This document shows positions 1 to 64,000 of a stretch of DNA of 64,000 nt, one piece after another. The stretch covers positions 32,001-96,000 of the IMG/VR virus record IMGVR_UViG_3300029922_000029, one strand, 5' to 3'. The position numbers and the translations under genes were made by a program. A model generated the notes under the pieces. It did no database searches, had not been told where the DNA came from, and saw only the letters and a list, made by a program, of their open reading frames with translations. The first letter of the stretch is position 1; every line of letters starts with the position of its first letter. This stretch comes from a virus.

Positions 1-656
1 GGCTTGATTTTGAAACCGGCGGTGTCGACCCTATGGTGCACTCACCCCTTTCGTTTGCGATGGAGGGTTATGATTCGAACGGAAACGCACTGGGATGCTG
101 GGATGTTCAGATTCGGATCCAGCCGCTGGTCGTCGAGCCGCAGGCTCTGAAGATCAACAAGATCGATCCCACGACGCCAGGCATCGGCCTGGAAGAGTTC
201 AAGAACGGCTACTTCCGAAGGCTGAACGACTGGTTCTACAATGGCAATAAAGAAGGCCGCACCGAGCCCATGATCCGGCCGTACGCCGAGATCATGCCTT
301 TGGTTTGTGGCCACAACACTTCGGGCTTCGATAATCTGATGCTGAAGCGACTCTTAGGTGACTGGGTCGGTGCCATCACGCAGGGCATCGACACGATGGT
401 GCTCGCCGCCACTCTCCGGCAGTGGGGAATCATTAATCCCGAGAACATAAAACTCGGGACTTTACTGGCCTACTTTGATATTAGTCCGCTGGAAGGTGAA
501 CTCCATACGGCTCTCACCGATATCCGAGGCTGTAAGCGCCTCAACGAAACCATGAAAGGGATTCTCAATGGAAGCCGCTACTCTCCTGAAATACAAGCAG
601 CTCTCGACGCTCCAGGGGCGTTCGATCCAATTGGTTTTATGGCAGCAGGAGAATGA
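1..656 (+). CDS. DEDDh 3'-5' exonuclease (DnaQ/epsilon-like), 5'-truncated by window edge
   Basis: The frame is open upstream of ATG33 and reads LDFETGG (ExoI DxE). It also has GHNTSGFD (ExoII) and LHTALTDI (ExoIII H-x4-D). Confidence 0.9.
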   Translation, partial: LDFETGGVDPMVHSPLSFAMEGYDSNGNALGCWDVQIRIQPLVVEPQALKINKIDPTTPGIGLEEFKNGYFRRLNDWFYNGNKEGRTEPMIRPYAEIMPLVCGHNTSGFDNLMLKRLLGDWVGAITQGIDTMVLAATLRQWGIINPENIKLGTLLAYFDISPLEGELHTALTDIRGCKRLNETMKGILNGSRYSPEIQAALDAPGAFDPIGFMAAGE

Positions 657-1377
657 CCAGTTTGTTTGCCTGATGGATGACGGCACCCAGTTCGCGATCG
701 CGGAAGACGCGTTTGTCGGCAAGGCTTCGATGGTCCCTTTGCAGAAGGCGGTTGCCACCGAGGGCCATCACGCGGAGCAGATCCTACGACTCAAGGGGAT
801 TGTTTGTGAAAAGGCTTACCAGCGCGGTAAAGAGTGTGGTAAGACCGGGACACTAGCGGCCGACAACGAATTCGAAACGGCCGACGAGAAGAAGGCCTAT
901 AAACAGGGGTTGGAAGATGGAACAGCAGAACACGCCAAACGAAGTGTCGATCCCACTAGCACCGCAGGAAAACTTTCTCCAGATGAAGAAGGAGCTCTCA
1001 ATGAATGCCTCGAGTCAGCTCGGCCCATCGACATGCTCGCAAACTGCGGAACCCTTGGCGGCACCGACCGACTCGGCCGACAGTCTGTCGATGCAGTCCT
1101 CCCACCTGGATCCGCTGGGTCTGGAGACACCATCACAGTCGCAAGTCCCGTCCCCGAATGGGGAGACCTTGAAATCCCCATCACAGGACGAGCGGTCCTT
1201 ACCGAGATCTCCCCAGATCCTCAGCCCGGAGGAAGCCCAACTCCAGCAACCGTTGCCTTCTATGCCGCAGACGGATCCGCAGTCGACCCAACCCAGCCTC
1301 CAGGAGATGTCCCCGTCAACGCTGCTCAAGTGGCTCCAGTTCAAGCTGAACCGGGAACCGACAGTCAGCCGACTTAA
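568..1377 (+). CDS. hypothetical protein with Pro/acidic disordered C-terminus
   Basis: 269 aa ORF; start uncertain; overlaps both neighbours. Confidence 0.55.
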   Translation: MEAATLLKYKQLSTLQGRSIQLVLWQQENDQFVCLMDDGTQFAIAEDAFVGKASMVPLQKAVATEGHHAEQILRLKGIVCEKAYQRGKECGKTGTLAADNEFETADEKKAYKQGLEDGTAEHAKRSVDPTSTAGKLSPDEEGALNECLESARPIDMLANCGTLGGTDRLGRQSVDAVLPPGSAGSGDTITVASPVPEWGDLEIPITGRAVLTEISPDPQPGGSPTPATVAFYAADGSAVDPTQPPGDVPVNAAQVAPVQAEPGTDSQPT

Positions 1378-1513
1378 GGACGGAAAATTCTTCGCCGACT
1401 ATTTCGCCCTGACTGCGCCGGCGACTCAGTTCATTGGAGATACCGAACACGAAGCTTATCTGGGGCTCGCCAAGTGGCTAGCCTCTCAACCTCAAGAGGA
1501 ATTACCTACATGA
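917..1513 (+). CDS. hypothetical protein (overlaps preceding ORF; globular-looking C-terminal ~65 aa)
   Basis: Its stop forms an ATGA overlap with the start at 1510. True start uncertain. Confidence 0.55.
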   Translation: MEQQNTPNEVSIPLAPQENFLQMKKELSMNASSQLGPSTCSQTAEPLAAPTDSADSLSMQSSHLDPLGLETPSQSQVPSPNGETLKSPSQDERSLPRSPQILSPEEAQLQQPLPSMPQTDPQSTQPSLQEMSPSTLLKWLQFKLNREPTVSRLKDGKFFADYFALTAPATQFIGDTEHEAYLGLAKWLASQPQEELPT

Positions 1514-2037
1514 TGGACTCTAAAATGATTCAGCCTGATCCCCGAATTGTGGACGCGATCGCATCCGTCGCCCACGCCGTGAATGACTCCTACCGCGCCG
1601 CCACGGGCGAGATTCCGAAGGGTCCTTGGGTTACGCTCTCCAACCAAACGAAACAAGGCACCCTGCAAGGCGTCGTGAACCACCTCATGAATCCAGGCGG
1701 CATCGACCCGCGCCACTCACACGAGCTCTGGCTCGAGGGCAAACTCCGCCAGGGCTGGCGGTACGGTGAGACGGAAGACGCGGAGGAAAAGGTTCATCCG
1801 TGCCTGTTGCCCTATCATTCGTTGCCTGAGAATCAGCGCGTGAAGGATTATCTCTTCGGAGCCGTTGTGGCAGCGCTCGGGCCTCTCCTGATCCCAAAGC
1901 CCAGCATCGGGAAATCGATGCGGTCGCCGGAAGAAAAGACTTTTGTTCCCGGGCCACTCAAGGGCGGTCTTGTACAGGGTATGACCAAAGCCTCAGGCGA
2001 ACGCCAGGAAGTGAGCGATGCTCATGGCAGCAGCTGA
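1510..2037 (+). CDS. RyR-domain protein
   Basis: Motifs IASVAH..., HELWLEGKLRQGWRYG, KVHPCLLPYHSLPENQRVKD match the RyR repeat. AGAGGA RBS before ATG1510. Confidence 0.85.
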   Translation: MMDSKMIQPDPRIVDAIASVAHAVNDSYRAATGEIPKGPWVTLSNQTKQGTLQGVVNHLMNPGGIDPRHSHELWLEGKLRQGWRYGETEDAEEKVHPCLLPYHSLPENQRVKDYLFGAVVAALGPLLIPKPSIGKSMRSPEEKTFVPGPLKGGLVQGMTKASGERQEVSDAHGSS

Positions 2038-2815
2038 AGACCAACCGCAGTTTGAGATCACAGAAGACCAGGCGACTGAGATCAGTGAGCTGATCCGCGG
2101 GGCGAGTGATGAGACTTATGATGAGGATGACCTCGAGCGGATTGACAATGCGCCTCCTCCAGTTCAGATCGATGAATTTGTCCCTACCACTCCAGCCGAA
2201 GATGATGAAATCGCTCTGCGCATCAAACTCTCACCCGAGACCATCAAACGGATGAAGGTCTTGGCGATCCTGGGTTCTCCTCAGGTCATCGTCTCACTCA
2301 AGGAGCAACTCCAGGTGACGGTGAACGATTGCTTCGACCAGCTGATCCAAGACGAACTCAGGCAACACCTGGCGTCATCAGGCGTCCTTCCTGAGTCTCA
2401 GCTTCAGCCCGCAATCCCCGGAACCACTGCAGGTCCGGCGCCCACCACTCCCCGCGCTACGCGCGCGGCCCAGGCAGCACAAGCTGCGGCGACTGACTCA
2501 TTCAGTCACAGCCTCTCCAATGACGAAGAGGATCCTCCCGAGGATGAAGATCCGACCGGCGAGAAAAAACCCATGGTTTTGGCCGGCCAGTTCGAGGACG
2601 TCGGTGAGGATGCCGATGCACACCTGGATGCGATCTTCACGGAAATCAAACCGTCGCGGCAGAGCCGTCAACAGAATGAAGACCAGCAACTGGCTGCTCT
2701 CGCCGGCGCGCCCGGAGTTTCTGGCGGCAGCGGTGGCATGACGGATGCCCGCAAGGCTTACGACGGTAAGAAGAAGGCCAATGTGTATGTGGCTCGAGCG
2801 GGTGAATTGAATTGA
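2018..2815 (+). CDS. acidic hypothetical protein
   Basis: 265 aa ORF in a tightly packed operon. Confidence 0.7.
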   Translation: MLMAAAEDQPQFEITEDQATEISELIRGASDETYDEDDLERIDNAPPPVQIDEFVPTTPAEDDEIALRIKLSPETIKRMKVLAILGSPQVIVSLKEQLQVTVNDCFDQLIQDELRQHLASSGVLPESQLQPAIPGTTAGPAPTTPRATRAAQAAQAAATDSFSHSLSNDEEDPPEDEDPTGEKKPMVLAGQFEDVGEDADAHLDAIFTEIKPSRQSRQQNEDQQLAALAGAPGVSGGSGGMTDARKAYDGKKKANVYVARAGELN

Positions 2816-3120
2816 CCCACACCTGTAAACACTGCTCAGGCCCGCTTCTCCACGTGAAGCCAGGCCCGGTGGACCTGCTGTGGTGTAACCCCTGCACGGC
2901 CGCGCACGACATGAACGGCGCCATGCTGGCAACCCCCGGGGATCAGCTGAAGAGCTCATTCGATGCATTGAAGGTTACACGCCAGCATATCCATCCCCCG
3001 GCCGGCGTAAAGGGCCTGATGCAGAACACTCTCGAAGCCGCCTACATGGAAGGCCTGCTGCAGTCCTACATGGCGGGCGTGAAGGATGGGCTGTTACTGG
3101 CTTATCAGACGCCGAAATAG
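2812..3120 (+). CDS. small zinc-ribbon protein
   Basis: CKHC...CNPC; TTGA overlap with the upstream stop. Confidence 0.6.
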   Translation: MTHTCKHCSGPLLHVKPGPVDLLWCNPCTAAHDMNGAMLATPGDQLKSSFDALKVTRQHIHPPAGVKGLMQNTLEAAYMEGLLQSYMAGVKDGLLLAYQTPK

Positions 3121-3353
3121 TTCTTGCCAACTAAGACTTTTCTGCCTATGGTCTCTCCACAGGAGACCTTTATGATCGAAAAACTCGGTGTATCGCAGGA
3201 ACAACTGAAGACGGAACTCACGCAGGAGCTCGCCGCACTCAAAGAAAAGAAGAACGGCCTTTCGAAGTTGGGCTCAGTCGAAGAATCCGGCGCATCCGCA
3301 GCAGTGGATGCCGAGATCGCGGCCGTCAAGAAGCAGATGGATGAGTTGGTCTG

Positions 3354-4295
3354 ATGTCAGCCACGCCTGAGAATGGGGAGCCGATCCTCTTTCGTGTCGT
3401 AGCATTCGGCACTCGCGACAAAGACAAGCTCTACACGGTCGAGCTGTTTAGCCGGATCTTCGAGCATGAGCAGGATGCCAGGACTTTCGGAAAAGCCCTC
3501 CTGGCTGCAGAGGGCACAATCCATGGGATCGTCGATAGCTATGTGTTCCAGAAGATCCGTATCGAGGAGCAGTCGTCGCACGCCTTGATTAAGTTTGTGG
3601 ATCTGGCCGATCAAAATCCTCCACCCACCTGCCGACAGATCCTCGAAGCTTGCCCAGATAACCGGCCCTTTACCGAGCAAGACATGAACCATGTCCGCAA
3701 GATCATCACGGATGCCATCGCACCAACCTGTCCGAAGAAATACCTGTTCAACCAAGAGACGGCCGATGCCATCAACGAACTCCAGCCACTCAACCAAGCC
3801 GAAGAGAATAAACTGCAGGAGAGGTTAAAGGGATATCTCGAGACTACGGCCATAAAGCCAAGTGACTTTGGTCGCCCTAAGACCGCGACAGAACACCTCG
3901 AGGAGCAAGATCATTTCAAAAGATCCTATCGCAAGACGATGGATCAAATCTCGCAAGGCTATCCGACTTACGCTGAAATCATCGCTTCGCCTGATCCAGC
4001 CCAACTCCTAGCGGACTATGCAGCCAAACGTGCCGCAAGACTCGAAGATGAAGAGGTCAGTCGTGCCGGTAAAATTAGGCATATTAAGGTCCCCACTCTC
4101 ACCCACGATGAAGAAAAAAACACCCTATACATGAGTGGTCCAGTGACGCCAGAACCCTATACCTATCCAATCACGGATGTGATTGAGGAGATCCCAGTCC
4201 GTGGCAAAATCACGAAACTTCCCGGTACAAGTCAGGTGAAGCAAGATGCTTCAGAACAAAACGACTTTGATCCCAACTCACCTTCGATCGCCTGA
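3354..4295 (+). CDS. hypothetical protein
   Basis: 313 aa ORF coupled to the upstream stop (TGATG). Confidence 0.7.
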   Translation: MSATPENGEPILFRVVAFGTRDKDKLYTVELFSRIFEHEQDARTFGKALLAAEGTIHGIVDSYVFQKIRIEEQSSHALIKFVDLADQNPPPTCRQILEACPDNRPFTEQDMNHVRKIITDAIAPTCPKKYLFNQETADAINELQPLNQAEENKLQERLKGYLETTAIKPSDFGRPKTATEHLEEQDHFKRSYRKTMDQISQGYPTYAEIIASPDPAQLLADYAAKRAARLEDEEVSRAGKIRHIKVPTLTHDEEKNTLYMSGPVTPEPYTYPITDVIEEIPVRGKITKLPGTSQVKQDASEQNDFDPNSPSIA

Positions 4296-4307
4296 AAGGA
4301 ATCATTC

Positions 4308-5663
4308 ATGATTATTGGATTGACCGACAAACCCGTTATTCGCCGTGATGGTAAAATCCGCTGTGGTACCGGCCCAAAAACGGGCGGCTTCAAGAACTCC
4401 CCTCACTTCCTGCTCCGCGATGCCGAGCAGCTCATTCCAGTCCTGGGCGCCGAACCCACCGAGATCTTCTTCACCTTCCACTCGGATAATCCAAGTGAGG
4501 TCGCCAAGATCGATCTTCGCTGGTACAGCCAGACCAAGCTCCTCTGCCAGTCCATGCACAACACGACGGACAAGACGAAGCCAATTGGCCAGTGGGCCGT
4601 CTACCGCGGGCAGAACGAAGTTCCTGGAATGACGCAAGAGCCCTACCTCGGACTTGCCCGTACCCGGAAGCGCCAATGTGATTACAAGGGCTGCGCTCAA
4701 TACCAAACCGGTGACTGCGGCGAGCACTTGTTCCTCAACATCATGATCCCGCAGTACAGCATGGGCTCAATCTTCACGCTCGACTCGGTCTCAATTCTGG
4801 CCGTCGTCAATGCGCTCGGACTGTTCGAGAAGGCCGGAACCCAGCATGGCGGCAAGTTTTCGGGCGAGATCTATCGCATGTTCAAGAAAGAAGTCGAGTC
4901 TGAATTCTTCGATACGAACGCCGGTAAGGACGTGAAGCGGAAGCAGCTCGTGGTTCAGTTTGCTCAAGTCAACTATCAGGACTATATCACCAGGTTTGGA
5001 AACAAGATCAGCCCAGAGAACATGCATGCACTCGAGGCATTACGGGCGCGTGGGCACGTCGGGAATCGAAGCATCTATTCCTTGGCATCGGATCTCAGTC
5101 GCCAACAAGAACCTCTCGCATTGGTCGATCACAGCTTCGAAGAAGATCTTGAAGCTCTGCCATCACCAGAACAAGTCTCTGCTCCCCTGACTCCGCTGGG
5201 GGGTGGTGATGACAAAGCCATTAAAGACCGAGGAAACCATCCTGCTCTCGCCGCTCTGTTCGTGGAGCTCTCAACACTTGCAAAGGTGGATAATTCAGAG
5301 CTCAACCGATACAACGTGGCGAAGACCGTAAACAGTGTCGAGAACCTCGCCACTTATTTGAAAGCCAAGATTGCCGAACACAAGAAGCGACTCGCACTCA
5401 AAGAAGGTCCGGTTGTCAGTCCGCATTCTCACACACCTGCTCATGTCACGGGCACCGCTCTACCAGCCGGATCCGTTCAATCAGCGAGACCAGCAGGACA
5501 ATCGCAACCAGCAGGATTAGCGCAGGCCAAGCCGCAACCAGCCGCGGGCCCAGCACAGTCTGTCGTCAGCAAGCCAACCGGTGCGCCCGTAGTCGTGCCT
5601 GCCGGTACGCCCATCCCAGGGGCAGCCCAAAAGGTTGCTTCCATCGTAAGTCCTTTATTCTAA
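4308..5663 (+). CDS. Gp3-like (recombination directionality factor-like) protein, putative recombination/annealing protein
   Basis: N-terminal pattern IIGL...GKIRCG...PHF...PTEI.F.F..D...LLC...C...C......C...L...IP...G...L.S.S resembles the Gp3-like family. Pro/Ala-rich tail. Confidence 0.65.
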   Translation: MIIGLTDKPVIRRDGKIRCGTGPKTGGFKNSPHFLLRDAEQLIPVLGAEPTEIFFTFHSDNPSEVAKIDLRWYSQTKLLCQSMHNTTDKTKPIGQWAVYRGQNEVPGMTQEPYLGLARTRKRQCDYKGCAQYQTGDCGEHLFLNIMIPQYSMGSIFTLDSVSILAVVNALGLFEKAGTQHGGKFSGEIYRMFKKEVESEFFDTNAGKDVKRKQLVVQFAQVNYQDYITRFGNKISPENMHALEALRARGHVGNRSIYSLASDLSRQQEPLALVDHSFEEDLEALPSPEQVSAPLTPLGGGDDKAIKDRGNHPALAALFVELSTLAKVDNSELNRYNVAKTVNSVENLATYLKAKIAEHKKRLALKEGPVVSPHSHTPAHVTGTALPAGSVQSARPAGQSQPAGLAQAKPQPAAGPAQSVVSKPTGAPVVVPAGTPIPGAAQKVASIVSPLF

Positions 5664-5669
5664 TCACCG

Positions 5670-5705
5670 AACCCTCTGCTCCTCGCGGGGCAGGGGGTTT
5701 TCTTT
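5670..5705 (+). terminator. intrinsic terminator
   Basis: AACCCTCTGCTCC-TCGC-GGGGCAGGGGGTT hairpin followed by Ts. Confidence 0.65.
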
Positions 5706-5727
5706 AACTCTCGAAGGAGCTCTCGCC

Positions 5728-6777
5728 GTGATCAAATTCATCCTCGTCCTCCAAGGTAACCACCCAGAAATCAAAAGCTCCCTCATCAAAGGACTCCAGA
5801 CGGTCCAGGACAAGTTCTTCGTGAGAGCAGTCGTCAGCCAGAAGTATAACGGCCCCATCAAAGACCTCCACGACATCTTCATGGACTACTTCAGCCAGTA
5901 CGGGCAGACGGTTCAGGACAAGAACGACGTTGTGTTGCGTTCGGTAGCAGAGATGGGTCGCGCGGTTTATGGTCCGGATGCCTGGACGAACCTTCTTCAC
6001 GCTAGTCTCCGGCAAATTTCGGCTGCTGCCGAACCCATGGGAGTCGTCGTTGAGGATCTCACAAGTCACGACCAACTCGCACAGCTAGAAGAATTCGCTA
6101 GCGGCTTAGGTGGAGCGCCTGTGATCACGGTCAGGCTCCACCAGCCGCTGGACAAGACTTTGACCGCCTGGAAGGATTCCGACTTCGACCTCACGATCGA
6201 TCCCGACAAAGGGATGTTCCATATCTTCGGACCCCTGACGGCCGCGATCCGAGCCAAACTGCCCTCCGAACAGACAACGCCCTCCTCTCAAAGTTCTACC
6301 CACCAGGCGGTCGTCGCTCTCAACGAGGAGCTGAAGAAGCTATTGGCTCAGGGCTATGGAGCTGATTTCCAATGGGTTTATGACACCACCACGGGCTGCA
6401 AGCAGCTCAAGCTGAAAAAGCTTGAACCCATCGTGAAACTGGACAAGACTGAAGAGACGCGAATCGCGGAGCTCACGCAACAAACCTTGAGTGAAGCTCA
6501 GCCCGCGGTGCCAGTTGCGGTTCCACCCACGGAGTCCAAAGTTGACGAAGCCCCCCTCGCAGCAGAATCAGTCCCAAATGACGGAAGCGGACCAGCAGCA
6601 AGCGAAGCTGTCGGCGACGTTAGCCATGACGAAAGCAGTCCGGGCCATGATTCTGGAAATCCTGACACGTTCGATGGGTCGGGGGGACCTGCTTCTGATG
6701 GAAGCGTTGGGGCTGGACTCGCGCAAGATGTTGATGGAAGCAATAACGCAGGAAGCACAAGCGCTGTTGGGACGTGA
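5728..6777 (+). CDS. dNMP-kinase-like protein with degenerate P-loop and long disordered tail
   Basis: ILVLQGNHPEIKS, YNGPIKD, LRSVAEMGR...DAW, VVVEDL and GG.PVITVR follow the phage dNMP kinase motif order. AAGGAG RBS. Confidence 0.6.
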   Translation: MIKFILVLQGNHPEIKSSLIKGLQTVQDKFFVRAVVSQKYNGPIKDLHDIFMDYFSQYGQTVQDKNDVVLRSVAEMGRAVYGPDAWTNLLHASLRQISAAAEPMGVVVEDLTSHDQLAQLEEFASGLGGAPVITVRLHQPLDKTLTAWKDSDFDLTIDPDKGMFHIFGPLTAAIRAKLPSEQTTPSSQSSTHQAVVALNEELKKLLAQGYGADFQWVYDTTTGCKQLKLKKLEPIVKLDKTEETRIAELTQQTLSEAQPAVPVAVPPTESKVDEAPLAAESVPNDGSGPAASEAVGDVSHDESSPGHDSGNPDTFDGSGGPASDGSVGAGLAQDVDGSNNAGSTSAVGT

Positions 6778-6808
6778 AGACCCGCTAGCGCCATTACAGG
6801 AGATCTGA
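6578..6808 (+). CDS. small helical hypothetical protein overlapping the kinase-like gene tail
   Basis: Amphipathic sequence MTEADQQ...; stop 3 nt before the next ATG; no clear RBS. Confidence 0.45.
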   Translation: MTEADQQQAKLSATLAMTKAVRAMILEILTRSMGRGDLLLMEALGLDSRKMLMEAITQEAQALLGREDPLAPLQEI

Positions 6809-6811
6809 ACA

Positions 6812-7063
6812 ATGCCCCCACGTGAGAAAAGTGTTGAAGACGAAGCGGAAGCCATCATGAATGACAGTTCGCTCGAGGGTGATGAAACTCTCACCGCAGA
6901 GACTGAACTTCCAGAGGAAGAGTCTGGCTTCAACGAAGAAGGCGACCCAGAAGAAGTGAATCTGGGTGAGGATGATGACTCGGTTGAGGAGCCCGTCGAA
7001 GAAGATAGCTACGAAGATCAGCCGGAATCCGAAGGCGAAGCGGAAGGCAACGAGGCCGGGTAA
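6812..7063 (+). CDS. hyper-acidic small protein
   Basis: About 35 of 83 residues are D/E and only 2 are basic. AGGAG RBS. Confidence 0.75.
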   Translation: MPPREKSVEDEAEAIMNDSSLEGDETLTAETELPEEESGFNEEGDPEEVNLGEDDDSVEEPVEEDSYEDQPESEGEAEGNEAG

Positions 7064-7074
7064 TCGGGTATAAG
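7047..7074 (+). promoter_or_regulatory. bipartite phage promoter-like motif copy 1 (GCAA-N16-GGTATAAG)
   Basis: Same fixed spacing as the 7 other copies. Confidence 0.65.
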
Positions 7075-7098
7075 CTTAATAGAGAAAAGCAACTCTTG

Positions 7099-7136
7099 AA
7101 CGGCCACTCACTTTTGTGCAGTGGCCGTTTTTATTT
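7099..7136 (+). terminator. intrinsic terminator
   Basis: AACGGCCACT...AGTGGCCGTT followed by TTTATTT. Confidence 0.7.
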
Positions 7137-7289
7137 GAGGCGTGATGTGGATAAAAAGGTTGTAGATCAGTTTAATCAACTCTTCATTGAGCGTCTCTCT
7201 CTATCAGACAAGCCCATGGGAAGAGTCGCTGAAGTTATGGCAGAGATCATCGCTGAAGAATTAGGGCTCAAGCTGCCCAAGGAGAATAG

Positions 7290-8642
7290 ATGCAAGTCGT
7301 TAAAGAAATCCCGCAAGGCTACAAAGAATGGAAACCCAAGTACGGCCCGTACTCCGCATCGCGCCTGATCACGGCCAAGTGTCCCCAGCGCTACTTCGGA
7401 CAGTACGTCCGCGGCGATCGCAGTATCGGCTTCTCGCAGGCAGCAAGCCGCGGGTCAGCTATCCATGAGATCTGCGCCAGGATCACGACAGCCAAGACCC
7501 AAGGGGTCAGTCTCACTCCAGTTCTGGTTGACCAGTGGGTAGGAGAGGCTATCGGAAGATACCCAGCCGCTTACGAGCAAGTCGACATGGTGAAGGCCGC
7601 AGCCGGAGCCTACATCGGTAATCCGTCTCGTTACGTGAACGCAACGACGAAGTGCGAAGTGCCTTTGGCATTCCGGTATTTCGTTGAAGAGTTGATGGAC
7701 GATTCGATCAGTCCAAAGGTACTCCTGCTCCAGGAGCCTTATGAGATTGAGGGTAGGCCCAATCCAGCAGCCTTCATCGGCGGCCGGATCGACCAAGTCA
7801 GTATGGACAGGGTGACCAATACGATTACGCTCCTTGATCATAAGAGCACACCCTCTGCGGTTCAGAATGAAGACACGAACTTCCAGATGGGAGTCTACGC
7901 TTGGTTTCTGCACCTCCTCTATCCATCGTTCACAATCAGAACCGTAATCCACTACGCTCACCCTGATCTGAACTTCTACGGAAGTCCAGTTGTGTGGAGC
8001 AAACAGGAGCTCGATGATGTGGGCTCGTACGTCATCACGCGGATTCGGGCGATCGAATCTTTCGAAGAGTTTCAGGCGATCCCTGGAAAACAGTGTGACT
8101 ACTGCCATATGGTGCAGTCGTGCGACATTAATCTTCAAATGGAAGAGCAGCGGGCACGAGGCACGATCGATCTCAACGTTCGATCGGTTCAGGATGCCCA
8201 GCGTATCGCTGAGCAAATGCATGTGGTCGGCAAGATGTACGATGACCTTCAGAAGACCTATAAGGATGGTCTTGAGAAGTTCGGCATCACGGGAACTGGG
8301 GTCGCGATCGATGGTTATGTCTACAAGCACAAGACGATGGATGAAGCCGTGGATTGGGTTGCTACTGACTTCAACGTGAGGGATCAAGCTTTGATTGCGA
8401 TCCAGGCGCTCACCGATCCTCAACTCGAAGGCGAGGCGAGGCAGAAAGCAGAGCTGATGTCCAAGCTTCCGAGTCTTCATGCGGTTCTTGCCCACTATGG
8501 CGTGCAGCCGGATGAATTCAAGAAGTGGGACAGTGACAGCCTGAAGAGTTTGTGGAGGCTCGACAAGCCTCAGCTACTCGAGAGAATCAAGGGGTACATT
8601 GTGAATAAGCGGAACACTAAATTTGGGAGGTACAAGATATGA
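7290..8642 (+). CDS. Cas4/AddB-like PD-(D/E)XK exonuclease
   Basis: YSASRL...KCP..Y, RGSAIHE, GRID, DHKS, QMGVY and C-terminal CDYC.....C give a 1+3 Cys Fe-S staple. Confidence 0.88.
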   Translation: MQVVKEIPQGYKEWKPKYGPYSASRLITAKCPQRYFGQYVRGDRSIGFSQAASRGSAIHEICARITTAKTQGVSLTPVLVDQWVGEAIGRYPAAYEQVDMVKAAAGAYIGNPSRYVNATTKCEVPLAFRYFVEELMDDSISPKVLLLQEPYEIEGRPNPAAFIGGRIDQVSMDRVTNTITLLDHKSTPSAVQNEDTNFQMGVYAWFLHLLYPSFTIRTVIHYAHPDLNFYGSPVVWSKQELDDVGSYVITRIRAIESFEEFQAIPGKQCDYCHMVQSCDINLQMEEQRARGTIDLNVRSVQDAQRIAEQMHVVGKMYDDLQKTYKDGLEKFGITGTGVAIDGYVYKHKTMDEAVDWVATDFNVRDQALIAIQALTDPQLEGEARQKAELMSKLPSLHAVLAHYGVQPDEFKKWDSDSLKSLWRLDKPQLLERIKGYIVNKRNTKFGRYKI

Positions 8643-11385
8643 GCACACCCGAAGAACAAATGGCAGCAGTGAGGAACTCACTCGCCGTAGCGGAACGAAG
8701 ACTCAAGGAACTCATGGGGAAAGATCCTGACCTCCTCACGAGATCGGAGCAGTTTGAACTCGATATGACAATTGATTGCATTCGGATGGGAAAGCAATTA
8801 CTCGGAGACAATGGAATTTCAAAGCAACCTCTTTAAGGAGATCGACTATGTTTAAAAAATGGATCCTCAAATTTCTCAACATCCACTTCTTTGCAATCCT
8901 CAAGGCAGAACGCGAGCAAACCTATGCCGAAGCAGTGAAGCTATCAACACTCGCCGTAAAGTGTGACATTCAGAAGTACTGCGCTCAACTCGATGCTCAT
9001 AGGGAGTTGGAGAAAAAAGTTTCCGATGATTGGCGAAAGGAAAGATCAGCCAAGCATGAAGAGCATGAACGTTATATGGAGGGCCACGCGAAGCAAGTCG
9101 AGCAGTACCTCTCTGGGTTTAATGCTCTGTTGCAGGAATTCATGAAGAAGCCTGAGATCAAGAGGAAGAAATAATGGCTGAATCACTCCCCAGTTGGTCC
9201 GACTTCAAGCTTATTGTCCAGCGCGAGGCTCAAAAGTATTTTGGTCCGAACGCCACGGTGGATCGCCTCGAGGTGTGGGAGCCGGAGGGAACTTACAGTT
9301 ACTCGCGATATCGAAGACCGCAGAATAAGGAACCCAAGAAGCGTAAGATGAAGAAGGAGACAGAATGAGTAACTGTAAGCATGAAACATGTCAGAGTCAG
9401 GAGGAGTGTAATCTACGGGATCAGGCCGTGCATGACAATAACCTCTTGGTTGACTGCCAGCATCGCCTTTCTGCCTGCGAAAAGGAACGAGATCTTTTCC
9501 GTTCGGAATCCATGAAAAATGGCGAGTTTGCTTCGCGTGAGTCCCAGAGATGTTGGCATCTCACACATAAGCTTATAGCGATGGAAAAGGAGCGCGATAC
9601 CTGGGGTAATGAGTTTAATGCGGTCTGCATTGTGAAGGAGCAACTCTTGGAGGCGCAGTCAAAGCTGGCTTGCGCCGTTGAAGCGCTAGAGAATTGCACT
9701 GGAGGAGATTTAGCTTCTGGAGAGGGCATTTATAAAGCGGAAATCGCCCGCGAAGCCCTCGCCAAGATCGATGTTGATAGTTCACCTGGAACTGTAAACC
9801 ATCAGCCTGGACCCGATACGCATGCTCTGACTGCTGACGAGCGAAAGCTAATCGAGCGCACCGCCAAGCATGATGCCTATCAAGCTGTACTTCTGTGGGG
9901 ATTGAGTCAGACTCCATCGATAAGAAAACTACGCTTTGGTACGCCAAAGAAAAGAGGGAGGGGCACCGCCAGTGGTTAGAGGAGCAACCAATGCTCTACG
10001 ATTACGTGGGCGGGTTCGTAAAGAAAGTGCAGACCGAAAAGGTCAACACCATGAGTGACCTTTCCGATCGCATGATTGCTCTCCGCGAAAGGTGCCTTCG
10101 CTGCTGGGCGGACGAATTCAGTGACATTTTCCCGCAGGGGAGAAACTTAAAGATCGCCGGAGAAGAGATGAAAAAATACGGAAATCCAGGACACAGCGAG
10201 AGATGCGAAAAGGAAAAGGTCGGAGGACGCGTCGTCCTTTCCGGACAACGAGGTTCAAATGAGTAAACCGTCTGAAATTCTTGATGAGTACCGCGACCGA
10301 TATCCTGAACCAGAGCATGACTGGCGTTTCCGGGCCGGGCGAATGGCCGAGCAAATGGCGATGCTTGGTACTGACCTATTGCAGGCGCAGAAGTTACTTA
10401 CTAAGGCACGACATCAGCGGGACTCCCTTGCGGTGACGTTAGTTGACGCTCAGAGGGAGCGCCTCACCGCCGAGTCCAAGCTGGACTCGGCCAATCGAAT
10501 CATCGGCGAGCAGCTTGCAACGATTGCGGTTCTGAATCGAATCAAGCCGAGTCCCGATACGAGTAGGCTGATCAAGGCCGCTAAAGCGTTGCTTCAGAAC
10601 TACGAGAAGTGCCCGCAGAACCCGCACAATGACCCGACGATCCGCCGCAGATACCTCGATGGTTTGCGGGACGCGTTAGTGCAGACCGAAAAGGCCTGCG
10701 ATGCTTGCATCGATGCGGGCTCTGGCATGACCGGCCAATCTATGAAATGTCCCGCACACTCCGCGAAGGAGTGCAATCGATGAGTAGATCAAGTGGCCGC
10801 GGCCGAGGCCCGGATGGAATTTCAGCAGTACCTGGAGTTTTTTCCGGGTGTCTGATCATGATTGCGATGGGTTGTTTTATGCTGTTTTTGGCGGCCGCCT
10901 GCTTTAGAGCCTGCGGATGAGAGGAAAAAAATGAAACACAGTGGAAGCGGTAGCGGTTCTGGAAAGTATGCTCTTTATCACACTCATAAGGGACGTCGCT
11001 CCGTTGAGGTGCAGGATTTACCCGAGGACATTGCGTCGGTAAGAATTGTCATCCGTGAGATGGATATCGAAAATAAACTCATGATGGATGAGGATCATGC
11101 CTATCTCTTATGGGCATCGCTTGATCAGATGGCAAAAAATAAGGGTTGGTTGAATGAGCTGGAATTGCCGCCAATGTCGCCGGGAGAGGGTCTGCGATGA
11201 TTGAAATCGATGACGGCAAGAAGGATTGCATGATTCAATATCAAGGTAAGACGGTCATGCTGATGACCGAGGACGGCTACACGGCGATCGGACTATCATA
11301 TGAGCAAGCCAAGAACGTTACGGTTCTGCTTTCCACAATTTTAGCCGAAATAGTTAATGGCCTAACTAGTGCCGAAGAGTCCTGA
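8639..11385 (+). other. run of about 9 small translationally coupled hypothetical ORFs
   Basis: Consecutive + strand ORFs, several with ATGA or TAATG overlaps. Confidence 0.7.
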
Positions 11386-11404
11386 GATGACTCCAAACTG
11401 AATC

Positions 11405-11440
11405 ACCCGGGCCTCGCAAGAGTGCCCGGGATTTTTCTTT
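11405..11440 (+). terminator. intrinsic terminator
   Basis: CCCGGGC...GCCCGGG hairpin followed by ATTTTTCTTT. Confidence 0.6.
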
Positions 11441-11472
11441 ACCCCCCACTCGAGCTGCGCTATGTTCCACCC

Positions 11473-11970
11473 ATGATGGCAGAAACAGATGACGATCGCT
11501 TTGTCAGGCAACCCCTCAGCGACTGGCTCAAGGAGCGGCCGCTCTTTCACCTCTACCGTGACGTGACCGGAGAAGAGATCATACTCGAGTTGCCAGCGAA
11601 CATTGATCGGCCCAATCTTCACAAACTCGCAGACCACACGTACGAGTTCGTCGAAACTCTCCCCGACAAGTCGATGTGCCACACCATCCGAACTCAATTC
11701 GTCAGGAATGGCCACATCGCTTACGAATACAAACTCCCGGGCGGCCAGCGTTTCACGCGTTCCGCGACACGCGAGAACTGGGAGCATAATCTCGGCAACC
11801 TCGGCGCAAAGCGTCAAGCGGAGCTCGGGACCCAGATCTCGAAGACGATCCACACGCCTAAGGTCCAGAATATCGTTGATCGGGTCGAGCGGGCCAAGAA
11901 GGAGAAGCTGAAGGGCTTCATCACCCAGAATGTCCGGAACGTCCTTGACCCTAAGAGTAAGAAAAAGTAA
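11473..11970 (+). CDS. hypothetical protein
   Basis: ORF after the terminator; start ATG11473 or 11476. Confidence 0.65.
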   Translation: MMAETDDDRFVRQPLSDWLKERPLFHLYRDVTGEEIILELPANIDRPNLHKLADHTYEFVETLPDKSMCHTIRTQFVRNGHIAYEYKLPGGQRFTRSATRENWEHNLGNLGAKRQAELGTQISKTIHTPKVQNIVDRVERAKKEKLKGFITQNVRNVLDPKSKKK

Positions 11971-11979
11971 ACTCACCCC

Positions 11980-12489
11980 ATGTTCATCAAGTCTATTACT
12001 AAAAAAGGTCAGCCAGTCCCATTCACCCCCAAGGAATGCCTGGAGCGCGCACTGACCCTGGGGTTGAAAAACGAGGCGACCGCTGAGTCGGACAAGAAGT
12101 TCATCTTCTTCTTGACCAAAAGTTCGGCCGTAGCCACCCAGTTCGCTGAGCACCCAGGCCCCGTGACGGCTGTGAAGAAGAGTAAAGCGCCGGCGCTTCC
12201 GAGTTGGATCGCAGTGGCTTCAGGCACCTGTCTCCTCGGCAAGCACGATGTCGCCAAGAACCGCTTCTACAAGGCCAAGTCCTACGCCTTCCAGATTACC
12301 TACGCAAGCGGTAAGGACGCACTCGGGATCCCCGACGTCAGTGTGACCACCTGTGCGTTTACCGCGGTCGAGACCAATCCGGGCGGCGCACACGGCCCCC
12401 GCAAAACCAATCCACCTGTGGTCGTGGGCGAGCTTACGCCTCAGCCCGGTGGGCTCGTGGCTCCGGCTCCAGACGCTTCTCTCGCCTAA
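11980..12489 (+). CDS. hypothetical protein
   Basis: 169 aa ORF. Confidence 0.7.
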   Translation: MFIKSITKKGQPVPFTPKECLERALTLGLKNEATAESDKKFIFFLTKSSAVATQFAEHPGPVTAVKKSKAPALPSWIAVASGTCLLGKHDVAKNRFYKAKSYAFQITYASGKDALGIPDVSVTTCAFTAVETNPGGAHGPRKTNPPVVVGELTPQPGGLVAPAPDASLA

Positions 12490-12493
12490 GCGG

Positions 12494-12521
12494 GCAAAAT
12501 CATAGCTTCTTCTGGCATAAG
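12494..12521 (+). promoter_or_regulatory. bipartite phage promoter-like motif copy 2 (GCAA-N16-GGCATAAG)
   Basis: Intergenic; followed by an AAGGAG RBS and ATG12541. Confidence 0.75.
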
Positions 12522-12540
12522 CTAAATGCAAGGAGAGATT

Positions 12541-13995
12541 ATGAATACAGCTACTGAGTCGGAACGTTTCACGGAGCAAGATAGCACATTCACTGGAGGC
12601 GGCGAGAGCCTTTTCAGTCGGTCTGAAGACCTGAACCAGCCCGAATACCAAGCCCGCATCCAGGCACCAGAATCTCCGCAGGAGGGCGACGGCATCCTCT
12701 GGGAGGTCGAGGATCACAAAGCGGCCTACGGGCAGGGCGATCGCTTCAATCGATCCCGGGACGTGCTGAGCGAAGCCACGATCGAGGCATGGGGCCAAGG
12801 CGTCTTTGAATCGATCAGTCAAAGCAGTCTGCGAGAAATCAAAAAATACGTCGATGACTTCCTTGACTTCCTCCACTGCCCGACCTTCAAGAGTTTCGAC
12901 TCGATGGACATGATCCGGATCATGTTCGCCTACCTCGACTATCACGACATGTACTTCTGCTTCTATGACATGCCGGTCCAGATGTGCATGGATCAGCACG
13001 AGTTCACCTACATCAATAAAGCGACTGGCGAGACCCTGAACCCAGAGCATACCGAAGTCTTTCGGGTCGCACGCGGCTGGGACTTTGCTCCGTTCCGAAC
13101 CTTCAAGCAGCGTATCTCTCATCCTTCCGTTCAGGCATTCGGAAAGGGTGAACAAGTCATGCACTCGAAGGAACAAAGACCCATCACAAGAGAGGATATT
13201 CTTAGAGTTCTCTGCGAACCAGTTTATGGAAATTACGATGAAAACTCTTCTCAATCCAGGCAGTCCGGCCTCAAGGAGTATGTTGAAGATCAGGTCGATG
13301 CTTACTTGAGCGAGCAGACTTTCGATGTGCGCAACGACATGGAGAAGGTCCAGGACTTCAACGATGTTAGGCAGGCCATTATCGAAGCGACAGTCGCAGC
13401 TGGGATCGCGGTCTGCGCGTGGATTAAGTCTCCGATGGCTGTCCCGTTTCTGTCCCAGTGGCATCCGGTCTACTATCATATCTTGGGTTGGGACAACGAC
13501 ACCAACAAAGCCTATATCGAACCCGGAACCGGAGGAGAGGCGGTCGTGACCGGCTGGGAAGTCATGACTCTCAAGTCAGTCACAAAGCTCGAGAATATGC
13601 CGGCCGGCAGCTGCCGGAGCTGTCAGCTTACTCTTCACTGCACCCACATTCTGAATGCTAACGCATTGATCTACAAAGTTTGCAGTTGCGGGAAGCCAGT
13701 TCATCCTGATGACCTGGAGCTCGATCTCCACTCAATCCCTGGTCCTTATCGCGGGACCGCAAGGGATGAACGGTGCGTCCCTTATCGGAAGGCGCACCCG
13801 AGTCTGCCTTCGTTTGTCTGTTATCGCTGCGCTGAGAAGCACCTGCTGTTTGAGACCGCCATGCAGGCACCCCCTCAGTACAAATGCTCACGCACAGTCT
13901 GCCCGAATACGGGTTGCGCCCACCATTGGGGTGAGGCAACGCGCCGGCAAGTCCTGAATCAGAGGCGGAGGCAAATGTTGCCAGCCCCATCGTAA
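12541..13995 (+). CDS. large hypothetical protein with Cys-rich multi-zinc-finger C-terminus
   Basis: CRSC....HC, CSCG, CYRC, C...VCPNTGCAHH. Confidence 0.75.
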   Translation: MNTATESERFTEQDSTFTGGGESLFSRSEDLNQPEYQARIQAPESPQEGDGILWEVEDHKAAYGQGDRFNRSRDVLSEATIEAWGQGVFESISQSSLREIKKYVDDFLDFLHCPTFKSFDSMDMIRIMFAYLDYHDMYFCFYDMPVQMCMDQHEFTYINKATGETLNPEHTEVFRVARGWDFAPFRTFKQRISHPSVQAFGKGEQVMHSKEQRPITREDILRVLCEPVYGNYDENSSQSRQSGLKEYVEDQVDAYLSEQTFDVRNDMEKVQDFNDVRQAIIEATVAAGIAVCAWIKSPMAVPFLSQWHPVYYHILGWDNDTNKAYIEPGTGGEAVVTGWEVMTLKSVTKLENMPAGSCRSCQLTLHCTHILNANALIYKVCSCGKPVHPDDLELDLHSIPGPYRGTARDERCVPYRKAHPSLPSFVCYRCAEKHLLFETAMQAPPQYKCSRTVCPNTGCAHHWGEATRRQVLNQRRRQMLPAPS

Positions 13996-14060
13996 GGTGT
14001 TAAAAAGAATGTCGAGGCGCCTGTACGAGGCCTCGGCAATTTCTTTACCTCTGAGGACGC

Positions 14061-14543
14061 ATGGACGAGGCAAAATTCAAGAAGCAACTTAGAGCCTCCT
14101 TTCTAGCGCAGACAGCGCTCGCCCAGGGCTACGAGTGGCCGGTCACCGATCCCTTCCGGACTGGCACCGCCGACTTCTTTCTTGCTGTCCGTGGCTGCGT
14201 GATGGCATGCGAGGCCAAGCATATGAAAGAGCTTCCGGTCCGAGAAAACTCGAGAGTCCTCGACCACCCCGTCTCGATGGAGCAGTACAGGTTTCTCAGA
14301 CGTTACCAGGAGAGCGGCTCGCCATCGTTTGTGCTCATCGGTGTTGGTAAGGATGCGGCTGCTTACACCAACCGGATTCAGCTCAATTACACGAAGAAGG
14401 AGCTCATGTTCTTGCCGAGGCTGCAAAGACTCGGGAAAGACCTCTGGGACATGGGACCTTTGATTACGATCATGGCGGATCACAATAAAACCTGGCAGCC
14501 CTATCTCAACCTCCCTGCGGACGCACATGCCAACACCCCCTGA
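14061..14543 (+). CDS. RecU-like Holliday junction resolvase (PD-(D/E)XK)
   Basis: GTADFF...G...ACEAKH...Q..FL...G..SFVLI. Confidence 0.75.
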   Translation: MDEAKFKKQLRASFLAQTALAQGYEWPVTDPFRTGTADFFLAVRGCVMACEAKHMKELPVRENSRVLDHPVSMEQYRFLRRYQESGSPSFVLIGVGKDAAAYTNRIQLNYTKKELMFLPRLQRLGKDLWDMGPLITIMADHNKTWQPYLNLPADAHANTP

Positions 14544-15102
14544 AAAACCTCAGTCAAAACCCCAAGGCTTCTTCTTCGAGGAAGATCCGGACTCGACCGA
14601 GAGTGGCGTCGACTGGTCTGAGCAATCCGCATTTTTCAATAGCGTGATCCAGACCGAGGGTAAACATAAAGCTAAAGAAGGCAGCGAGATGCCGTCCATG
14701 GTTCCGATGGGGATCCAGTCGGAAGCAAGCCTTAAGCGTCTCCAGAATGGTTGGATCGCAGTGGAGTTTGGGAAAGTCAGGAAAGACTACGCGATCCACA
14801 CCATCCCCATCAACCCGCGAGTCGACTTCGGAAACAAGGACGTCTTCGCGCAGACTTGTCGGATCACGATCCTTCTCCTGAACGAGATCGTGCCCTTCGA
14901 TCTTCAAGTGAACGTATTCCCTCCGGATCCGAACTGGTCGGTGAAAGCGGTCAGCTATAAAATCATTGGTGGCGTGGATGCTTGGAACCTCGACCTGGAT
15001 AAACTCGAAGCAGAGGTCATGCCTAAAATCCTCGAGCAGCTCACCCAGTACTGCATGGCCAAAAATACTCAGCGCGGCCCTCAACCGGGTCCACGGCGAT
15101 GA
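14527..15102 (+). CDS. hypothetical protein
   Basis: 191 aa ORF overlapping both neighbours. Confidence 0.7.
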   Translation: MPTPPEKPQSKPQGFFFEEDPDSTESGVDWSEQSAFFNSVIQTEGKHKAKEGSEMPSMVPMGIQSEASLKRLQNGWIAVEFGKVRKDYAIHTIPINPRVDFGNKDVFAQTCRITILLLNEIVPFDLQVNVFPPDPNWSVKAVSYKIIGGVDAWNLDLDKLEAEVMPKILEQLTQYCMAKNTQRGPQPGPRR

Positions 15103-15899
15103 AACTCAGGTCACTGGGGTCCGGTTCCTCCACCTGTCGTCACCCGCTCGTGCCGTCCTGCTGGCTTCTTCAGTCGGCCGGCGCGACTGTGGTGATTGGA
15201 GCTCCTTGGCAGCTGGCAGCTAGGCTTGAAGCGATCGGAATCAGTCTTGACCAGATTGATATGATCCTTCCCCTCTCGCCCCGCGGCGACCAGATCGGTG
15301 GCCTGGAAGAGATTGCTCACTATTTCATGGGCAAGTCGAAGAAACCCTACCTTGTGGCACCCGAGAAGCTGCTTCAGAAAATCAAGGAGCGGATCGAGCC
15401 GGCCTTCCTATTTTACCTGAAGGAACTGTTTCAGGTGAAGGCAGTGTCTCGGATCCAGGTAAAAGAAGAGCATATCTCAGAGACCCTGAGCTTCGTGCCC
15501 AACTACTTGGACCTCAACATCCCTTCCTACGGCATCCGACTCGAGGACGCCAAGATCTTCATCACAGGCGAGACGGCCCTCAATGAAACCTGGCTGTTCA
15601 AGGAAATGGGCTGCAACGCGATCCTACACAGCTGTAATTTATCAGCAGGCATTACGGGTTATCCAGGCCCTCCAAGTCTTGCCGAGCTTCAGACCCTCCC
15701 CGTCTATCTGCAGAACAAACTCTGGCTCTACGGTTACGGCAATGCGTTCGCTGAGCACGAGTCCCAGATTATCCCTATGCTCTTTCTGCCTCAGGGCGCC
15801 GCAGTCTATGACAGCGCGAGGCGTGACAAGATTCTCAACAAAGAGCGTTATTTACGGGAAAACGCAAAGCGTCTTCTGGGTAACGAACGAGAACCCTGA
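15099..15899 (+). CDS. metallo-beta-lactamase-fold protein, Apyc1-like, metal ligands degenerate
   Basis: LGSGS, ID.I...GDQIGGLEE, SYG, TGE, ILHSC and L.EL..LP...Q.K.WL.GYG align with the Apyc1/RNase Z-type MBL layout. HxHxDH is replaced by SPRGDQ. Confidence 0.75.
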   Translation: MKLRSLGSGSSTCRHPLVPSCWLLQSAGATVVIGAPWQLAARLEAIGISLDQIDMILPLSPRGDQIGGLEEIAHYFMGKSKKPYLVAPEKLLQKIKERIEPAFLFYLKELFQVKAVSRIQVKEEHISETLSFVPNYLDLNIPSYGIRLEDAKIFITGETALNETWLFKEMGCNAILHSCNLSAGITGYPGPPSLAELQTLPVYLQNKLWLYGYGNAFAEHESQIIPMLFLPQGAAVYDSARRDKILNKERYLRENAKRLLGNEREP

Positions 15900-15931
15900 G
15901 TCCCGACGCTAATGCCCAAGAGTCCCAAGAG

Positions 15932-15966
15932 TTGACAGGGAAGTAATTGCCGAGTAATCTCGGCAC
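15932..15966 (+). promoter_or_regulatory. sigma70-type promoter (leaderless) with overlapping palindrome
   Basis: TTGACA-N17-TAATCT-N6-ATG. The inverted repeat TGCCGAG-TAAT-CTCGGCA covers the -10. Confidence 0.75.
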
Positions 15967-16254
15967 ATGAAGAAGAACAAGGCGCAATGCCAACGAGTCC
16001 ACGCAAAGAAACGGGCACTGGAAAGGTATGACCTAGACCTCAATCGAGACGCCCTCGAGGAGATCGTCAGCCGCATCCAAAACGGGGTCGGCATTAAGAT
16101 GGTGCTCAAACAAAGCCTCAGGATCTCCCACTACGAGATGACGGTTCAGGAGAAACTGGTGCGAGTCGTTTATGACCGGTCTCGCAAGACAGTCGTCACC
16201 TTTCTGCCCCTGATTCCTGCCACCGATATTCAGCACGACCCCGTGGATTGGTGA
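15967..16254 (+). CDS. small basic protein, DUF4258/RelE(BECR)-like
   Basis: HAKKRALERY...RVVYD....VVTF pattern. Confidence 0.55.
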   Translation: MKKNKAQCQRVHAKKRALERYDLDLNRDALEEIVSRIQNGVGIKMVLKQSLRISHYEMTVQEKLVRVVYDRSRKTVVTFLPLIPATDIQHDPVDW

Positions 16255-16255
16255 A

Positions 16256-16283
16256 TCAAAAAGTCGGGATTATCTGGCATAAG
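16256..16283 (+). promoter_or_regulatory. bipartite phage promoter-like motif copy 3 (TCAA-N16-GGCATAAG)
   Basis: Intergenic; AGGAG RBS and ATG16302 follow. Confidence 0.7.
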
Positions 16284-16301
16284 AAAGATAGGAGAAAACT
16301 T

Positions 16302-16733
16302 ATGAAAACAGCTGAGAAGATTGTGAAGGGGAGCTATTGGGCTACCGACAGTGGAGATTGCGCTCGAATCGATGCGGATGATTATCCCACCGAAGACTCG
16401 ATTGTGGGTCGTATTTATTCACGTCGACTGAATAAGTGGCGCATAAGTCCGTCCTCATGGCGGAGCGATGGGGAGTACTATAATGGCCCTGGGACCTTGA
16501 CTGATAATAAGTTGCTCAAGCCTTGGACCGGTCCTCTGCCTTGGGCAGAGAAAAAATCAGAACCAAAACCCCGCATGCTGGCCTACTTGGTCAACGTGAA
16601 GGTGAAGAACACGACTCGCCGTCGGTGGTCTCTGAGATTCTATAAAGAAACCGACATGGTCGGAATTGACAACGACTTCGTGAAACGCGCCCCCTGGCTC
16701 GATGAACCCTTTAACCCGACTGGACAACCATGA
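16302..16733 (+). CDS. hypothetical protein
   Basis: RBS-supported start at 16302. Confidence 0.7.
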   Translation: MKTAEKIVKGSYWATDSGDCARIDADDYPTEDSIVGRIYSRRLNKWRISPSSWRSDGEYYNGPGTLTDNKLLKPWTGPLPWAEKKSEPKPRMLAYLVNVKVKNTTRRRWSLRFYKETDMVGIDNDFVKRAPWLDEPFNPTGQP

Positions 16734-17356
16734 AACTCATCACTCTGATTCCCTTTCTTTCACTCCTTCTGCTGTCTACTGGCTTCGCTCATCATGCCCC
16801 GGCCCCATTGCCGAGCTCAACGCCTGCTGTCGTTGCAGCCCTCCCAAGTCCCGCTCCGACCGCCACCACCCACGTGGACCCGCTCTCTCCAACGATCACT
16901 CTCGATTGTGATTCGACTTGTCTACCCAACGAGGTGGCCCAGCTACCGGCGCTGCAAGCCAAGATGAATGAGGTTTTGAACTCGGATTGCCTATCTGCTT
17001 ACTTCCTTACTCCTCATCGCCGGATCGATAATAGGGACGACCTCACGCCCGAGCAGGTATTGTTGAAGCTCAGGCAGCCCTCCCATCTCACGCTCAACTA
17101 TTTCTACAAGAGCGGGACCAAAGAAGAAGGCTACGAGTCGGCCGTCGACTTCTCCGTTATTCACATGAATCGAGCCTATACGGCTACGTGGACGTTATGC
17201 GAGGTGACATCGCTAGGTCTTCATGAGATGACCCATACCAAGCAATTCTGGCATCCGGGTGGATTCAATCAAGCGAAGAAAGATTACTTCACGGTTCCCT
17301 ATCAAGCCAATAATGCAACCGAAGGAAGGGACAATATGTCTGCGTGCTGCCAGTGA
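16730..17356 (+). CDS. secreted zincin-like metallopeptidase
   Basis: Signal peptide MKLITLIPFLSLLLLSTGFA, Pro/Thr linker, HEMTH....H motif, paired Cys. Confidence 0.7.
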   Translation: MKLITLIPFLSLLLLSTGFAHHAPAPLPSSTPAVVAALPSPAPTATTHVDPLSPTITLDCDSTCLPNEVAQLPALQAKMNEVLNSDCLSAYFLTPHRRIDNRDDLTPEQVLLKLRQPSHLTLNYFYKSGTKEEGYESAVDFSVIHMNRAYTATWTLCEVTSLGLHEMTHTKQFWHPGGFNQAKKDYFTVPYQANNATEGRDNMSACCQ

Positions 17357-17987
17357 TCAACATCCCACAGCCCAGACAGGACAAGGTCCTCACCGACCTC
17401 GACGGGAATCGTTATATTTGGGAGGCCGATGCCAAAGAAACATTCGCCGATCTGACCCACCGCCTGAACAAAGCGGAAGAGGTCATTCAGTATTTCGTCG
17501 ATCGGGCTACCGACTTCAACCATCCAGAAGGTTGGATCCAGAGCAAAAAGACTCTTGCTCGGATGCAGTTTGCCCTCACTGTTGTTCAGACCGGGAAGGA
17601 ACCACCGCCGGAAGCCCCAACCCGCCCAGAACAGCCACACAACACTCCGTCATCTCACTACGAACGACGTCCACTCTAACGCAAGGAAGCCAAATGATCA
17701 CCCTTCTCCTCGCTCTCGCTTCTGCCCCTCAGTTCGAACATCCTCACCCCGGTCACGAACCCGGTCCATCTATAGGCCATGGATCCTGCATCAAGGAACA
17801 CCCTGCGGCTGATTCGGATCGCGGAGTCACGGATATGCCGTATCTGATTGACCACCAAGAAGTCGAAGCGGTGGCGAGTCCATTGCCTGGGCAGATCAAA
17901 AAGAAGCAGAAGTACGCCTCTCACTTTCATCACAGTTATCCTCACTGCCTCGACTCTTGTGGTAATTGGATTGCGGGGTGTAGATAA

Positions 17988-18512
17988 ATGATTATTCCGC
18001 TCGATGTCCAAGAACAGAGACCTATGGTTGAGCTTCCCCTCCGAGGTGTAGATCTCAGAGCCTTTCTGCTTCGCGTAGAGTTCGCATTGATCGTCCAGGC
18101 ACTCGAACGAACGAGCAACCACAAGACTCATGCCGCCGAGATTCTTCACATCAAACGTTCCACTTTGATAGAAAAGATGCGGCGTTTGGGATTACCTTTG
18201 TGCGTGAAGACTCGCCAGACTCCGGACACCGGAAGTCTCAAAGACAGGGCAAATGCGCATACAAAACGAGTTCAAGCTAAGAAAAAAAAGAGAGCGCGGC
18301 TAAAACCTAAATTAGAAATACAAAAAGAAGAAATCATCCATCGTGTCATGGGACTAATGGGATGGGACGCCGATAGGGCTGCTGTTTGGTACCGCACCTC
18401 TAACCCAAACTTTGGGGGCGCATCAGCTGATCATCTTGTTCAAATGAATCGCGGCCGCAAAGTCTTAGCCTTTATTGAATCAGCAGAGAAAGAAAGTAAG
18501 CCAGCCGCCTGA
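17988..18512 (+). CDS. Fis-type HTH fused to Xre/MbcA-type antitoxin C-terminal domain
   Basis: E..LIVQALERTSNHKTHAAEILHIKRSTLIEKMRR is a Fis/NtrC HTH; A.VWYRTSNPNFGGASADHL is the MbcA-like part. Confidence 0.75.
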   Translation: MIIPLDVQEQRPMVELPLRGVDLRAFLLRVEFALIVQALERTSNHKTHAAEILHIKRSTLIEKMRRLGLPLCVKTRQTPDTGSLKDRANAHTKRVQAKKKKRARLKPKLEIQKEEIIHRVMGLMGWDADRAAVWYRTSNPNFGGASADHLVQMNRGRKVLAFIESAEKESKPAA

Positions 18513-19645
18513 ATCCGCTATGAAGTAGAATCGTCATCCTTTCAAACTACAAACACCACCGGAACCCCACCATGAAAAAACTGATTGTGCTGTTTTCGGC
18601 CATCTTGCTCAGCCTGCTCTATTACACCTTCACGTTGACGGAGTCCTTGTCAAACAGTGAATCTCAGGAGAACAGTAAACAAGCTACCATCGACGACCTC
18701 TCGAAATGGCTTGCCGAATCGCGACTTCAAACGATCCAAGCTGAAATCGAAATCAAAAAGAACAAGCTCATCACGGAAGCAGAATGCTCCATCAGGCTTC
18801 TTGAGGTTGCGAAGAAGGCCGAGCCACCTCAAAATGATGAATCCGTAACGGATCCGCAAGTTGTTTGGACTTCGGCTTATGGAACTCGGGAGACTTCGGG
18901 GACATCTGTCAGTGATCGATATGAAAAGGAGCAGGCAAATGAGTAAAATAGGTAAACCGATCCGATCGAGACTGAATCAGGTTGAGCGAGGAGTTTACGA
19001 AAAAAATCTTTCAATGGGAAGTATGAGAAGCGCTAAGGAAGATGCAGAAATCATTCTAGAGTTGGATGACGCCCTAATCATCATGACGAAGCGTTACGAA
19101 GACCAGCTTTCATGCTGGCAAGTCAGCGAGCACGAATTCATCACGAAACGTGAAGCAGGTTATCTGGCGAAAATAGCCGAACTTGAGAAAAGACCGGCCA
19201 CAGGGCCTCGTGAGTGGTCAATAACGGAACAGTACATCATCGACGGCCCAGATCTGATTGAAGGCGAAGTGGTTACGGTCGTAGAAGTCTTGGAAGGAAA
19301 ATAGTATGGATAGCAGTGGAAAAATTCATCATCTCACAGAAGAAGAATCAGCAGCAACCAAGCTTCGGTATGACGCCGAGACGGCGGCAGGAGAGAAGCA
19401 CGAGATGACTCCCATCACGGAGAAGCTGGCTCGATTCATGGCTTCACGGAGCAAACTCTTTCGGGAGACGTGGGGTAGGAAGTTCTCTCGTGGGCTCACG
19501 CCAGTCGAGAAGAATGGGCTACAGACGATGTTGTTCGAGTTTCTCCACAAGGAGAAGGACGCGCAACTGAAGAAGTTGGGTGATATCCCCATGCAGCGTC
19601 ATCAAGCAGCCCAGATTGTTATGGCCCCAGAAGGAGAGCGAAGTC

Positions 19646-20026
19646 ATGAAAGAAGTATCGCAGCCGAACAAATCCTTGGAGAGCGAATCCGCGGGCAACG
19701 AGTCGAAGACATGCCTGACGGAAGCTGAACTCAAACTCATCGACAGGGCATGGAAGTCGGGTCAATTCCAGAATTATGTGCAAGGGCCTGCGAACGCCAC
19801 GATGCTTGTAGCAAAGATGGTAAAAGAAATTAGGCGTCTGCGGATAAAGTGCGGGGAAAGCCGGATGATTATGGGTTACTTGGTCCCTTGGGATACCTGT
19901 AGCATCTGCGGAAACAAGGCAGAATCGAAGGAGGACCTTTGTGGTCATCTTAGGGTCAACAGAGATCAGGTACACCCCGATCCACTTCGGCCACTGCAAA
20001 AGGTGCCGGAAGATCCGAACGTTTAA
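19646..20026 (+). CDS. hypothetical protein carrying a prohead-protease-like CxxC...CxH motif
   Basis: AAGGAG RBS; MGYLVPWDTCSICGNKAESKEDLCGHLR. Confidence 0.7.
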   Translation: MKEVSQPNKSLESESAGNESKTCLTEAELKLIDRAWKSGQFQNYVQGPANATMLVAKMVKEIRRLRIKCGESRMIMGYLVPWDTCSICGNKAESKEDLCGHLRVNRDQVHPDPLRPLQKVPEDPNV

Positions 20027-20335
20027 GTGTACTTTCTCACTGCCATTCGTTATGTATTGGTGCAGTCACTGCCGATTAGGTGGGTCGGCCACAACCTTGA
20101 GAGAATGGAGTAAGAAATGCAGGTCACGCAAATGAATCTGATCTTCGATGTTTTCTTTCTGGCAAGTCCTCTCATCTTGTTGGGCATAGGCATCTTCCGC
20201 TACCTCGAGCACGGGTGGGGTGCCTGCTGGTTGGAATTTCTGTTTGCACTCTTTCTGTTGTGTTTTGTGGTAAATTCGGTGCGGGAAATGGGCTGGTTCC
20301 CGGCGAGTGGGTATTAAGCTGATGACGGCGAAAGG

Positions 20336-20593
20336 TTGTTGATGGCAGCACATACCGTTCAGTTCATTGTCTACTTTGATGATTCCAAGAAGCGTCGCAA
20401 TCTTTGCTGGCCGGGAACAAAGGAGAAGCTCCCTATTCCATCCTGCGAGTTCTGTCACCGGGAACCACCCGAGGTAAAACGGTTCTTGATCTTAGAGGGG
20501 GTATCTCTGTGTGCGGAGTGTGTGGAGCTCGATCTGAAGAGGATGCGGGAGACCGAAGAGCGTTCTGAACGCCAGAGAGGGATAGAGAAATGA
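20336..20593 (+). CDS. ClpX C4-type zinc-finger protein
   Basis: CEFCHREPPEVKRFLILEGVSLCAECVEL resembles the ClpX ZBD consensus CSFCGK...EV.KLI.G..V.IC.ECV.L. Confidence 0.75.
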   Translation: MLMAAHTVQFIVYFDDSKKRRNLCWPGTKEKLPIPSCEFCHREPPEVKRFLILEGVSLCAECVELDLKRMRETEERSERQRGIEK

Positions 20594-21000
20594 GCCACTA
20601 CTGCGGCCACGGATTCATCAAGGCTTGCCAGAAATGCTTCGACGAGAAAATGGGCGTTGCCCAAGACAGGATCAAGACCCTCGAGAAAGCTCTCCACGAA
20701 CTCTGTGAGCTCAAGATCGTCAAGGATGTGCAGGGTGACGTGCCCTGGTATCGGGAGCGTAAGGGGCCGGCATGGGCGAGTGCTTTTGCTTGCTTTCCGG
20801 AGTACGCCAAGGAGGAGGCTCTGAATGGAGCAGAAACTTCGTAAAAACGTAGGAGATGTATTGCACCTCGTGGTATCAGCACTGACCAAAGCTAAAATCA
20901 CACAAGATGACTACAACTTTGACAGGTACAGCACACTCCTTAAGGCCAGGCTTCTCACGCAAGCTGAAATTAATGATTGTATGGAGTACCTGGAGCCTTC

Positions 21001-21333
21001 ATGAAAACCGTCATCAAGAGCAAAAATCTCAGTTTCCAAGAAGCAGTGAGTGCCTGGAAAACCGACAAGCGCAGGTTCAGGCGAAAGGACGATGAGTACT
21101 GGCATGAGATGCACGAAGGAAAGTTGACCCGTGGCGAAGGCGGCAACGGGATCCGAGGACTCACTGTAGATGATGCTCTGGCTCAAGATTGGGAGCTCGA
21201 GCAGATCTATAGGCAGTGCAGTGCCGAGGAAATCATTGAGGCCATGCTCATCTCTGTCCGTCAAACCGCTAACCATCGTCTGGGCCCTATGGAGCATCTG
21301 AACAATGCTCTGATTGAGCTCGGGCTCCTCTAG
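21001..21333 (+). CDS. DUF2829/Tad2-like domain protein
   Basis: LSFQEAV...K..KRRFRRK...DALAQDWEL. Confidence 0.6.
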   Translation: MKTVIKSKNLSFQEAVSAWKTDKRRFRRKDDEYWHEMHEGKLTRGEGGNGIRGLTVDDALAQDWELEQIYRQCSAEEIIEAMLISVRQTANHRLGPMEHLNNALIELGLL

Positions 21334-21731
21334 GAGTTATCGTATGTACAACGGTCCCCTGAAAAAGACGCCGCCTGGATTTGGTCTGAGTCTATTCGTC
21401 TTGATCCTGAGTGTAGGTTTTGTTACATCAGGCAGTATGCTTCTCTATATTTCATACAAACTAATTCGCGCCGCAGGAGGTCATCCATGAAGAAGGTCCA
21501 CGTAAAACAAGTCCCTGAAGCCGAAGTCCCCGTTGAGATCCTGGCCTCCTCGATTGTCCAGGTCGCCGCCGGCATGAAGCGGATCAATGAATCCCGGCTG
21601 ACTCGTAAGGCACTCGTTGTGCTCCTCGTTCATGATACGGGCTTGGGCCACGGAGCCGTATCCACTGTTCTCGATAGTCTCGACTCACTCGAGGCTACGT
21701 ACCTCAAACCCCTGAAGAAGTAACTGAAGAT

Positions 21732-21995
21732 TTGTCCGGTGCTTTCCCGGGCAATCATGGCGGTGGGTCGTAAGGGTCGAAGTGCGGTAAAGTCCAAACT
21801 AGATTCCTGAACTCACCGCCTGAATTTTACAAAGATTGTCGCGGCGCTGGCTCTGTTTTACCGCGCGGTACCTAAACGGACCTAGGTACCCAGGGCGCGA
21901 CATGATGGCGGTGGGCGTAGAGGCCGGGTTTGATCCCCACCTCTCGTGGCAATATGGTCTGGCGCGGCCAGGCTGATGAAGCCGACCCACCGCCT
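21732..21995 (+). ncRNA. putative structured RNA cluster (four consecutive stem-loops)
   Basis: Gap of about 270 nt in an otherwise gene-dense region. Two stems are closed by GGCGGTGGG/CYCACCGCC, and there are nested helices. Confidence 0.45.
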
Positions 21996-22019
21996 TATTT
22001 TAAGTTTTTCTGGTATAGG
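21992..22019 (+). promoter_or_regulatory. bipartite phage promoter-like motif copy 4 (weak upstream box, GCCT-N16-GGTATAGG)
   Basis: 6 nt before ATG22026. Confidence 0.5.
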
Positions 22020-22025
22020 TTCAGT

Positions 22026-22529
22026 ATGGCAACTGCAATCAAAATGACATCCGCCGATATCGAGCTCGCCCTCACACATGCCGGTGCGCCGCTTTGCAGG
22101 CGGCGTTGGGTCGTGGTGCCCAATGTGAGTTGGGGATGGGGCCTTCGATATGAGGCCGATCTGATTGCGCTCAGCAAGACCGGCAACGCTACTGAGGTAG
22201 AAATCAAAGTCAGCAAGTACGATCTCCGTGCCGATGCCGCTAAGGATAAGTGGAAAGATGGGATTTCAAAAAAGATCTCTAGGTTTTTCTATGCCGTACC
22301 TTCTGAACTAGAGCAAGAAGCTCTAGCCGTCATTCCGCCCGACTGCGGGCTCTATGTCGTTACTGAATCTAAGTCAGGTCTCCGGACAGCTAAGATAGTT
22401 AGACCAGCAAAGGAGCGCGCTGGATCCCGAAAGCCAGATGCCGAAGAGATTCTGAAGCTGCACCATCTGGCCTGCATGCGGTATTGGGATCTCAGGAGTC
22501 GGCAGAACACAAATCGAGCTCAATCGTGA
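22026..22529 (+). CDS. MmcB-like PD-(D/E)XK nuclease
   Basis: EADLIAL...EVEIKVSKYDLRAD..K.KW...FFYAVP...GL. Confidence 0.75.
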   Translation: MATAIKMTSADIELALTHAGAPLCRRRWVVVPNVSWGWGLRYEADLIALSKTGNATEVEIKVSKYDLRADAAKDKWKDGISKKISRFFYAVPSELEQEALAVIPPDCGLYVVTESKSGLRTAKIVRPAKERAGSRKPDAEEILKLHHLACMRYWDLRSRQNTNRAQS

Positions 22530-23442
22530 AAGGTCTAGTTGGACATGAGTTATACAGAATTGAAAGTACGGTTTCCGGTGGGTCGAAAGGATTATTCTTG
22601 CGAGTGGTGCGCGCAAACCATTCCTAAAGCCGAAAAACATTTTCACCGCACCTATATTTGGGAGAATGAATTCAATGATGGTCGTATGCATTTGGAGTGC
22701 GAAAGGGCTATGCACGAGGTGCCACGTGAGCATCTAGACGAGGGTTGGACTCCAGGTGATTATGCGCGCGGATCAGTTGACAGTATTTGAAAAAGAAAGG
22801 ACATCATGCCCAAGAAAACCAAAGTAGTAGCGAAGAGCATCAAAGTCTATCCGGCGAACATAAGGAAAGCATTTCAGAAGGAGATGGATCAACAAGCGAG
22901 GTCAGTAGCGCTCCATCAATCCAAGTCCAGATCAAACCGACCAAAGCCCCATCGGTTTGTAGTGATGCTCAACCAAGAACTCCTGGATGCGCAGATTCAA
23001 GAGGTGCTCCGCTTGAAGGAGAAACACGCCCTTCGGGGGAAGAGCCCAGTGGTCAAGGAAGTTTTTGTTGATTCCGATGATCTGTTCTATGGGATTCTCG
23101 GTGCATTGAAAGATATGCCATTTGCGCTTCCGATCAAAGAGCGGGCTGCATTCATAAAACTGAGAGTTGCTAAGGTTTTGGAGGAATCGGGTATTCGGGT
23201 AGGCCTAACATGAAATCAAAGCTAACCGTTCGTAGAGAACTCAACCGCCTCGTGAGAAGTGAGAAGAACATCAAGGATCCAGTCGAAGCATCTAAAGCAT
23301 CTATGGTCTTAGCTCTTCGATGGGTGATGGATGATGGCACTCACGGCACTTTGCAGCCCAGCAGAATCATCGAGATGATGGAGCAGGTATCCAAGTTGCA
23401 CACCAACAGAAAAGGAATCACGAATGGGTTTTGACGTGACAC

Positions 23443-23784
23443 ATGACTGACTGGGTGATAACACTCCCCAAGGCTATCGAATGGTCTGATTATGAGAAAG
23501 AGTTCGCAGCAGTCAAGGACTGGAGCCAGGTGATGAATTATCGCCTGGCTCGTTTCCCCAAGGGCTTACAGTCTAACGACCGGTGCTTTGTCTGCTACCG
23601 CGGTAAGATCAGAGGTTGGATGCGGATCGTGAGCTGGAAGCTTCATTGGTATGACATGGTTTGCTCCACCACCGGAGCGCCCTGGCCGAAGGGTTTTTAT
23701 CTTCACCGATCAGGCCCGTTCACTTATGTAGACGGACCCGAAATGCGGGGATTTCAGGGTATAAGGAGACTGAAGCATGAGTAA
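23443..23784 (+). CDS. hypothetical protein, possibly PUA/ASCH/EVE-like
   Basis: DRCFVCYRGKIRG and C-terminal RGFQGIR motif. Confidence 0.4.
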   Translation: MTDWVITLPKAIEWSDYEKEFAAVKDWSQVMNYRLARFPKGLQSNDRCFVCYRGKIRGWMRIVSWKLHWYDMVCSTTGAPWPKGFYLHRSGPFTYVDGPEMRGFQGIRRLKHE

Positions 23785-24014
23785 GACCTACACAATCAAG
23801 CCTTTCACTCTTGAAGGTTTCCGCGCCGTAATGAAACAAGTGATGGAGGCCGGTCTGCAAGCAGAGCCGACCCTGTGCTTCAGATGTAACCGTCCCTTCG
23901 ATGGAAGACTTCCCAGGAATCATGCCCTAGTGAAAGCTTTCTGTGCGCTCTGCCTAGCGGAGCCCGATATCGAGGATTTCCAACGAGCAGTCGCTTATTT
24001 AAACGGAGTTAAAA

Positions 24015-24362
24015 ATGAAGATCGATGAAGCAGCAAAGACAGGCTTACCTCTCAGAAGAAGCGGCTGGAGTGATTGGTTGACCGAACAAACCTGTGCAGG
24101 AACCATGGGAGGAGACAGTGTTCAGGCCCTCTGTTTTCCTGATCGAGTCAATCCTCATTTGGATTTTGAGGATCTTACGGCAGACGACTGGGAAGTCCAG
24201 CACAAGCCCATGAACCTGATTGAGGCTGTGCAGAGTGGTAAGCCCTTCAAAAGATCAGGCTGGGTAGAATTCATGGACTTCGCGAAGAAGTCTCCTGCTC
24301 AGGCTCAAGGCTTTTACCGCGAAGACCTTCTGGCGACTGACTACATTCTGGAGGACTCGTGA
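24015..24362 (+). CDS. tandem DUF2829/Tad2-like domain protein
   Basis: Two repeats: EAAKTGLPLRRSGW...EDLTADDWEV and EAVQSGKPFKRSGW...EDLLATDYIL. Confidence 0.7.
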   Translation: MKIDEAAKTGLPLRRSGWSDWLTEQTCAGTMGGDSVQALCFPDRVNPHLDFEDLTADDWEVQHKPMNLIEAVQSGKPFKRSGWVEFMDFAKKSPAQAQGFYREDLLATDYILEDS

Positions 24363-24742
24363 TCCAAAGCGAAACCGCACCATTCATCAGAGGCTCAACC
24401 GAAATCATCGTCACCGGCGGCCGCGACTATAAAGATGCTAAAAGAGTGCAAGAAGTCCTGACCCTCTTCTATCCAAAAACCATCATCCAAGGCGGAGCCA
24501 AGGGTGCCGATCATCTCGCCCGAATGTTTGCGTCCGAGTTCAATCTCAAGTGCGTCAGCTGGCCGGCCGACTGGGACCAGTGGGGCAAGGCAGCGGGCCC
24601 GAGGCGAAACAAGGAGATGATCTTGGCTCATCCGAACGCAATTGTTGTAGCTTTTCCTGGTGGGGCCGGAACGGAGAACTGTGTGGAGTTTGCGATCAGG
24701 CAGAAGAGATTGGTTCTCAGGGTGGAGCCGCAATGGACTTAA
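24359..24742 (+). CDS. SLOG-family (DUF2493/YspA-like) protein
   Basis: IIVTGGRDY, IIQGGAKGAD, PADW...GKAAGPRRN.EM, VAFPGG.GT. Confidence 0.88.
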   Translation: MIQSETAPFIRGSTEIIVTGGRDYKDAKRVQEVLTLFYPKTIIQGGAKGADHLARMFASEFNLKCVSWPADWDQWGKAAGPRRNKEMILAHPNAIVVAFPGGAGTENCVEFAIRQKRLVLRVEPQWT

Positions 24743-26854
24743 AACCCCACCCTCTCGACAACACCCTGATTCAGTACATCAACGCCGCAGAGGATGCTGG
24801 GTATGAGTGGGAGATCAGCGGTGGTCGCATGAGCAAGGAATCGTCCGTGGTCTTGCATCACGCTATCGATAGGACGGTATATAGCACGGACTCACAACCC
24901 AACTACGCATTCCACAGCGCCCTCAAGAAAGCAGGAGTTATCCGTGAGTAGGGTGGGTTGGATCGAAGCAACCCTTTTGTTGTTGTTTTTGGGTGTCATC
25001 GCTTATTTCACTATGCAATTGGTCATACAATAGGAGAGCCGAATGAGTCAGGAAACCCTCGTAGAAAAGCACCTTCGCGGCGCCACAACCGAAGAAGAAG
25101 ACGAAAGACTCGAGGCCGACCCGAAAGCCTGGAAAGACGAGCTGACCAAGATCATCATCGATTGTGACCGCGAGATGCAGACTGCTAAGGCTAGATCGAT
25201 CGAAGAAAAAACACCGGCCGCGAAGCTCGCCTACGAACAAGTGAAGATCATCTGTATCGCGAAGAAGCAGAAGGCTGTCGAGGTTTCGCGTGAGCTGAAG
25301 GAACAGCTACGGGGGCCGAGTCACACTGAGAGTACGAGCGTCCTGTCACAGAAATCTCAAATGGTTATAGAGTTGCAGGCGATCCGGGCTATCTTGGAAA
25401 GAATGGAGCAACGAGCATGAGAAAATGGGGACAGAAAAAGTATCGACCAGGAGCGGTATGGCAGGCAAAAGACTACGATACTTCGCCGCAGCCCGTACAC
25501 TTTCAGATTATTGCACCTGGCGAATTTCCGAATGAACGGAAGTGCACCATCATCCACAAGTACTCGCATCACGAAAAGCATAACACGGAGGGTGTCTACA
25601 CGCTCAGGCATCTGAAGAAGCACTTTGTTTGCATCAAAGAAGGAAAATGATATGAGAGACCTGAAGATCAACCCAAGCAATTTTGAAATCAGCCTCAGGG
25701 AAGAGAACCTCGAAAAGGCCGTCGACCGAACTGAAATCAGTGCTGCTACTGTCTGCATGATTTTTGGCGATCAAAGCGTAGAGCAATGTATAGACGCGAA
25801 AGAGGCCGCAGCCATCGGGAAGTGGTTCTCTGCTTTGGCGCTTCGCCTGAAGCAATTCGATAAACGGGCCAACAAAATCGCACCTCAGCGTGAATCTTCG
25901 GAGTGCTAACCATGAAAATTATAGTCGGTCACATCTGTTTGATGATTTTCCTCATGAACGTATAGTTGCTTCTCCACCCCAGAATGAAGGTAGATTTTGT
26001 TGCTGCGCTTATCTGGGGCGTCTGTCTGGGTATTTTTTCTGGAGCAGCTCATCTGCTGCTTTTTGGGTAAGCCGTGAAAAAACGAATCAAAGTCTTCGTG
26101 GGTAGAAGTAAGGACTCCAACTGGGAGCTCGCTGAAAAGATTGGGATCGATCTCAATACGGCAGCGGTTAGTGAATTCTCTCACCTCGCAACCGAAGTGG
26201 AGCTCATAGTCGATGTAGACACTGTATCAGGCAGACATGAGATCGTAGCCTGTGATGGTAAATTCCTCGGAGACGAATTGGTTAGTTCCGGAGAAGTCGA
26301 GGTATGCGAATGAAACTTTTATTTGCTGCCGTCTTTCTTCTGATGGTGGGGTGCGCTTTTACGGTCATTGGCTACAGACACGTTGTGTCAGGCTTTCCGA
26401 AAATACAGAAGCCCAAATGACCAACGAACAGCAAGTCCAGTACCTCGCGAAAGAGTACGGGTTCAATGAGGTGATGCAAGCGGTCTTGTTGAAGGCATTG
26501 GACCACGCCTTCAACCAGGGTATGATGCACGTCCGCGTGGACCGTCAATACGTGAGCGTGCACGGGACTGATGGATGCCTGAACTGTGAGACCGGCCGTA
26601 TCACGACCTATGCCCATTCGAGGTGGTGTGTGGAGTGTTTACATGAGAAGGAGACGAGAAGATGCAAAAAATAAACCAGCTCAAGATGGCTAAGGCATCC
26701 GCTTCGATCGGATACGCGATCGGAGTCATGGAGGGTTTAGCTGATCTCTGTAGGGGGTTGAATAAGAGACAGAAGGAATGCCTCGACGATGCTTGCGAAG
26801 GGCTACAATCCATTGATCTGTGCGAGATTATGGGAATCACGGGGGAGAGGCCCG

Positions 26855-27466
26855 ATGCATAAGATCTGGCTGACCTCTGACCAGCACTTTGGACATCGGA
26901 ACGTTATCACCTACTGTTCTCGGCCCTTCAAAGATGTGGATCACATGAAAGAAGAGCTCGTGAGTCGGTTCAACGCAAAGGTGAGCCATGATGACATGAC
27001 TTGGCACCTGGGCGACTTCTCCATGCATCCGCGCGAGCTAGATGTGCTGCGAAGACTGAATGGTTGGCATGCCCTAGTTGTTGGAAATCATGATGGCTGC
27101 CATCCGGTTCAGTGTAAGAGCGATGAAAAGCTGAAGCGACTGACGCAAGTCTACCTGGATGCTGGTTTCGCTGAGGTATCTACCGAAGATAAACTAGTGA
27201 TGACGGATCACCCGTTTGAAACCATTAAACTCCATCACATGCCGTACAGTGGTGACCACGGAGAGAAGGAGCGATTCACGCAGTACAGGCCCCAAGATGA
27301 CGGACTCTGGCTACTTCACGGGCACGTCCATACGGAATGGAAAGTTCGTGGTAAGCAGATTAATATCGGTGTTGACCAGTGGGGCTATGCGCCAGTAGCA
27401 CTCGACACGATCAAAGAGATCGTACGTAACAAGGAGAATAAAAATGACGGTCACGCTGACAAATGA
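26855..27466 (+). CDS. calcineurin-like metallophosphoesterase
   Basis: SDQHFGH, LGDF, GNHD, HGHVH, NIGVD. Confidence 0.9.
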   Translation: MHKIWLTSDQHFGHRNVITYCSRPFKDVDHMKEELVSRFNAKVSHDDMTWHLGDFSMHPRELDVLRRLNGWHALVVGNHDGCHPVQCKSDEKLKRLTQVYLDAGFAEVSTEDKLVMTDHPFETIKLHHMPYSGDHGEKERFTQYRPQDDGLWLLHGHVHTEWKVRGKQINIGVDQWGYAPVALDTIKEIVRNKENKNDGHADK

Positions 27467-28926
27467 AGGCATGTGGTTTGTTTCTTTTGTAGTTCTGGTA
27501 GGTGCGATAGCCGGGGGGCTCTGCTTCAACCACCTTGTGTCGCAAATCAAAAAATGAAGATCCGAGTCGAAGACGGATTCGGCCGGCCAGTGGGGATGCT
27601 AGAGATTCCGGAGAGCTTCACCGCCCAGGTGTCCGTCCGGATTGAGTGGCATACTAAGATCAAGCACGGCCTGAATGAGCACGGCTACGTGCACAGTATC
27701 GTTCTACCTCTTGGAGAGGTCATACCCTATGGCTGGCACATCAGGACCGGTTGGAAAGAGCGGGAGCGGCTCAAACGTGCCGGGCTTCTGTTGCCTTACG
27801 AGGAGATCATACGGTACCGGCTGAACGAGGAGAAAACAAAATGGGTGAAGATTTAGTCAGGCCAAGCGGTGAAGATCGAGTCAGTGTAAGTAATGAAGAT
27901 CGAGTCAGGCCAAGCATGGGTGCTCTAGTTAGTGCAAGCAGTGAAGGTCCAGTCAGTCCAGCCAGTGGCGCTCCAGTCGACCCCAAAGAGAAGTACCTCC
28001 TGATTGTCCGCCGCTGGAAATACTACTGGATGAGTCAAGAAGACAGCTACCCGGAACGCGCTAGGAGGGTGGATGCCAACATGGTCCATGACCTGGCTCG
28101 AAGGCTGGCTGATGAAGAGTTCGGGCCTACCTCAATCACGAAAACAAAGGAGAATGAAAATGGTGAAGATCGATCTGGCAGACCTGAAGAAAATGTCCCA
28201 GGCACTCCTTAAGGATCCGACCAATAACAAGGCCCACACTGAGTTCCGGATTCAGTTCAATCCGATTTTAGTGGCTCACTTGCTCGACGACCTCGAGTAT
28301 GCACTTAAGCTGTTGAAAGAGGGGAAGACCAAATTCGCGCCCCACACAACAAACAGTAATGTGGATGATTTCCTGAAGAAGTATGAGGTGAAAGGGTGAA
28401 AAAATTCGAGAAAGGTACCCGCGTCCGGTTTCATGGGTTTGCCTGGAATTCAGCATCCATGACAGCTGCTCTTTGTAAGGATGTCTGCCGCCTAGTTGAG
28501 GAGGACTTCGATTGGCCTGTGCCTATCATGTGGAAAGTGAAAAATGAAATCTCTGGGCGAACCCATATCGTCCATCCTTTTCAATGTAGGAAGATGAAGA
28601 AGCAGGACATATGAGAGTTAAAAACTACAGTAAAGAAACAGTGACGACCGAAGACCTTAAACGCCATAACGAAAAGTATTCGGACTCAAGTGAAGAATCA
28701 CGTACTCCTGAAGCCATCCTCGCTGACTTTCAAGATGAAGACTCTGCAATCAGTATGATGGAACTTCACTATCTGGCATGCTGGCTCATGACTGAACGTG
28801 AGCAGTTTAAAAAAGCACTCGAGGAGATTGACAGTTTCGATGCCGATCCATTTCTTCATAACCATGCCAACCCGGCAATGTGTGCGATCTGTGTCGCTAA
28901 GCGAGCCCTCGGAAAAGAGGAGTGAG

Positions 28927-29409
28927 ATGAGCGCAATTCTAAGCCCTGACCTTAAGTACCGCTATGTCCTGACTCGCCAAATCCCACAAGCGGTGAGGTG
29001 GGTGAAGCCCTGTCTGTTTGTAATGTTAAATCCATCGAAAGCAACAGCCGAGCTCGACGACCCCACAATCCGGAGATGCCTTGGCTTTGCGAAACGTGAA
29101 GTCTGTACCTCGCTGACAGTCGTCAATCTTTTCGCTCTCCGGTCCACCGACCCAAAAGCGCTTCTGAAAGCAGAAGATCCAGTGGGGATAGAGAACGACC
29201 ACCATATCCAAGAGCAGGTACTTAAGCACTCCACGGGCTGGATCATTGCGGCATGGGGCGCTCATCCGATGGCAATCAAACGAGCCCAGCATGTCATTCC
29301 GATGCTGGGTGATGTTCACTGTTTGGGTACCACCAAAAACGGAAGTCCGCGGCATCCGCTCTATGTGAGGTCGGATCAACCGTTCGTTAAATATAAAGGA
29401 GCCGTATGA
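28927..29409 (+). CDS. DUF1643 protein
   Basis: YRYVL.R, FVMLNPS.A...DDPTIRRC, NLFALRSTDP, AWG, G.PRHPLY. Confidence 0.9.
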   Translation: MSAILSPDLKYRYVLTRQIPQAVRWVKPCLFVMLNPSKATAELDDPTIRRCLGFAKREVCTSLTVVNLFALRSTDPKALLKAEDPVGIENDHHIQEQVLKHSTGWIIAAWGAHPMAIKRAQHVIPMLGDVHCLGTTKNGSPRHPLYVRSDQPFVKYKGAV

Positions 29410-29835
29410 CCCCAGCAGAAACAAAAGCCTACAACAAAGGCTTAGAAGCCGCAGCCAAGCTGGCGGGTTACCAAGTCTTTGAGGTGCGGGATGAAAAGAA
29501 CCGACTGCACACATGGCAAGTCGGAGAGGCTATCGCGAAGCTGATCCGAGCCAAGAAAAAGAAAGTCAAATGACTCTCTACCAACTGTGGGAGCAAATTG
29601 GAACTATCGGGCTAAGGGACTCTGATCCCGGCTGCTTCAAGTTCTACCAGCTTCAGGAGCGTAGAGCCTACGCCGGCGACCACCAGCCTGTGCTAGATTT
29701 GATCAAGTACCTACTGAAGGAGCGTGACCATTACAGGGACTTATTCCTGGATAAAAAACTCAGCGAGCCGTTGCCACCGATAGTTTTGTGTAAGTGTTGC
29801 GCTCCAGCCGTGCAACTAGAAGGACCAAAAACAAA

Positions 29836-30201
29836 ATGACAAAAGACGAAAGAAAAGTCCTCCGTGATCTAGCTAATCAATCTACCTTGGTGAATGCCTG
29901 GTATCCCCATCACGGCGGAAAAGATAGTACGGCCGAAGCAACAGTCCGCGGTCCGTTCAATCGTTGGTTCAAGTGCACAAACATTGAGCTTAAGTACAGC
30001 CATCATGTCGCTGAAGACTACGACGACTGCCGGTTCGCCGCGGCCGCGATGAATAATCTGGTCCCATTACTGGATGAAGTGGACCGACTGGAGGCCGAGA
30101 CCAAGAAGCTGCGAGCCCTTGTCAACAAAAACGCTGAAGCCTGCGAAGGGCTGAGCCAGGAAATCGACAGACTTTGCCGCGCGCAGAACAATTCCAGATA
30201 A
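29836..30201 (+). CDS. Ead/Ea22-like protein
   Basis: LRDLA...W...D.RFAAAA.N....LLDEVDRLE. Confidence 0.6.
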   Translation: MTKDERKVLRDLANQSTLVNAWYPHHGGKDSTAEATVRGPFNRWFKCTNIELKYSHHVAEDYDDCRFAAAAMNNLVPLLDEVDRLEAETKKLRALVNKNAEACEGLSQEIDRLCRAQNNSR

Positions 30202-30685
30202 CCCAGCAGTACAACCCCAGGAGAATCAAAATGAGTGTCCAAGCCCATGTCCAAACTGTGATCAACAAGATTAACGAAAAGGCTGAGCGCAATACCGAGC
30301 AAACGGTAGAAAACCTCGTGAATAAAATCATCTCGACCAAAGCCGACATTGCGCAGAGCCAAAAGAACCTCGTGGAGTACACCAAGCAACTCAAAGAGCT
30401 TGAGATGCCTACGCCTGTCACGTTGGACCTCGAATAATGGAGGTCTCACTCGTACTCAAAAATTGGGGCATCAAGCAAGATGCTGAGACAAAGCTTCCCA
30501 AGCTGGTCGGCTCTTTCGGAGTCATGGCTGGCGAGAAAGAAATTAGTTCCCAGGAATTCAATGAGGGTTACACACATAAGAAAGTCACCTTCAGCCCAGG
30601 ACTCACTACGAAGATCCAGACTCTTGAAGCAGAGATCCAGGCGGAATTGACCCAGCTGTTGTCGTGAGGTAGGATCATCCTCTGT

Positions 30686-30760
30686 TCCGGGGTGCACCAC
30701 AAGTAGGTGAGCACACTGTTAATGTGCCGTATGCTGGAGCGTTACCAGCCCCCGGAGCCA
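30686..30760 (+). tRNA. trnN: tRNA-Asn(GTT), non-canonical D/T loops, encoded CCA
   Basis: TCCGGGG/CCCCGGA acceptor, CACC/GGTG D stem, GCACA-CTGTTAA-TGTGC anticodon arm, GCTGG/CCAGC T stem, G73-CCA. Confidence 0.85.
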
Positions 30761-30766
30761 TAAATC

Positions 30767-30804
30767 AAACGCTGACTTCTCTTCGGAGGGTCAGCGTTTT
30801 TTTA
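30767..30804. terminator. terminator between convergent gene blocks
   Basis: AAACGCTGAC...GTCAGCGTTTTTTT. Confidence 0.75.
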
Positions 30805-31114
30805 CTTTACCCATCAGAAGCGGCCGCAAAACCGCCCTGAACATCTGAGCCGCGATGTGCTCGACGATGAGCTCCTCGAGGTCCTCGTGGAGCGATGTGT
30901 TCTCGACTCCGAGTTCGTCAAGCACGGCATGCCCGAACTCGTGCAGAAACGTTTCCCAGCGGTGAGCGCTGTCCTGAGTCTGGTCAATCTTGATGGTTCG
31001 GGTTTCTGGATTCGTCGTACCCACGACGCCATCCTTGAGGTCAGCCGTCAGCTTCACCTTCCAGTGGTGACCCAGGATCCGCACGTACCGCGGGATATCG
31101 GGAAGGTCAGCCAC
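30791..31114 (-). CDS. small HExxH metallopeptidase-like protein
   Basis: G.T......I.ID...ETFLHEFGHA...EE. The GTG start overlaps the upstream stop. Confidence 0.75.
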   Translation of the reverse strand: MADLPDIPRYVRILGHHWKVKLTADLKDGVVGTTNPETRTIKIDQTQDSAHRWETFLHEFGHAVLDELGVENTSLHEDLEELIVEHIAAQMFRAVLRPLLMGKVKKR

Positions 31115-31883
31115 GGTAGAGCTCGCCATTCCAGAAGGCCTGGACGTCTCCCTTTTTAATGTCGGTCTCGTGGATCCGGATCGGCTCGTGGTGGAACCAA
31201 CCGCTCGACGGATCGTAGTGGATGATGGAGAAGCCAAGGCTCCAGTTCGGCGTCTGCTTCAGGTACCGGAACACGTCCATCCGCTTGTCACCCAACCACC
31301 CCGGGCAGATCGCGACTTTAGGCTTCTGGTCGAGGCCTACCAAATAGGCTTCCTCAGCCCGGTGCACGTGCCCGTAGATATGCGATACCAGCGCGCGCTG
31401 AACACTGAGGCGAGGATTCGGGGCAAACGGCTCGTGACGGGCCCAGAGATGAGATCCCAGTACCTGGTGGCGCTGATCCGCGTGGTAGGGGATCCAGGTC
31501 CAATGCTTGCGCTCGTGCATCTTGAACAAGCCTGAGACGGAGTAAATACCGTAGAGCGGCATGGCATTTTGGATCAGGAACCGCTCGAGCCGGAACTCGT
31601 GATTTCCCTCGAGGTAGATCTTCTTGACGCCGTGAAACGCGGAGTCGAATTCATCCAGCCCCACATTGACGTCATCAATCTCTTCCTTGGCACTCGGGAT
31701 CACATCCGGGTGCCGTAGCCCATGCATCTGGAAACCGTAGAAGTCGGCGTAATCGCCGAGCACCACGAGTTCGTCCAGGCGGGGTAGCTTCTTTGCTATT
31801 TTCATCGCGAGCGCGTAAGCCCGGCGATGATGGAAGGGGCGGTGTGTATCCGGAATCACGAGCGCGATCTTGGATTGTGCCAT
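31107..31883 (-). CDS. calcineurin-like metallophosphoesterase
   Basis: IPDTH.P, LGDYAD, EGNHE, YGHVHR. Confidence 0.88.
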   Translation of the reverse strand: MAQSKIALVIPDTHRPFHHRRAYALAMKIAKKLPRLDELVVLGDYADFYGFQMHGLRHPDVIPSAKEEIDDVNVGLDEFDSAFHGVKKIYLEGNHEFRLERFLIQNAMPLYGIYSVSGLFKMHERKHWTWIPYHADQRHQVLGSHLWARHEPFAPNPRLSVQRALVSHIYGHVHRAEEAYLVGLDQKPKVAICPGWLGDKRMDVFRYLKQTPNWSLGFSIIHYDPSSGWFHHEPIRIHETDIKKGDVQAFWNGELYRG

Positions 31884-31919
31884 CTCCACAAGCCTGACAT
31901 GAGCGCGTCCTCAGTGCAA
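31884..31919 (-). promoter_or_regulatory. sigma70-type promoter, probably leaderless
   Basis: TTGCAC-N17-CAGGCT (with extended TG)-N7-ATG. Confidence 0.5.
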
Positions 31920-32020
31920 ATTTTTACACTATACGTGTGTAGTCGGAGATTGGCTCTAGTGGCCCAAACTAATAAAATAATGCTATTGTGATAGTCTTGT
32001 CAGTATGGTAGCTTTCATTC

Positions 32021-32830
32021 ATAGCACAAGCAAAAGATCTAACAGATAAACAGTTTGATTTTCTAAAAGTACTAAGACGCTCTGATATTCCACGGACTTC
32101 ACTGGGTACAATGTGGCTATGTGAATGTAAATGCGGAGAGAAGAAAGACGTGCCAGCCAGACGACTTGTGAATAAGCTCACCAAGAGCTGTGGCTGCCTG
32201 AGGCGGCGTGGTTTCCCAGAGAGGAAAATAGACCTTACTGGAGAAAAATTCGATCGGCTAAAAGTACTACGGGCTTTACCACGAGAACCAGGTGATCTGA
32301 GCTTTTCTCCTCGCACAGTTAAATGGCTATGCAAGTGCAAGTGCGGAAATGAGATCGTGGCGATAGCCAATAATCTACATGCAAAAAAGGTTAGGAGCTG
32401 TGGCTGTCTTCGTGATGAGGCGTGCACAAAGACAGCTAAAAGCAGAGCTTTCCCAGATCTGCAGTCCGCTAAGAACTATCTATTCCATATGTATACTCGG
32501 GGCGCAGAAAAGAGAGAACTCGAGTTCTCTCTTTCAAAAGAGGAGTTTCTGGTCCTTACTTCTCAAAATTGTCATTATTGCGGTATAGAGCCACTTCAGA
32601 AAGTAGCAGCGACCGCTAATAATCCAGATCTAGTGTATTTTTATAACGGCGTTGATCGAAAAGACAATGCTATTGGCTACACACTTCAAAACTGCACTCC
32701 CTGCTGTGGCAAATGTAATTTCTTAAAAAGAAGCACGAGCTACGAAGTCTTTGTAGCTCGAATAAGAAGAATAGCTGAGCATATGTCTCTAGTTAATAAA
32801 ATAACTAATAATAATCAAATAGTTAAGTAG
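32021..32830 (+). mobile_element. HNH homing endonuclease gene with two WxCxCxCG repeats (apparent start ATA at 32021)
   Basis: DLT..F..L.VL...WLC.C.CG...SCGC twice, then CHYCG...NGVDR..N...N..PCC..CN..K. AT-rich and opposite in strand to the module. Confidence 0.85.
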
Positions 32831-33545
32831 CATTCAAAAGGGCAATTGGGACTATGCGATCATATTGACACGATGCGCCTTCCATCACCAAAACCGATCC
32901 GCTCGACAGCGAGAACTGATGCCCCTGCACCTGGACTTGCTCGAGGTAAAACGCGCCCACCGAGTTGAAGTTCGCATCCTTGAAGTAGAACGCGAGCCCG
33001 AAGCCCTGGTGGAACAGATCGGAGGCCAGGTTGACATAAAAGTGATCGGCACCCGGAGACTGCGCGACCTGGTGGAAATTGTCCGACCCCGTGTCAAGCA
33101 GACGTGCCAACGGATCCACCGATGTCGAACCGTCTTCCAGCGTAATCGTGGACCCGGATGGGTTCGTTCCGATGTTGACCCCGTTCGTGTCATTGTAGTA
33201 GTAGGCGTAGAAAGTCTTGAGGAGCGATGGCCCGTAGTAGAAGACGCGACCGAGCTGCACGCTCCCGATCACACGGCCTGGAATGAAGTAGCAGCGCGAA
33301 CTTCCGACTTCGAAGATCTTCTGAAGCTGCTTCGACTGGCTGATGCCGGCGTTTTCGATCAACCCAATCGGATAGACCGTGCCGACGGATGCCACCGGGA
33401 TCTGGTCGAACACCGACACACCCGAGAGTTCGGGGGGACCGGACGCGATCAGGGAGGTTTCAGCCGAGATGAATTGGCCGCCCGACAATTCCTGTTGGAC
33501 GTGGTAGTTTCTGAAGTCCCAGTTATTGAGTGCGGTTTGTGCCAT
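32823..33545 (-). CDS. tail tube protein (putative)
   Basis: Downstream of the sheath; beta-rich IGLIE...Q......IFEVGS...YFIPG pattern. Confidence 0.7.
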   Translation of the reverse strand: MAQTALNNWDFRNYHVQQELSGGQFISAETSLIASGPPELSGVSVFDQIPVASVGTVYPIGLIENAGISQSKQLQKIFEVGSSRCYFIPGRVIGSVQLGRVFYYGPSLLKTFYAYYYNDTNGVNIGTNPSGSTITLEDGSTSVDPLARLLDTGSDNFHQVAQSPGADHFYVNLASDLFHQGFGLAFYFKDANFNSVGAFYLEQVQVQGHQFSLSSGSVLVMEGASCQYDRIVPIALLNAT

Positions 33546-33575
33546 TTGCTCGTCTCTCCTCTAAATTAAAACAAT

Positions 33576-33962
33576 TTACCGTGCGATACTGTTTCCGCTA
33601 ATGTCTGGGCCTGTTGAGCGAGTCATCGTGTCGGGCCCGACCGGGGTAGGCGCAGAACCCTTGGCTGGAGTCAGAGGGGCCTTGTTGGTCTGCTTGGTCT
33701 TTTGGTAGGCCTTGATCTTCTGGGTTGCGAGGGCTGTGCCGCCGCCCAACAGACCACCACCTACCGCGCCCTTCAGAGCTCCGCCCAGGCCACCGCGATT
33801 GCCTTGCTCGTCTCTCCCCATAGCTCCTGTTGCGCCGCCGGCGACCGCGCCTGCGATCGCGCCACCCCGAACCAGTGGATTCTTGATCACTTTCTTGGCT
33901 GCGCCCAAGATTTGATTTGTATTAAAAGCGGAGGTTTTGAGAAGACCGATGGAGAATGTCAT
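33576..33962 (-). CDS. tagged putative internal virion protein with glycine zipper
   Basis: N-terminus FSIGLLKTS; GGAIAGAVAGGATG and GAVGGGLLGGG. Confidence 0.7.
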   Translation of the reverse strand: MTFSIGLLKTSAFNTNQILGAAKKVIKNPLVRGGAIAGAVAGGATGAMGRDEQGNRGGLGGALKGAVGGGLLGGGTALATQKIKAYQKTKQTNKAPLTPAKGSAPTPVGPDTMTRSTGPDISGNSIAR

Positions 33963-33965
33963 CGA

Positions 33966-35969
33966 TTACACGTTAATCGTGATGTCGAGGTTGTTCAATG
34001 GGATCGGAATTCCCAAAGTGTAGTTCTCCAGCACTGCGTCGATGTTGACCGGATCCTGCGCGATCGAATTCACGACGCCCGAGGTAATGACTCCGCCGAT
34101 CTTCGGAAGGATTGTCTTTTCCTTCAGGTACGTCAAGAGGCCCTGGGCATTGCCTTTGAGTTCGTCGATCGTGCCGGCCACAATGTTGTAATCACCGATG
34201 TACTGCTTGTGGTTGGTGCGGATAAACTTCGCGATAAAGTCGACGTTCTTGGTGACCGAGAACTCCTGGAACTTAATCGCAGACGTATCCGTTGTCAGCT
34301 GCTGGCGGATATAGAGAGGAGTTTGGTTGATGACGTCCTGAACAAAGATCATCATGCCGCCCGAAGCCATCACGTTCAGCTGATCATTGCTGAAGTAATC
34401 ATTCGAGTGCAAGACGCCCGAGTAGGTCGCCACGGCCAGATTGGTGAAGCCCTGCTGAGTAGGAAGACCCGTCGTCAGCGCGCAGACTGAGGCATTCAGG
34501 AAGTAACCCGGGAGTTGCCGGATCGTGGATCCCACAGGGATTGAGACCACGTCAGGCCAGGTCAGAACAAGCCGGCGATCGCCCAGCGCGGAAGCGTAGG
34601 AAGCCATGGTGGCTGCCTGCTGATCCTTGGTCAGGTTCTCGTCGATGAAGTAAGTGACGCCAGTCGCGGCAAAGGTGGGAGCCGTAGCCGCAACCAAGGT
34701 GAGGTGCGTCTGCGAGTCGACCGACGCGATCGCGTAGCGACCAATGACGTTACTTGGGCTGGGTCCAACCACATTCAGGAACTCACCTGGGACAACGCCA
34801 TCCGTGATGAAGGAAGCTTCTGAGTCGGTGAACCAAATATCGGCGCTCCCAGAAGGCCCGGAGAGGCCATCGGATCCGGTCGTCAATGTTTCCTCAGTGA
34901 TCGCTTGGGTCGTGACGAGCTCACGATTGATGATACCGACGCGCTCGAGTTTCTGTTCAGGCACGGAGTAATCGTCCACATGCGTCTTGAGAAGAGTGTG
35001 GATAGCAGTGTTCTCGGTCAGCACACCAATCGCGTACACGTCGACCAAGGCCAGGACCTCGAGCGCCAGGCCGTAAGCAATGCCTTCGTCGCCGGTATTA
35101 GGGCCGTCACCGTTATCGAGGTAAGCCTGTGGGAGAGCGAGGATCTGGTTCTGTGCGACCGAGTTGTTGATCGCGAGGAGCGCCGCGAAGGCCAGCGTGT
35201 TCTCGGGCACCAGTTGATCGGTCCCGAAGTCAGCCTGGAGGCTTGCGAGAGCCGTCGCGCCCGCGTAACCCCTCATCGAGGCCGAGTAATCGAACCGCAG
35301 CGCGCGGTAGCTCAGCAACACGTTCGCACTCAAGATCGGAACCGTTCCGAAGACAGCATGAACGTAGGTGAGGCCGACCGGGAGGCCCACGCCGGCGTAA
35401 GCCACCGTGACACCGCTCGTCGAAGTCGAGAGCAGGATATTGCCGATTGTTGCCTGCAGGTTCCGCTGCATCGTGTAGCTGAGTCCGGTCTCATTGAGAG
35501 CCGCGAACTCTTCATTCAGTTGCAGGCTGTTGTTATTCAGCTTTGCGCGCACGATATACGTACCGTCATTGCCCATGGTGCTGCCCGTAACAATCAAGGA
35601 ATCGCCGGGAAGGATATTGGCAAAGGCATTCGTCGTGGCATCATCAAAGGTCGTAATCGTGGTGGCGTCCGTGGCGCCCGTCCCTGTAGCTGTCAGGATC
35701 TGAACCACGACCTGAGCAAGGGTGATCGTCACCGGATAGCTGGTGAGATCAGTGGGATCCAAGGGCCGGCAATCGATCTTGGTCCCCGCCTGCTGACCAC
35801 TGAACGTAAAGACGGCCGCACTCCCTGTGTAAGACCCCTCGTTCTCGAGGCTGATCACCTGAAAGGCCGGTCCGACCTGCACATTGGGCAGGCTGAACAA
35901 AGCCAATGCAGGAAGAGCATTGACGAAATTTTGAGTGACGGTGACTCCGGGTTGTCTAACGACGGCCAT
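33966..35969 (-). CDS. tail sheath protein
   Basis: 667 aa; N-terminal RQPGVTVTQ; C-terminal IRQQLTTD...EFSVTKNVDF...IPIPLNNLDITI as in contractile sheaths. Confidence 0.85.
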   Translation of the reverse strand: MAVVRQPGVTVTQNFVNALPALALFSLPNVQVGPAFQVISLENEGSYTGSAAVFTFSGQQAGTKIDCRPLDPTDLTSYPVTITLAQVVVQILTATGTGATDATTITTFDDATTNAFANILPGDSLIVTGSTMGNDGTYIVRAKLNNNSLQLNEEFAALNETGLSYTMQRNLQATIGNILLSTSTSGVTVAYAGVGLPVGLTYVHAVFGTVPILSANVLLSYRALRFDYSASMRGYAGATALASLQADFGTDQLVPENTLAFAALLAINNSVAQNQILALPQAYLDNGDGPNTGDEGIAYGLALEVLALVDVYAIGVLTENTAIHTLLKTHVDDYSVPEQKLERVGIINRELVTTQAITEETLTTGSDGLSGPSGSADIWFTDSEASFITDGVVPGEFLNVVGPSPSNVIGRYAIASVDSQTHLTLVAATAPTFAATGVTYFIDENLTKDQQAATMASYASALGDRRLVLTWPDVVSIPVGSTIRQLPGYFLNASVCALTTGLPTQQGFTNLAVATYSGVLHSNDYFSNDQLNVMASGGMMIFVQDVINQTPLYIRQQLTTDTSAIKFQEFSVTKNVDFIAKFIRTNHKQYIGDYNIVAGTIDELKGNAQGLLTYLKEKTILPKIGGVITSGVVNSIAQDPVNIDAVLENYTLGIPIPLNNLDITINV

Positions 35970-35987
35970 ACGTTTCGATCTCCTTGA

Positions 35988-36665
35988 TCATCCCGACTGA
36001 ATGAGCCCACCTGGGTTCACGGTTAATTGTAACAAAAATTTCCTTAACCGAATAGGGTCAACCCACTCGGTCTTCCAGTTCTCAGTCACCTGGACGTTAA
36101 TCAGCACGGGTGTGACTGAAAGTCCAGGCCTCGCGCCCTTCTGAATCAGAGCTCGTTGCCCAACTTGGTTCACATGAATCGTCAGGAATCCGAACCGCTT
36201 GAGTGCGGGACCGAACATCTCCACGGCTCCCGACACGATCGCGGCCAGACCGTCGGCCTCAAGCTCCTCACTCGAGTAGCAGGAAATGCCGACTGATCCG
36301 TTCAGGATCCTGGCCCGGTGGGTACTGAGTCTACCGATCTGGGCACTCCCAATCCCGCCATTGATGCCGGCGAACTGATACCGGATGGGTCCGCGCGCCA
36401 CCACCAACTTTGGCCTCGTGTCCACTGTCTCCAGGTTGTCGGTCGACTGGCCTTCGATGGCTATCTCCGAGCTAACTGGGTCCCCGATCACGTACTTATA
36501 CTGAGGCAGTTGATTATCGAGCTGCTCGGTCTCAGAGAAGCTGGCGATACCCGGGAAAGTAGAAAACAAGGCCTGCAGAAAGCCAAGCATCGCGTTCTCG
36601 ATGAACCGTAAGGAGTTCTGGTACTGTTGATTGGGATTGACCAGATCCTGCGGACCGTTAGCCAT
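35988..36665 (-). CDS. tail terminator/completion protein (putative)
   Basis: Immediately upstream of the sheath; RP.LVVARG...G.V.ISC.S..E.EA..LA pattern. Confidence 0.55.
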   Translation of the reverse strand: MANGPQDLVNPNQQYQNSLRFIENAMLGFLQALFSTFPGIASFSETEQLDNQLPQYKYVIGDPVSSEIAIEGQSTDNLETVDTRPKLVVARGPIRYQFAGINGGIGSAQIGRLSTHRARILNGSVGISCYSSEELEADGLAAIVSGAVEMFGPALKRFGFLTIHVNQVGQRALIQKGARPGLSVTPVLINVQVTENWKTEWVDPIRLRKFLLQLTVNPGGLIQSG

Positions 36666-36960
36666 TCATGGCCTCCTGGACTTCGTCCTGTGTGGGCTCA
36701 TAAAGTGACTGTCTCAACCACTCCGCGTAGTTTTCCCCGTCTTCGAAGGCAAGGTATCCAGCGGCGGCTTCAGGACTGATGACTTTAACCATGATACCAC
36801 CACCTTCATGGTATTCGCTATCATCGATTTTGATGGCGGTATCCGGGGTCCCGGTCAGGAAATTGCGCTTGAAGTCATCGATGACCTGGCCTTTCAAGAG
36901 TTCCCGCGGGATCGGGGCTTGCTCCTGGAAGAGGGGGTCGACTGACTGAAGGGTGATCAT
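36658..36960 (-). CDS. hypothetical protein
   Basis: Probable start ATG36960 in an ATGA overlap with the upstream gene. Confidence 0.6.
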   Translation of the reverse strand: MITLQSVDPLFQEQAPIPRELLKGQVIDDFKRNFLTGTPDTAIKIDDSEYHEGGGIMVKVISPEAAAGYLAFEDGENYAEWLRQSLYEPTQDEVQEAMNG

Positions 36961-37286
36961 TTGGGTAACTCGGGCAACGGTAAACTCTTGCCCGCAAATG
37001 AGTGCGTGCAATCAGCGCAGAAGTTGAGGATTCCGGAAGTCAGGACGTAATGGCAGACGGAAGGGATCGGATTGCCTTGTAGATCCCTGACCCACTCACC
37101 AGTCCACTTGCCGCCAATCTTTTCTGTCTGGCTCCCTGAATGTTTGAAGCTCGGCTGGAACGTCGGCTTATTCACATCACCGTTGAAAGCCCAGCCATTT
37201 GGCAGCGGATGCATCTCTTCACAAGCCGGACACCAGTGCATGTAGCCGTCCGTAGTCTGCCGGAGGTACGGGCTTACTTGGCTCAT
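36957..37286 (-). CDS. DUF6527-like metal-binding protein
   Basis: HWCPAC..MH, W.FNGD..KPTF.PS, CH...G...FC.DCTH..AG. Confidence 0.75.
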   Translation of the reverse strand: MSQVSPYLRQTTDGYMHWCPACEEMHPLPNGWAFNGDVNKPTFQPSFKHSGSQTEKIGGKWTGEWVRDLQGNPIPSVCHYVLTSGILNFCADCTHSFAGKSLPLPELPK

Positions 37287-37305
37287 TTGTGGTCGCTCCG
37301 AGGGT

Positions 37306-37530
37306 TCATCTGACTTTCATCCCGGGCCCCGGACTCACGGTATGCGAAATCGGCTTCATGGCCTTCCTGGCGTTCTGAGCGATCGGGTGACTCATCGTCG
37401 CGGTCTCGGGCTGTCCCGTGAGTGACTTCAGCCCCTGAACCGGATTACCCGGCTTGATGTCGGTCGTGATCCGCCTGGGTCTCGACATCGCGTTCATGCT
37501 GTTTTTTAGGCCCGTGGTGAAGGATCCCAT
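37306..37530 (-). CDS. small basic protein with variant N-terminal tag
   Basis: MGSFTTGLKNS. Confidence 0.65.
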   Translation of the reverse strand: MGSFTTGLKNSMNAMSRPRRITTDIKPGNPVQGLKSLTGQPETATMSHPIAQNARKAMKPISHTVSPGPGMKVR

Positions 37531-37531
37531 A

Positions 37532-37726
37532 TCAGCACAGCGCCGTCACTTCGGAAGGATGGTCTGGATTCTTATTGAACAGCCATTTCATACAGCTCTC
37601 CGTTCGGTTCGAGGAGTCTTTGCCGGTTGCAGGGGAATTGTTGCCCTCAGAAATCTTCGAAGGTGCCTTGATCGGGGTGTTGTCGTGGTGCTTGGCGATC
37701 TTCTGGAGGCCGCGGGAAAATTTCAT
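37532..37726 (-). CDS. small tagged putative internal virion protein
   Basis: MKFSRGLQKIA; ATGA coupling. Confidence 0.7.
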   Translation of the reverse strand: MKFSRGLQKIAKHHDNTPIKAPSKISEGNNSPATGKDSSNRTESCMKWLFNKNPDHPSEVTALC

Positions 37727-38502
37727 TTGTTACCCAGAAATTTCTTACGAGAGTAGTTGGTCGAACTATTCATTGGTAATTTCCACTGCTGGTCCATATA
37801 GCGTGTGTGACTTCTCATATGGGGTGATAAGTCCACAATTTTTCCACCAATAAAATTAGCATGCCGCATATCATGCAATCCAGGATACTTGGCCTTTAAC
37901 TTCTCAAGATGCTGTTCGGTTTCTGGCGATAGTTTGGGCTGTGTCTGGAACATTGCCCTTACGCGACTTCTGTGCTTATCTGCGCGCACATATTTTCTGT
38001 GACTAGCCTCATCGAAATCAATACGATCGCCTTCTGCTGGCCAGCGTTTATTCTCTAGGTCTTCAAATGCTTTGTGCTTTTGCTTGTAGAGAGTGTCGAT
38101 TCTACTGTGCATTTCTTTTGCGTGAGGTTTGCTGTATTCATAGTAACTCACCGGCTTTCCAGCAACTCTAGATAGAAGGTGTGCAAAATCACCTTTCCCT
38201 CCAGTTATCTTTTTAGTGTGCTTCCAGAGGTCTACTCTTTCTTTTTCCGCAGAAAGAGAGTCCATAAGGTGCTTGGGGTGAGTTGAGTCTAAGATCGGTA
38301 TTTTTCTAACCGCTAAACCGTGCTGTGGATGAAGAACCAAGTCAGCAATCTGCTCGCCTCCATGCCCCAGTCGTTTCACTTCTTTTGGATTAGAAACCAG
38401 TCCTTTTAGGCGGTCAATAGCTGAAGGGCTAAGATTGCCTTTAGCGATCTCTTTGATGAAGCGTGAGGTGGAGATTTTCTCAATGCCCCGTGAAAAGGTC
38501 AC
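37723..38502 (-). CDS. tagged protein-kinase-like protein
   Basis: Start GTG38502 (GTGA overlap) gives MTFSRGIEKIS. Kinase-like motifs LGHGGE, AVRK, YYEY, HDMRHAN, IVD. Confidence 0.7.
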   Translation of the reverse strand: MTFSRGIEKISTSRFIKEIAKGNLSPSAIDRLKGLVSNPKEVKRLGHGGEQIADLVLHPQHGLAVRKIPILDSTHPKHLMDSLSAEKERVDLWKHTKKITGGKGDFAHLLSRVAGKPVSYYEYSKPHAKEMHSRIDTLYKQKHKAFEDLENKRWPAEGDRIDFDEASHRKYVRADKHRSRVRAMFQTQPKLSPETEQHLEKLKAKYPGLHDMRHANFIGGKIVDLSPHMRSHTRYMDQQWKLPMNSSTNYSRKKFLGNK

Positions 38503-38711
38503 CGGCTCAGTGTCCCTGCATCTTGCGGAGCCGCGGCACCGAAGCCTAAGCCTGACTTCAGATTTGACCAAGCCGAGCTCATGCTCGTACCGCCCGATAG
38601 TGCTCCGGCCTGCATCTGCCTGGCCTTGCGAGGGTCGATCATAGGAGAGCTTGGCGCATCGGCGATCTTACAAATGAGGAGTGCATTTTTCTTCAAACCC
38701 TTACTGAACAT
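38499..38711 (-). CDS. small tagged putative internal virion protein
   Basis: MFSKGLKKNA; TGATG coupling. Confidence 0.7.
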   Translation of the reverse strand: MFSKGLKKNALLICKIADAPSSPMIDPRKARQMQAGALSGGTSMSSAWSNLKSGLGFGAAAPQDAGTLSR

Positions 38712-39649
38712 CAGAATTCTCTTTTCCGTTTGATGGCTTCAAGTTCCTTGAGTTTCACAGCAGCATACTTGGCATCGAAAGGCAGATGGTACTCAATATC
38801 TCCGGGCTTCACTTCACTGACCCTACAGAATTGTAACATAGGAACTCTGCGCTTTTCAGTCGGCTGGATCTTCTCGAAACGCCAAAGCCTGCCACTCCTG
38901 ATCTCCTTCACCAGATCGCCTTGTGTGACTTCTGGAAAATTGCTGAGCAGCACTTGGCTTTCGTTGGGCTGCATCTCACCCCAGGGCGTGATGTCGACGG
39001 TCTTGGGATTGGGGCTGTAATCCACATAGCTGTCGATCGCGCGGTAAAATCCACCCACCCAGTTGGTTCCGAAGCACGAATTGCACTTACTCAGGGTCCG
39101 CTTACTTTGGAGCTCGTCGAAGCACTTCGGGCACCGGATGCCGCCGCGGCGTCTCTGATAGATCAGCGATGGTACGCCGATCGTGTCCTCGAGGAGAAAG
39201 TTGTGCTCCTCCACGATGTAGAGCCCGATCAGATCGAGCTCGCCCTCAAATGTGAAAAGTTCGCTTTCGGTTGTCTCCTGCGTGCTGATTCGCTGAATCA
39301 CGAGCTTGTAGTAGACCGGCCGATTCAGCATCTGGAGGTTGACTGCCTGGTCGATGTACCACGGATAATCGAGCGCCGAGATGGGCTGCGAGATATACGC
39401 CGTTACGTTCTCGGCGTGCGTGCTGGCCGGGATAGGCTGAACCCGCGACTCCTTCTGCGTCATCATGTCGATGTGTTGGAAACCCGGGATGGCGTCTTGG
39501 GCCTCGGCTCTGAGGATGAAGACTTGGTGATCCTGCAGCACTGAGCCCGGGATATTACGCTCACAGAATTCCCACTCGATGCGGACGCGCGCTGGCGTGC
39601 GGGAGAGGGGTTGGGCGGTGTGGGATTTTAGGGTTAACTGGACTGACAC
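38711..39649 (-). CDS. neck/head-closure protein (putative) with zinc finger
   Basis: RCPKC...CNSCFGT.W.GG..., P....GDL..E....W; lies between adaptor and tail genes. Confidence 0.6.
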   Translation of the reverse strand: MSVQLTLKSHTAQPLSRTPARVRIEWEFCERNIPGSVLQDHQVFILRAEAQDAIPGFQHIDMMTQKESRVQPIPASTHAENVTAYISQPISALDYPWYIDQAVNLQMLNRPVYYKLVIQRISTQETTESELFTFEGELDLIGLYIVEEHNFLLEDTIGVPSLIYQRRRGGIRCPKCFDELQSKRTLSKCNSCFGTNWVGGFYRAIDSYVDYSPNPKTVDITPWGEMQPNESQVLLSNFPEVTQGDLVKEIRSGRLWRFEKIQPTEKRRVPMLQFCRVSEVKPGDIEYHLPFDAKYAAVKLKELEAIKRKREF

Positions 39650-40387
39650 TTAAGTGAGACCTCGGTAATGGAAAATTTGAGAAATCTTTTTTAAATAGGC
39701 GTCTTCTGAAGCTTCCATTTTAGAGGATTGGCAGGTAAAGCAGGCTGGAACAGAATTATCTAAAGTATAGTATGACTCATTATTTAAGCGATCTACAGAG
39801 TTGCACGGCACTATTTCGCCAGTGCAGTTATTCTTTCTGTTAGAGATGTCACCACAGTAATGGCAAGGTTTTGAGGTGAGATGAGTATATTCCTCCTCTG
39901 ATAAGCAGCTTTTAATATTACGTTTATTTGCACCATTCAGATGGTGTAAATATGAGGCGTGTTTTACTGCGCGGCCATTAGGTTTTTTTTGAGAGGTACT
40001 AATCATTTCTCCAGTTTTGCATCCGCAACTTTTTACATCACCCTTAACTGCATTTCTGGATTTTTTCTCCACTTCATTCCCACATATACACTTAAAGAGC
40101 CATATGAATACCCCTGGCTCTTTACTATTGCGGACAAACTTTAAAGCTGTAAGGTACCCATAAGTTCTCCCAGTAATGTCAGCTGGCTTTCCGGTCTTAT
40201 GGCAAGTGCGACGCTGCCCCATTCTCAATTTAGACTCTATGACCTGTATTGCTCCGCCGCAGTCGCAGTCGCAGTTCCATAACCTTTCGTGCCCTGGGAC
40301 TACAGAGACCGCCGTAAGTTGATGAAACTTGTCGCCTGACTTAATCAATGCAGGCCCGTATTGTCGTGGCATCTGGATTACCCCCAT
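39650..40387 (-). mobile_element. HNH homing endonuclease gene
   Basis: WNCDCDCG and WLFKCICG...SCGC repeats; CHYCG...NSVDR.NN...N.VPAC..C; AT-rich. Confidence 0.85.
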
Positions 40388-40407
40388 TACCTGATTGTTA
40401 TTGTCAA

Positions 40408-40890
40408 TCAGAAATCGAAGCCAATTAACGAATATTCTGAGGAAAAACCATCTCCAAAACCACCGGCTACGTTTTGAAAGATCTTGTAGTTGAGTTTTTT
40501 GCTTTCATATTCAGCTGCGAATAATGACACCCAGCGTTGATAATACGCTGTTTTATTACTTCTCAAAAAACTACTCCCTCCGGATGAGTATGTCAACTCA
40601 TTCCGAGACTGGTAAAGGCCTGCCATCTTCAAGCACTGGATCGCGCCACCATGCATGAGCAGGTAAAGAGAAGGGAAGTTGGTGATGTCGACCTTGGTGA
40701 GAAGTGGAGTGGTCGTGTTCCAGTCACTCAGAGTCATCAGGATAGAAAATTCCAGCCTGTCATCGTCTATCTCTTTACCGCGGATCAGCCGATTCAACTC
40801 CGGCGTATCCATGGTGAAATAGCGCAAGTACTTCTTAGCTTTCCGCATCCGTTCGGCCGCGGGCGTGCTGAGCTCTGTAGAGTCACTCAT
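40408..40890 (-). CDS. head-tail adaptor/neck protein (putative)
   Basis: Helical 160 aa protein, LR....D..ELN.LI...RNEL.YS.GG; downstream of the MCP. Confidence 0.6.
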   Translation of the reverse strand: MSDSTELSTPAAERMRKAKKYLRYFTMDTPELNRLIRGKEIDDDRLEFSILMTLSDWNTTTPLLTKVDITNFPSLYLLMHGGAIQCLKMAGLYQSRNELTYSSGGSSFLRSNKTAYYQRWVSLFAAEYESKKLNYKIFQNVAGGFGDGFSSEYSLIGFDF

Positions 40891-40938
40891 CGTCTGATAA
40901 TAACACGCTCATCCATGAGCGCGCCACCATCCTTGGTA

Positions 40939-41628
40939 CTAACGCTTGGAGCTGATGACGGCACCTGGGCCGGTATGCCTTGGCGCCCGGATCGTGAAGG
41001 CAGCGCTGTTGTCGAGGCTATGCGGCACCTCGCCAGGAATCGGGCTGAGTTCGTTGTTCGTGTCGACACGGCTCGTGTCCACCTTCGCGGCGCTCTCAGA
41101 GACTCGCACGCGGTCATGAACGTGGTGGGGCGCGATCGCGGGCCGGCGCGCCGGCTGACCGGGACGCTCGGGCATATGGGCGCCTTCGGCTTCGCCTGGG
41201 CCTGGAGGACGGCCCGGGCGATCCATGCCGAGAGCGGCGCCTGGCACGCTCTGAAGTGGCGGGAGGGTGGCGTCGACGGCGAGGTTGAGATCGGGTTCGT
41301 CCTCTTCAAAGGGATCGTCGTTGGTGGCTCGGGTCTCTTTCTCTTTCAGGCCGGCGTCGGCTCCCCGCATCTCACGAAGTGGGCTTAGTTGGCCTGGGGT
41401 CAGCATCTGAGCTGCGGGCGCGCCGATGTCAACGCCGCTGTCAGCATTGATCACACGGCACAGCCCCTGGTCCCGCCACTCGAGAACGTGCTCAGGAATC
41501 TCAGTACCCACTTCACCTTGCCAGTACCGATCGGCAGGGATCAGGGCATCTTTGAAGCGCTCTCCCATGCTGAGGAATTGACCGCCATGGGACTTGCTGC
41601 GACTGATATTGATCACTCGGATACGCAT
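40939..41628 (-). CDS. hypothetical virion-module protein
   Basis: AGGAGG RBS before ATG41628. Confidence 0.7.
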   Translation of the reverse strand: MRIRVINISRSKSHGGQFLSMGERFKDALIPADRYWQGEVGTEIPEHVLEWRDQGLCRVINADSGVDIGAPAAQMLTPGQLSPLREMRGADAGLKEKETRATNDDPFEEDEPDLNLAVDATLPPLQSVPGAALGMDRPGRPPGPGEAEGAHMPERPGQPARRPAIAPHHVHDRVRVSESAAKVDTSRVDTNNELSPIPGEVPHSLDNSAAFTIRAPRHTGPGAVISSKR

Positions 41629-41653
41629 AATTTGTGCCTCCTGGGCTAGGAAC

Positions 41654-41682
41654 AACTTACCTAACTGCGATGGGGTTGGCAA
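41654..41682 (-). promoter_or_regulatory. sigma70-type promoter
   Basis: TTGCCA-N17-TAAGTT. Confidence 0.6.
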
Positions 41683-41684
41683 GG

Positions 41685-41712
41685 GCAAGATGAATAAGAA
41701 TTCGGGTATAAG
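41685..41712 (+). promoter_or_regulatory. bipartite phage promoter-like motif copy 5 (GCAA-N16-GGTATAAG)
   Basis: Sits upstream of a + strand moron; AGGAG RBS. Confidence 0.75.
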
Positions 41713-41732
41713 TTCAATAGGAGAAACTTTAT

Positions 41733-42026
41733 ATGCCCACCGCTAGAGTGCTTGAGTTTACAGATGCTGTTGCGATGAACAAATCAAACCCACAAACTTT
41801 TGAGGTCCCGACAGACCAGGAAATCGATCAGCTGAATGTTGGAGATAATATAAAAGTGAGCCTCGGAAAAGAACGTTTCTGGATTCTTATAACTAAAAAG
41901 AAACGCGATAAAAATTTTGTTGGTATCGTCGATAACGATGTCCTTCAGCCGGGATTGAAGTGTGGAGATGTTGTTACTGTGGAAAGACGCCACATCTACA
42001 ATTTCCAAATCAACAAAAAGAAATAA
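41733..42026 (+). CDS. DUF2314/YegJ-like protein (moron)
   Basis: P.TF.VP....I..L.VGD.IKV....ERFWI......F.G.VDND......GD.V.....HI. Confidence 0.65.
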   Translation: MPTARVLEFTDAVAMNKSNPQTFEVPTDQEIDQLNVGDNIKVSLGKERFWILITKKKRDKNFVGIVDNDVLQPGLKCGDVVTVERRHIYNFQINKKK

Positions 42027-42060
42027 AAAAACCCGCTTGGGAATCCCAAGCGGGTTTTAA
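42027..42060. terminator. bidirectional terminator
   Basis: AAAAACCCGCTTGGG-AAT-CCCAAGCGGGTTTT between convergent genes. Confidence 0.85.
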
Positions 42061-42083
42061 ATTTTAACTCAGGCGGACTAGTC

Positions 42084-43004
42084 TTAGAAGCTACCACCAC
42101 CCGGTATGGTCTGGGGAACCGCGAGCCGCAGCTTAGCCACGGAACGCAAATTGGCGATCCCCATACCAACGTATTCCCACGACTTCCAGAAGACCTTGTC
42201 GGCTTCTTTCTTGATCCAGAACTTGACGTCATTCAGGATGAAGAAGTTGCCCAAGAACTGTGGATCCGTGAAGGCGAAGATGTCACCGGGAGGCAAAAGA
42301 TCAGTCTTATTGGTGACTAACAAACGCCTCTTCATTATCTTGTCGGACGTCCACCCGTTGACGGTCATGTCAGACGCAAGGGGAGAGCCGACATCGGTTG
42401 CCTGCTGAGTCGTCCAGTCCGAGAAGTCCACGTTGGTCATGAGCAAGAGAGCCGACTGAAGAAGATCGCCGTCGATCATCTTGAACAGGCTGTTGAGCTG
42501 CGCGCGATTGACGATCGTGCCGGGAGAGTTGATGAACTTGCCCGAGTTGAACACGGCACCGTTGGCGGCAGCGAGACCAGTCGTGTCTTCGACACGCATG
42601 ATGTCTTTGATGCCGTTTTCTTCGATCACTTTCGTGATCTGGTACTCGTACGCCATCAACTCAGCTTCTTGCTTGCTGAAGAGATCGGTTTCGACCTTGA
42701 AGAACGGAACCGCGTAGCGAGTGCCTTGCAGGTAACGTTCGCGGCCGGCAGAACGGAAATTGACTGCCGCAGCCGTCGAGGGATGCTCGAAGTCCACGAT
42801 CTTCACCATCGTGTCGTGCTTGGTGGAGCGAGTCAGATCCGTCCGGACGACGGTTTCGGTGGGGAGCACTTTGCGGAAGAAAGAGTTCTCACGCAAGTAG
42901 CTCCGGATAAAGGCCTGGCCCACCATCGCGGTCTTCTGCTGACCATCTTGGGTGTCCATGCGCTCGACGAACAGGTTGTTAAAACTTACGGCTTCTTCGT
43001 TCAC
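42084..43004 (-). CDS. major capsid protein (HK97 fold)
   Basis: 306 aa; FIRSYLRENSFFRKVLP and WEYVGMGIAN...V; strong RBS, highly biased codons, followed by a terminator. Confidence 0.85.
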   Translation of the reverse strand: MNEEAVSFNNLFVERMDTQDGQQKTAMVGQAFIRSYLRENSFFRKVLPTETVVRTDLTRSTKHDTMVKIVDFEHPSTAAAVNFRSAGRERYLQGTRYAVPFFKVETDLFSKQEAELMAYEYQITKVIEENGIKDIMRVEDTTGLAAANGAVFNSGKFINSPGTIVNRAQLNSLFKMIDGDLLQSALLLMTNVDFSDWTTQQATDVGSPLASDMTVNGWTSDKIMKRRLLVTNKTDLLPPGDIFAFTDPQFLGNFFILNDVKFWIKKEADKVFWKSWEYVGMGIANLRSVAKLRLAVPQTIPGGGSF

Positions 43005-43199
43005 GGTGTAGCCTCCTCATGTTTGGTGTAGAATTGGCTAGATTCGAGTGAGCTTCAGTTAAAATGGGCCGGGGAGAAAAACTCACTCAGATCCCCGGCC
43101 CGTACTTTCGGTTCTTCATCTTTAGAGATAAAGTCCGTACTTCATTTTCAGTCAGAGGTCTGGTCAGTCATCAACGAGGGCCGACCAGACCGAAATCAA

Positions 43200-43679
43200 T
43201 TACCGATTCAGAACTTCGACGGTATAGACGTTGCCGATACCGAGGATCACGTTCATGTCGTAAACGCGAGCCACGACGGCATCACTTCCGCCGGCGGCAG
43301 AGGGGATCTGCTCACCGCCACCGAGGTTCTTCACGCAGAGGTTCTGGCCGAGCGTGTAGGACGCCGCAACCAGCTTCGTGGTGTTGTACATGAACCCGCC
43401 GCCCTCGATCACGGAGATGTTGCCCGTGGCGAGAGAGTCGTATTCGTTGTTACCCACGACGACGGGGTAAACGTTGGCCGGCGCATTGCCGGTTGGGGGA
43501 GGAGCGAAGCCGGAAGCAGTCTTCCAGGCCCAGTCACCAGGAGCGAAATTCCCGGAGGCCAGAGGAGCGTCAACGTAATTGACGTGCTCGAGACCCTTGA
43601 TGATGTCGAAGTAGTATTCGCTTGCGGGATTCCGCAAGTCGACGGTGATCGGTGCAACAAGTTCTTGTGGGAGAGTCAT
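43200..43679 (-). CDS. capsid decoration/cement protein (putative)
   Basis: 159 aa beta/Gly-rich protein directly upstream of the MCP. Confidence 0.65.
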   Translation of the reverse strand: MTLPQELVAPITVDLRNPASEYYFDIIKGLEHVNYVDAPLASGNFAPGDWAWKTASGFAPPPTGNAPANVYPVVVGNNEYDSLATGNISVIEGGGFMYNTTKLVAASYTLGQNLCVKNLGGGEQIPSAAGGSDAVVARVYDMNVILGIGNVYTVEVLNR

Positions 43680-43834
43680 TTTCTTTTTCCTTATTGAGAG
43701 AACCTAAAAAAAACAGGTTCTTGACTGTTTCCGGGCTTCGGAATTTTGTCCCTTACACCACTATTCTACAGTATTCGTGTACCGTGCGATAGCCTGTAAC
43801 GCGCCGAGCTCGTATTTTTTTAAGGTCTCACTGT

Positions 43835-44218
43835 TTAACGAGTGTCGACCTCACCATACAGTACCCAGCGCTCCATCTGGTTCAGCTTGCGGCCAGAAGA
43901 GTTGGAATCAGAATCATCCAGAGTGCCTGAATTGATGCCGACCGAACTTCCTCCGCCTCCCGCTGAATATCCGCGTTGGAGCGCTTTTTCTACTACCTGG
44001 AGGTCATCCTCTGTCATCAGAGACGCCACCTTGTTGAGAAACTCTTCATGGGTGCGAAAGGGCTCGGAAAAACCAAGCTCAATTTCGCGGAAAGCAACCT
44101 TCATCGCACGCTTCTCGAGGTCGTTATGAGCTGCGACCTTTTCGAGTTCCAGTCTGCGCGTATGCTCTTGTTTAAGAAGCTGGCCTGCTTTCTTGACCAG
44201 CTCGGGATCGTAACCCAT
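43835..44218 (-). CDS. head scaffolding-type protein
   Basis: Helical, several KxA motifs. Confidence 0.55.
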   Translation of the reverse strand: MGYDPELVKKAGQLLKQEHTRRLELEKVAAHNDLEKRAMKVAFREIELGFSEPFRTHEEFLNKVASLMTEDDLQVVEKALQRGYSAGGGGSSVGINSGTLDDSDSNSSGRKLNQMERWVLYGEVDTR

Positions 44219-44719
44219 TTACTCTCCGATCGTACGAGATGCGGGTTGGCTGGGAGAAGCCATGCTGCGCTCGCCGCTCGGAATGGGTTTGCCATTCTTT
44301 CCGGCGTTGACGTCATCGCCCTTAGCAGAAGCCATGGCCGCACCGACTGCCACAAAATCAACGAGGCGTTTTTTTAAACGACCCGCAGCGACTTTCTCCA
44401 GGGCCTCATCGACATGGGCATTCATGTGGCCCTGTTCGTAAGCCGCTTCCTGGAACCTAAACATCCGATCGAGTTCATCGAGCTGCGTATCGGCATGGAT
44501 CTGATTCATCACGACCGCTATTTTCTCGAATTCGTCGAGGCCGGTAAGGGAATCGTTTCCGGCGCACTTCTCGATCTGGGAGACGACAGCGTTGACTTCG
44601 GAAGAAGAGGAAGGGGCCCCAGAGACAGCCGCAGGAACAACTGGAGAGGCGGTTTTAATCACTTTCTCCAAGTCATTTAGGCGGTCCGCGTCTGCGAGTA
44701 GGTCTTTGAGTGGTCTCAT
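44219..44719 (-). CDS. head-module protein with KxA motifs
   Basis: KTA, KCA, KIA, KVA. Confidence 0.6.
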   Translation of the reverse strand: MRPLKDLLADADRLNDLEKVIKTASPVVPAAVSGAPSSSSEVNAVVSQIEKCAGNDSLTGLDEFEKIAVVMNQIHADTQLDELDRMFRFQEAAYEQGHMNAHVDEALEKVAAGRLKKRLVDFVAVGAAMASAKGDDVNAGKNGKPIPSGERSMASPSQPASRTIGE

Positions 44720-44758
44720 AGATTCCTCAAGAGTGGTGTGTTCTGAGGCCCCGATTCC

Positions 44759-45652
44759 TTAATCTTCCTTGTGACCCATCAAGCGGTGAGCGAGAGCAGC
44801 ACCGCCGGCACCCGCTGCGGCGCCAGTGCCCGCACCGTAGTAGGCTTTATGCTTGCCGACATGGCCGCGAGCCTTGTCGTAAGCGCCACCCAAGTGCTTC
44901 TTGAGTTTAGCCATGTGGCCCATCGCTGCGCCGGCTTTAGTCCCGCGTGCCGCGATCTTCTCGATGCCGTCACCGATCAGGTTCTCGACGGATTCCTGCA
45001 TCCGGACTTCGTCCGCGAGCTCGGCAACCGTGCACTCAGAGGCTTTCTTGTCGTGGCCGCTCTTGTGACGGAGAGCCATGTGAGCTCCGAGAGCTCCGAC
45101 ACCGGCACCTGCGATCAAGGCCGCTTTGCCCTTGTGCTTCTTGCCGTACTTCATAGCTTCATGGCCATGACCCTTGGCGGCTTCGTAAGCCTTACCGAGG
45201 CGAGCCTTGGTCTTGTCAAGGAAGCCCTTGGCCTTCTTGATTTTCTTGGCGTCGGCAGTCTTAACTGCGTCTTCAGCCAGCTTTTCGATCTGGTTGATGT
45301 AGCCTTCCAGCATCGCGGCACCGCAGACCTGAGCGATCTTCTGGAGTTCGACGGGGTCCGAGTTTTCGACGACACCCGAAGCCGCCTGAGCTTCGTCCAT
45401 GGCCTTCAGAATTTCTTCTTCGGCACCATCGAATTCAGCCGAAGCTTCTTTCGAAAGGGGTTCTTCGTCATCGGCTTCCGCGAATTCGCGGTCCGCACAA
45501 TAAGCGCCGTACGCGTAGATGCTTTCGACCAGATCGTTGCCAGCAAGGCTGGCTTCAGCCTGCTTGACGAGCTCGGGGTCGAACTCCTTCGCCAGAAGCG
45601 CCTGGAGTTGTTCTTCGTTCATACCCTGCAAAGCCTGTTCAATCTCGTTCAT
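44759..45652 (-). CDS. head core/internal protein; acidic N-half, two basic glycine-zipper repeats
   Basis: At least 7 KxA motifs, including DGIEKIA. Confidence 0.65.
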   Translation of the reverse strand: MNEIEQALQGMNEEQLQALLAKEFDPELVKQAEASLAGNDLVESIYAYGAYCADREFAEADDEEPLSKEASAEFDGAEEEILKAMDEAQAASGVVENSDPVELQKIAQVCGAAMLEGYINQIEKLAEDAVKTADAKKIKKAKGFLDKTKARLGKAYEAAKGHGHEAMKYGKKHKGKAALIAGAGVGALGAHMALRHKSGHDKKASECTVAELADEVRMQESVENLIGDGIEKIAARGTKAGAAMGHMAKLKKHLGGAYDKARGHVGKHKAYYGAGTGAAAGAGGAALAHRLMGHKED

Positions 45653-45716
45653 TTTTGAGTCTCCTGAGGTTTTTGTTTCCGGTCGTTGTGATCCGAAACG
45701 AATGGGTTAAGGCCGA

Positions 45717-46445
45717 TTAGGTCTGGTGATAAGCTCCGACATCGCCAGCCTGCGCCTTGATCTTGCGCTTCAGCATTGCCTGAGCGGTGACTTCGGGAAT
45801 GTCCATGCGCTTGGCCGTGCTGCCGTTGGTTTCGACCTTGCCGCCACCGGTCGCCTTGTGGTTGACCGTGATGGCTGGATCTTGGCCGTTACCGACGATC
45901 GCGGCGAGTTGGCCGCTGTTGGAGAGACCGGCCATGGGCTTCGAACCTTCTTCAGCGCCGCCAGCGGAGTCGCCTGCGATCTTGTCGAGGTAGCAGGTCT
46001 GGCCTGCGTTGAAGTAGTGAGCCACGCACTCGCCGAAGAGCTGAGCGGGGGTGGCGTCTTCGTCGTTGCCTTCGACAACACCGCCGACCACTTCGGTCAG
46101 GCTCGCGACTTTGGTCTGCCCACCGACCGCAGCGGTCAGGGAACCCGCAGCAGCGGGATCAGCAGCCGCGGCGCCAGCCGTCTTATCGAGACCTTCGGTT
46201 CCAAAAACTTCCTCGTACATCGAAGTGAAATCACTCATTGCGGATCCTCTTTCTTGGGTGGCGGCCGATGCAGTTTTCGTCTGCTCGGTGGCCTGGGTTG
46301 CGGGGGTTTGGGCGAGTCCCAGGCTCTCGATCACCTGGTCGACTTCACTTTTGCCACCAGCCGCGGGAGCAGCTGATGCAGTCTTGGTTTGCGATTTGTC
46401 ATCCATTCCGAAATCAGACAGCATTTGTTCGAGAGTACGTGACAT
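45717..46445 (-). CDS. scaffold-like protein
   Basis: Ala-rich; KTA three times, KVA, KIA; downstream of the protease. Confidence 0.6.
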   Translation of the reverse strand: MSRTLEQMLSDFGMDDKSQTKTASAAPAAGGKSEVDQVIESLGLAQTPATQATEQTKTASAATQERGSAMSDFTSMYEEVFGTEGLDKTAGAAAADPAAAGSLTAAVGGQTKVASLTEVVGGVVEGNDEDATPAQLFGECVAHYFNAGQTCYLDKIAGDSAGGAEEGSKPMAGLSNSGQLAAIVGNGQDPAITVNHKATGGGKVETNGSTAKRMDIPEVTAQAMLKRKIKAQAGDVGAYHQT

Positions 46446-46458
46446 GTGGGGTCTCCTT

Positions 46459-48342
46459 CTAAAGAGCCAATTGAGTCATTGCCTGCAGGAGCAAGAGCTC
46501 CTGCGCAGGTAGCCGGTTCGTCATAGGAAGTTGATTTGGATTGAGTTCGCCCGTGCCCATGACGGAAGCAGCCTTCTCGAGAAGGCTCGAGACTTCAGCT
46601 ACATCGCTGGGTGTTTGTGTGAGGAGGCTTCTGGCGAGCAGAGAGACAGGAAGCCGGTCACCGAGCGTCTCAGGGGTCTGCCCGGGTTCAGAAAGATAAA
46701 TCAGTCCAGACACCCCTTCGAGGGGATGATGGCCTAACTTAGGGAACCAGGAGAGAGCTTCCAAATCGACGACGGAACCGGTTTTGATAACCGCAACGGG
46801 ACGTGCTTGTAAATCTACAAAACGTCTCCGCCAGTCTTGAGTATACAAGTCTTGGCTGCCCCCCGCAAGGTCGTATTGCCCGCTGACTAAAGGCTTCGCA
46901 TTGGAAGACGCCAGGGTCTTGGCCGCAGCGGCGATGGGGAGGCCGGCGAGAAGCAAGGGAATGGGGTGATTCAAGAAGAGATCCCGGAGTTTCTCGGGGA
47001 CAAACATGGCAGCCAGAGCTACGAGTAAGCCCTGCTTGATGCCTTGCTCAAAGGTACCGGGCTGCTTCTTGTGCCTAGACTCTTCAGCAGCCCTCTTCAC
47101 CATCTTGGGATCCAGCTGCCGAAGCCTGATCATCAGGACGGGAGGGCTAAAAGAACGCTCGGGGATGAAAGGTGCGAGTGCGTCACAGCACTCCGGGCTG
47201 ACGCGGTGAAGACCTTCAGCCTTCTTGCCCGTGAAGATCTCGCCGATCGTGCGCGCCTCGTCGGGGGTCGGCGCGATCGCAAGAGTCACGAGGGATGAAA
47301 GGAGCTCGGGGAGGCTGGAGCTCTTCGCAACGGATTCGAAGGTCTGGCGCGGGATAGGCTTCGCCGAGCGGTCGAGGGCCAGCTTGATGGCCGCACTCAG
47401 AGCCGTGACCTTTTTCGCCGCCTGGGCCGGGACTTCGGACAGTCCGGGGCGGGGAACCACAGAAACACCCGGGATCTGCTTCTTGATGAAGGCTTTCTTG
47501 GCGACAGCGGCCTGTTTGATGCCGCGTTTCATACCGTAGGCTTGCTCGAGTTCTGATGCCACCTTATCCAAGTAGACTGGATCGCCGACCGCTCCAGGCG
47601 GCAGCTCAGCAAGGTGAGCCGAGCCCAAGCGGGAAGGCGCGGCAGCACTCGCAATCTTCTCCCACATGTAAGCCGTCTTGTCGGCTGGGATCAGGACGCG
47701 GGAGATATCGAAGAATTTCGGATGGGGGTTCCGCGCAAAGACCGCCTTGCCAGTATCTGGATCGATCTGCCGCAAAAGGTACCTGAGGTGATCGCAATAC
47801 TCAGCGCGTGTCTTGGCTTTATTCAGGCAGATATTGCAGACGTCATAAGGCAGTTTTGCGCCCATCGAGGTCGTGATGGGTTCACCACGGTCGACCATCG
47901 CGGCGCCCTCGGGGTCGCGAGCTGGATCGATCCCGATGACGAGCTCCACGCGCTTGGCGTTCTCATTCCAAACAGCGAGGATCACCTTCCCTTTGGCTAG
48001 GGCTGGGTTTTGATTGACGTGATGGGTAAAGTAATTCGCGTTAGTCTTGAAGGTGTCGACCCCGTAATCGGGCCCGCGGTGGGAGAGTGGCTCTTCACCG
48101 AACCAATCCGCATTGATATTGTCACCCCAATATTCACCCGCTCCGAGTGCCGTGATGAGCGCCTGAACCAATCCCTCCATGGGCTTGGCCTGCTCGATAT
48201 ACTTCTGGACTTGTGGGTGGTAGGCAAACTTGCGGTTCGCGCTGGCGGCCTGCTTGAGAAGGTAGCGACGATCCTCTGTAAGCAGGAACACGTCCCGCTC
48301 TTTACGGCTCAGGTTTTGAGGGTAGAGGAGGAGCTTATCCAT
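46459..48342 (-). CDS. prohead maturation protease with long C-terminal extension
   Basis: N.NAD.F, F..H.N......G.V, SMG....D.C.IC...C.H, N..P.FFDIS.V..PAD.TA. Confidence 0.8.
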   Translation of the reverse strand: MDKLLLYPQNLSRKERDVFLLTEDRRYLLKQAASANRKFAYHPQVQKYIEQAKPMEGLVQALITALGAGEYWGDNINADWFGEEPLSHRGPDYGVDTFKTNANYFTHHVNQNPALAKGKVILAVWNENAKRVELVIGIDPARDPEGAAMVDRGEPITTSMGAKLPYDVCNICLNKAKTRAEYCDHLRYLLRQIDPDTGKAVFARNPHPKFFDISRVLIPADKTAYMWEKIASAAAPSRLGSAHLAELPPGAVGDPVYLDKVASELEQAYGMKRGIKQAAVAKKAFIKKQIPGVSVVPRPGLSEVPAQAAKKVTALSAAIKLALDRSAKPIPRQTFESVAKSSSLPELLSSLVTLAIAPTPDEARTIGEIFTGKKAEGLHRVSPECCDALAPFIPERSFSPPVLMIRLRQLDPKMVKRAAEESRHKKQPGTFEQGIKQGLLVALAAMFVPEKLRDLFLNHPIPLLLAGLPIAAAAKTLASSNAKPLVSGQYDLAGGSQDLYTQDWRRRFVDLQARPVAVIKTGSVVDLEALSWFPKLGHHPLEGVSGLIYLSEPGQTPETLGDRLPVSLLARSLLTQTPSDVAEVSSLLEKAASVMGTGELNPNQLPMTNRLPAQELLLLQAMTQLAL

Positions 48343-48610
48343 CTAAATCACTTACGTGGATTTTAAAGATCGGAGGTTCTCCGGGTAAAGGATACTCAAA
48401 ACCCTCGAAAAGATACGTCTCTTTAATGAGTTTACCCCTGATGCCTAGCCGGCGTTTGATATCGATAAAAAACCGCACATCTTTAATATGTGTTCGAATA
48501 TTAAAAGATTCTACTAAACCAATTGCTTCTTCTTCGATTTCTATAAAGGGCCTGGAGTAAGGGGATTTAGAAAACCTGCGAACAATCAAGCAATCCGTAT
48601 TTTTCCACAT
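48335..48610 (-). CDS. small AT-rich hypothetical protein (moron)
   Basis: 91 aa; composition differs from the flanks. Confidence 0.55.
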   Translation of the reverse strand: MWKNTDCLIVRRFSKSPYSRPFIEIEEEAIGLVESFNIRTHIKDVRFFIDIKRRLGIRGKLIKETYLFEGFEYPLPGEPPIFKIHVSDLDG

Positions 48611-48613
48611 AGA

Positions 48614-49888
48614 TTAAGTCTTCTTCTCGGGCTCGCCCTGACCGCCCTTGCCCTGACCGCCCTTGCCCTTACCGCCAATACCCATAGGGAAGTGCAGCGT
48701 TTCCATCACGCCCTTCATTCCGCCCATGAACCCTTTATTGCCGCTGACCGAGCGGTCGACGGCCGAGTTGGCTTCCGCCAGTCCCTTGATGGTGTCGGGC
48801 GCGATCCGGCCGAACGCCTGGACTTGCTGCTCGAGGAAAGAACGGAGAACCGGAGGGCGCGCGGCGAGGGCTGGTGCGACCATGCAGATCGTATCGAAGG
48901 CTTCACGCGCGGCCTGAGGATCTTGCTTCAGGGTATCGTTCGTCCGCATCAACTGGCTGAATTGATTCTGTGCCTCATTTTTGAGGTGTGCGTCTTGCGA
49001 GCGATCGTACACAAGCTTCACGAGGCCTAATCCGCCCCCGAGTGCGAGAGCGGGAGCGATGTATGCGAGATGGTCAGCCAAACCCTTTGCGCCCTTCCCA
49101 AGCATATCCTTCATGCCGGAACCGAAACCACCCTTCGCCGCGGCCGTTTTCATCATGTGAACGCGATCGCTCACCATGCGGCCCAGGCAGGCTTCCGAGA
49201 CGTAGAGCGGGAACTCAACCGAGCTCTGCTTAGTCTGGTTCTTCGCTTGTGCCTTGCCTCTGGCATGAGCATAGAGTTCCTCAGGGCTCATGTTTCTGTA
49301 AACACTGGGATCAGAGATCTCGGAAACCAGCGTGGATTTCAAAAGTTTTCCGGCATCGGCGACTTCCTGATCAATAGATTGAAACTTTTTCTCAGTGCGC
49401 CTGAATGTTTCCATCCCGAAGATATTCAGGGATTTCTCGAGAGCACCCAGAATCGCCGCGCGGGCTCCGGCGCTTGCAGTTTGAGGGCGACCCGCCGTTC
49501 CCATCCGAGAGGCTTCGATCACGGAGAGCTTGTGGACATCATCGAGGCTGAAGCCGGTATCAAGCCGTTCGGTCAAGAGCTTGTGCGCCATCTGGGGGTT
49601 CTTCGCAACAGTCGGAGCCACCACGGAGAGCTCGCCAAAGAGAGCGGCGAATTTCTGGGGATCCTGCTTGAATTGCGGGTTCTTTCCAAAAGTGGCATGA
49701 AGACTGTCGGCCAGATCTTTCTTATGGTTCTCGGTAGCGCTGCGTCCGCTCATATAACCGTAGAGGCCCGCGGCACCCGCGATCCCGGTGACCCCGAGAA
49801 GTGGAAAGAGCATAGCCTTCATCTTTTTGGCGGTGGCCGGGGTCAGCATCGACTCGGCTTTTGCGGCTTCTTTTACGACTGTGCTCAT
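48614..49888 (-). CDS. putative internal virion protein with two hydrophobic Gly-rich segments and internal duplication
   Basis: ...F..L..VAP.VA..P occurs twice, each after a Gly-rich hydrophobic helix; KEA and KTA motifs. Confidence 0.65.
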   Translation of the reverse strand: MSTVVKEAAKAESMLTPATAKKMKAMLFPLLGVTGIAGAAGLYGYMSGRSATENHKKDLADSLHATFGKNPQFKQDPQKFAALFGELSVVAPTVAKNPQMAHKLLTERLDTGFSLDDVHKLSVIEASRMGTAGRPQTASAGARAAILGALEKSLNIFGMETFRRTEKKFQSIDQEVADAGKLLKSTLVSEISDPSVYRNMSPEELYAHARGKAQAKNQTKQSSVEFPLYVSEACLGRMVSDRVHMMKTAAAKGGFGSGMKDMLGKGAKGLADHLAYIAPALALGGGLGLVKLVYDRSQDAHLKNEAQNQFSQLMRTNDTLKQDPQAAREAFDTICMVAPALAARPPVLRSFLEQQVQAFGRIAPDTIKGLAEANSAVDRSVSGNKGFMGGMKGVMETLHFPMGIGGKGKGGQGKGGQGEPEKKT

Positions 49889-50070
49889 GTTGGCCCCCGA
49901 GGCGTTTGCATGCTGGTCACACGCTTCATGTTCTGGCTAAACTGGTTGCTGGCGTCGGCGGCCGTCAGAACTGCGTTCAGCTTCCCACCGGCCAGATTGG
50001 TGATGGCTTTGGCTGCAGAGCCGATGATTCCGGCTGTCTTCTTGAGACCGTCACTGAACTTAGAGCCCAC
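49885..50070 (-). CDS. small tagged putative internal virion protein
   Basis: MGSKFSDGLKKTA. Confidence 0.65.
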   Translation of the reverse strand: MGSKFSDGLKKTAGIIGSAAKAITNLAGGKLNAVLTAADASNQFSQNMKRVTSMQTPRGPT

Positions 50071-50944
50071 GGATCTTTTCCTTCAACTGAGGAAGAGTGG
50101 CATCCACAATCCCGCGGTGGGTGCGGAGATGCTCTTCCTCGTCCCATTTCCCGCCTAAGGTATTGATGGTGATGTAGAGTGCGTGGTTGCCATTCACGAT
50201 CTTGGCCGGGATGTCGTAGTTGATTAGGCTTTCTGGTGCCTGCTGCTCGGCGAATTTATAGAGGCCCTGGACCGTCAGGACATGGGCGATCTTTGCGATG
50301 AGGAGCGCGGTCTTGTTCTTGCGCTTCGGATCGCTCACGGCCGAACGTACAAACTCAGCGATCTTCTTGAGGCCCTCGCCGCGGTCGGTGAAAGGCATCT
50401 CAATCAGCATCTGACGGGCTTCTTTGATGAACTTGATCTCGAGAGCTTCGATCTGAGAAGTGATCTCGATCTGCTTGTCGCTCAGGCGTTCGGAGGCCGC
50501 GGCTGTCTTTTCAAGACGGTTCGTGAGTTCGTGCTTAAGTAGTCGCTTGTCAGACGCCAGCTTCTGGTGGCCATTCGTGGGCAGAAAGGCGGTCCAGGTG
50601 TCGGAGGCCTGCTTCTTCATGGCCCTTGAGCCTTCGGGGGGCGCCATGTAGTCTTCTGAGGCCTGCTTGCAGAGGACAGGAGCCACGGCCTGGAGTTCAC
50701 CTACGACTTCGTCTGGGTTGACGGGGACGAAAGAGTAAGAGGCTTTCTTATCCAAATCGTAGAGCCCCTTCCAAACAATACCATTAGCCTCTCCAGTGAG
50801 GACAGGTATTTGCACCGGAGCAAGGCGCTCAGATGAGGCAACCTTCTTTAGCTCTGCCTTGAGGGTACTCTTCCCACCCGAGGTTAGAAAAGCCTCAGCA
50901 GCCCGTTTAGACAGAAGCTTCAGGGTCTCTCTCGTCTTATGCAT
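50060..50944 (-). CDS. head-module protein rich in KxA motifs
   Basis: KRA, KVA, KQA twice, KLA, KTA, KEA, KIA, KFA. Confidence 0.7.
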   Translation of the reverse strand: MHKTRETLKLLSKRAAEAFLTSGGKSTLKAELKKVASSERLAPVQIPVLTGEANGIVWKGLYDLDKKASYSFVPVNPDEVVGELQAVAPVLCKQASEDYMAPPEGSRAMKKQASDTWTAFLPTNGHQKLASDKRLLKHELTNRLEKTAAASERLSDKQIEITSQIEALEIKFIKEARQMLIEMPFTDRGEGLKKIAEFVRSAVSDPKRKNKTALLIAKIAHVLTVQGLYKFAEQQAPESLINYDIPAKIVNGNHALYITINTLGGKWDEEEHLRTHRGIVDATLPQLKEKIRGL

Positions 50945-51283
50945 CTAGGTTCCTTCATGGCGGTGACCGCCGCGTCCCGGAGTCGACTTAAGGTTAAGCT
51001 CCCCAGCCATTCTATAAACTTTGTTTGCTTGATATTTACGGATGATCTTGCCAGCTTCATGCCCAGCGACGCCGCCAGAGGCTGCGCCGAGACCTGCGCC
51101 GATCAGCCCCACTTTGGATTTGTTGCCGTGCTTTCCCCTGAGTAAACCAATAGCTGCGCCAGCCCCTGCGCCCCCTATAGCACCCTTATATTTATCGCCG
51201 GCACCCACATGCTCATAAAACTCGGTCGGAGTCATGGTAACGACTGTGACTGCGATCTTCTTTAGGCCCGTGGAAAACAGCAT
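50945..51283 (-). CDS. tagged putative internal virion protein with glycine zipper
   Basis: MLFSTGLKKIA; GAIGGAGAGAAIG and GLIGAGLGAASGGVAG. Confidence 0.7.
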   Translation of the reverse strand: MLFSTGLKKIAVTVVTMTPTEFYEHVGAGDKYKGAIGGAGAGAAIGLLRGKHGNKSKVGLIGAGLGAASGGVAGHEAGKIIRKYQANKVYRMAGELNLKSTPGRGGHRHEGT

Positions 51284-51306
51284 CGGTATTCAGTCCTCAA
51301 GTTCCT

Positions 51307-51335
51307 AGTTTATCCTCTTTAAGAACTTCCAGCAA
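51307..51335 (-). promoter_or_regulatory. sigma70-type promoter heading the morphogenesis operon
   Basis: TTGCTG-N17-TAAACT in the divergent intergenic region. Confidence 0.55.
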
Positions 51336-51352
51336 TCCCGTATGGTAGGGCC

Positions 51353-51793
51353 ATGATCGATCGTGCCCTGCCAAAACCAAAGCCTCCAGTCCAGCCATCC
51401 ATTACCTTGTCCACTGACATGCTTCAGGATGCCCGGATGGAGCCCCTCCGGGTCATCGTAAAGCCCTACCGCGGGATCACAGAGACTCCGCCGGATCTGT
51501 CGACTCCTGGGGTCGACTCATGGGTCTTTATTCAACTTCAGCTGTGCTTCAAGAAACAGGGATATGTTGCTGAGGGGCTTCTCCCAAACGTCATCTGGGG
51601 CTTTGAGCAGATCGGATGTGATCCACGTGCTGTGGCAGCTGGGCTGACTGTACTGCGAAAAAAGGGATACATCTACTACTCAGATGAACTTGGAGGGATA
51701 ATCGAGGAACACAACTTTAACCCGATCATTCCCATCTGGATTAGGTATACACCTAAGTTCATTAGGCTTCTAATCCGGGAGGATCGCAAGTGA
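51353..51793 (+). CDS. hypothetical protein (possible winged helix)
   Basis: PRAVAAGLTVLRKKGYI. Confidence 0.6.
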   Translation: MIDRALPKPKPPVQPSITLSTDMLQDARMEPLRVIVKPYRGITETPPDLSTPGVDSWVFIQLQLCFKKQGYVAEGLLPNVIWGFEQIGCDPRAVAAGLTVLRKKGYIYYSDELGGIIEEHNFNPIIPIWIRYTPKFIRLLIREDRK

Positions 51794-52776
51794 ATATCCT
51801 TCATCTATCAAACAACCCAATTTCGGGCGCACCCGTTAACATTGCTCACTGCCAACGCGTCTACGGCGGCCACACCGCGCTCGTGCTCCTAAACCGCGAC
51901 ACGAGTGCCAACGGAATCAAATACGAGGGTGGAGAACTATGGGCTCAAAAGTCAGCAGAAGAACTGACGGCGTTATTCGAGTCGGCCGATGTGATCCACA
52001 TGCACAACTTCGCCTACGAATTAAAAATCTTTCAGACTCACTCTCATCTCATTCAGAAGATGAAACAAAAAAAGTACGTCATCCAATACCACTCCGATCG
52101 CTACTCAGGCCTCGAGAGTTTCGAACCATCGCTCAAAGATCCCGACTTTGATGGCCGACGCCTGGTGCTGGCGCAGTACCACGCGCGCCAATACCCAGAA
52201 GCTAATTTCTTAGTCGGAAATCCACTTCCACTTTTTAAGCCAGAGTACCAGCTCCTCGATGTTCCCCTCCGCTGGGAGTCCCCACCCGTCGTGAACTTCG
52301 CACCCTCCAACATCCACATCACCCGCGGCTGGGATTATAAGGGCGCGGACAAGATCGTGCCCGTGCTCGAGGCGATGGGTCGGGCCGGCCAGATCACACC
52401 CGAGATCCTGACCAACATGCCAAAAGAGGAATGCATTGCCCGCAAGCGATGGTCAGTGTTTGGAATCGAGGAGCTCGTGACGGGCTCCTACCACCTGAGC
52501 TTCCTCGAGTATCTGGCGCTGGGATGCGTAACCTTTGGGTACCTTGACGATAAAACACGCCAGGCTCTTTATGACCTGATTGGCATAGATGCTACTGAAG
52601 AATTACCTTATATCCCAGCACATGTAAGTACTCTTGCTGCAATCCTTCCGCTCTATGTGGGCGATGGGCCAGAAGACTGGCGCGAAACAGGATTGGCCGG
52701 CCGCAAGTGGATCGACGACCACTGGTCCCCCAAGTCCCACGTCGATCGCTTCGACAAAATCTACGCATCAGTCTAG
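51790..52776 (+). CDS. GT-B fold glycosyltransferase-like protein
   Basis: MNILHL, ADVIHMHN, FAPS....KG...I, LEYLALG, GRKWI...WS. Confidence 0.75.
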   Translation: MNILHLSNNPISGAPVNIAHCQRVYGGHTALVLLNRDTSANGIKYEGGELWAQKSAEELTALFESADVIHMHNFAYELKIFQTHSHLIQKMKQKKYVIQYHSDRYSGLESFEPSLKDPDFDGRRLVLAQYHARQYPEANFLVGNPLPLFKPEYQLLDVPLRWESPPVVNFAPSNIHITRGWDYKGADKIVPVLEAMGRAGQITPEILTNMPKEECIARKRWSVFGIEELVTGSYHLSFLEYLALGCVTFGYLDDKTRQALYDLIGIDATEELPYIPAHVSTLAAILPLYVGDGPEDWRETGLAGRKWIDDHWSPKSHVDRFDKIYASV

Positions 52777-52780
52777 ACAA

Positions 52781-52808
52781 GCAAATTCCTCGGAGATTCT
52801 GGCATAAG
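52781..52808 (+). promoter_or_regulatory. bipartite phage promoter-like motif copy 6 (GCAA-N16-GGCATAAG)
   Basis: Intergenic; GAGGAG RBS and ATG52830. Confidence 0.75.
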
Positions 52809-52829
52809 TTCTCTGAGGAGAATTTTTGT

Positions 52830-54542
52830 ATGCTCGAAGACGGTATTGTTCAATCCATTTCTGAAGCGGAGAACTTTGTAAAAGAGTTCAGGACTCGAAA
52901 ATCTCAATCGTTGATTATCGCTCCCCTTCTTATTTTCCCTGAGGGTAGAATCCGCTTGGGCTTGGCTATGGAAGGTAGCGTTCTATCGAGGATCTTCCCA
53001 GTTGATCGCGAGATCTTTTCCCCTCTGGCCGAGATCTTCGAAGACAAGGAAATCCAAAAGGTCGGCGTGCACCTCGTAGATATCTACTGTGCTATTAGAC
53101 ATTCGTTGGGCGTGGCGATGGCCGGCATGTTTGATCTAGAGATTGCTGACCGCCTTCTGTTGGCTGGCCTTGAGCTTGACCACTCGCATGAAGGGTTGCT
53201 GAAGCGGAGGCTCAACAAGGGCCTACCGGAAGACGCACAGGGTTGGTTTCATACGACCATCGAACTTCTCGATCAAGTCAGAACTGAGATTAAGTCCAAA
53301 GAACTCGAGAAGGTTTGGCAGATCGAGCGCAACGCCCAGCCCGCATTCTGTGAGATGCACTACCAAGGCATGAAGCTGAGCCGCCCCAAGTGGATCAAGC
53401 TCATGCAGAAAAACCAGGCAGAGATGCAGAAAGCTCAAGCCGAGCTGCTCGATTTCCTGGGTCCGATTTGCCAGCGGAGCGAAGAGGGCCGGCCGCTGAT
53501 CAATCTCGATTCTCCCCAGCAAGTCTTGGGAGCCTTACGGGAAATGCAGATGAGGACACCTGACGGCAAACTGATTGAGGCCACCGACAAGTCGACTCTT
53601 CTCACGATCTCCCATCTACCTCCGATTCAGTCGTTGCTCCGCTATCGTGCTGCCGAATTCGGGTTCACGCGATTCGGGCACAACTACTTAGATGCCTGCG
53701 ACAAGGATGACCGCATTCACTTCAACGTGAATCAGAACGGAACGGCATCAGGTAGGCCCACGACATTCAATAAGCTCAACTGCCTCAACACGCCCAAGAA
53801 AGGGGGGTATCGTGAGGCGTTCGTGGCCGGTGAAGGGAAGAAACTCACGAAGGCCGACTACAACGCGATCGAGCTCAGGATTCTGGCGCAAGGTAGTCAG
53901 GATCCCGCCATGCTGGAGGTCTTCAACAGCGGTAAGGATTACCATCAAAGCTTCGCATCCGATATGTTCGGCCGACCTGTGGAACGGCACGATCCGCTCC
54001 GTGATGGGGTGAAGAAGGTCGCTTACGGTATCCCTTATGGGCAGAGCGTCAGAGGAGTTCATCTCGAGCTCTGCGAGCAAGGCTATGCAGGCACTCTACA
54101 AGACACGCAGGAACTCTACACGAAGTACGCGGTGAAAGTTCCTCGGATGATTGCGTTTCTGAATGCCGTGGGCTCACTTGCTATCAGGGATCGTTATCTC
54201 CGAAACAACAACGGCAGGCTCCGATATTGGGCTGGGCCGGTAGAAGGTCAGAGACAGGAGTACTGGGAGAACGCGGTTCGTCGAAGTGCGGCCAGCTTCC
54301 CAGGGCAATCGACCAATGCTGATTTCATGAAGGTGGCGATCGCAAGGATCTGGCAGGAGATCCTGGATCGTAAATGGTTGGGCCGTGTCTGGATGAGTAA
54401 TATGAGGTTTGATGATCTGTTGCTGGAGGCGGATGACTGTTTGGCTGATGAAGCGTATTCATTGCAATGTAAACACATGACGGAAGCCGCTCAGGAGATG
54501 CTGCCGTCGGTTCCTATCGTTTTGATTGGAGGGATTTTATGA
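52830..54542 (+). CDS. family A DNA polymerase-like protein, divergent
   Basis: NLDSPQQV, GTASGR, motif A ADYNAIELRILA, motif B RDGVKKVAYGIPYG, PGQSTNADFMK, motif C RFDDL. Confidence 0.88.
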   Translation: MLEDGIVQSISEAENFVKEFRTRKSQSLIIAPLLIFPEGRIRLGLAMEGSVLSRIFPVDREIFSPLAEIFEDKEIQKVGVHLVDIYCAIRHSLGVAMAGMFDLEIADRLLLAGLELDHSHEGLLKRRLNKGLPEDAQGWFHTTIELLDQVRTEIKSKELEKVWQIERNAQPAFCEMHYQGMKLSRPKWIKLMQKNQAEMQKAQAELLDFLGPICQRSEEGRPLINLDSPQQVLGALREMQMRTPDGKLIEATDKSTLLTISHLPPIQSLLRYRAAEFGFTRFGHNYLDACDKDDRIHFNVNQNGTASGRPTTFNKLNCLNTPKKGGYREAFVAGEGKKLTKADYNAIELRILAQGSQDPAMLEVFNSGKDYHQSFASDMFGRPVERHDPLRDGVKKVAYGIPYGQSVRGVHLELCEQGYAGTLQDTQELYTKYAVKVPRMIAFLNAVGSLAIRDRYLRNNNGRLRYWAGPVEGQRQEYWENAVRRSAASFPGQSTNADFMKVAIARIWQEILDRKWLGRVWMSNMRFDDLLLEADDCLADEAYSLQCKHMTEAAQEMLPSVPIVLIGGIL

Positions 54543-54759
54543 GGGTTGTTGGAGCACACTCTCAAGTTTATGAGTATGATGGTGCTTTTAAGTGCCTGGC
54601 ATGCCAGCAAAGTTGGGGCGCTCTTCCAGGCAATCCAAAGATACCTGAAATCTGTAAACTTTCAGAGAGATCTAAGAGAATACTAGCTATTCAAGTGGAG
54701 ATCAGCAACCTAGAGAGCGAACTTTCATATCTATACCAAATACAACAAAGGACCACGTA

Positions 54760-55191
54760 ATGACCGACACCACACCCCGTTTTCTACCGCCTCAGGATGC
54801 CTCTGAGGTCGTCATCGCCACCCTGGACTCCGGCCAAAAGTTCATCGGCTGGGTCAGCGAGTCCAGAGAGGATATTGAGATCCAGGCACTCAACGATCCG
54901 CTCGAGATCGTCGTGCGGGCTTTTCCGAGGTCCCCCAATCCTCAAGAACCCAGAGCAGTGGGCCTTGAGGTCTTCTCACCTGACTTCGAGATTCCGGGAT
55001 CCGCCGCCCTCACCACCGTCGTCAAGTTTGAGTACTACCCACAAGGCACTAAGATCTTCGGACTCTACTTTCAGTGCCGGGATCAGATCGGGAGTGAGGC
55101 CATCAAGATCGCGGTGAAGAAGGCTTACAAGGAAGTCCCACGTCAATTGAATCAAGCACCAGCCGTAACCGCCAGCGGACAAGTTAGATAA
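54760..55191 (+). CDS. hypothetical protein (possible Sm-like fold)
   Basis: VVIATLDSGQKFIG...L.DP. Confidence 0.55.
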   Translation: MTDTTPRFLPPQDASEVVIATLDSGQKFIGWVSESREDIEIQALNDPLEIVVRAFPRSPNPQEPRAVGLEVFSPDFEIPGSAALTTVVKFEYYPQGTKIFGLYFQCRDQIGSEAIKIAVKKAYKEVPRQLNQAPAVTASGQVR

Positions 55192-55477
55192 GGAGAAACT
55201 ATGAGAATCGATAAGGATGTCACTTGTGCTAAGCCAGTCAACACGTCGCCAGAAGAGCTCCGCATGCTCGCAGATAAGCTCGAAGCCGCTCATAAGAATT
55301 GTCTGCCCGGCCAGAAGATCAGCTTTCTAGCCGAAGGGGATCTCATGTTCGTCTACAGTCCTTTAGTCAAGTCCTCCGCTGCCACGGGACTTCTGAAGTC
55401 CTATAAGGCATTTGAAGGTTCAAGCGAAGAACGTCAAGAGGAGCCAGTTCTTCAGAACTAGCTCCATCGCGCAAGAG

Positions 55478-55518
55478 AAAACACCGGTCTGCCTGGGGAG
55501 GCGGGGCCGGTGTTTTTT
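55478..55518 (+). terminator. intrinsic terminator
   Basis: AAAACACCGG...CCGGTGTTTTTT. Confidence 0.75.
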
Positions 55519-55570
55519 AGCTTAGATCTCCCAGTGTTTTTTAGCTCCGACCCATGGTACACTTGACCCC

Positions 55571-55789
55571 ATGAGCTTCTCCCTAGGACTCCATAAGGTC
55601 TCGGCAGCCAAGATGGGTCTCCGCGGCGTCATTGCCGCCACCGAAAAAGCACCGGCCAAGGCAATGTCGGGGATCGCGCAGAACAGCCTCAAGGCCATGC
55701 CCAAGCGCCCCAACATCATGGACATCAAAGACCTGCCTGCGGCCGCACCCAAGAAGAAGGGCTTTCTGGGTGGGATGTTTGGGTTCTAA
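55571..55789 (+). CDS. stand-alone tagged small basic protein
   Basis: MSFSLGLHKVS; preceded by the extended -10 TGGTACACT-N7-ATG. Confidence 0.7.
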   Translation: MSFSLGLHKVSAAKMGLRGVIAATEKAPAKAMSGIAQNSLKAMPKRPNIMDIKDLPAAAPKKKGFLGGMFGF

Positions 55790-55959
55790 TCTTAGCCATA
55801 CTGGGCACTAATCTCAGCTATACCGGGCTCTAACCCTGCCCTGATGGACGCGCTCGGGTTCCAGCAATGAGCTCGGCGGAATACCCGGGTTCTGATTAAA
55901 GCCAATTCAGGCACTTAAACACCCCCTTTTTACCCCTAAAACCAACCCCCTAAATACAG

Positions 55960-55987
55960 GCAAAAACAGCCCTTTTTCGGGTATAGG
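55960..55987 (+). promoter_or_regulatory. bipartite phage promoter-like motif copy 7 (GCAA-N16-GGTATAGG)
   Basis: Heads the small-gene array. Confidence 0.7.
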
Positions 55988-56201
55988 TAATATGGAGACA
56001 AATTAGGTCTTCAATTTACCAGTCTAGAATTGCCTAGGAGCATGGTGCTCTAACGGCATGCCAGCCATCTGTATCAATCTCCAGTTGACCCGGATTGTCT
56101 GGTTTTAATTGTGTGCCGGCATGGTGTCGGGACACGGTGGGGTGTGGAGTTTTTAGTTGATATGGCCACGCCCCACCTGATTTCAGAAAGGAGTCTGTGT
56201 T

Positions 56202-56645
56202 ATGTCCAATTTTCAAAAACCAAAGAACTTGTTTGAATCAATGATTGTCGGAATTGATCGCTCGAATACTGCTAAGCATTTACTCTCAAATGTGAATCGT
56301 CTGGAGATTACAGAAGAGGCATTCCCTCACGTGAGAGATTTCCTGGCTCAAAAGTTCACGCCTGATCTGATGGATAAAAAAGAGGTCATCGAACTATGGA
56401 ACCGAATCACGGGAGAAGGAAAAGTCTATCTCCATGATGAAGTCAATGAACGCAGGTTAAAAACAGCCCTGTCTCAAATATCTGTCTTACTGAATGAGGC
56501 GTGGGTCCTTGCTGCTGAACACGGAGCTATGGAAAGAAACATAGTGAGAAGCCGGGCGGAAGCCATCTTCAGGGGGATTCTCCCAGGTGATGAAGTGGCT
56601 CTATCTGTTCTGCTTGCCGAACTTAACTTAGGAGAAAAGGAATGA
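56202..56645 (+). CDS. hypothetical protein
   Basis: AAAGGAG RBS. Confidence 0.75.
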   Translation: MSNFQKPKNLFESMIVGIDRSNTAKHLLSNVNRLEITEEAFPHVRDFLAQKFTPDLMDKKEVIELWNRITGEGKVYLHDEVNERRLKTALSQISVLLNEAWVLAAEHGAMERNIVRSRAEAIFRGILPGDEVALSVLLAELNLGEKE

Positions 56646-56854
56646 AGGCCTTCTTTGATGCGGCTCTGTCTTTGTTCGTGCTTGCTCTGCTCTGCTTTGG
56701 GTCCGGCTGTGCAACTCTGGCTGCTGGACCCCGCCTACAATCTCGAGTGGTGATTGGCTTCGCTGAAGTCATTGACCAGTCAACGTCCTGTGTCTTAGGA
56801 ATCACGGAGCTGACTCACGGGAAGTATATCCGCGGGAACAGCTGTCACAAATGA
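56642..56854 (+). CDS. small lipoprotein (putative)
   Basis: Hydrophobic N-terminus ending GSGC. Confidence 0.55.
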   Translation: MKAFFDAALSLFVLALLCFGSGCATLAAGPRLQSRVVIGFAEVIDQSTSCVLGITELTHGKYIRGNSCHK

Positions 56855-57450
56855 AAGGAGTAGTTATGAAAGCAAGAAATGAAATGTCCGATAAAGAATA
56901 TGTAGTCTGGGTCCTAAAAAAATTAGGAATTAATCAGCCTAGTGAAATCGCTATTATAGACAGCATACGCTGGATGGAGTCTGTCCGTAGTACAGGACTG
57001 GAAGAGAGTCGTGTCAGAATCGCATTTGTAGATTATGTAGATGCTTCATTAGAAGAAGTTATCAAGTTGCACAAGCTATAGTACTTGTACCCGTGGGAAC
57101 AGTTGTCACAAATAAACAAAGGAGTAGTTATGAAAAAAGAAACAGTAAAAGGCTGGGATAAAATAGAAGCACCAAAGCCGTCCACTAACTTCTGTATGCC
57201 AGACCCACGCGAAGAGATGGTGGAGAGAGTCGATTCTATTGAAAAGGAACTCAGCATCCTGCTGGGTGCTCTGCGCGCTGAAATAACCCGACCTGTCGAT
57301 CTCAACTCAAATGAGGAATACAAGGCGCATCTTTCGTCAGACCTTAGAATCCAATTGATTGTGTTAACCGATATTATCGACGAGGTCTTTCCTAGGAAGT
57401 CCTGACCTGTCCCAAACAATAAACAAAGGAGTTGTTATGAAAAAAGAAAC
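56831..57450 (+). repeat. direct repeats of gene-start cassette (3 copies)
   Basis: (GGGAACAGY)TGTCMCAAA..AAAGGAGTWGTTATGAAA at about 56834, 57095 and 57408; genes 56866..57081, 57130..57405, 57437..57640. Confidence 0.8.
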
Positions 57451-57718
57451 CGCAATTGATCGCGCCAAGCAAAGGCTAGCTCCAGGAAATATGACCATGT
57501 TCACTTCGAACGGATCCATCTATGGAGACCAAGAAGCTGAAGCATTGATCGAAGCAGCGCTAGGTCTTGGGATTAAGGTCCAAATCTCTGGAACAGTCGA
57601 GCGTCCCGTACTTGAGTTTGTCTACCCTAAGAAGTCCTAACCCGTCTCGCCCCCGAGAGTACTGAGAAATAATTCTCAGCCCCTCACCCCAAACCCCCCA
57701 ATCAAGGAGGTAAGTACC

Positions 57719-58051
57719 ATGAGTGGAAACTCACGTGCTGTCCAGTCTTACGAAGAAAGAATCCGGTTCACCGTCGCGGTGTCACTCAGAGCCCTTCTGA
57801 TGTGGCGCTACGCCTATGACCCGGAATACACGGTCACCTACGATGCCTTGCGTGAAACGCTCGGGATCGATAGGCAGCGACTCGACGATGTCCTGAGTAT
57901 GGTCATGGAGATGGATGTGGGGATGAAGACATTCCTGCACGGTTCCATGGTCGTGAATGCGGAGACAGGTAAGCCCGGAAAGGGCCACTGGATCCGTCTT
58001 CAGGAGATCTCAGAACGAGTCGCTCAAGCTCTCGCGCAGGAGGCCTCATGA
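57719..58051 (+). CDS. possible HTH protein
   Basis: VTYDALRETLGIDRQRLDDVL; AAGGAGG RBS. Confidence 0.55.
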   Translation: MSGNSRAVQSYEERIRFTVAVSLRALLMWRYAYDPEYTVTYDALRETLGIDRQRLDDVLSMVMEMDVGMKTFLHGSMVVNAETGKPGKGHWIRLQEISERVAQALAQEAS

Positions 58052-58224
58052 TGGAGGTCATTGTAGTCGGCTTGATGGTTGTGTTGGCGCTCGCTATCAG
58101 AAGGTCTAGACGCAGTCGGGATCAGCTCGACGTGCACCAGGCTTTTGACCGGCACTCCAAGGGCTACTAGCCTCTGGGATGCCGTTTAATCAGCTCAATC
58201 AAACAATAAACCAAGGAGTACGTT

Positions 58225-59055
58225 ATGAAGATGTTCAAAATGGTTTCTGTTCTTGCTCTGTCTGGGATTGCGTCTGCTTGCTCGAGTCCAGATACCGCCC
58301 AGACTACTTCTCTCATCACGCATGGCGCAGCTGCTTCAATTCCAACCTCGGGGTGCTCAGTCACTCAGTCGGGTGGAACTGCAGTGATTACTTGCGCTGA
58401 TGGGACGACGGCGTCGATTAACAACGGGAGCGCTGGAGCCGCTGGTTCCAGTGGTGCCGTTGGCAATCCAGGTGCAACTGGGCCCGCTGGTGCAGCTGGC
58501 GGAGTCGGAGCACAGGGCGCAGCTGGTGTTACAGGTCCCACGGGAGCTCAAGGCTTAGCGGGAAAGTTCCATGCGGTGTCGAATACAGGCGTAACGATCG
58601 GAGATGAGTTCATCCAGCAGTACAACGATGGCTCAAGCATGGGTGCGACACTTGTGCACTATGATCTCGGAGATGTCTACACCTACTACGATGGCGGCAG
58701 TCTGGGTGGAGTGGAGTACATGTACTTCGCTGGCACCGGCTGCACAGGCCAGGCTTATGTTGCAGTGACTCCGGGGGCGACTAATGGGATTCCTATTGCT
58801 ATGGGTAATCTCTACTTCCGTCAGTACACCTCCAACAACATGAGTACTGTCCAGCTCTATAAAACCGTTGTGACGTCCTTTGTAGAACCCTTTGCCTATC
58901 AAAGCAAATCGATCTACGGCCCCACTCTGGATTGTATCAATACGGGTACCCTCACGGATACTTTTCTGATGCAGGCGGCAGCGGAGTCTGGCTTCAACGG
59001 CAATGCTGCAGTGCTGTGGAGTGCATCGCTCCCCATCAGCCTGAGTATCCAGTAA
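58225..59055 (+). CDS. lipoprotein with collagen-like Gly-X-Y repeat
   Basis: Lipobox IASAC; about 15 G-X-Y triplets; flanked by RBS and terminator. Confidence 0.8.
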   Translation: MKMFKMVSVLALSGIASACSSPDTAQTTSLITHGAAASIPTSGCSVTQSGGTAVITCADGTTASINNGSAGAAGSSGAVGNPGATGPAGAAGGVGAQGAAGVTGPTGAQGLAGKFHAVSNTGVTIGDEFIQQYNDGSSMGATLVHYDLGDVYTYYDGGSLGGVEYMYFAGTGCTGQAYVAVTPGATNGIPIAMGNLYFRQYTSNNMSTVQLYKTVVTSFVEPFAYQSKSIYGPTLDCINTGTLTDTFLMQAAAESGFNGNAAVLWSASLPISLSIQ

Positions 59056-59061
59056 TCAATC

Positions 59062-59100
59062 ATTCTCCCCGGGTGCCGCTGGTGCCCGGGGAGAATTTTT
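59062..59100 (+). terminator. intrinsic terminator
   Basis: ATTCTCCCCGGG...CCCGGGGAGAATTTTT. Confidence 0.8.
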
Positions 59101-59144
59101 AGCTCCCTCTTGACTTGGTCCTAGCTCAATGAGAATGTGCGCCA

Positions 59145-59690
59145 ATGCCTACCTCACATCCTTCCCTCATCTCTCCCGTCGCTCAGAAGATCCTGGCTCT
59201 CCAACCCAAGACAGTCCTTGATCTGGGGGTTGGTTTCGGGAAGTGGGGCGCGATGGCACGAGAGTACACGGACATTTGGAGCTGGCGGTTCTACCCGGCT
59301 GAATACCAAACGGTGATCCACGGCGTCGAGGCGCATGAGAAGTATGAAAGCGCCAACTGGGGCCACTACCAGAAGATATTCCTCGGGAAGATTCAAGAAG
59401 TACTCCCGACTCTCGGCGGATACGACCTCATCACGTTCCTAGAGGTTCTCGAACATTTCGAGAAGCGAGAGGGGATCGCGGTACTCGAGGAGTGCCTGCG
59501 ACACACGGATCGACTCCTTGTGAGCTTCACCAACACCCACCAGCACGACGTCAGGGACAACAAGCTCGAGGATCACCTCTCGACCTGGGAGCTCCGAGAC
59601 TTCACGCGCCTGTCTGTTGAACATGTCGAAGTCCTTCACCAGACGCCTGAAGGCGGCCTTCTTTATCTGTCTCGTACGCTAGCAAAATAG
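59145..59690 (+). CDS. class I SAM-dependent methyltransferase
   Basis: VLDLGVGFGKWG, IHGVE, YDLI.F.EVLEHF. Confidence 0.85.
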   Translation: MPTSHPSLISPVAQKILALQPKTVLDLGVGFGKWGAMAREYTDIWSWRFYPAEYQTVIHGVEAHEKYESANWGHYQKIFLGKIQEVLPTLGGYDLITFLEVLEHFEKREGIAVLEECLRHTDRLLVSFTNTHQHDVRDNKLEDHLSTWELRDFTRLSVEHVEVLHQTPEGGLLYLSRTLAK

Positions 59691-59705
59691 CCATCGAGCA
59701 GCCTG

Positions 59706-59733
59706 GCAAAATAATACACAATAGCGGTATAAG
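59706..59733 (+). promoter_or_regulatory. bipartite phage promoter-like motif copy 8 (GCAA-N16-GGTATAAG)
   Basis: Intergenic, same spacing. Confidence 0.75.
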
Positions 59734-59904
59734 TTCCTTGGCAATGGAAGCAATTTCATTGTGAGTCATCGTAGTGGTAGATGATTCGGGTCAGACCCAT
59801 AGCCAAGAGGGCCGTGCATCTGAGGCCCAAGAATAATGCAGCCGGGAATCTACGATTGCTTAGGGCGTGAGAAACCTTAAATGACAATCGCGATTTTCAA
59901 GGAG

Positions 59905-60564
59905 AATGTGTGTATGGGTTCTATGCGAGAACAGGGGTTCATGGGGGAAGCGTTGCATCAGATTCGGCACAGTGGTGAGCTGGATGTGATTCATCAGAAA
60001 AGCATTAAACAAGTGGAAGCAGCTTATGCACCCGGCATTAGCCAGGTGTCGACGCTGTTCCTGCTACCAGACAATACGATCGTGGATGATCTGGAAACTC
60101 TTTGCGAGGTCGAGTGCATCATCAGGACTCACCAAACCAAAGAGCCGGCATGGATCGACGCCCCTCACTGGAGGGGCTATGAGCTCGGCTCGATCAAGGC
60201 GCGCTGGAGGGATTACCATCTCCTGAATCGTTCCCGTTATCGTTCCTCGTTCAATACGGACGCGGGCGATGTCAGACCAGACGAGCTCGAGGCGATGGCG
60301 ACACTGGTACAGAGTGACTCGGGGCTTTTGGCGCTGAAGAAGCTCCAACTCTGGATCCGACAGGGCGAGATGAACGCGCCCTCCTATCTGGGGCCATTGC
60401 CGAATACAGAGCCCGTGAAACGGTTCTTGAGGAGGCTCTACCCGCTGGACAAGTTCATGACGCCTGAGCGTATGACGGCTATCCAGCATCAAGAGGCGGC
60501 TCGTCTCAAGTGGTGTTCGCTCGGAGTGAATACTGCGTTCTGGTATCTGGGAAACCAGAGATGA
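59905..60564 (+). CDS. hypothetical protein
   Basis: AAGGAG RBS near 59899; exact start uncertain. Confidence 0.65.
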   Translation, partial: NVCMGSMREQGFMGEALHQIRHSGELDVIHQKSIKQVEAAYAPGISQVSTLFLLPDNTIVDDLETLCEVECIIRTHQTKEPAWIDAPHWRGYELGSIKARWRDYHLLNRSRYRSSFNTDAGDVRPDELEAMATLVQSDSGLLALKKLQLWIRQGEMNAPSYLGPLPNTEPVKRFLRRLYPLDKFMTPERMTAIQHQEAARLKWCSLGVNTAFWYLGNQR

Positions 60565-60854
60565 GAGCAATGAGAATACCGGCAGTCGCTCATGGCTGTA
60601 AGGTACCCGCTGACCTCAAAGGAGCAATTGAAGACACGATCGTGCTGTGTCCGTACTGCGGGACAGAGCGAAGTGAAGTATTTGAAATGTGCTGCAATGA
60701 GGTTCACTTGGAGCGTCACAACATCCGATCCTATGTGTGCGGATGCGTGGAGTTCTACAGTCTCCTCACTGGAAAAACGTATCCTGAGGCTTGTGAAGAG
60801 ACTCAGGTTCAGTTGCACTGAAGTAACAACTGAGTAGTAGTTGAAGTAACAACC

Positions 60855-60895
60855 AAGGCCCCGCTCTCCGTGGTGGAGGGTGGGGCCTTTTTTAT
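60855..60895 (+). terminator. intrinsic terminator
   Basis: AAGGCCCCGCTCTCC...GGAGGGTGGGGCCTTTTTT. Confidence 0.75.
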
Positions 60896-60909
60896 TGGGA
60901 GGAAATATT

Positions 60910-61443
60910 ATGTTGACAAATGAATCTGATTTTAAAGAAGTTTTTACTAAGTATTTTGGCACGCATTTTTCTCTTTCCCAAACCAGAAAAGCTATATTTA
61001 AAGACTTGCGTCGCATCGAAGAGGAAAAGAAAGTTGGTATTTTTGGTGATACTACCGCAAGACTAGGAATGACCGTAGAAGCTTTCGCCAAAGATGAAAA
61101 ATTACCTGTGCGTGCTCAGAATGCACTTTCGAATCTTGGGTGTGAATATGTCTGCCAGATTGTAGTTTTCACTAGAGATGAGGCGAAGAACTCCTGTCGA
61201 AATCTTGGTAACAAGTCTTTGGATGTTATTGAGGCTGGCCTTCGGAAAAATAACCTCTTCTTTGGCATGGATCTGTTTGCATACACACCTCCAGAGGGTG
61301 TGTGTATTGAGAAGATTAAAAATGGGGAGAACAGCTTCACTATAAAAGGCAGCCATGAGCGGTCGGTAGAACGGTATCGTAAAACGAGAGAGAATGCGAC
61401 CTTGAGGAGGATCCATGAAGCTCAGTCAAATCATACTGCCTGA
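60910..61443 (+). CDS. RNA polymerase alpha-CTD domain protein
   Basis: LPVRAQNAL...GC.YV.QIV..T..E.....RNLGNKSL..I...L....L.FGM. Confidence 0.8.
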   Translation: MLTNESDFKEVFTKYFGTHFSLSQTRKAIFKDLRRIEEEKKVGIFGDTTARLGMTVEAFAKDEKLPVRAQNALSNLGCEYVCQIVVFTRDEAKNSCRNLGNKSLDVIEAGLRKNNLFFGMDLFAYTPPEGVCIEKIKNGENSFTIKGSHERSVERYRKTRENATLRRIHEAQSNHTA

Positions 61444-62434
61444 GATTATCCTGGGACGCCGCGGTCACCCGAAAGTGATCGAGTTCTACAGGCAACAGAT
61501 GAATGCTTGTAAACTTCAGGCCGATAAAGACGGGATCATGCGGTGGTGCGCCCCCGCAGGCATCACGATGTACGGTGATGACAATAATGACATCACCGCC
61601 AATCACATGATTGTGTGCCGATTTTTTCGGGACGGGAATGGGGAATCCTACTATATTCCTAAGGCTTTCGCACAGGCCCTATCTCGTGTCGATCGGGAAA
61701 TTCCAATCGATATCCTCTCTACCGGAAAACGTGAAGTCGTTCATCTGCAGTTCGCTTCTGGCGCGCTCAAAGATGATACTGGCCCCATCAGCGGCGCAAT
61801 TGTCGTCATTGATACGATTGACGGATTGGGCTACCGGAATAAAACGGGGTCAGACGACAATGATCTCGCTCTCTCGCTTTCTTACTATGGGATTGATGAA
61901 GATCATCCGGAGATGGGGCCAACGGTCGTGACCAAGCTCTCTTGTCCACTCTCTCGGAGCAAGGTGGCCGGGATCACAAATGCGATTGACGAGCTGAATC
62001 TTGAGGGGCACCGGGATCCAGAGGAACGTCGTGCATCAAGGCTGCCCGTTTATAGAGCGATCATCAATGCTCTCATCTATCTGCGGAGCGCGGATCCAGA
62101 AATCATGAAACTTCGTCCACTCGCTGAGTTGACGAACAAGAAGCGTGTCGAAGAGAAGCACCGAGTCCCCGTTCACAACGAGCTCACGGTGCCTATCAGT
62201 GTCTTGAACTGGGGATACCACGAGGGCAACAGTTACTCTGTTGATTCATCGTTCGTGCAAACCCATATGCGGTGGCAACGGTGTGGTCCGGGGCTGTCGC
62301 AAGTGAAGCTGGTGTGGGTGCGTGAGCACGAGCGCCGTTACAAAAAGGGGGAAGAAAATGGACTTAGCAGAGACGTACAGAGCAGCAGTAGCGATGGAGC
62401 CGATTCAGTTGGACCAGTGGAAGCCGGGGGATGA
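61415..62434 (+). CDS. conserved phage hypothetical protein
   Basis: C-terminal V.THMRWQRCGPG...KLVWVREH.R motif. Confidence 0.7.
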   Translation: MKLSQIILPEIILGRRGHPKVIEFYRQQMNACKLQADKDGIMRWCAPAGITMYGDDNNDITANHMIVCRFFRDGNGESYYIPKAFAQALSRVDREIPIDILSTGKREVVHLQFASGALKDDTGPISGAIVVIDTIDGLGYRNKTGSDDNDLALSLSYYGIDEDHPEMGPTVVTKLSCPLSRSKVAGITNAIDELNLEGHRDPEERRASRLPVYRAIINALIYLRSADPEIMKLRPLAELTNKKRVEEKHRVPVHNELTVPISVLNWGYHEGNSYSVDSSFVQTHMRWQRCGPGLSQVKLVWVREHERRYKKGEENGLSRDVQSSSSDGADSVGPVEAGG

Positions 62435-63010
62435 ATGCTTGGTTCCCACTCCCGGGGATCCGTCTACGGCGTTCGAAGGCCGGATCTATAAACTCTATCG
62501 GGATCAGGGCATAGCGGTAGTTCGATGTCCGGGATCCGTGGAGCTCAGGGTCAAAATTTCTGAACTGCTTCCGCGGAAGGCGGCTGGCTAATGGAAAAGA
62601 AACTCAGCTTTTCGATTCAATGCCGGTCATTCGACGTAGCCCTTCATGAAGCTACCCAAAAGGCAGCCGACTGGATGAGCGATCGGGATGAGGTCGAGCG
62701 GAAGCCTTTGGAGCTCCGGCATTCGGGGACACAAGTGAACATCGATACGTTCCGCAGAGGGAACGATGTGACGCTTCATCATTTTGAGATCTATGAGTAA
62801 AAAACTTCATGCGTTTGGCGTTAGAGCTGAGAGTATGGTGTTTGCTTTTGATATCGCCAGGCAACGCCTTCGTAAATGGGTGAACAAACAGCACACGGTG
62901 CCCGAGTTCCTGGTGCTCCGCTTAGTTGGAATGGAGCAGACGTTCGACTGTAAGCGAGTAGACTGGCTTACGCCGCTCTATCGGTTTGAGGTCCATGAAG
63001 AAGAATAATT

Positions 63011-63049
63011 GAAACCGCATGGCTCCGATGGGGCTGTGCGGTTTTCTTT
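63011..63049. terminator. terminator between convergent genes
   Basis: GAAACCGCATGGCTCC-GAT-GGGGCTGTGCGGTTTTC. Confidence 0.7.
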
Positions 63050-64000
63050 AGCCAGGCTCCCCATAGTAGCGTCTGGCTGCCTCACGGCAGAACAGAATCG
63101 AGTGTGCTGCATCATCCGGCTCGCTGGGTTTATGATCGTACTTAAGGCCGGAACGCCCCGCTCCGCCGCCGTACTCGGCGTGGATCGCGAGCACATCCTT
63201 GAGGAAGGGTTGTGACTGCTCCCATCGCGGAAAGATGTAGCGGCCCATCTTCATGTCATCAAACATATCAGTCATGACTTCCGTCCGGTTCAGTTGAACT
63301 TTGTGGCCGATCTCATCATATTTACTGCGTTCACGTTGACTACAGTGTTGGAACTTGATCAGACGATCCGCACCGAAGACTTCTTCGATTGTGTCGTTTA
63401 CACCAAACCCAAAGCCAAAGTCAGCACCGATCAGCTTTACACCGAAGGCAGTGCAGACGCTCAAAATATCTCTTACACAATTTCTAGGTAAAGCATTGTC
63501 TCCGGTGTATCTACGCTGAAAAAGAATCTGAAACTTCCCAGGAGTAATCATCGCACCAAGCGTGAGTATGGTGTAAGAAGCTATTTTCAGCTTCCCCGTC
63601 AACCCTCTCTCACTCCCGTCCTGTCCTGATCCCCAGTCAATCCCGCCTATAATAGTCAAGCTATTTGTGTGGGCCGTAGGGTGGGTAAAGTAACTCAGGT
63701 TGGGAGCACAAATCCTCTGTAATTCCCCTTGTGTAATTGGCATTGAAGCCGAATCGTGGGGAAGCGCGAGCACTTCGTTTTTGAAGCTAGCGGTAGAATA
63801 AGTACGCTGTTTAAAGAGCAGATCACTCCACTTGGATGCGCTCTGCTGCCAGGGCACCATGAGAGCGCAGACACGGAAGCCCAGCACATCTTTCGTGTCA
63901 CTAAAACTAAACCATTTTCCGTTTGCAGGGTTGATAGGCTTCTGGCACTTATTGCAAATGACCCCCAGTGGTCCGATGCACCGCTCGTCCATATAGTTGT
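63048..64000 (-). CDS. terL: terminase large subunit, C-terminal nuclease part (GpA-like; 5' end outside window)
   Basis: C.KC...GKW, GF.V..L..PW, F.NEVL.LP, GIDWG, I.ADFG.G, PDD..HS. Confidence 0.85.
   Translation of the reverse strand, partial: NYMDERCIGPLGVICNKCQKPINPANGKWFSFSDTKDVLGFRVCALMVPWQQSASKWSDLLFKQRTYSTASFKNEVLALPHDSASMPITQGELQRICAPNLSYFTHPTAHTNSLTIIGGIDWGSGQDGSERGLTGKLKIASYTILTLGAMITPGKFQILFQRRYTGDNALPRNCVRDILSVCTAFGVKLIGADFGFGFGVNDTIEEVFGADRLIKFQHCSQRERSKYDEIGHKVQLNRTEVMTDMFDDMKMGRYIFPRWEQSQPFLKDVLAIHAEYGGGAGRSGLKYDHKPSEPDDAAHSILFCREAARRYYGEPG

What the first reader, a model, noticed from the sequence alone, without database searches (positions are those of the whole stretch)
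15099..15899. Apyc1-like protein with most metal ligands replaced: possible cyclic-nucleotide sponge
The scaffold follows anti-Pycsar Apyc1-type MBL phosphodiesterases along its length (LGSGS, D.IGGLEE.A, KP.L, SYG, I.H.C.L, L.EL..LP...Q.K..L..YG). However, HxHxDH reads SPRGDQ, the bridging Asp reads TGE, and the later His positions read GPP and YGY. Selective loss of ligands in an intact, translationally coupled ORF suggests a pseudo-enzyme. It might sequester cCMP/cUMP/cAMP, or heterodimerise with a host MBL hydrolase.
Basis: partly seen in the sequence, partly recalled or inferred. Interest (0 to 1): 0.7.

Follow-up and report, generated by a model that had tools for sequence, protein, structure and literature searches.

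The report
Metal-free Apyc1-like phage core protein
A large uncultured peat phage carries a well-conserved copy of the anti-Pycsar enzyme Apyc1 that has lost every metal-binding and catalytic residue and gained a new tail, so it is a working protein with a new, still unknown, non-enzymatic job rather than a broken gene.

Summary

This is not decay. About 40 relatives form one clade (SH-aLRT 98) that all lack the ligands, and dN/dS is 0.03.

The gene is a core gene of a lineage of uncultured phages (complete genomes 175-182 kb). It is always the last gene of a conserved nuclease-rich block and often overlaps the upstream 191-aa gene (ATGA). In this window it borders a 17-kb accessory insert.

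'Pseudo-enzyme' is supported. 'Cyclic-nucleotide sponge' is untested and disfavoured, because the former active-site positions evolve like average sites (0.56 against 0.51 background) while constraint has moved to the C-terminal third and the tail. No second MBL-fold gene exists in these phages.

My best reading (about 0.45) is a non-catalytic binding or scaffold protein. The sponge reading gets about 0.15.

Another first-stage note of this scan flagged this same stretch of the same genome; the scan has no note of it on other DNA.

The parts
15099..15899 (+). Ligand-less Apyc1-like gene (266 aa, P0001)
   Evidence: ORF. Pfam PF23023 scores 22 bits, below the 50-bit cut-off. Best PDB hits are Apyc1. 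AF2 model has pLDDT 91.8.
15198..15200 (+). G34, at the position of the motif I Asp
   Evidence: Asp in 100% of 121 canonical proteins; Gly in 88% of the clade.
15276..15293 (+). SPRGDQ in place of HxHxDH (residues 60-65)
   Evidence: These align with SBSphiJ H64, H66, D68 and H69. In the clade, positions 60, 62 and 64 vary, and position 65 is Q in 37 of 40 members.
15399..15413 (+). Site of the deleted nucleotide-binding loop (would hold Y112 of SBSphiJ Apyc1)
   Evidence: Gap in 40 of 40 clade members at the Y112 column.
15507..15509 (+). L137, at the position of the motif III His
15570..15572 (+). E158, at the position of the bridging Asp (variable in the clade)
15669..15671 (+). P191, at the position of the motif V His. 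The surrounding loop varies in length and is deleted in some members.
15732..15734 (+). G212, at the position of the last ligand His
   Evidence: His in 98% of canonical proteins; Gly in 95% of the clade.
15810..15896 (+). Clade-specific C-terminal extension (residues 238-266: a short strand, then helix 248-264). R241 and K248 are invariant.
   Evidence: Absent from canonical Apyc1. Lies outside the part aligned to Apyc1 structures, which is model 1-238. Most conserved segment of the protein, 0.71.
14527..15102 (+). Upstream 191-aa gene of unknown fold, overlapping this gene's start by ATGA
   Evidence: An orthologue lies directly upstream in 8 of 8 loci with upstream sequence. The reciprocal search returns the same contigs. 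The junction is -4 or +1 nt in 5 of 9 loci.
14061..14543 (+). Conserved PD-(D/E)XK (RecU/resolvase-like) nuclease gene of the same block
   Evidence: phrog_2165 and phrog_843. D38, E51 and K53 are invariant.
12526..13995 (+). Conserved 489-aa gene with a Cys/His-rich C-terminal domain, same block
7290..8642 (+). PD-(D/E)XK exonuclease gene, start of the syntenic block
   Evidence: PF12705 E = 3e-16; phrog_69; synteny.
15900..32822 (.). About 17 kb of accessory DNA specific to this phage, between the gene and the convergent core block
   Evidence: No orthologues in the relatives. In L003 the two core blocks abut directly.
32823..33545 (-). First gene of the conserved convergent minus-strand block (71-75% identity in relatives)

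Best explanation
The gene encodes a folded, selectively maintained, non-catalytic descendant of an Apyc1-type cyclic-nucleotide phosphodiesterase.

Shown:
- It keeps the Apyc1 fold.
- It has no residues to hold the two catalytic metal ions, and it lacks the loop that completes the nucleotide pocket. It therefore cannot hydrolyse cNMPs by the Apyc1 mechanism.
- The loss happened once, at the base of a clade found only on contigs of large uncultured phages.
- The gene has since been kept as a syntenic core gene under strong purifying selection.
- Constraint has moved away from the old active site to the C-terminal third and a new C-terminal amphipathic helix.

Inferred: it now works by binding rather than by catalysis. 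It uses the MBL scaffold plus the new helix as an interaction surface, most likely for a protein partner within the conserved nuclease-rich early/middle module. The best candidate partner is the often translationally coupled 191-aa product. A nucleic acid is a less likely partner.
For: Fold and descent:
- AF2 model pLDDT 91.8.
- The tree places the clade, together with a small partly degenerate sister group, opposite the canonical enzymes (SH-aLRT 98, 95 and 99).

Loss of catalysis:
- All nine ligand positions are replaced, and the Y112 loop is deleted in 40 of 40 members.
- The H64A/H66A/H69A triple mutant is inactive, and E74 and Y112 are required (PMC9117128).
- Homologues with shortened loops cleave weakly or not at all (PMC11370490).

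Selection:
- L005 against L013 has 112 synonymous and 24 non-synonymous differences, dN/dS 0.03.
- L018 against L021 has 4 and 0.
- Deeper pairs have pS saturated (0.72-0.93) with pN of only 0.18-0.44.

Core status:
- Same position in all related loci, at the end of the exonuclease ... 489-aa, PD-(D/E)XK, 191-aa block and before a convergent conserved block.
- Identity to this gene in relatives (41-49%) exceeds that of most block neighbours (25-41%).

Shift of constraint:
- Former ligand positions score 0.56 against a 0.51 background in the clade. In canonical enzymes the figures are 1.00 against 0.43.
- The tail scores 0.71 and residues 197-237 score 0.63, against 0.49 for residues 1-196.

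Coupling: ATGA overlap; junction of -4 or +1 nt in 5 of 9 loci.
Against: - No interaction was tested, because the complex predictor was closed.
- The coupled neighbour has no recognisable fold or family, so it gives no functional clue.
- In 4 of 9 loci, 103-330 nt separate the two genes.
- Co-occurrence with the neighbour does not discriminate, because every core gene of the lineage shares that distribution.
- Several conserved polar or aromatic residues flank the lost ligands (Q65, N135, Y136, H177, Y203, Q205, Y211, Y213). They could line a remodelled small-molecule pocket rather than fill a collapsed one.
- I could not map residues in 3D, because the model's coordinates are not exposed.
- The protein is not basic overall (core -7, tail +3). 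That gives no support for nucleic-acid binding.
Confidence: 0.45

Rival explanations
1. Cyclic-nucleotide sponge. The metal-free scaffold still binds cCMP, cUMP or cAMP (or another nucleotide signal) in a remodelled pocket. It sequesters the signal without cleaving it and so blocks Pycsar-type immunity.
For: - It descends from an anti-Pycsar/cNMP phosphodiesterase family.
- Conserved Gln, Tyr, Asn and His residues sit next to the lost ligands.
- The QIGGLEE helix at the dimer contact is retained.
- The gene borders an accessory region holding a sub-threshold Tad2-like gene and a SLOG-family gene.
- Sponges are an established phage strategy (PMC12043709, listed).
Against: - In Apyc1 the phosphate is held by the two Zn ions and the pocket is completed by the trans loop. 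Both are gone.
- Positions 60, 62, 64, 70, 158 and 191 vary freely in the clade, and the motif V loop is deleted in several members.
- It is a syntenic core gene of 266 aa, unlike the small, patchily distributed known sponges.
- The strongest constraint lies on the new tail, not on the old pocket.
Confidence: 0.15
2. Enzyme with a relocated or different active site. Clade-specific conserved residues (for example C13-R14-H15, E123-E124-H125, H177, or the Tyr/Gln cluster) form a new catalytic or metal site, so the protein is not a pseudo-enzyme.
For: - New conserved motifs are absent from canonical Apyc1: CRHPL after the first strand, EEH.SE, and Y203/Q205.
- Very low dN/dS.
- Migration of catalytic residues in apparent pseudo-enzymes is a recognised phenomenon (abstract of PMC10211241, listed).
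Against: - C13, R14, H15 and H125 are only about 60-70% conserved.
- EEH lies at the start of the strand whose far end carries motif III, so it should be on the opposite edge of the sheet from the old site. This is an inference from the secondary structure.
- No known family matches apart from Apyc1/MBL.
Confidence: 0.1
3. Subunit poison or regulator of a host MBL-fold phosphodiesterase or RNase Z-type enzyme. The dead subunit heterodimerises through the retained dimer interface and alters host cNMP turnover or RNA processing.
For: - Apyc1 active sites are completed in trans by the partner protomer.
- The interface helix motif IGGLEE is conserved in both the clade and canonical proteins.
- Dead/active MBL pairs are established elsewhere: CPSF100/CPSF73 and the N-terminal half of ELAC2 (background knowledge).
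Against: - No active MBL-fold partner is encoded in this phage or in three complete relatives.
- Identity to any canonical Apyc1 is only about 25-30%, which makes a preserved heterodimer interface unlikely.
- The host is unknown, and no clade member occurs in about 185,000 prokaryote species genomes.
Confidence: 0.06
4. Decaying remnant of an Apyc1 gene with no function.
For: Complete loss of catalytic residues.
Against: - Intact ORF in all relatives.
- dN/dS of 0.03, and 41-63% amino-acid identity maintained while synonymous sites are saturated.
- Fixed syntenic position.
- Confident fold.
Confidence: 0.01

Closest known systems
Apyc1 (anti-Pycsar protein 1; Pfam PF23023; structures 7u2r, 7u2s, 7t28; SBSphiJ gp147)
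   Same: - Same length of core.
- Shared GTGS, IGGLEE, PSYG, ILH, LP and W.Y.Y scaffold motifs.
- Phage-encoded.
- 24-28% identity to the Bacillus phage enzymes.
   Different: - All nine metal-ligand positions are replaced.
- The nucleotide-binding loop with Y112 is deleted.
- E74 is not conserved in the clade.
- A conserved C-terminal helix has been added.
- It scores below Pfam's gathering threshold (22 against 50 bits).
- It is a syntenic core gene of a lineage of large uncultured phages.
[not shown]
   Different: They are more distant than Apyc1. All retain the binuclear metal site. RNase Z has a flexible arm that is absent here.
Non-catalytic MBL-fold subunits (CPSF100, Integrator Int9, N-terminal half of ELAC2)
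   Same: MBL fold with the metal ligands lost but the protein retained. They function by binding, not catalysis. This comparison rests on background knowledge; it is an analogy, not shown homology.
   Different: Those proteins pair with an active MBL paralogue in the same genome or the same chain. No such partner exists in these phages. They are also beta-CASP or RNase Z lineages, not Apyc1.
Phage nucleotide sponges (Tad1, Tad2, Acb2, Acb4)
   Different: Their folds are unrelated. They are small proteins and typically accessory genes. Binding by this protein is untested, and its old pocket is not conserved.

Membership tests
Apyc1 (PF23023) | MBL fold closest to solved Apyc1 structures | tested here: met
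   [not shown]
Apyc1 (PF23023) | Score above Pfam's curated gathering threshold | tested here: not met
   22.2 bits against a cut-off of 50, E = 1.1e-4, match over 6-220 of the protein. The precomputed tables still tag the cluster with PF23023.
Apyc1 (PF23023) | HxHxDH motif coordinating two Zn ions | tested here: not met
   Reads SPRGDQ. The clade has S/N/D/G, variable, D/E/S/A and Q at these positions. The motif is 100% conserved in 121 canonical representatives.
Apyc1 (PF23023) | Remaining ligands (motif I Asp, motif III His, bridging Asp, motif V His, C-terminal His) | tested here: not met
   They read G34, L137, E158, P191 and G212.
Apyc1 (PF23023) | Trans-acting catalytic residues E74 and Y112 on the Apyc1-specific nucleotide-binding loop | tested here: not met
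   The E74 equivalent (E70) is present here but in only 18 of 40 clade members. The Y112 loop is deleted in 40 of 40. The requirement comes from PMC9117128.
Apyc1 (PF23023) | Common descent with canonical Apyc1-like proteins | tested here: met
   The profile search finds canonical Apyc1-like proteins as the next-best hits. The tree places the clade plus its sister group opposite the canonical proteins.
Apyc1 (PF23023) | Homodimer | not testable with these tools
The only indirect sign is conservation of the IGGLEE interface helix.
Apyc1 (PF23023) | Hydrolysis of cCMP, cUMP, cAMP and cGMP, and protection from Pycsar | not testable with these tools
   This needs biochemistry. The sequence predicts no activity by the known mechanism.
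Phage nucleotide sponge (functional class) | Conserved ligand pocket | tested here: inconclusive
   The old active-site positions are as variable as background (0.56 against 0.51), but neighbouring Q, Y, N and H residues are conserved. No 3D mapping was possible.
Phage nucleotide sponge (functional class) | Accessory, patchily distributed anti-defence gene | tested here: not met
   It is a syntenic core gene in all related contigs. It does border an accessory hot-spot.
Dead/active MBL pair (CPSF100-type) | An active MBL-fold paralogue encoded alongside | tested here: not met
   No PF12706, PF00753 or second PF23023 match in G000 or in four relatives, three of them 100% complete.

The most novel reading that the evidence does not exclude
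A catalytically dead Apyc1 scaffold has been turned into a metal-free binder of cyclic mononucleotides. It would be the first enzyme-derived phage sponge and a dedicated anti-Pycsar sponge, fixed as a core gene in a whole lineage of large environmental phages.
Probability: 0.15. Interest if true: 0.8.

Novelty: new variant of a known kind. Interest (0 to 1): 0.5.

Why it matters
Apyc1 is the founding anti-Pycsar enzyme. The published surveys I could read state that its homologues all retain the catalytic site (PMC11370490).

This finding is a monophyletic, strongly constrained, phage-only clade that has discarded the whole metal centre and the substrate loop, yet is kept as a core gene. It shows that the Apyc1 scaffold has been re-used for something other than cNMP hydrolysis.

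There is a practical consequence. Homology-based anti-defence annotation (PF23023 hits below threshold, precomputed tags) would wrongly label these genes as anti-Pycsar nucleases.

Scientifically, it is a clean and easily testable case of pseudo-enzyme evolution in a virus. The protein is small and soluble-looking and comes with a confident model. About 40 natural variants are available for comparison, and binding and plating assays already exist for the parent enzyme.

Tried and rejected
- **No family hit for this protein.** PHROGs gave nothing.
- **Other neighbours.** The 489-aa and 160-aa neighbours have no PDB sequence relatives.
- **No prokaryote genome copy.** The genome-contig scan found no clade member in prokaryote species genomes.
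- **Sister group context.** P0046 has no locus in viral contigs, so the context of the sister group is unknown.
- **Sequencing runs.** No RNA holder is listed. Contigs from three further peat runs are identical over the parts they cover, so they give no population variants.
- **Transcription signals.** Promoter and terminator scans did not exceed the shuffles. A TTGACA at about 15932 has a poor -10 box and was not called.
- **Tree.** The careful tree search did not finish. The quick IQ-TREE tree with SH-aLRT support was used.
- **Literature.** Searches found no description of a ligand-less Apyc1 clade.
- **Nucleic-acid binding from charge.** Considered and not supported: core -7, tail +3.

Full report
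**What is there.**
The ORF at 15099-15899 (+) encodes 266 aa. Its ATG overlaps the stop of the upstream 191-aa ORF as ATGA.

**It is a true Apyc1 relative.**
- Pfam gives one weak, near-full-length match to Anti-Pycsar_Apyc1 (PF23023): 22.2 bits against a cut-off of 50, residues 6-220. PHROGs gives nothing.
- Against PDB sequences, the only significant hits are the three Apyc1 entries: 7u2r (E = 8.8e-11), 7t28 and 7u2s.
- An AlphaFold2 model built on 29 relatives is confident (pLDDT 91.8, pTM 0.89).
- The model's four best Foldseek hits are the Apyc1 chains (TM 0.72-0.85).
- In GenBank phages, the only tblastn hits are the genuine Apyc1 genes of Bacillus SPO1-like phages, including SBSphiJ, at 24-28% identity.
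- The ESM Atlas neighbours are all Apyc1/MBL clusters.

**All catalytic equipment is gone.**
I fetched SBSphiJ Apyc1 (L024:286-1056) and confirmed that its numbering matches the paper: H64, H66, D68, H69, E74, Y112. According to Hobbs et al. (PMC9117128), Apyc1 is a homodimer whose HxHxDH motif holds two Zn ions. The H64A/H66A/H69A mutant is inactive. E74 and Y112 of the opposing protomer are also required.

In this protein the corresponding positions read as follows:
- S60, R62, D64 and Q65 for HxHxDH.
- G34 for the motif I Asp.
- L137 for the motif III His.
- E158 for the bridging Asp.
- P191 for the motif V His.
- G212 for the last His.

The loop carrying Y112 is deleted. Tesson et al. (PMC11370490) report that all Apyc1 homologues they examined retain the catalytic site. 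They also report that homologues with a shortened or lengthened nucleotide-binding loop cleave cNMPs weakly or not at all.

**It is a clade, not an accident.**
- The word-indexed search found 28 clusters at 42-63% identity, plus one canonical protein at 30%.
- The exhaustive profile search of 1.84 billion representatives shows a sharp gap. Seventeen representatives score 193 bits or more and match through the C-terminal tail. Three intermediates score 127-135 bits. Canonical proteins score 105 bits or less.
- Tabulating the ligand columns gives a binary picture. The 121 canonical representatives keep D / HxHxDH / H / D / H / H at 98-100%. All 42 clade members have lost them and carry a tail of 19-47 residues.
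- A quick IQ-TREE tree puts the 39 full-length clade members on one side of a branch (SH-aLRT 98). A partly degenerate sister group (P0045-P0047, 95) lies next to them. Together they separate from the canonical proteins at 99.
- A few independent degenerations (P0132/P0141, P0064, P0172) sit inside the canonical group.

**It is under strong purifying selection.**
- For ten viral loci and twelve metagenome loci, synonymous sites are saturated in all deep pairs (pS 0.72-0.93), while pN is 0.18-0.44.
- One unsaturated pair, L005 against L013 (93% identity), has 112 synonymous and 24 non-synonymous differences: dS 1.53, dN 0.042, dN/dS 0.03.
- L018 against L021 has 4 synonymous and 0 non-synonymous differences.

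**Where the constraint lies.**
- In the clade, the nine former ligand positions are no more conserved than the background (0.56 against 0.51). In canonical proteins the figures are 1.00 against 0.43.
- Three of the nine have become fixed as new residues (G34, Q65, G212). The rest drift.
- The most conserved parts are residues 197-237 (0.63) and the clade-specific tail 238-258 (0.71). W209, P226, R241 and K248 are invariant.
- The tail lies outside the part of the model that aligns with Apyc1 structures (model 1-238).
- The tail is a predicted helix (248-264) with a 7-residue hydrophobic spacing (I245, L252, L259; read directly from the sequence).
- The protein is not basic overall (core -7, tail +3).

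**Genomic setting.**
- The window is bases 32001-96000 of a 108.7-kb IMG/VR virus record, estimated 70% complete. This gene is its only Apyc1-like match.
- The window encodes a family A DNA polymerase, a major head protein and a prohead protease.
- The nearest cultured phages are very distant: Salmonella phage Arash and Vibrio phages of about 187 kb, at 28% identity on one structural protein. None of them matched this gene.
- Relatives of the gene lie on viral contigs of 10.8-182 kb. Three of them are rated 100% complete at 175-182 kb.
- No relative was found in about 185,000 prokaryote species genomes.
- The sequence recurs, unchanged, in several peat metagenome runs.

**Synteny.**
- In every locus with upstream sequence, the gene is preceded by the same block. 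The order is: a PD-(D/E)XK exonuclease (7290-8642), two unknown genes (11422-11970, 11980-12489), a 489-aa Cys/His-rich protein, a 160-aa PD-(D/E)XK resolvase-like protein with invariant D38/E51/K53, and the 191-aa protein.
- Downstream, nothing is conserved for 0-4 kb. Then a convergent minus-strand core block begins (orthologues of 32823-33545 at 71-75% identity, then 33966-35969, and so on).
- In L003 the two blocks abut directly. In this window about 17 kb of accessory genes lie between them.
- That insert holds a sub-threshold Tad2-like gene, a SLOG-family gene, an MmcB-like gene and a DUF1643 gene.
- So the gene is a core gene that happens to border an accessory hot-spot. It is not a member of a variable island.
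- Its identity to relatives (41-49%) is higher than that of most of its block neighbours (25-41%) and similar to that of the exonuclease (41-51%).
- The junction with the 191-aa gene is -4 or +1 nt in 5 of 9 loci, and 103-330 nt in the rest.
- Searching with the 191-aa family returns the same contigs. This is expected for any core gene of the lineage.

**Interpretation.**
- *Shown:* the protein is a folded, selected, Apyc1-derived protein that cannot carry out Apyc1 chemistry.
- *Inferred:* it acts by binding. The surface that selection protects is the C-terminal third plus the new helix. Given its fixed place at the end of a nuclease-rich module and its frequent coupling to the 191-aa gene, a protein partner from that module is the most likely ligand (about 0.45).
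- *Sponge (about 0.15):* this idea remains possible, because conserved Q, Y, N and H residues flank the lost ligands. It is disfavoured by four things: the loss of both phosphate-binding metals and the substrate loop, the free drift of the old site, deletion of the motif V loop in several members, and the gene's core status.
- *New active site (about 0.10) and poisoning of a host MBL enzyme (about 0.06):* neither can be excluded. No second MBL-fold gene exists in this phage or in three complete relatives.
- *Decay:* excluded.

**Limits.**
- The model's coordinates are not exposed.
- The host is unknown.
- No RNA data were found.
- The neighbour's fold could not be assigned.

**Novelty.**
I found no paper describing an Apyc1 clade without the catalytic site. 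I rate it a new variant of a known kind, of moderate interest. It is a clean, testable viral pseudo-enzyme. It is also a warning that homology-based anti-defence annotation would mislabel it as an anti-Pycsar nuclease.

Noticed in passing
window 15900-32822: About 17 kb of plus-strand accessory genes, absent from all relatives, sit between two conserved core blocks. They include a Fis-type HTH protein (17988-18512; PF02954, E = 2e-11), an MmcB-like protein (21930-22529), a sub-threshold Tad2-like protein (24015-24362; 22.4 bits against a cut-off of 25) overlapping a SLOG/YAcAr gene (24359-24742), and a DUF1643 protein (28798-29409).
   Followed up: partly
window 12526-13995: A conserved 489-aa core protein has no family assignment. 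Its C-terminal 130 residues carry about ten invariant Cys/His residues (C363, H371, C372, C386, C388, C417, C454, C459, C464, H467). There is a weak hit to the Phage_zn_bind_2 domain.
   Followed up: partly
window 14527-15102: The 191-aa protein has a disordered N-terminal 65 residues containing an invariant FFF..D acidic motif. After that comes a confident alpha/beta domain (residues 66-182, pLDDT above 90) with no clear structural relative. It is conserved in all relatives.
   Followed up: yes
proteins P0045, P0046, P0047 (no loci): This is the sister group of the ligand-less clade. P0046 still has the motif I Asp, two of the three motif II His residues and the motif III His. P0045 and P0047 have lost them all. 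All three carry a C-terminal extension that begins FDS/FDD but lack the RRDK..KERFIRE motif. They may record the order of events.
   Followed up: partly
proteins P0132/P0141, P0064, P0172 (no loci): Ligand losses have also occurred independently inside the canonical Apyc1-like group. So degeneration of this scaffold has happened more than once.
   Followed up: no
window 4308-5663: A 451-aa protein matches Gp3-like recombination directionality factor-like (PF18897, E = 3e-11) within the same plus-strand early region.
   Followed up: no
window 33966-35969 (-): A 667-aa core protein has no Pfam or PHROG match. It is the only link to cultured phages: 28% identity to a 'structural protein' of Salmonella phage Arash and to Vibrio phages of about 187 kb.
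   Followed up: partly

What the first reader, a model, noticed from the sequence alone, without database searches (positions are those of the whole stretch)
33576..55789. Candidate capsid-targeting system: eight unrelated proteins share an N-terminal F-S-x-G-L-x-K-x-A tag
Seen directly: 33962 MTFSIGLLKTS; 37530 MGSFTTGLKNS (variant); 37726 MKFSRGLQKIA; 38502 MTFSRGIEKIS; 38711 MFSKGLKKNA; 50070 MGSKFSDGLKKTA; 51283 MLFSTGLKKIA; 55571 MSFSLGLHKVS. After the tag the proteins share nothing obvious: basic peptides, glycine zippers, a kinase-like fold. Seven are scattered through the morphogenesis block. One sits outside it on the other strand with its own promoter, so the tag is portable. The tag ends in the K-x-A/S motif that recurs in the head proteins. 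Established analogy: T4 internal proteins carry a ~10 aa N-terminal capsid-targeting sequence removed by the prohead protease. Inference: a distinct plug-in packaging signal that loads variable cargo into the head for injection. It would also be usable for engineered protein delivery.
Basis: partly seen in the sequence, partly recalled or inferred. Interest (0 to 1): 0.9.

Follow-up and report, generated by a model that had tools for sequence, protein, structure and literature searches.

The report
Phage head-loading tag on unrelated proteins
An uncultured soil phage puts the same 10-residue N-terminal tag on a dozen unrelated, mostly small basic proteins, and the tag ends in the motif its T4-type head protease most likely cuts. 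It is therefore probably a capsid-loading address like phage T4's, in a different phage lineage with a different cutting rule.

Summary
All eight N-termini are where stated. Seven fit F-[ST]-x-G-[LIVM]-x-K-x-[AS]; one is an off-register variant. The 108.7-kb genome holds 9 strict copies plus 3 variants, against 0.075 expected by chance. Every copy follows a start codon, and synonymous codons vary, so the peptide is what is selected.

The tag runs through the lineage. I found 131 distinct tagged ORFs in about 80 unrelated families across 44 related contigs, and 11-21 hits of one narrow pattern (F-x-x-G-F-x-K-x-A) in each complete relative. Each clade has its own dialect (FS-GL, F--GF, FW-GFEKRA), and a wider F-x-D-E-L-E-K-I-A dialect also exists.

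The second half of the tag (hydrophobic-x-K-x-A) is about 7-fold enriched at conserved positions in head-module proteins. It occurs near the capsid protein's N-terminus and on both sides of a protease domain with the T4 gp21 fold (Z 9.8).

Tagged proteins are mostly small and basic, but they include SNF2 helicases, a DNA ligase and a kinase-like protein. In the cultured relative Salmonella phage Arash, an untagged ortholog of the tagged helicase is abundant in virions.

Best reading (about 0.6): a T4-CTS-like capsid-targeting propeptide removed by the prohead protease. Cutting, packaging and injection are all inferred.

This is a new variant of a known kind. The scan has already found T4-type (x-E) tag expansions on other DNA.

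The parts
33576..33962 (-). Tagged ORF, 128 aa, MTFSIGLLKTS-; Gly-rich, basic (pI 10.9)
37306..37530 (-). ORF, 74 aa, with a degenerate off-register tag MGSFTTGLKNS-; its relative in L005 has a regular tag
37532..37726 (-). Tagged ORF, 64 aa, MKFSRGLQKIA-
37723..38502 (-). Tagged ORF, 259 aa, GTG start, (M)TFSRGIEKIS-. The body has a kinase-like conserved set (G46, G48, K67, D211, N216, D224). Orthologs in L007, L023 and L025 carry their own genome's tag dialect.
38499..38711 (-). Tagged ORF, 70 aa, MFSKGLKKNA-
49885..50070 (-). Tagged ORF, 61 aa, GTG start, (M)GSKFSDGLKKTA-; pI 11.1
50945..51283 (-). Tagged ORF, 112 aa, MLFSTGLKKIA-; first gene of the head operon; glycine-zipper-like (Pfam hits below cut-off); 8 orthologs, all tagged
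55571..55789 (+). Tagged ORF, 72 aa, MSFSLGLHKVS-; on the other strand, after the replication genes and behind a terminator-like hairpin
46459..48342 (-). 627-aa protease fusion. Residues about 52-220 (nt about 47683-48189) have the T4 gp21 / assemblin fold. H107, H108 and S159-M-G are invariant. Y-L-x-K-x-A (res 27-32) and W-E-K-I-A (res 226-231) flank the domain.
42084..43004 (-). Major capsid protein (phrog_2522) with a conserved G-x-x-K-T-A at residues 21-26 (nt 42927-42944)
43835..46445 (-). Four acidic, Ala-rich head-module ORFs (127, 166, 297 and 242 aa) carrying 15 hydrophobic-x-K-x-[AS] motifs, several at positions conserved in orthologs; likely scaffold/core proteins
48614..49888 (-). 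424-aa head-module ORF with 4 motif copies, a hydrophobic segment and a Gly/Lys-rich tail
50060..50944 (-). 294-aa head-module ORF with 10 motif copies (K34 and K174 conserved in 17/17 orthologs). Its counterpart by position, size and motif count in phage Arash, gp220, is a virion protein; homology between the two was not tested.

Best explanation
The tag is a two-part N-terminal propeptide that loads proteins into the prohead, and the phage's own prohead protease then cuts it off. This parallels the capsid targeting sequence (CTS) of the T4 internal proteins.

The C-terminal half (G-hydrophobic-x-K-x-A/S) is a cleavage site for the gp21-fold protease encoded at 46459-48342. The same short motif marks the capsid protein's N-terminus, both borders of the protease domain, and many conserved positions in scaffold-like head proteins. 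The N-terminal half (aromatic-x-x-G) is specific to the tags. I infer it is the docking determinant that holds the cargo on the assembling core or shell.

The cargo is mostly small basic proteins, which could travel with the DNA. Relatives also tag enzymes: SNF2 helicases, a DNA ligase and a kinase-like protein. Cargo would be released inside the head on maturation and enter the host with the genome.

Shown: the tag, its position, its spread and dialects, the motif sharing, and the protease fold. Inferred: cutting, packaging and injection.
For: - **Position and chance.** The motif has 9 strict copies against 0.075 expected, all at starts. Over the genome plus 44 related loci, the relaxed motif has 159 hits, 138 of them within 5 codons of a start. 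The reversed control gave 2 hits and one scrambled control gave 3; a second scrambled pattern gave 40, nearly all from one conserved site in a single protein family.
- **Portability.** There are 131 distinct tagged ORFs in about 80 BLASTP clusters. One narrow pattern gives 11-21 hits per complete relative and 0 with the reversed pattern.
- **Dialects shared by unrelated proteins of one genome.** In the window genome, position 2 is S in 9/9 and position 5 is L in 8/9. In clade A, position 5 is F in 37/41. In clade B, position 2 is W in 54/65 and K-R-A dominates. Orthologs switch dialect with their genome. This fits one co-evolving receptor.
- **Link to head maturation.** Hydrophobic-x-K-x-[AS] runs at about 15 per 1000 aa in head ORFs at 43835-51283, against about 2 elsewhere. 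Positions are conserved in orthologs. The capsid protein has a conserved G-x-x-K-T-A in every clade examined, and the capsid protein of cultured phage Arash has G-L-V-K-E-A at the same place. The motif flanks the protease domain. In Arash, 6 of 7 forward G-L-x-K-x-A hits lie in its head module.
- **Protease.** PHROG head maturation protease. The model matches T4 gp21 at Z 9.8, rmsd 3.0 Å over 129 residues, and herpesvirus assemblins at Z 5-6.
- **Two-part build.** G at -3 and aromatic at -6 are near-universal in tags but rare at internal sites (G in 13%). In T4, targeting likewise sits in the N-terminal part of the CTS and processing at its end (PMC9026906).
- **Cargo character.** 80% of tagged proteins have pI above 9, against 37% in the background; median length is 108 aa.
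- **Experimental link.** Arash virion mass spectrometry finds 116 proteins, including helicase gp217 with 1148 spectra (PMC10585845). gp217 is 37% identical (E 2e-97) to the tagged SNF2 helicase L013:18388-19818.
Against: - No cleavage product, virion proteome or injection assay exists for any phage that carries the tag.
- Arash gp217 is in virions without the 22-residue tagged extension. The tag is therefore not required for that family's packaging in every lineage, and the Arash authors themselves allow for carry-over of abundant proteins.
- The residue after K-x-A is far more varied in tags than at internal sites (S/A/E/G), so the exact scissile bond is uncertain.
- The capsid-protein site does not follow the tag dialect in clade B. 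In three loci of the ELEKIA group it has no Lys at all.
- Two tagged genes of this genome lie outside structural modules.
Confidence: 0.6

Rival explanations
1. The tag is only a processing site. The prohead protease or another phage protease removes a short leader, for example to activate or release the protein, but the leader does not cause capsid loading. The proteins reach the head by other contacts, or some never do.
For: The shared part of the tag is exactly the part found at internal sites. The tagged helicase's ortholog in Arash is a virion protein without the tag. In the kinase-like family, 116 of 137 database homologs carry just a short hydrophobic-x-K-x-[AST] leader of variable length.
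Against: A bare cleavage site would not need an invariant Gly and a near-invariant aromatic three residues further up, kept on about 80 unrelated families and drifting together within each genome. By established knowledge of T4 and HK97, a prohead protease acts inside the prohead, so its substrates have to be there anyway.
Confidence: 0.17
2. The tag is an uncleaved docking peptide that binds the inner face of the HK97-type shell or the portal, as encapsulin cargo-loading peptides do. The repeats of the motif in scaffold-like proteins are shell-binding sites rather than cut sites.
For: The tag is short, contains Gly and hydrophobic residues, and has one conserved basic residue, which recalls encapsulin targeting peptides (from memory, not tested). 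The motif is repeated many times in scaffold-like proteins. The variable residue after K-x-A is easier to explain for binding than for cutting.
Against: The motif brackets the protease domain on both sides and sits near the capsid protein's N-terminus, which is the classic layout of maturation cleavage. Encapsulin peptides are usually C-terminal and need no protease.
Confidence: 0.1
3. The tag has nothing to do with the capsid. It is an address or modification site for another machine: a membrane or secretion route, a replication compartment, a host protease or a modifying enzyme. An earlier case in this scan, where a shared tag turned out to go with a radical-SAM enzyme, is the precedent.
For: Some tagged proteins are DNA enzymes (SNF2 helicase, DNA ligase) that would also be useful at a replication site. 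Many small tagged proteins have glycine-zipper or hydrophobic stretches. Two tagged genes sit among non-structural genes, and tagged islands in relatives flank an RNA-polymerase-like gene.
Against: Most tagged genes lie in head or structural operons on the capsid gene's strand. The tag's second half is concentrated in head proteins of this phage and of Arash. The tag has no signal-peptide-like hydrophobic core.
Confidence: 0.08

Closest known systems
Phage T4 capsid targeting sequence (CTS) on internal proteins IPI, IPII, IPIII and Alt, removed by prohead protease gp21 (Mullaney & Black 1996; reviewed in PMC9026906 and PMC3012670)
   Same: Both are short (10-19 aa) N-terminal propeptides shared by otherwise unrelated, mostly small basic proteins. 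Targeting determinants lie in the N-terminal part and the protease site at the end. The protease has the gp21 fold, and core or scaffold proteins carry many copies of the same site. The cargo set varies between relatives.
   Different: The cutting rule is hydrophobic-x-K-x-A/S, not L/I-x-E. The tag sequence is unrelated to T4's. The phage is not T4-like in its capsid protein (phrog_2522) or in its protease, which is fused to a roughly 400-aa tail. There are far more carriers (12 in this fragment; 11-21 hits of one narrow pattern per complete relative), and they include large enzymes. Clear clade-specific dialects exist. Nothing has been shown experimentally.
Head-protein propeptides of phiKZ-like giant phages (phiKZ gp175, SPN3US gp245; cut at S/A/G-x-E; PMC5694885, PMC10052503)
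   Same: Many head and ejection proteins, including enzymes such as a virion RNA polymerase, are processed by a gp21-type protease at a short motif, with redundant sites.
   Different: Their propeptides are mostly long (over 100 aa) and carry no common N-terminal tag. The motif ends in Glu.
Salmonella phage Arash (OQ632216; PMC10585845) and Vibrio phages D69/D148/D181: the nearest cultured relatives
   Same: Arash has a homologous protease (41.6% identity), capsid protein (27% identity, E 1e-33) and helicase. G-L-x-K-x-A occurs in the capsid protein, the protease and neighbouring head proteins. The Arash virion holds 116 proteins, including RNA polymerase subunits and the helicase.
   Different: Neither has an F-x-x-G tag family. 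In Arash the G-L-x-K-x-A motif stays in the head module. D69 shows only a mild excess of short K-x-A leaders (25 ORFs, against 14 and 6 in control windows).
Encapsulin cargo-loading peptides (from memory)
   Same: A short linear peptide directs diverse cargo into an HK97-fold shell.
   Different: They are usually C-terminal, are not cleaved, and involve no protease or DNA. The resemblance in sequence style was not tested.
Prp-cleaved N-terminal leaders on capsid and scaffold proteins of Staphylococcus phage 80alpha (from memory)
   Same: A shared N-terminal leader on phage head proteins is removed by a dedicated protease.
   Different: There the protease belongs to the host, the leader copies ribosomal protein L27, and it is not used on a cargo set.

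Membership tests
T4-type capsid targeting sequence system | Short N-terminal peptide shared by otherwise unrelated proteins of one phage | tested here: met
   12 carriers in this genome; 131 distinct ORFs in about 80 clusters across relatives
T4-type capsid targeting sequence system | The tag ends in the motif used at maturation sites of head proteins | tested here: met
   Hydrophobic-x-K-x-A/S is about 7-fold enriched in head ORFs at conserved positions, near the capsid protein's N-terminus, and on both flanks of the protease domain. That these are cut sites is inferred.
T4-type capsid targeting sequence system | A phage-encoded gp21-type prohead protease is present | tested here: met
   PHROG hit; the model matches 5JBL at Z 9.8, rmsd 3.0 Å, 129 aa
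T4-type capsid targeting sequence system | Cleavage after Glu in L/I-x-E, and sequence likeness to the T4 CTS | tested here: not met
   The tag is F-x-x-G-[LF]-x-K-x-A, with no Glu rule
T4-type capsid targeting sequence system | Tagged proteins are in the virion, lose the tag, and enter the host | not testable with these tools
   Indirect only: an untagged ortholog of the tagged helicase is abundant in Arash virions
T4-type capsid targeting sequence system | The tag alone carries a foreign protein into the head | not testable with these tools
   Needs a fusion experiment
gp21 / assemblin-fold prohead serine protease (for ORF 46459-48342) | Fold of the catalytic domain | tested here: met
   Core pLDDT is 80-94. 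T4 gp21 is the top hit, with herpesvirus proteases next.
gp21 / assemblin-fold prohead serine protease (for ORF 46459-48342) | Catalytic His and Ser in place | tested here: inconclusive
   H107, H108 and S159 are invariant in 19 orthologs, and an intein sits right after S-M-G in L022. I did not map them onto the gp21 triad.
Protein-kinase-like fold (for ORF 37723-38502) | Gly-loop, beta-3 Lys, catalytic D-x4-N and metal-binding Asp | tested here: met
   G46, G48, K67, D211, N216 and D224 are invariant in 40 homologs
Protein-kinase-like fold (for ORF 37723-38502) | Match to a kinase profile or structure | tested here: inconclusive
   No Pfam or PDB sequence hit. The AlphaFold model was unusable (pLDDT 35). 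The Atlas gave only a lead to PF18762 Kinase-PolyVal at rank 25.
Encapsulin-type cargo-loading peptide | C-terminal, uncleaved peptide that binds the shell interior | tested here: not met
   The tag is strictly N-terminal. Binding to the shell was not tested.

The most novel reading that the evidence does not exclude
A large, mostly uncultured phage lineage (50-200 kb genomes, sharing this capsid protein and protease) uses an evolvable two-part address code: aromatic-x-x-[G/E]-[L/F]-x-K-x-A, read by a gp21-fold protease with a Lys-x-Ala rule. The code loads a dozen to several dozen swappable proteins per virion, including ready-made DNA enzymes. Mutually distinct dialects (FS-GL, F--GF, FW-GFEKRA, F-DELEKIA) co-evolve with their receptor, so they could serve as orthogonal packaging tags.
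Probability: 0.45. Interest if true: 0.72.

Novelty: new variant of a known kind. Interest (0 to 1): 0.62.

Why it matters
If true, protein loading by a short cleavable address tag is not a T4 peculiarity. It would be a general solution that gp21-type proteases reach with different cutting rules.

It would predict a Lys-x-Ala specificity, which I did not find described for any phage prohead protease (full-text searches for the tag strings found nothing, and the T4 and phiKZ literature I read reports only x-Glu rules).

It would mark out, from sequence alone, the probable injected proteome of a whole uncultured lineage, including candidates for early takeover and anti-defence such as an SNF2 helicase, a DNA ligase and a kinase-like protein.

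It would also offer a natural series of related but distinct tags for studying how cargo, receptor and protease co-evolve, and for loading proteins into capsids in the laboratory, as has been done with T4.

Tried and rejected
- **Complex prediction.** Protease domain (A1, residues 38-236) with the first 40 residues of the tagged 112-aa protein (A2): no verdict, score 0.22 under the 0.32 mark. This is no evidence either way.
- **Kinase-like protein model.** AlphaFold from 4 sequences gave pLDDT 35, unusable. Profile searches of it against PDB and Pfam found nothing relevant.
- **RNA-level signal.** Rejected, because the codons vary synonymously.
- **Simple paralogy.** Rejected, because the protein bodies fall into about 80 clusters and include unrelated enzyme folds.
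- **Near-identical cultured phages.** None found by megablast. The tagged ligase and the kinase-like protein have no tblastn match in the 50,697 phage records.
- **Literature.** No paper in the library holds tag strings such as GFEKRA or DELEKIA.
- **Arash supplement.** It holds only the annotation table, not peptide lists, so cleavage could not be read from it.
- **One misleading control.** A scrambled motif gave 40 hits. Nearly all come from a single conserved site in the 160-aa ORF family, repeated across loci.
- **Promoter.** The sigma-70 scan found no promoter before the + strand copy.

Full report
**1. The observation**

Two start with GTG (38502 and 50070).

In a six-frame translation of the window, F-[ST]-x-G-[LIVM]-x-K-x-[AS] occurs seven times, always one to four codons after a start codon. 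The window is bases 32001-96000 of a 108,699-bp phage contig. The whole contig has nine strict copies, against a mean of 0.075 and a maximum of 1 in 200 shuffles.

There are three variants as well:
- the off-register MGSFTTGLKNS at 37530;
- MSLSHGLIKTA;
- MTFSTALQKTA. The last two lie in a row of three tagged genes behind a 711-aa ORF outside the window.

Ser is encoded by TCC, TCA and AGT, Leu by five different codons and Gly by three. Selection therefore acts on the peptide, not on an RNA element. With the tag removed, the proteins of this genome do not match each other.

**2. The tag runs through a lineage and has dialects**

The capsid protein (42084-43004, phrog_2522) retrieved 44 related IMG/VR loci at 41-76% identity. 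The strict motif is almost absent there, but orthologs of the tagged proteins begin with related tags.

The relaxed motif F-x-x-G-[FLWIMV]-x-K-x-[AS] gives 159 hits over the genome plus loci, 138 of them within five codons of a start. The reversed pattern gives 2 and one scrambled pattern gives 3. A second scrambled pattern gave 40, nearly all from one conserved site in a single protein family.

These are 131 distinct ORFs in about 80 BLASTP clusters. Five complete relatives of 152-182 kb carry 11-21 hits of one narrow DNA pattern and none of its reverse. The hits are often in islands of adjacent small genes.

| Group | Position 2 | Position 5 | Other |
|---|---|---|---|
| Window genome | S in 9/9 | L in 8/9 | |
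| Clade A | mixed | F in 37/41 | |
| Clade B | W in 54/65 | F in 64/65 | consensus F-W-x-G-F-E-K-R-A |

(Dialect counts.)

Within one orthologous family the tag follows the resident genome's dialect. The clade B string occurs in only 28 stretches of 2.9 million viral contigs.

A wider dialect, F-x-D-E-L-E-K-I-A, occurs in 118 stretches. Of 153 hits to the slightly relaxed protein form of this motif in those stretches, 143 lie within 12 codons of a start. Wherever those loci include head genes, they have the same capsid-protein and protease families.

**3. Link to head maturation**

Hydrophobic-x-K-x-[AS] is the tag's second half. It runs at about 15 per 1000 residues in the head ORFs between 43835 and 51283 and in the 711-aa ORF, against about 2 per 1000 in the rest of the genome.

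Many of these positions are conserved in orthologs. In the 294-aa ORF, K34 and K174 carry the motif in 17 of 17 sequences.

The capsid protein has G-x-x-K-T-A at residues 21-26 in every clade. The capsid protein of the cultured Salmonella phage Arash has G-L-V-K-E-A at the same place.

The 627-aa ORF at 46459-48342 matches a head-maturation-protease PHROG. A model of its first 330 residues, built from 19 orthologs, has a confident core. Its best structural match is the T4 gp21 protease (Z 9.8, rmsd 3.0 Å over 129 residues), followed by herpesvirus assemblins at Z 5-6.

The motif sits on both sides of this domain, at residues 27-32 and 226-231. That is the layout expected for self-release. H107, H108 and S159-M-G are invariant, and one relative has an intein inserted right after S-M-G.

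In Arash, 6 of 7 forward G-L-x-K-x-A hits fall in the head module.

**4. The tag has two parts**

Gly at -3 and an aromatic at -6 from the hydrophobic residue are nearly universal in tags. At internal sites Gly is present in only 13%.

So the second half is shared with presumed cut sites, while the first half is tag-specific. In T4, targeting determinants likewise lie in the N-terminal part of the CTS and processing determinants at its end (PMC9026906). I infer that F-x-x-G is the docking part.

**5. The cargo**

Tagged proteins have a median length of 108 aa. Eighty percent have pI above 9, against 37% of other ORFs. Several have glycine-zipper-like stretches, with Pfam hits below cut-off.

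Relatives also tag enzymes:
- SNF2 helicases of 477-865 aa;
- an ATP-dependent DNA ligase.

The 259-aa tagged ORF of the window has 150 database homologs with invariant G-x-G, K, D-x4-N and D. This is a kinase-like signature, but there is no Pfam or PDB sequence match and no usable model. One homolog is fused to an InPase domain.

**6. A cultured anchor**

The protease has relatives in Salmonella phage Arash (41.6% identity), Vibrio phages D69/D148/D181, Bacillus phage G and cluster C mycobacteriophages.

Arash virions contain 116 proteins by mass spectrometry, including RNA polymerase subunits and helicase gp217 with 1148 spectra (PMC10585845). gp217 is a full-length ortholog (37% identity, E 2e-97) of the tagged helicase L013:18388-19818, but it lacks the 22-residue tagged extension.

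This shows the family can be a virion component. It also shows the tag is not the only route in.

Arash has no tag family. D69 has only a mild excess of short K-x-A leaders.

**7. Reading**

The best explanation (about 0.6) is a T4-CTS-like capsid-loading propeptide removed by the prohead protease.

Rivals:
- a processing site without a targeting role (0.17);
- an uncleaved, encapsulin-like docking peptide (0.10);
- an address for something other than the capsid (0.08).

Cutting, packaging and injection are all inferred.

The scan has already reported T4-type (x-Glu) tag expansions on other DNA. What is new here is the lineage, the Lys-x-Ala rule, the two-part tag with clade dialects, and the enzyme cargo.

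Noticed in passing
L022:3536-6610 (ortholog of window 46459-48342): The prohead protease of one relative carries an intein inserted directly after the invariant S-M-G. LAGLIDADG_3 scores 28 bits, above its cut-off; Intein_splicing has E 6e-7, below its cut-off. This marks the Ser as a critical site.
   Followed up: partly
L071:6444-7632 and L071:14319-17442; L072:6201-7194 and L072:16569-17476: In 175-182 kb relatives, islands of 2-6 adjacent tagged genes flank a roughly 2030-aa ORF matching phage RNA polymerase beta-subunit PHROGs. One tagged gene there is an ATP-dependent DNA ligase.
   Followed up: partly
genome 103652-105787 (-), beyond the window's end (window scale 71652-73787): A 711-aa ORF with no family hit begins M-A-I-L-K-H-A-A-G and carries 11 hydrophobic-x-K-x-[AS] motifs, six of them between residues 510 and 620. 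Three tagged small genes follow it directly. It may be the portal or a large internal protein.
   Followed up: no
window 55481-55520: A terminator-like hairpin (CACCGG...CCGGTG followed by a T run) sits between the replication operon and the + strand tagged gene. No sigma-70-like promoter was found after it.
   Followed up: partly
window 39650-40387 (-): An HNH endonuclease (phrog_374, E 1e-23) sits inside the structural operon. A second HNH/endonuclease VII gene lies next to the large terminase at window 64771-65985.
   Followed up: no
whole contig: The contig is 108.7 kb, while close relatives rated complete are 150-182 kb and carry a giant RNA-polymerase-like gene not found here. This genome is probably a fragment, so 12 tagged genes is a lower bound.
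   Followed up: partly
P0027 (database homolog of window 37723-38502): The kinase-like domain occurs fused to a PF18823 InPase domain in a 652-aa protein, and inside proteins of 1563 and 2594 aa. This hints at use in large multi-domain phage proteins.
   Followed up: no
L078:656-2804 and L110:1118-2283: Arrays of three to five adjacent small genes each begin with M-N-F-Q-x-A-F-F-D-E-L-E-K-I-A or M-N-H-F-E-F-G-F-F-D-E-L-x-K-I-A, a longer 15-residue form of the tag in other members of the lineage.
   Followed up: partly

What the first reader, a model, noticed from the sequence alone, without database searches (positions are those of the whole stretch)
37723..38502. Tagged cargo is a minimal protein-kinase-like enzyme, potentially injected with the DNA
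Correcting the start to GTG38502 exposes the tag. It is followed by a Gly-loop (LGHGGE), the beta3 lysine (AVRK), a candidate alphaC Glu, a hinge (YYEY), a catalytic loop (HDMRHAN, D-x4-N) and a metal-binding Asp (IVD). The body is more AT-rich than its neighbours, consistent with a recently acquired enzyme grafted behind the tag. A virion-delivered kinase could phosphorylate host defence or transcription proteins before phage genes are expressed.
Basis: partly seen in the sequence, partly recalled or inferred. Interest (0 to 1): 0.8.

Follow-up and report, generated by a model that had tools for sequence, protein, structure and literature searches.

The report
Tagged minimal phage protein kinase
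A large uncultured phage carries, among its head and tail genes, a stripped-down but apparently intact protein-kinase-type enzyme whose first eleven residues are a short tag shared with eleven unrelated small proteins of the same phage, so it is probably loaded into the virus particle and delivered with the DNA, although loading has not been shown.

Summary
ORF 37723-38502 (-), starting at GTG38502, encodes 259 residues. A search of 1.84 billion proteins found 144 unannotated metagenomic relatives. G48, K67, D211, N216 and D224 are invariant in a 49-sequence alignment. With that alignment AlphaFold2 gives pLDDT 91.7. Foldseek and VIA-align return almost only protein kinases (CDKL1 Z 10.5, BRAF Z 10.0), aligned from strand 1 to just past the DFG aspartate. 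The enzyme therefore keeps the N-lobe, catalytic loop and metal site but has no C-terminal subdomain.

No Pfam, PHROG or NCBIfam model detects it, including Kinase-PolyVal (PF18762). In kind it matches the C-lobe-less kinases that Iyer et al. 2017 described in phage "polyvalent" proteins.

The gene is AT-rich (GC 0.44; neighbours 0.53-0.59). The tag is real: 12 ORFs carry it, with synonymous codon variation. Its L-x-K-x-A core is enriched in head-module proteins and precedes the kinase module in multidomain relatives, so it looks like a head-protease or loading signal. However, 110 of 144 relatives carry the motif, so the tag-kinase union is old, not a recent graft. Packaging and injection remain inference.

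Notes from this scan report similar tagged minimal kinases in other phage genomes.

The parts
37723..38502 (-). Gene for the 259-aa minimal protein-kinase-like enzyme (P0001), GTG start, TGA stop
   Evidence: ORF and translation. Same 259-aa protein on record. AF2 pLDDT 91.7. Kinase fold matches.
38470..38502 (-). N-terminal tag, residues 1-11 (V/M-T-F-S-R-G-I-E-K-I-S), flexible in the model
   Evidence: Shared with 11 other ORFs. pLDDT 53 for residues 1-10. K9 in 47/49 and A/S11 in 47/49 of the family.
38353..38370 (-). Glycine-rich loop L45-G-H-G-G-E50
   Evidence: G46 in 48/49, G48 in 49/49. Aligned to the Pkinase G-loop.
38302..38304 (-). Lys67 of A-V-R-K, the strand-3 ATP-anchoring lysine
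   Evidence: Invariant in 49/49. Aligned to the VAIK lysine.
38134..38145 (-). Strand 5 and hinge Y120-Y-E-Y123
   Evidence: Y/F120 in 47/49, E/Q/D122 in 47/49. Aligned to the hinge Glu of Pkinase.
37888..38109 (-). Helical region, residues 132-205: a long helical hairpin (132-153, 165-185) plus helix 193-205, in place of alphaD/alphaE
   Evidence: DSSP of the model. The hairpin alone matches coiled-coil chains (rows 18, 33, 44).
37855..37875 (-). Catalytic loop H210-D-M-R-H-A-N216 (D-x4-N)
   Evidence: D211 and N216 invariant in 49/49. Aligned to HRD...N.
37831..37833 (-). Asp224 of K-I-V-D, the metal-binding (DFG-equivalent) aspartate. Only 35 residues follow it.
   Evidence: Invariant in 49/49. 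Structural alignments end 2-13 residues after it.
38499..38711 (-). Upstream tagged ORF, 70 aa (MFSKGLKKNA...)
37532..37726 (-). Downstream tagged ORF, 64 aa (MKFSRGLQKIA...)
37306..37530 (-). Downstream ORF with a variant tag, 74 aa (MGSFTTGLKNS...)
36957..37286 (-). DUF6527 gene that closes the tagged-gene cluster. It is also linked to the kinase in contig L003.
   Evidence: Pfam PF20137 E 1.7e-5. L003 homologue.

Best explanation
The gene encodes a stand-alone, probably active phosphotransferase of the protein-kinase-like fold. It keeps the N-lobe, hinge, catalytic loop (D211, N216) and metal-binding Asp224. It has no C-terminal (alphaF-alphaI) subdomain; a long helical hairpin and a short conserved C-terminal tail stand in its place.

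It belongs to an uncatalogued family of about 144 (at 50% clustering) proteins from uncultured phages. The family is the same kind of enzyme as the C-lobe-less kinases of phage 'polyvalent' proteins.

Shown here: the fold, the catalytic residues, the family, the tag, and the foreign base composition.

Inferred:
(1) The 11-residue N-terminal tag, whose core L/I-x-K-x-A/S also recurs many times in the head-module proteins, is a head-loading and/or prohead-protease signal.
(2) The kinase, made late with the structural proteins, is therefore enclosed in the capsid, trimmed, and released into the next host together with the DNA.
(3) There it phosphorylates host proteins (defence, transcription or translation factors) before any phage gene is expressed.

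My odds: kinase fold 0.95; catalytically active 0.75; protein rather than small-molecule substrate 0.65; packaged 0.5; injected and acting early 0.4.
For: Fold:
- AF2 with the 49-sequence alignment gives pLDDT 91.7 and pTM 0.87.
- The Foldseek PDB top 50 are all protein kinases.
- VIA-align gives CDKL1 Z 10.5 (rmsd 3.0 A over 122 aa) and BRAF Z 10.0 (3.2 A over 123 aa). Model residues 37-229 run from strand 1 to a few residues past the DFG Asp.
- The ESM Atlas structure hits all carry Pkinase, and the nearest named feature clusters are Kinase-PolyVal, Phage_T7_kinase and Pkinase.

Catalytic residues: G48, K67, D211, N216 and D224 are invariant in 49 sequences that are 17-41% identical to the query. 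The hhalign register is correct.

Family: 144 relatives at E<=1e-3. Some are fused to InPase (PF18823), HD or SNF2 modules, which are typical polyvalent-protein partners (PMC5512222).

Tag:
- 12 ORFs carry it, with peptide-level conservation only.
- The phi-x-K-x-[AS] motif is enriched in head-module proteins (10 observed vs 1.9 expected, 5 vs 1.2, 4 vs 0.4 and so on) and is at or below expectation in the large tail-side protein (33966-35969) and the replication proteins tested.
- The same motif directly precedes the kinase module inside multidomain relatives.
- It lies in the first 30 residues of 110/144 relatives, against 14 for shuffled sequences.
- In contig L003 the kinase homologue, an SNF2 helicase and a 105-aa protein all start with that phage's own tag, MNNTAF[MI]LGFL.

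Context: the gene is on the same strand as, and 3.6 kb downstream of, the HK97-fold capsid gene, next to a 'virion structural protein'-like gene.
Against: - No experimental or proteomic evidence of packaging exists. No cultured relative was found.
- The prohead protease is identified only by a weak PHROG hit (E 7.8e-5), and its specificity is guessed from motif enrichment.
- No conserved alphaC glutamate was found.
- Sequence-level links to known kinase families are absent or weak (hhalign probability 2%).
- A kinase without a C-lobe has no obvious peptide-binding platform, so the substrate class is open.
- Genomic context is known for only one relative (L003).
Confidence: 0.5

Rival explanations
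1. An active kinase that is not packaged. It is made late, or from its own promoter, and acts in the infected cell, like T7 gp0.7. The shared N-terminal peptide then serves another purpose, such as processing, turnover or localisation.
For: Characterised phage kinases such as T7 gp0.7 and JSS1_004 act as expressed proteins rather than virion cargo (PMC13645617, PMC12345140). No packaging data exist. The gene is a compositionally foreign insert next to another mobile gene, an HNH endonuclease.
Against: The gene lies inside the late structural block on the structural strand, with no convincing promoter of its own. The tag core equals a motif enriched specifically in head proteins and marks module boundaries in multidomain relatives. 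That pattern is hard to explain for a purely cytoplasmic enzyme.
Confidence: 0.25
2. A morphogenetic kinase. It is loaded into or acts on the prohead and phosphorylates phage head or scaffold proteins during assembly, rather than host proteins.
For: Its location is among head and neck genes, and it shares the signal with head proteins.
Against: The kinase is rare and exchangeable. Only two close homologues exist. It is compositionally foreign and is shared with a contig that has no other gene in common except DUF6527. An essential assembly factor would be expected to co-occur with the head genes.
Confidence: 0.1
3. The protein has the kinase-like fold but is not a protein kinase. It could be a small-molecule, nucleotide or lipid kinase, another nucleotidyl-type transferase, or an ATP-binding non-enzyme.
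For: The protein-kinase-like superfamily includes many small-molecule kinases. The C-lobe that normally binds peptide substrates is missing, and no conserved alphaC Glu was found.
Against: The best structural matches are eukaryote-type and RIO protein kinases, not aminoglycoside or choline kinases. All phosphotransfer residues are invariant. Iyer et al. judged the analogous truncated kinases closest to protein kinases (PMC5512222).
Confidence: 0.12
4. The motifs are chance and the ORF is not a real gene.
For: None beyond the absence of database family hits.
Against: There are 144 relatives with invariant catalytic residues and a confident fold.
Confidence: 0.01

Closest known systems
Kinase domains of phage and conjugative-element polyvalent proteins (Kinase-PolyVal, Pfam PF18762; Iyer, Burroughs, Anand, de Souza, Aravind 2017, PMC5512222)
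   Same: Both are Ser/Thr/Tyr-kinase-superfamily cores that have lost the whole C-terminal subdomain but keep the ATP-binding and phosphotransfer residues. Both are found in (pro)phages, both stand-alone and inside multidomain proteins that also carry InPase, HD or SNF2 modules. Both are predicted, not shown, to be packaged and injected. Kinase-PolyVal is the nearest named ESM cluster.
   Different: The PF18762 model does not detect this protein or its genome at E<=10. It does not detect 49 relatives at E<=0.01 or five at E<=5. Here His210 and Asp211 are adjacent, whereas that family has an insert between the conserved His and Asp. Its signature Glu before strand 2 and Gln in the last N-lobe strand are present only in part of this family. 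This family has a long helical hairpin and a phi-x-K-x-A N-terminal signal.
Phage T4 internal proteins and Alt, with capsid-targeting sequences removed by the prohead protease gp21 (reviewed in PMC9026906 and PMC9958956; likewise the cleaved ejection proteins of SPN3US, PMC7411985)
   Same: A short N-terminal peptide is shared by unrelated proteins encoded by one phage. It ends in a motif that also recurs in scaffold and head proteins. The cargo includes host-modifying enzymes.
   Different: The motif here is L/I-x-K-x-A/S rather than L/I-x-E (that T4 motif is from my own knowledge). The phage shows no detected similarity to T4. Neither cleavage nor packaging has been shown. The cargo is a kinase rather than an ADP-ribosyltransferase.
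Phage T7 protein kinase gp0.7 (Pfam PF27024; PMC13645617) and JSS1_004 of phage JSS1 (PMC12345140)
   Same: These are phage-encoded kinases that phosphorylate host proteins and disarm defences. They give the likely biological purpose.
   Different: There is no sequence match. Those kinases are expressed early from the incoming genome, whereas this one sits in the late structural block and carries a putative loading tag.
RIO kinases, which are minimal cellular protein kinases (PDB 1TQI, 1ZP9, 6FDM)
   Same: They are among the best structural matches (Z 8.2-8.6; Foldseek rank 1 and 34). They have small kinase cores without an activation loop.
   Different: RIO kinases keep a helical C-lobe and an N-terminal winged helix or RIO-specific helix. 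This protein ends 35 residues after the metal-binding Asp.

Membership tests
Protein-kinase-like (PKL) fold superfamily | N-lobe five-stranded sheet plus alphaC, followed by hinge, catalytic loop and metal-binding loop in kinase topology | tested here: met
   AF2 pLDDT 91.7. Top VIA-align and Foldseek matches are kinases, Z up to 10.5 over 122 aa, covering residues 37-229.
Protein-kinase-like (PKL) fold superfamily | Gly-rich loop, strand-3 Lys, catalytic Asp-x4-Asn, metal-binding Asp | tested here: met
   G48, K67, D211, N216 and D224 are invariant in 49 sequences. They align to the canonical motifs.
Protein-kinase-like (PKL) fold superfamily | alphaC Glu forming a salt bridge to the strand-3 Lys | tested here: inconclusive
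   No conserved acidic column in helix 76-100.
Canonical eukaryote-type protein kinases (Pfam Pkinase PF00069) | Match to the family model; C-lobe with activation segment and alphaF-alphaI | tested here: not met
   No Pfam hit at E<=1. Only 35 residues follow D224, and structural alignments stop just after the DFG position.
Kinase-PolyVal (PF18762) | Match to the family model above its cut-off | tested here: not met
   No match in the genome at E<=10. None in 49 relatives at E<=0.01 or in five at E<=5.
Kinase-PolyVal (PF18762) | [quoted passage not shown] | tested here: met
   The feature is as described in PMC5512222.
Kinase-PolyVal (PF18762) | Insert between the conserved His and Asp; Glu before strand 2; Gln in the last N-lobe strand | tested here: inconclusive
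   H210 and D211 are adjacent, so there is no insert. E50 is present here but not conserved in the family. Position 122 is E in 32, Q in 9 and D in 6 of 49. The paper's own alignment was not available for a direct comparison.
Kinase-PolyVal (PF18762) | Occurrence in multidomain polyvalent proteins of phages | tested here: met
   Relatives are fused to InPase (P0026), HD (P0057) and SNF2 (P0126), and occur inside proteins of 809-2594 aa. P0001 itself is stand-alone.
Capsid-targeting-sequence cargo (T4 IPI-III/Alt type) | Short N-terminal peptide shared by unrelated proteins of one phage | tested here: met
   12 ORFs carry it; it is conserved as a peptide, not as DNA. A second phage contig has its own shared tag on a kinase, a helicase and a small protein.
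Capsid-targeting-sequence cargo (T4 IPI-III/Alt type) | The tag ends in the prohead-protease cleavage motif that also occurs in scaffold and capsid proteins | tested here: inconclusive
   The motif phi-x-K-x-[AS] is enriched in head-module proteins and near the capsid protein's N-terminus. Cleavage itself cannot be tested with these tools, and the protease is identified only weakly.
Capsid-targeting-sequence cargo (T4 IPI-III/Alt type) | Protein present in the mature virion and ejected | not testable with these tools
   This is an uncultured phage and no proteome exists.
Phage T7 kinase family (PF27024) | Match to the family model | tested here: not met
   No Pfam hit. It appears only as a nearby ESM feature cluster in which 11% of members carry the family.

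The most novel reading that the evidence does not exclude
The F-S-x-G-L-x-K-x-A peptide, and its counterparts in related phages, is a portable loading-and-trimming address. It lets a whole lineage of large uncultured phages put arbitrary ready-made enzymes into the capsid: here a C-lobe-less kinase, and in contig L003 also an SNF2 helicase. The kinase is then injected and phosphorylates host defence or expression machinery before any phage gene is read. On this reading the cargo genes sit in an exchangeable 'cargo island' upstream of a conserved DUF6527 gene and are swapped between otherwise unrelated phages.
Probability: 0.35. Interest if true: 0.8.

Novelty: new variant of a known kind. Interest (0 to 1): 0.55.

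Why it matters
Phage kinases are emerging as broad anti-defence weapons, for example the T7 kinase (PMC13645617) and JSS1_004 (PMC12345140). Those enzymes must first be expressed. A kinase delivered ready-made with the DNA would act before any host defence or phage transcription. That was predicted for polyvalent proteins in 2017 (PMC5512222) but, as far as I found, has never been demonstrated.

This case offers three things:
- A compact 259-residue, confidently modelled enzyme from a family of about 144 members that no database model recognises.
- A simple linear tag, shared with other proteins, that can be tested as a loading or cleavage signal.
- A natural minimal kinase core that shows what can replace the C-lobe.

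If the tag works as proposed, it could also serve as a tool for loading foreign proteins into phage capsids.

Tried and rejected
Sequence searches that found no kinase family:
- Pfam, PHROGs and NCBIfam scans of the protein found none.
- Pfam scans of 49 relatives, and of five more at E<=5, found none either.
- Profile searches of PDB sequences with 3- and 49-sequence profiles gave only chance hits.

Structure: AF2 with the 3-sequence alignment failed (pLDDT 38.9). The 49-sequence alignment was needed.

Searches for relatives and their contexts:
- No relatives in GenBank phages or in IMG/VR.
- The single genome-contig hit, L001, is spurious: it lies antisense to uvrA in a high-GC MAG.
- The word-indexed profile search added little.

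Link to Kinase-PolyVal: I tried to collect PF18762 members for a profile-profile test. Sampling 401 genomes of one phylum gave only one sub-threshold fragment, so the direct comparison was not made.

DUF6527 as a dedicated partner of the kinase: considered because the two genes are linked in both contigs. I dropped the idea because DUF6527 has more than 100 close relatives, whereas the kinase has only two close homologues. It looks like a conserved lineage gene next to an insertion site.

Tag as a DNA-level repeat (promoter or RBS): rejected. The codons vary synonymously and the upstream DNA differs.

Prohead protease: PDB sequence search and NCBIfam gave nothing for the protease-like 627-aa protein.

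A promoter and terminator scan around the gene showed nothing above shuffled expectation, apart from a strong terminator after the capsid gene.
Full report
**Setting.** The window is bases 32001-96000 of a 108,699-base linear IMG/VR virus record that CheckV rates 70% complete. The minus strand between about 30.8 and 51.3 kb carries a late structural block:
- an HK97-fold major capsid protein at 42084-43004 (PHROG 2522 E 3.4e-14; NCBIfam NF042927 E 5e-11), followed by a strong terminator;
- a 627-aa protein with a weak 'head maturation protease' hit;
- several low-complexity head-module proteins;
- a 'virion structural protein'-like gene at 38711-39649.

The finding lies 3.6 kb downstream of the capsid gene on the same strand.

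**The ORF and its start.** The frame is open from TTG38571, but GTG38502 is the credible start, for three reasons:
- It overlaps the stop of the upstream ORF as GTGA.
- The 259-residue product is the form already on record.
- All homologues begin at the equivalent point.

The next Met is residue 80. Starting there would delete the glycine loop and the lysine.

**Family.** Word-indexed search found only two homologues, at 39% and 34% identity. A profile of the three, searched without a word index against 1.84 billion representatives, found 144 proteins at E<=1e-3 and 59 at E<=1e-10. None has a source name, and no Pfam family is shared among them.

In a 49-sequence alignment (17-41% identity to the query) exactly five columns are invariant: G48, K67, D211, N216 and D224. 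G46, V56, G62 and K9 are nearly invariant.

**Fold.** With three sequences AlphaFold2 failed (pLDDT 38.9). With the 49-sequence alignment it gave pLDDT 91.7 and pTM 0.87.
- Foldseek against the PDB returned protein kinases in all of its top 50 rows (Rio2, CK2, PhK, CHK1, CDK2; E about 1e-3, probability about 1).
- VIA-align run against 48,161 representative chains independently of Foldseek gave BRAF Z 10.0 (rmsd 3.2 A, 123 residues), JAK, FAK, DRAK1, PknE, Rio2 and Rio1 at Z 8-9.3. The only non-kinase rows are coiled coils that match the helical hairpin alone.
- Re-aligning Foldseek's top 1000 chains gave CDKL1 Z 10.5 and BRAF Z 10.3.

In every row the model range is 37 to about 229-246, and the target range runs from strand 1 to just after the DFG motif. 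Examples are CDK2 2-153, BRAF 455-600 and PhK 17-173.

The protein therefore has the N-lobe, the hinge, a helical region, the catalytic loop, the strand 7-8 hairpin and the metal-binding Asp, and then ends. There is no activation segment and no alphaF-alphaI.

Between the hinge and the catalytic loop lie a long helical hairpin (132-153, 165-185) and helix 193-205. After D224 comes a 35-residue tail with a partly conserved S-[KR]-[KR]-x-[FWY]-L-G end.

The ESM Atlas agrees independently. Its own poor model still matches only Pkinase clusters. The nearest named feature clusters are Kinase-PolyVal, Phage_T7_kinase and Pkinase. These are leads, not tests.

I also aligned 26 bacterial Pkinase domains fetched from genomes and ran hhalign against the family alignment. 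The score is weak (E 0.023, probability 2%). The register is nonetheless correct for the G-loop, Lys67, hinge Glu122, Asp211, Asn216 and Asp224.

The alphaC glutamate is the one element I could not confirm.

**Relation to known families.** Iyer et al. 2017 (PMC5512222) described a monophyletic group of kinase domains in phage and plasmid 'polyvalent proteins'. That group has lost the entire C-terminal subdomain but keeps the active site. It occurs both fused and stand-alone and is predicted to be packaged and injected. This protein is the same kind of enzyme.

Its relatives also sit in polyvalent-type architectures:
- kinase plus InPase (P0026) and HD plus kinase (P0057);
- kinase-like N-terminus plus SNF2 (P0126);
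- internal positions in proteins of 809 to 2594 residues.

However, the Pfam model for that group (PF18762) does not detect it at E<=10, nor its relatives. The diagnostic His...insert...Asp is absent, because H210 and D211 are adjacent.

I therefore file it as working like Kinase-PolyVal but not as a demonstrated member. It is an uncatalogued sister or parallel family.

**The tag.** Twelve ORFs of the genome start with M-x(0-3)-[FL]-[ST]-x-[GA]-[LI]-x-K-x-[AS]. This agrees with the first-stage notes e1-5970650 and e1-5970658. The copies use different synonymous codons and have unrelated upstream DNA, so selection acts on the peptide. In the model, residues 1-10 are the only low-confidence part (pLDDT 53).

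Three observations tie the tag to head assembly.
- First, its core phi-x-K-x-[AS] is strongly enriched in the head-module proteins. The counts are 10 observed against 1.9 expected in the 294-aa protein, 5 against 1.2, 5 against 1.8, 4 against 0.8, 4 against 0.4, and 7 against 2.6 in the protease-like protein. One copy (QQKTA) lies near the capsid protein's N-terminus. The motif is at or below expectation in the 667-aa tail-side protein and in the replication proteins tested. This tests and supports note e1-5970659.
- Second, in multidomain relatives the same motif sits immediately in front of the kinase module, for example ...LELEKVA|RAAA and ...ELVKMA|APRW. It often also sits at those proteins' own N-termini. 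That is what a processing site between modules would look like.
- Third, in the only other context available, metagenome contig L003, the kinase homologue, a 505-aa SNF2 helicase (Pfam E 6e-17) and a 105-aa protein are consecutive. All three begin MNNTAF[MI]LGFL[KE], again with synonymous differences. A 568-aa protein 6 kb upstream carries 10 copies of the motif against 2.5 expected.

By analogy with the capsid-targeting sequences of T4 internal proteins and the cleaved ejection proteins of SPN3US, the simplest reading is a head-loading and/or prohead-protease signal. This is inference. Neither cleavage nor packaging can be tested here.

**Recent graft?** The gene's GC is 0.444 (GC3 0.43), against 0.53-0.59 (GC3 0.61-0.77) for the flanking genes. 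That is the lowest 2.6% of the genome, and the drop coincides with the gene's ends.

L003 shares only the kinase and a DUF6527 gene with this genome. There the kinase has ordinary composition. So the gene has moved between phages and probably arrived here fairly recently.

The tag-kinase union, however, is old. K9 is present in 47 of 49 aligned members. The motif lies in the first 30 residues of 110 of 144 relatives, against 14 for shuffled sequences. The two phages carry different tag versions, each matching its own neighbours. This suggests the address is adapted to the recipient phage while the cargo is exchangeable.

**Mechanism and odds.** I consider the kinase fold settled (0.95) and catalytic activity likely (0.75), because every phosphotransfer residue is invariant. 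A protein substrate is more likely than not (0.65), since the nearest structures are eukaryote-type and RIO protein kinases. Packaging (0.5) and early action after injection (0.4) are plausible but unproven.

A late-expressed enzyme inside the structural block would be of little use for host takeover unless it travels with the particle. That is the main functional argument for packaging.

The rivals are listed with their tests. They are a non-packaged cytoplasmic kinase, a morphogenetic kinase acting on head proteins, and a non-protein substrate or non-catalytic role.

**Novelty.** The class was predicted in 2017. Notes of this scan report similar tagged minimal kinases in at least five other uncultured phage genomes (e1-5802857, e1-5804106, e1-5778924, e1-5986937, e1-5496019). 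I did not check those notes.

New here are a well-modelled, database-invisible family and the explicit link between its conserved N-terminal motif, the shared tag and the head-protein motif. I rate it a new variant of a known kind, with interest 0.55.

**Limits.**
- The model's coordinates could not be inspected.
- No complex prediction was run.

Noticed in passing
window 39650-40387 (-): An HNH endonuclease gene (PHROG 374, E 1.2e-23) with GC 0.425 sits inside the structural block two genes upstream of the kinase. It is a second compositionally foreign insert in the same 3-kb stretch.
   Followed up: partly
L003:10762-12279 (+): In the related metagenome contig, a 505-aa SNF2-family helicase carries the same N-terminal tag (MNNTAFMLGFLK) as the kinase homologue just upstream and a 105-aa protein just downstream. 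Its GTG start overlaps the kinase stop as GTGA.
   Followed up: partly
window 36957-37286 (-) and L003:12820-13155 (+): A DUF6527 gene closes the cluster of tagged genes in both contigs. Apart from the kinase, it is the only gene the two share. DUF6527 has more than 100 close relatives (up to 74% identity), so it may mark a conserved insertion site for cargo genes.
   Followed up: partly
window 43835-50944 (-): Head-module proteins of 294, 242, 297, 166 and 127 aa, and the 627-aa protease-like protein, carry 4-10 copies each of [LIVMFQT]-x-K-x-[AS], several times more than expected. The capsid protein has QQKTA at residues 22-26. This may be the prohead protease specificity.
   Followed up: partly
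window 42028-42058 (-): A strong intrinsic-terminator-like hairpin (14-bp stem, 8 G-C pairs, T tail) lies directly after the major capsid gene. A 97-aa plus-strand ORF (41733-42026) follows in the gap.
   Followed up: no
protein P0039 (2594 aa, a relative from the profile search): This giant relative repeats the pair I-S-K-L-S ... F-V-K-[MR]-A at residues 1007/1014, 1460/1467 and 1932/1939, about every 450-470 residues. That is as if several modules were strung together with the same joint. No Pfam domain is detected in it.
   Followed up: no
window 37723-37749 (-) and 55754-55789 (+): The kinase's C-terminal S-R-K-K-F-L-G-N-K resembles the end of the tagged 72-aa protein (K-K-K-G-F-L-G-G-M-F-G-F). 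An S-[KR]-[KR]-x-[FWY]-L-G tail is also conserved in many kinase relatives. It may be a second signal, or a tail that packs on the kinase core.
   Followed up: partly
L001 (Halochromatium MAG contig): The only genome contigs 'relative' is a false positive. The matching peptide lies on the antisense strand of a uvrA gene in high-GC DNA.
   Followed up: yes
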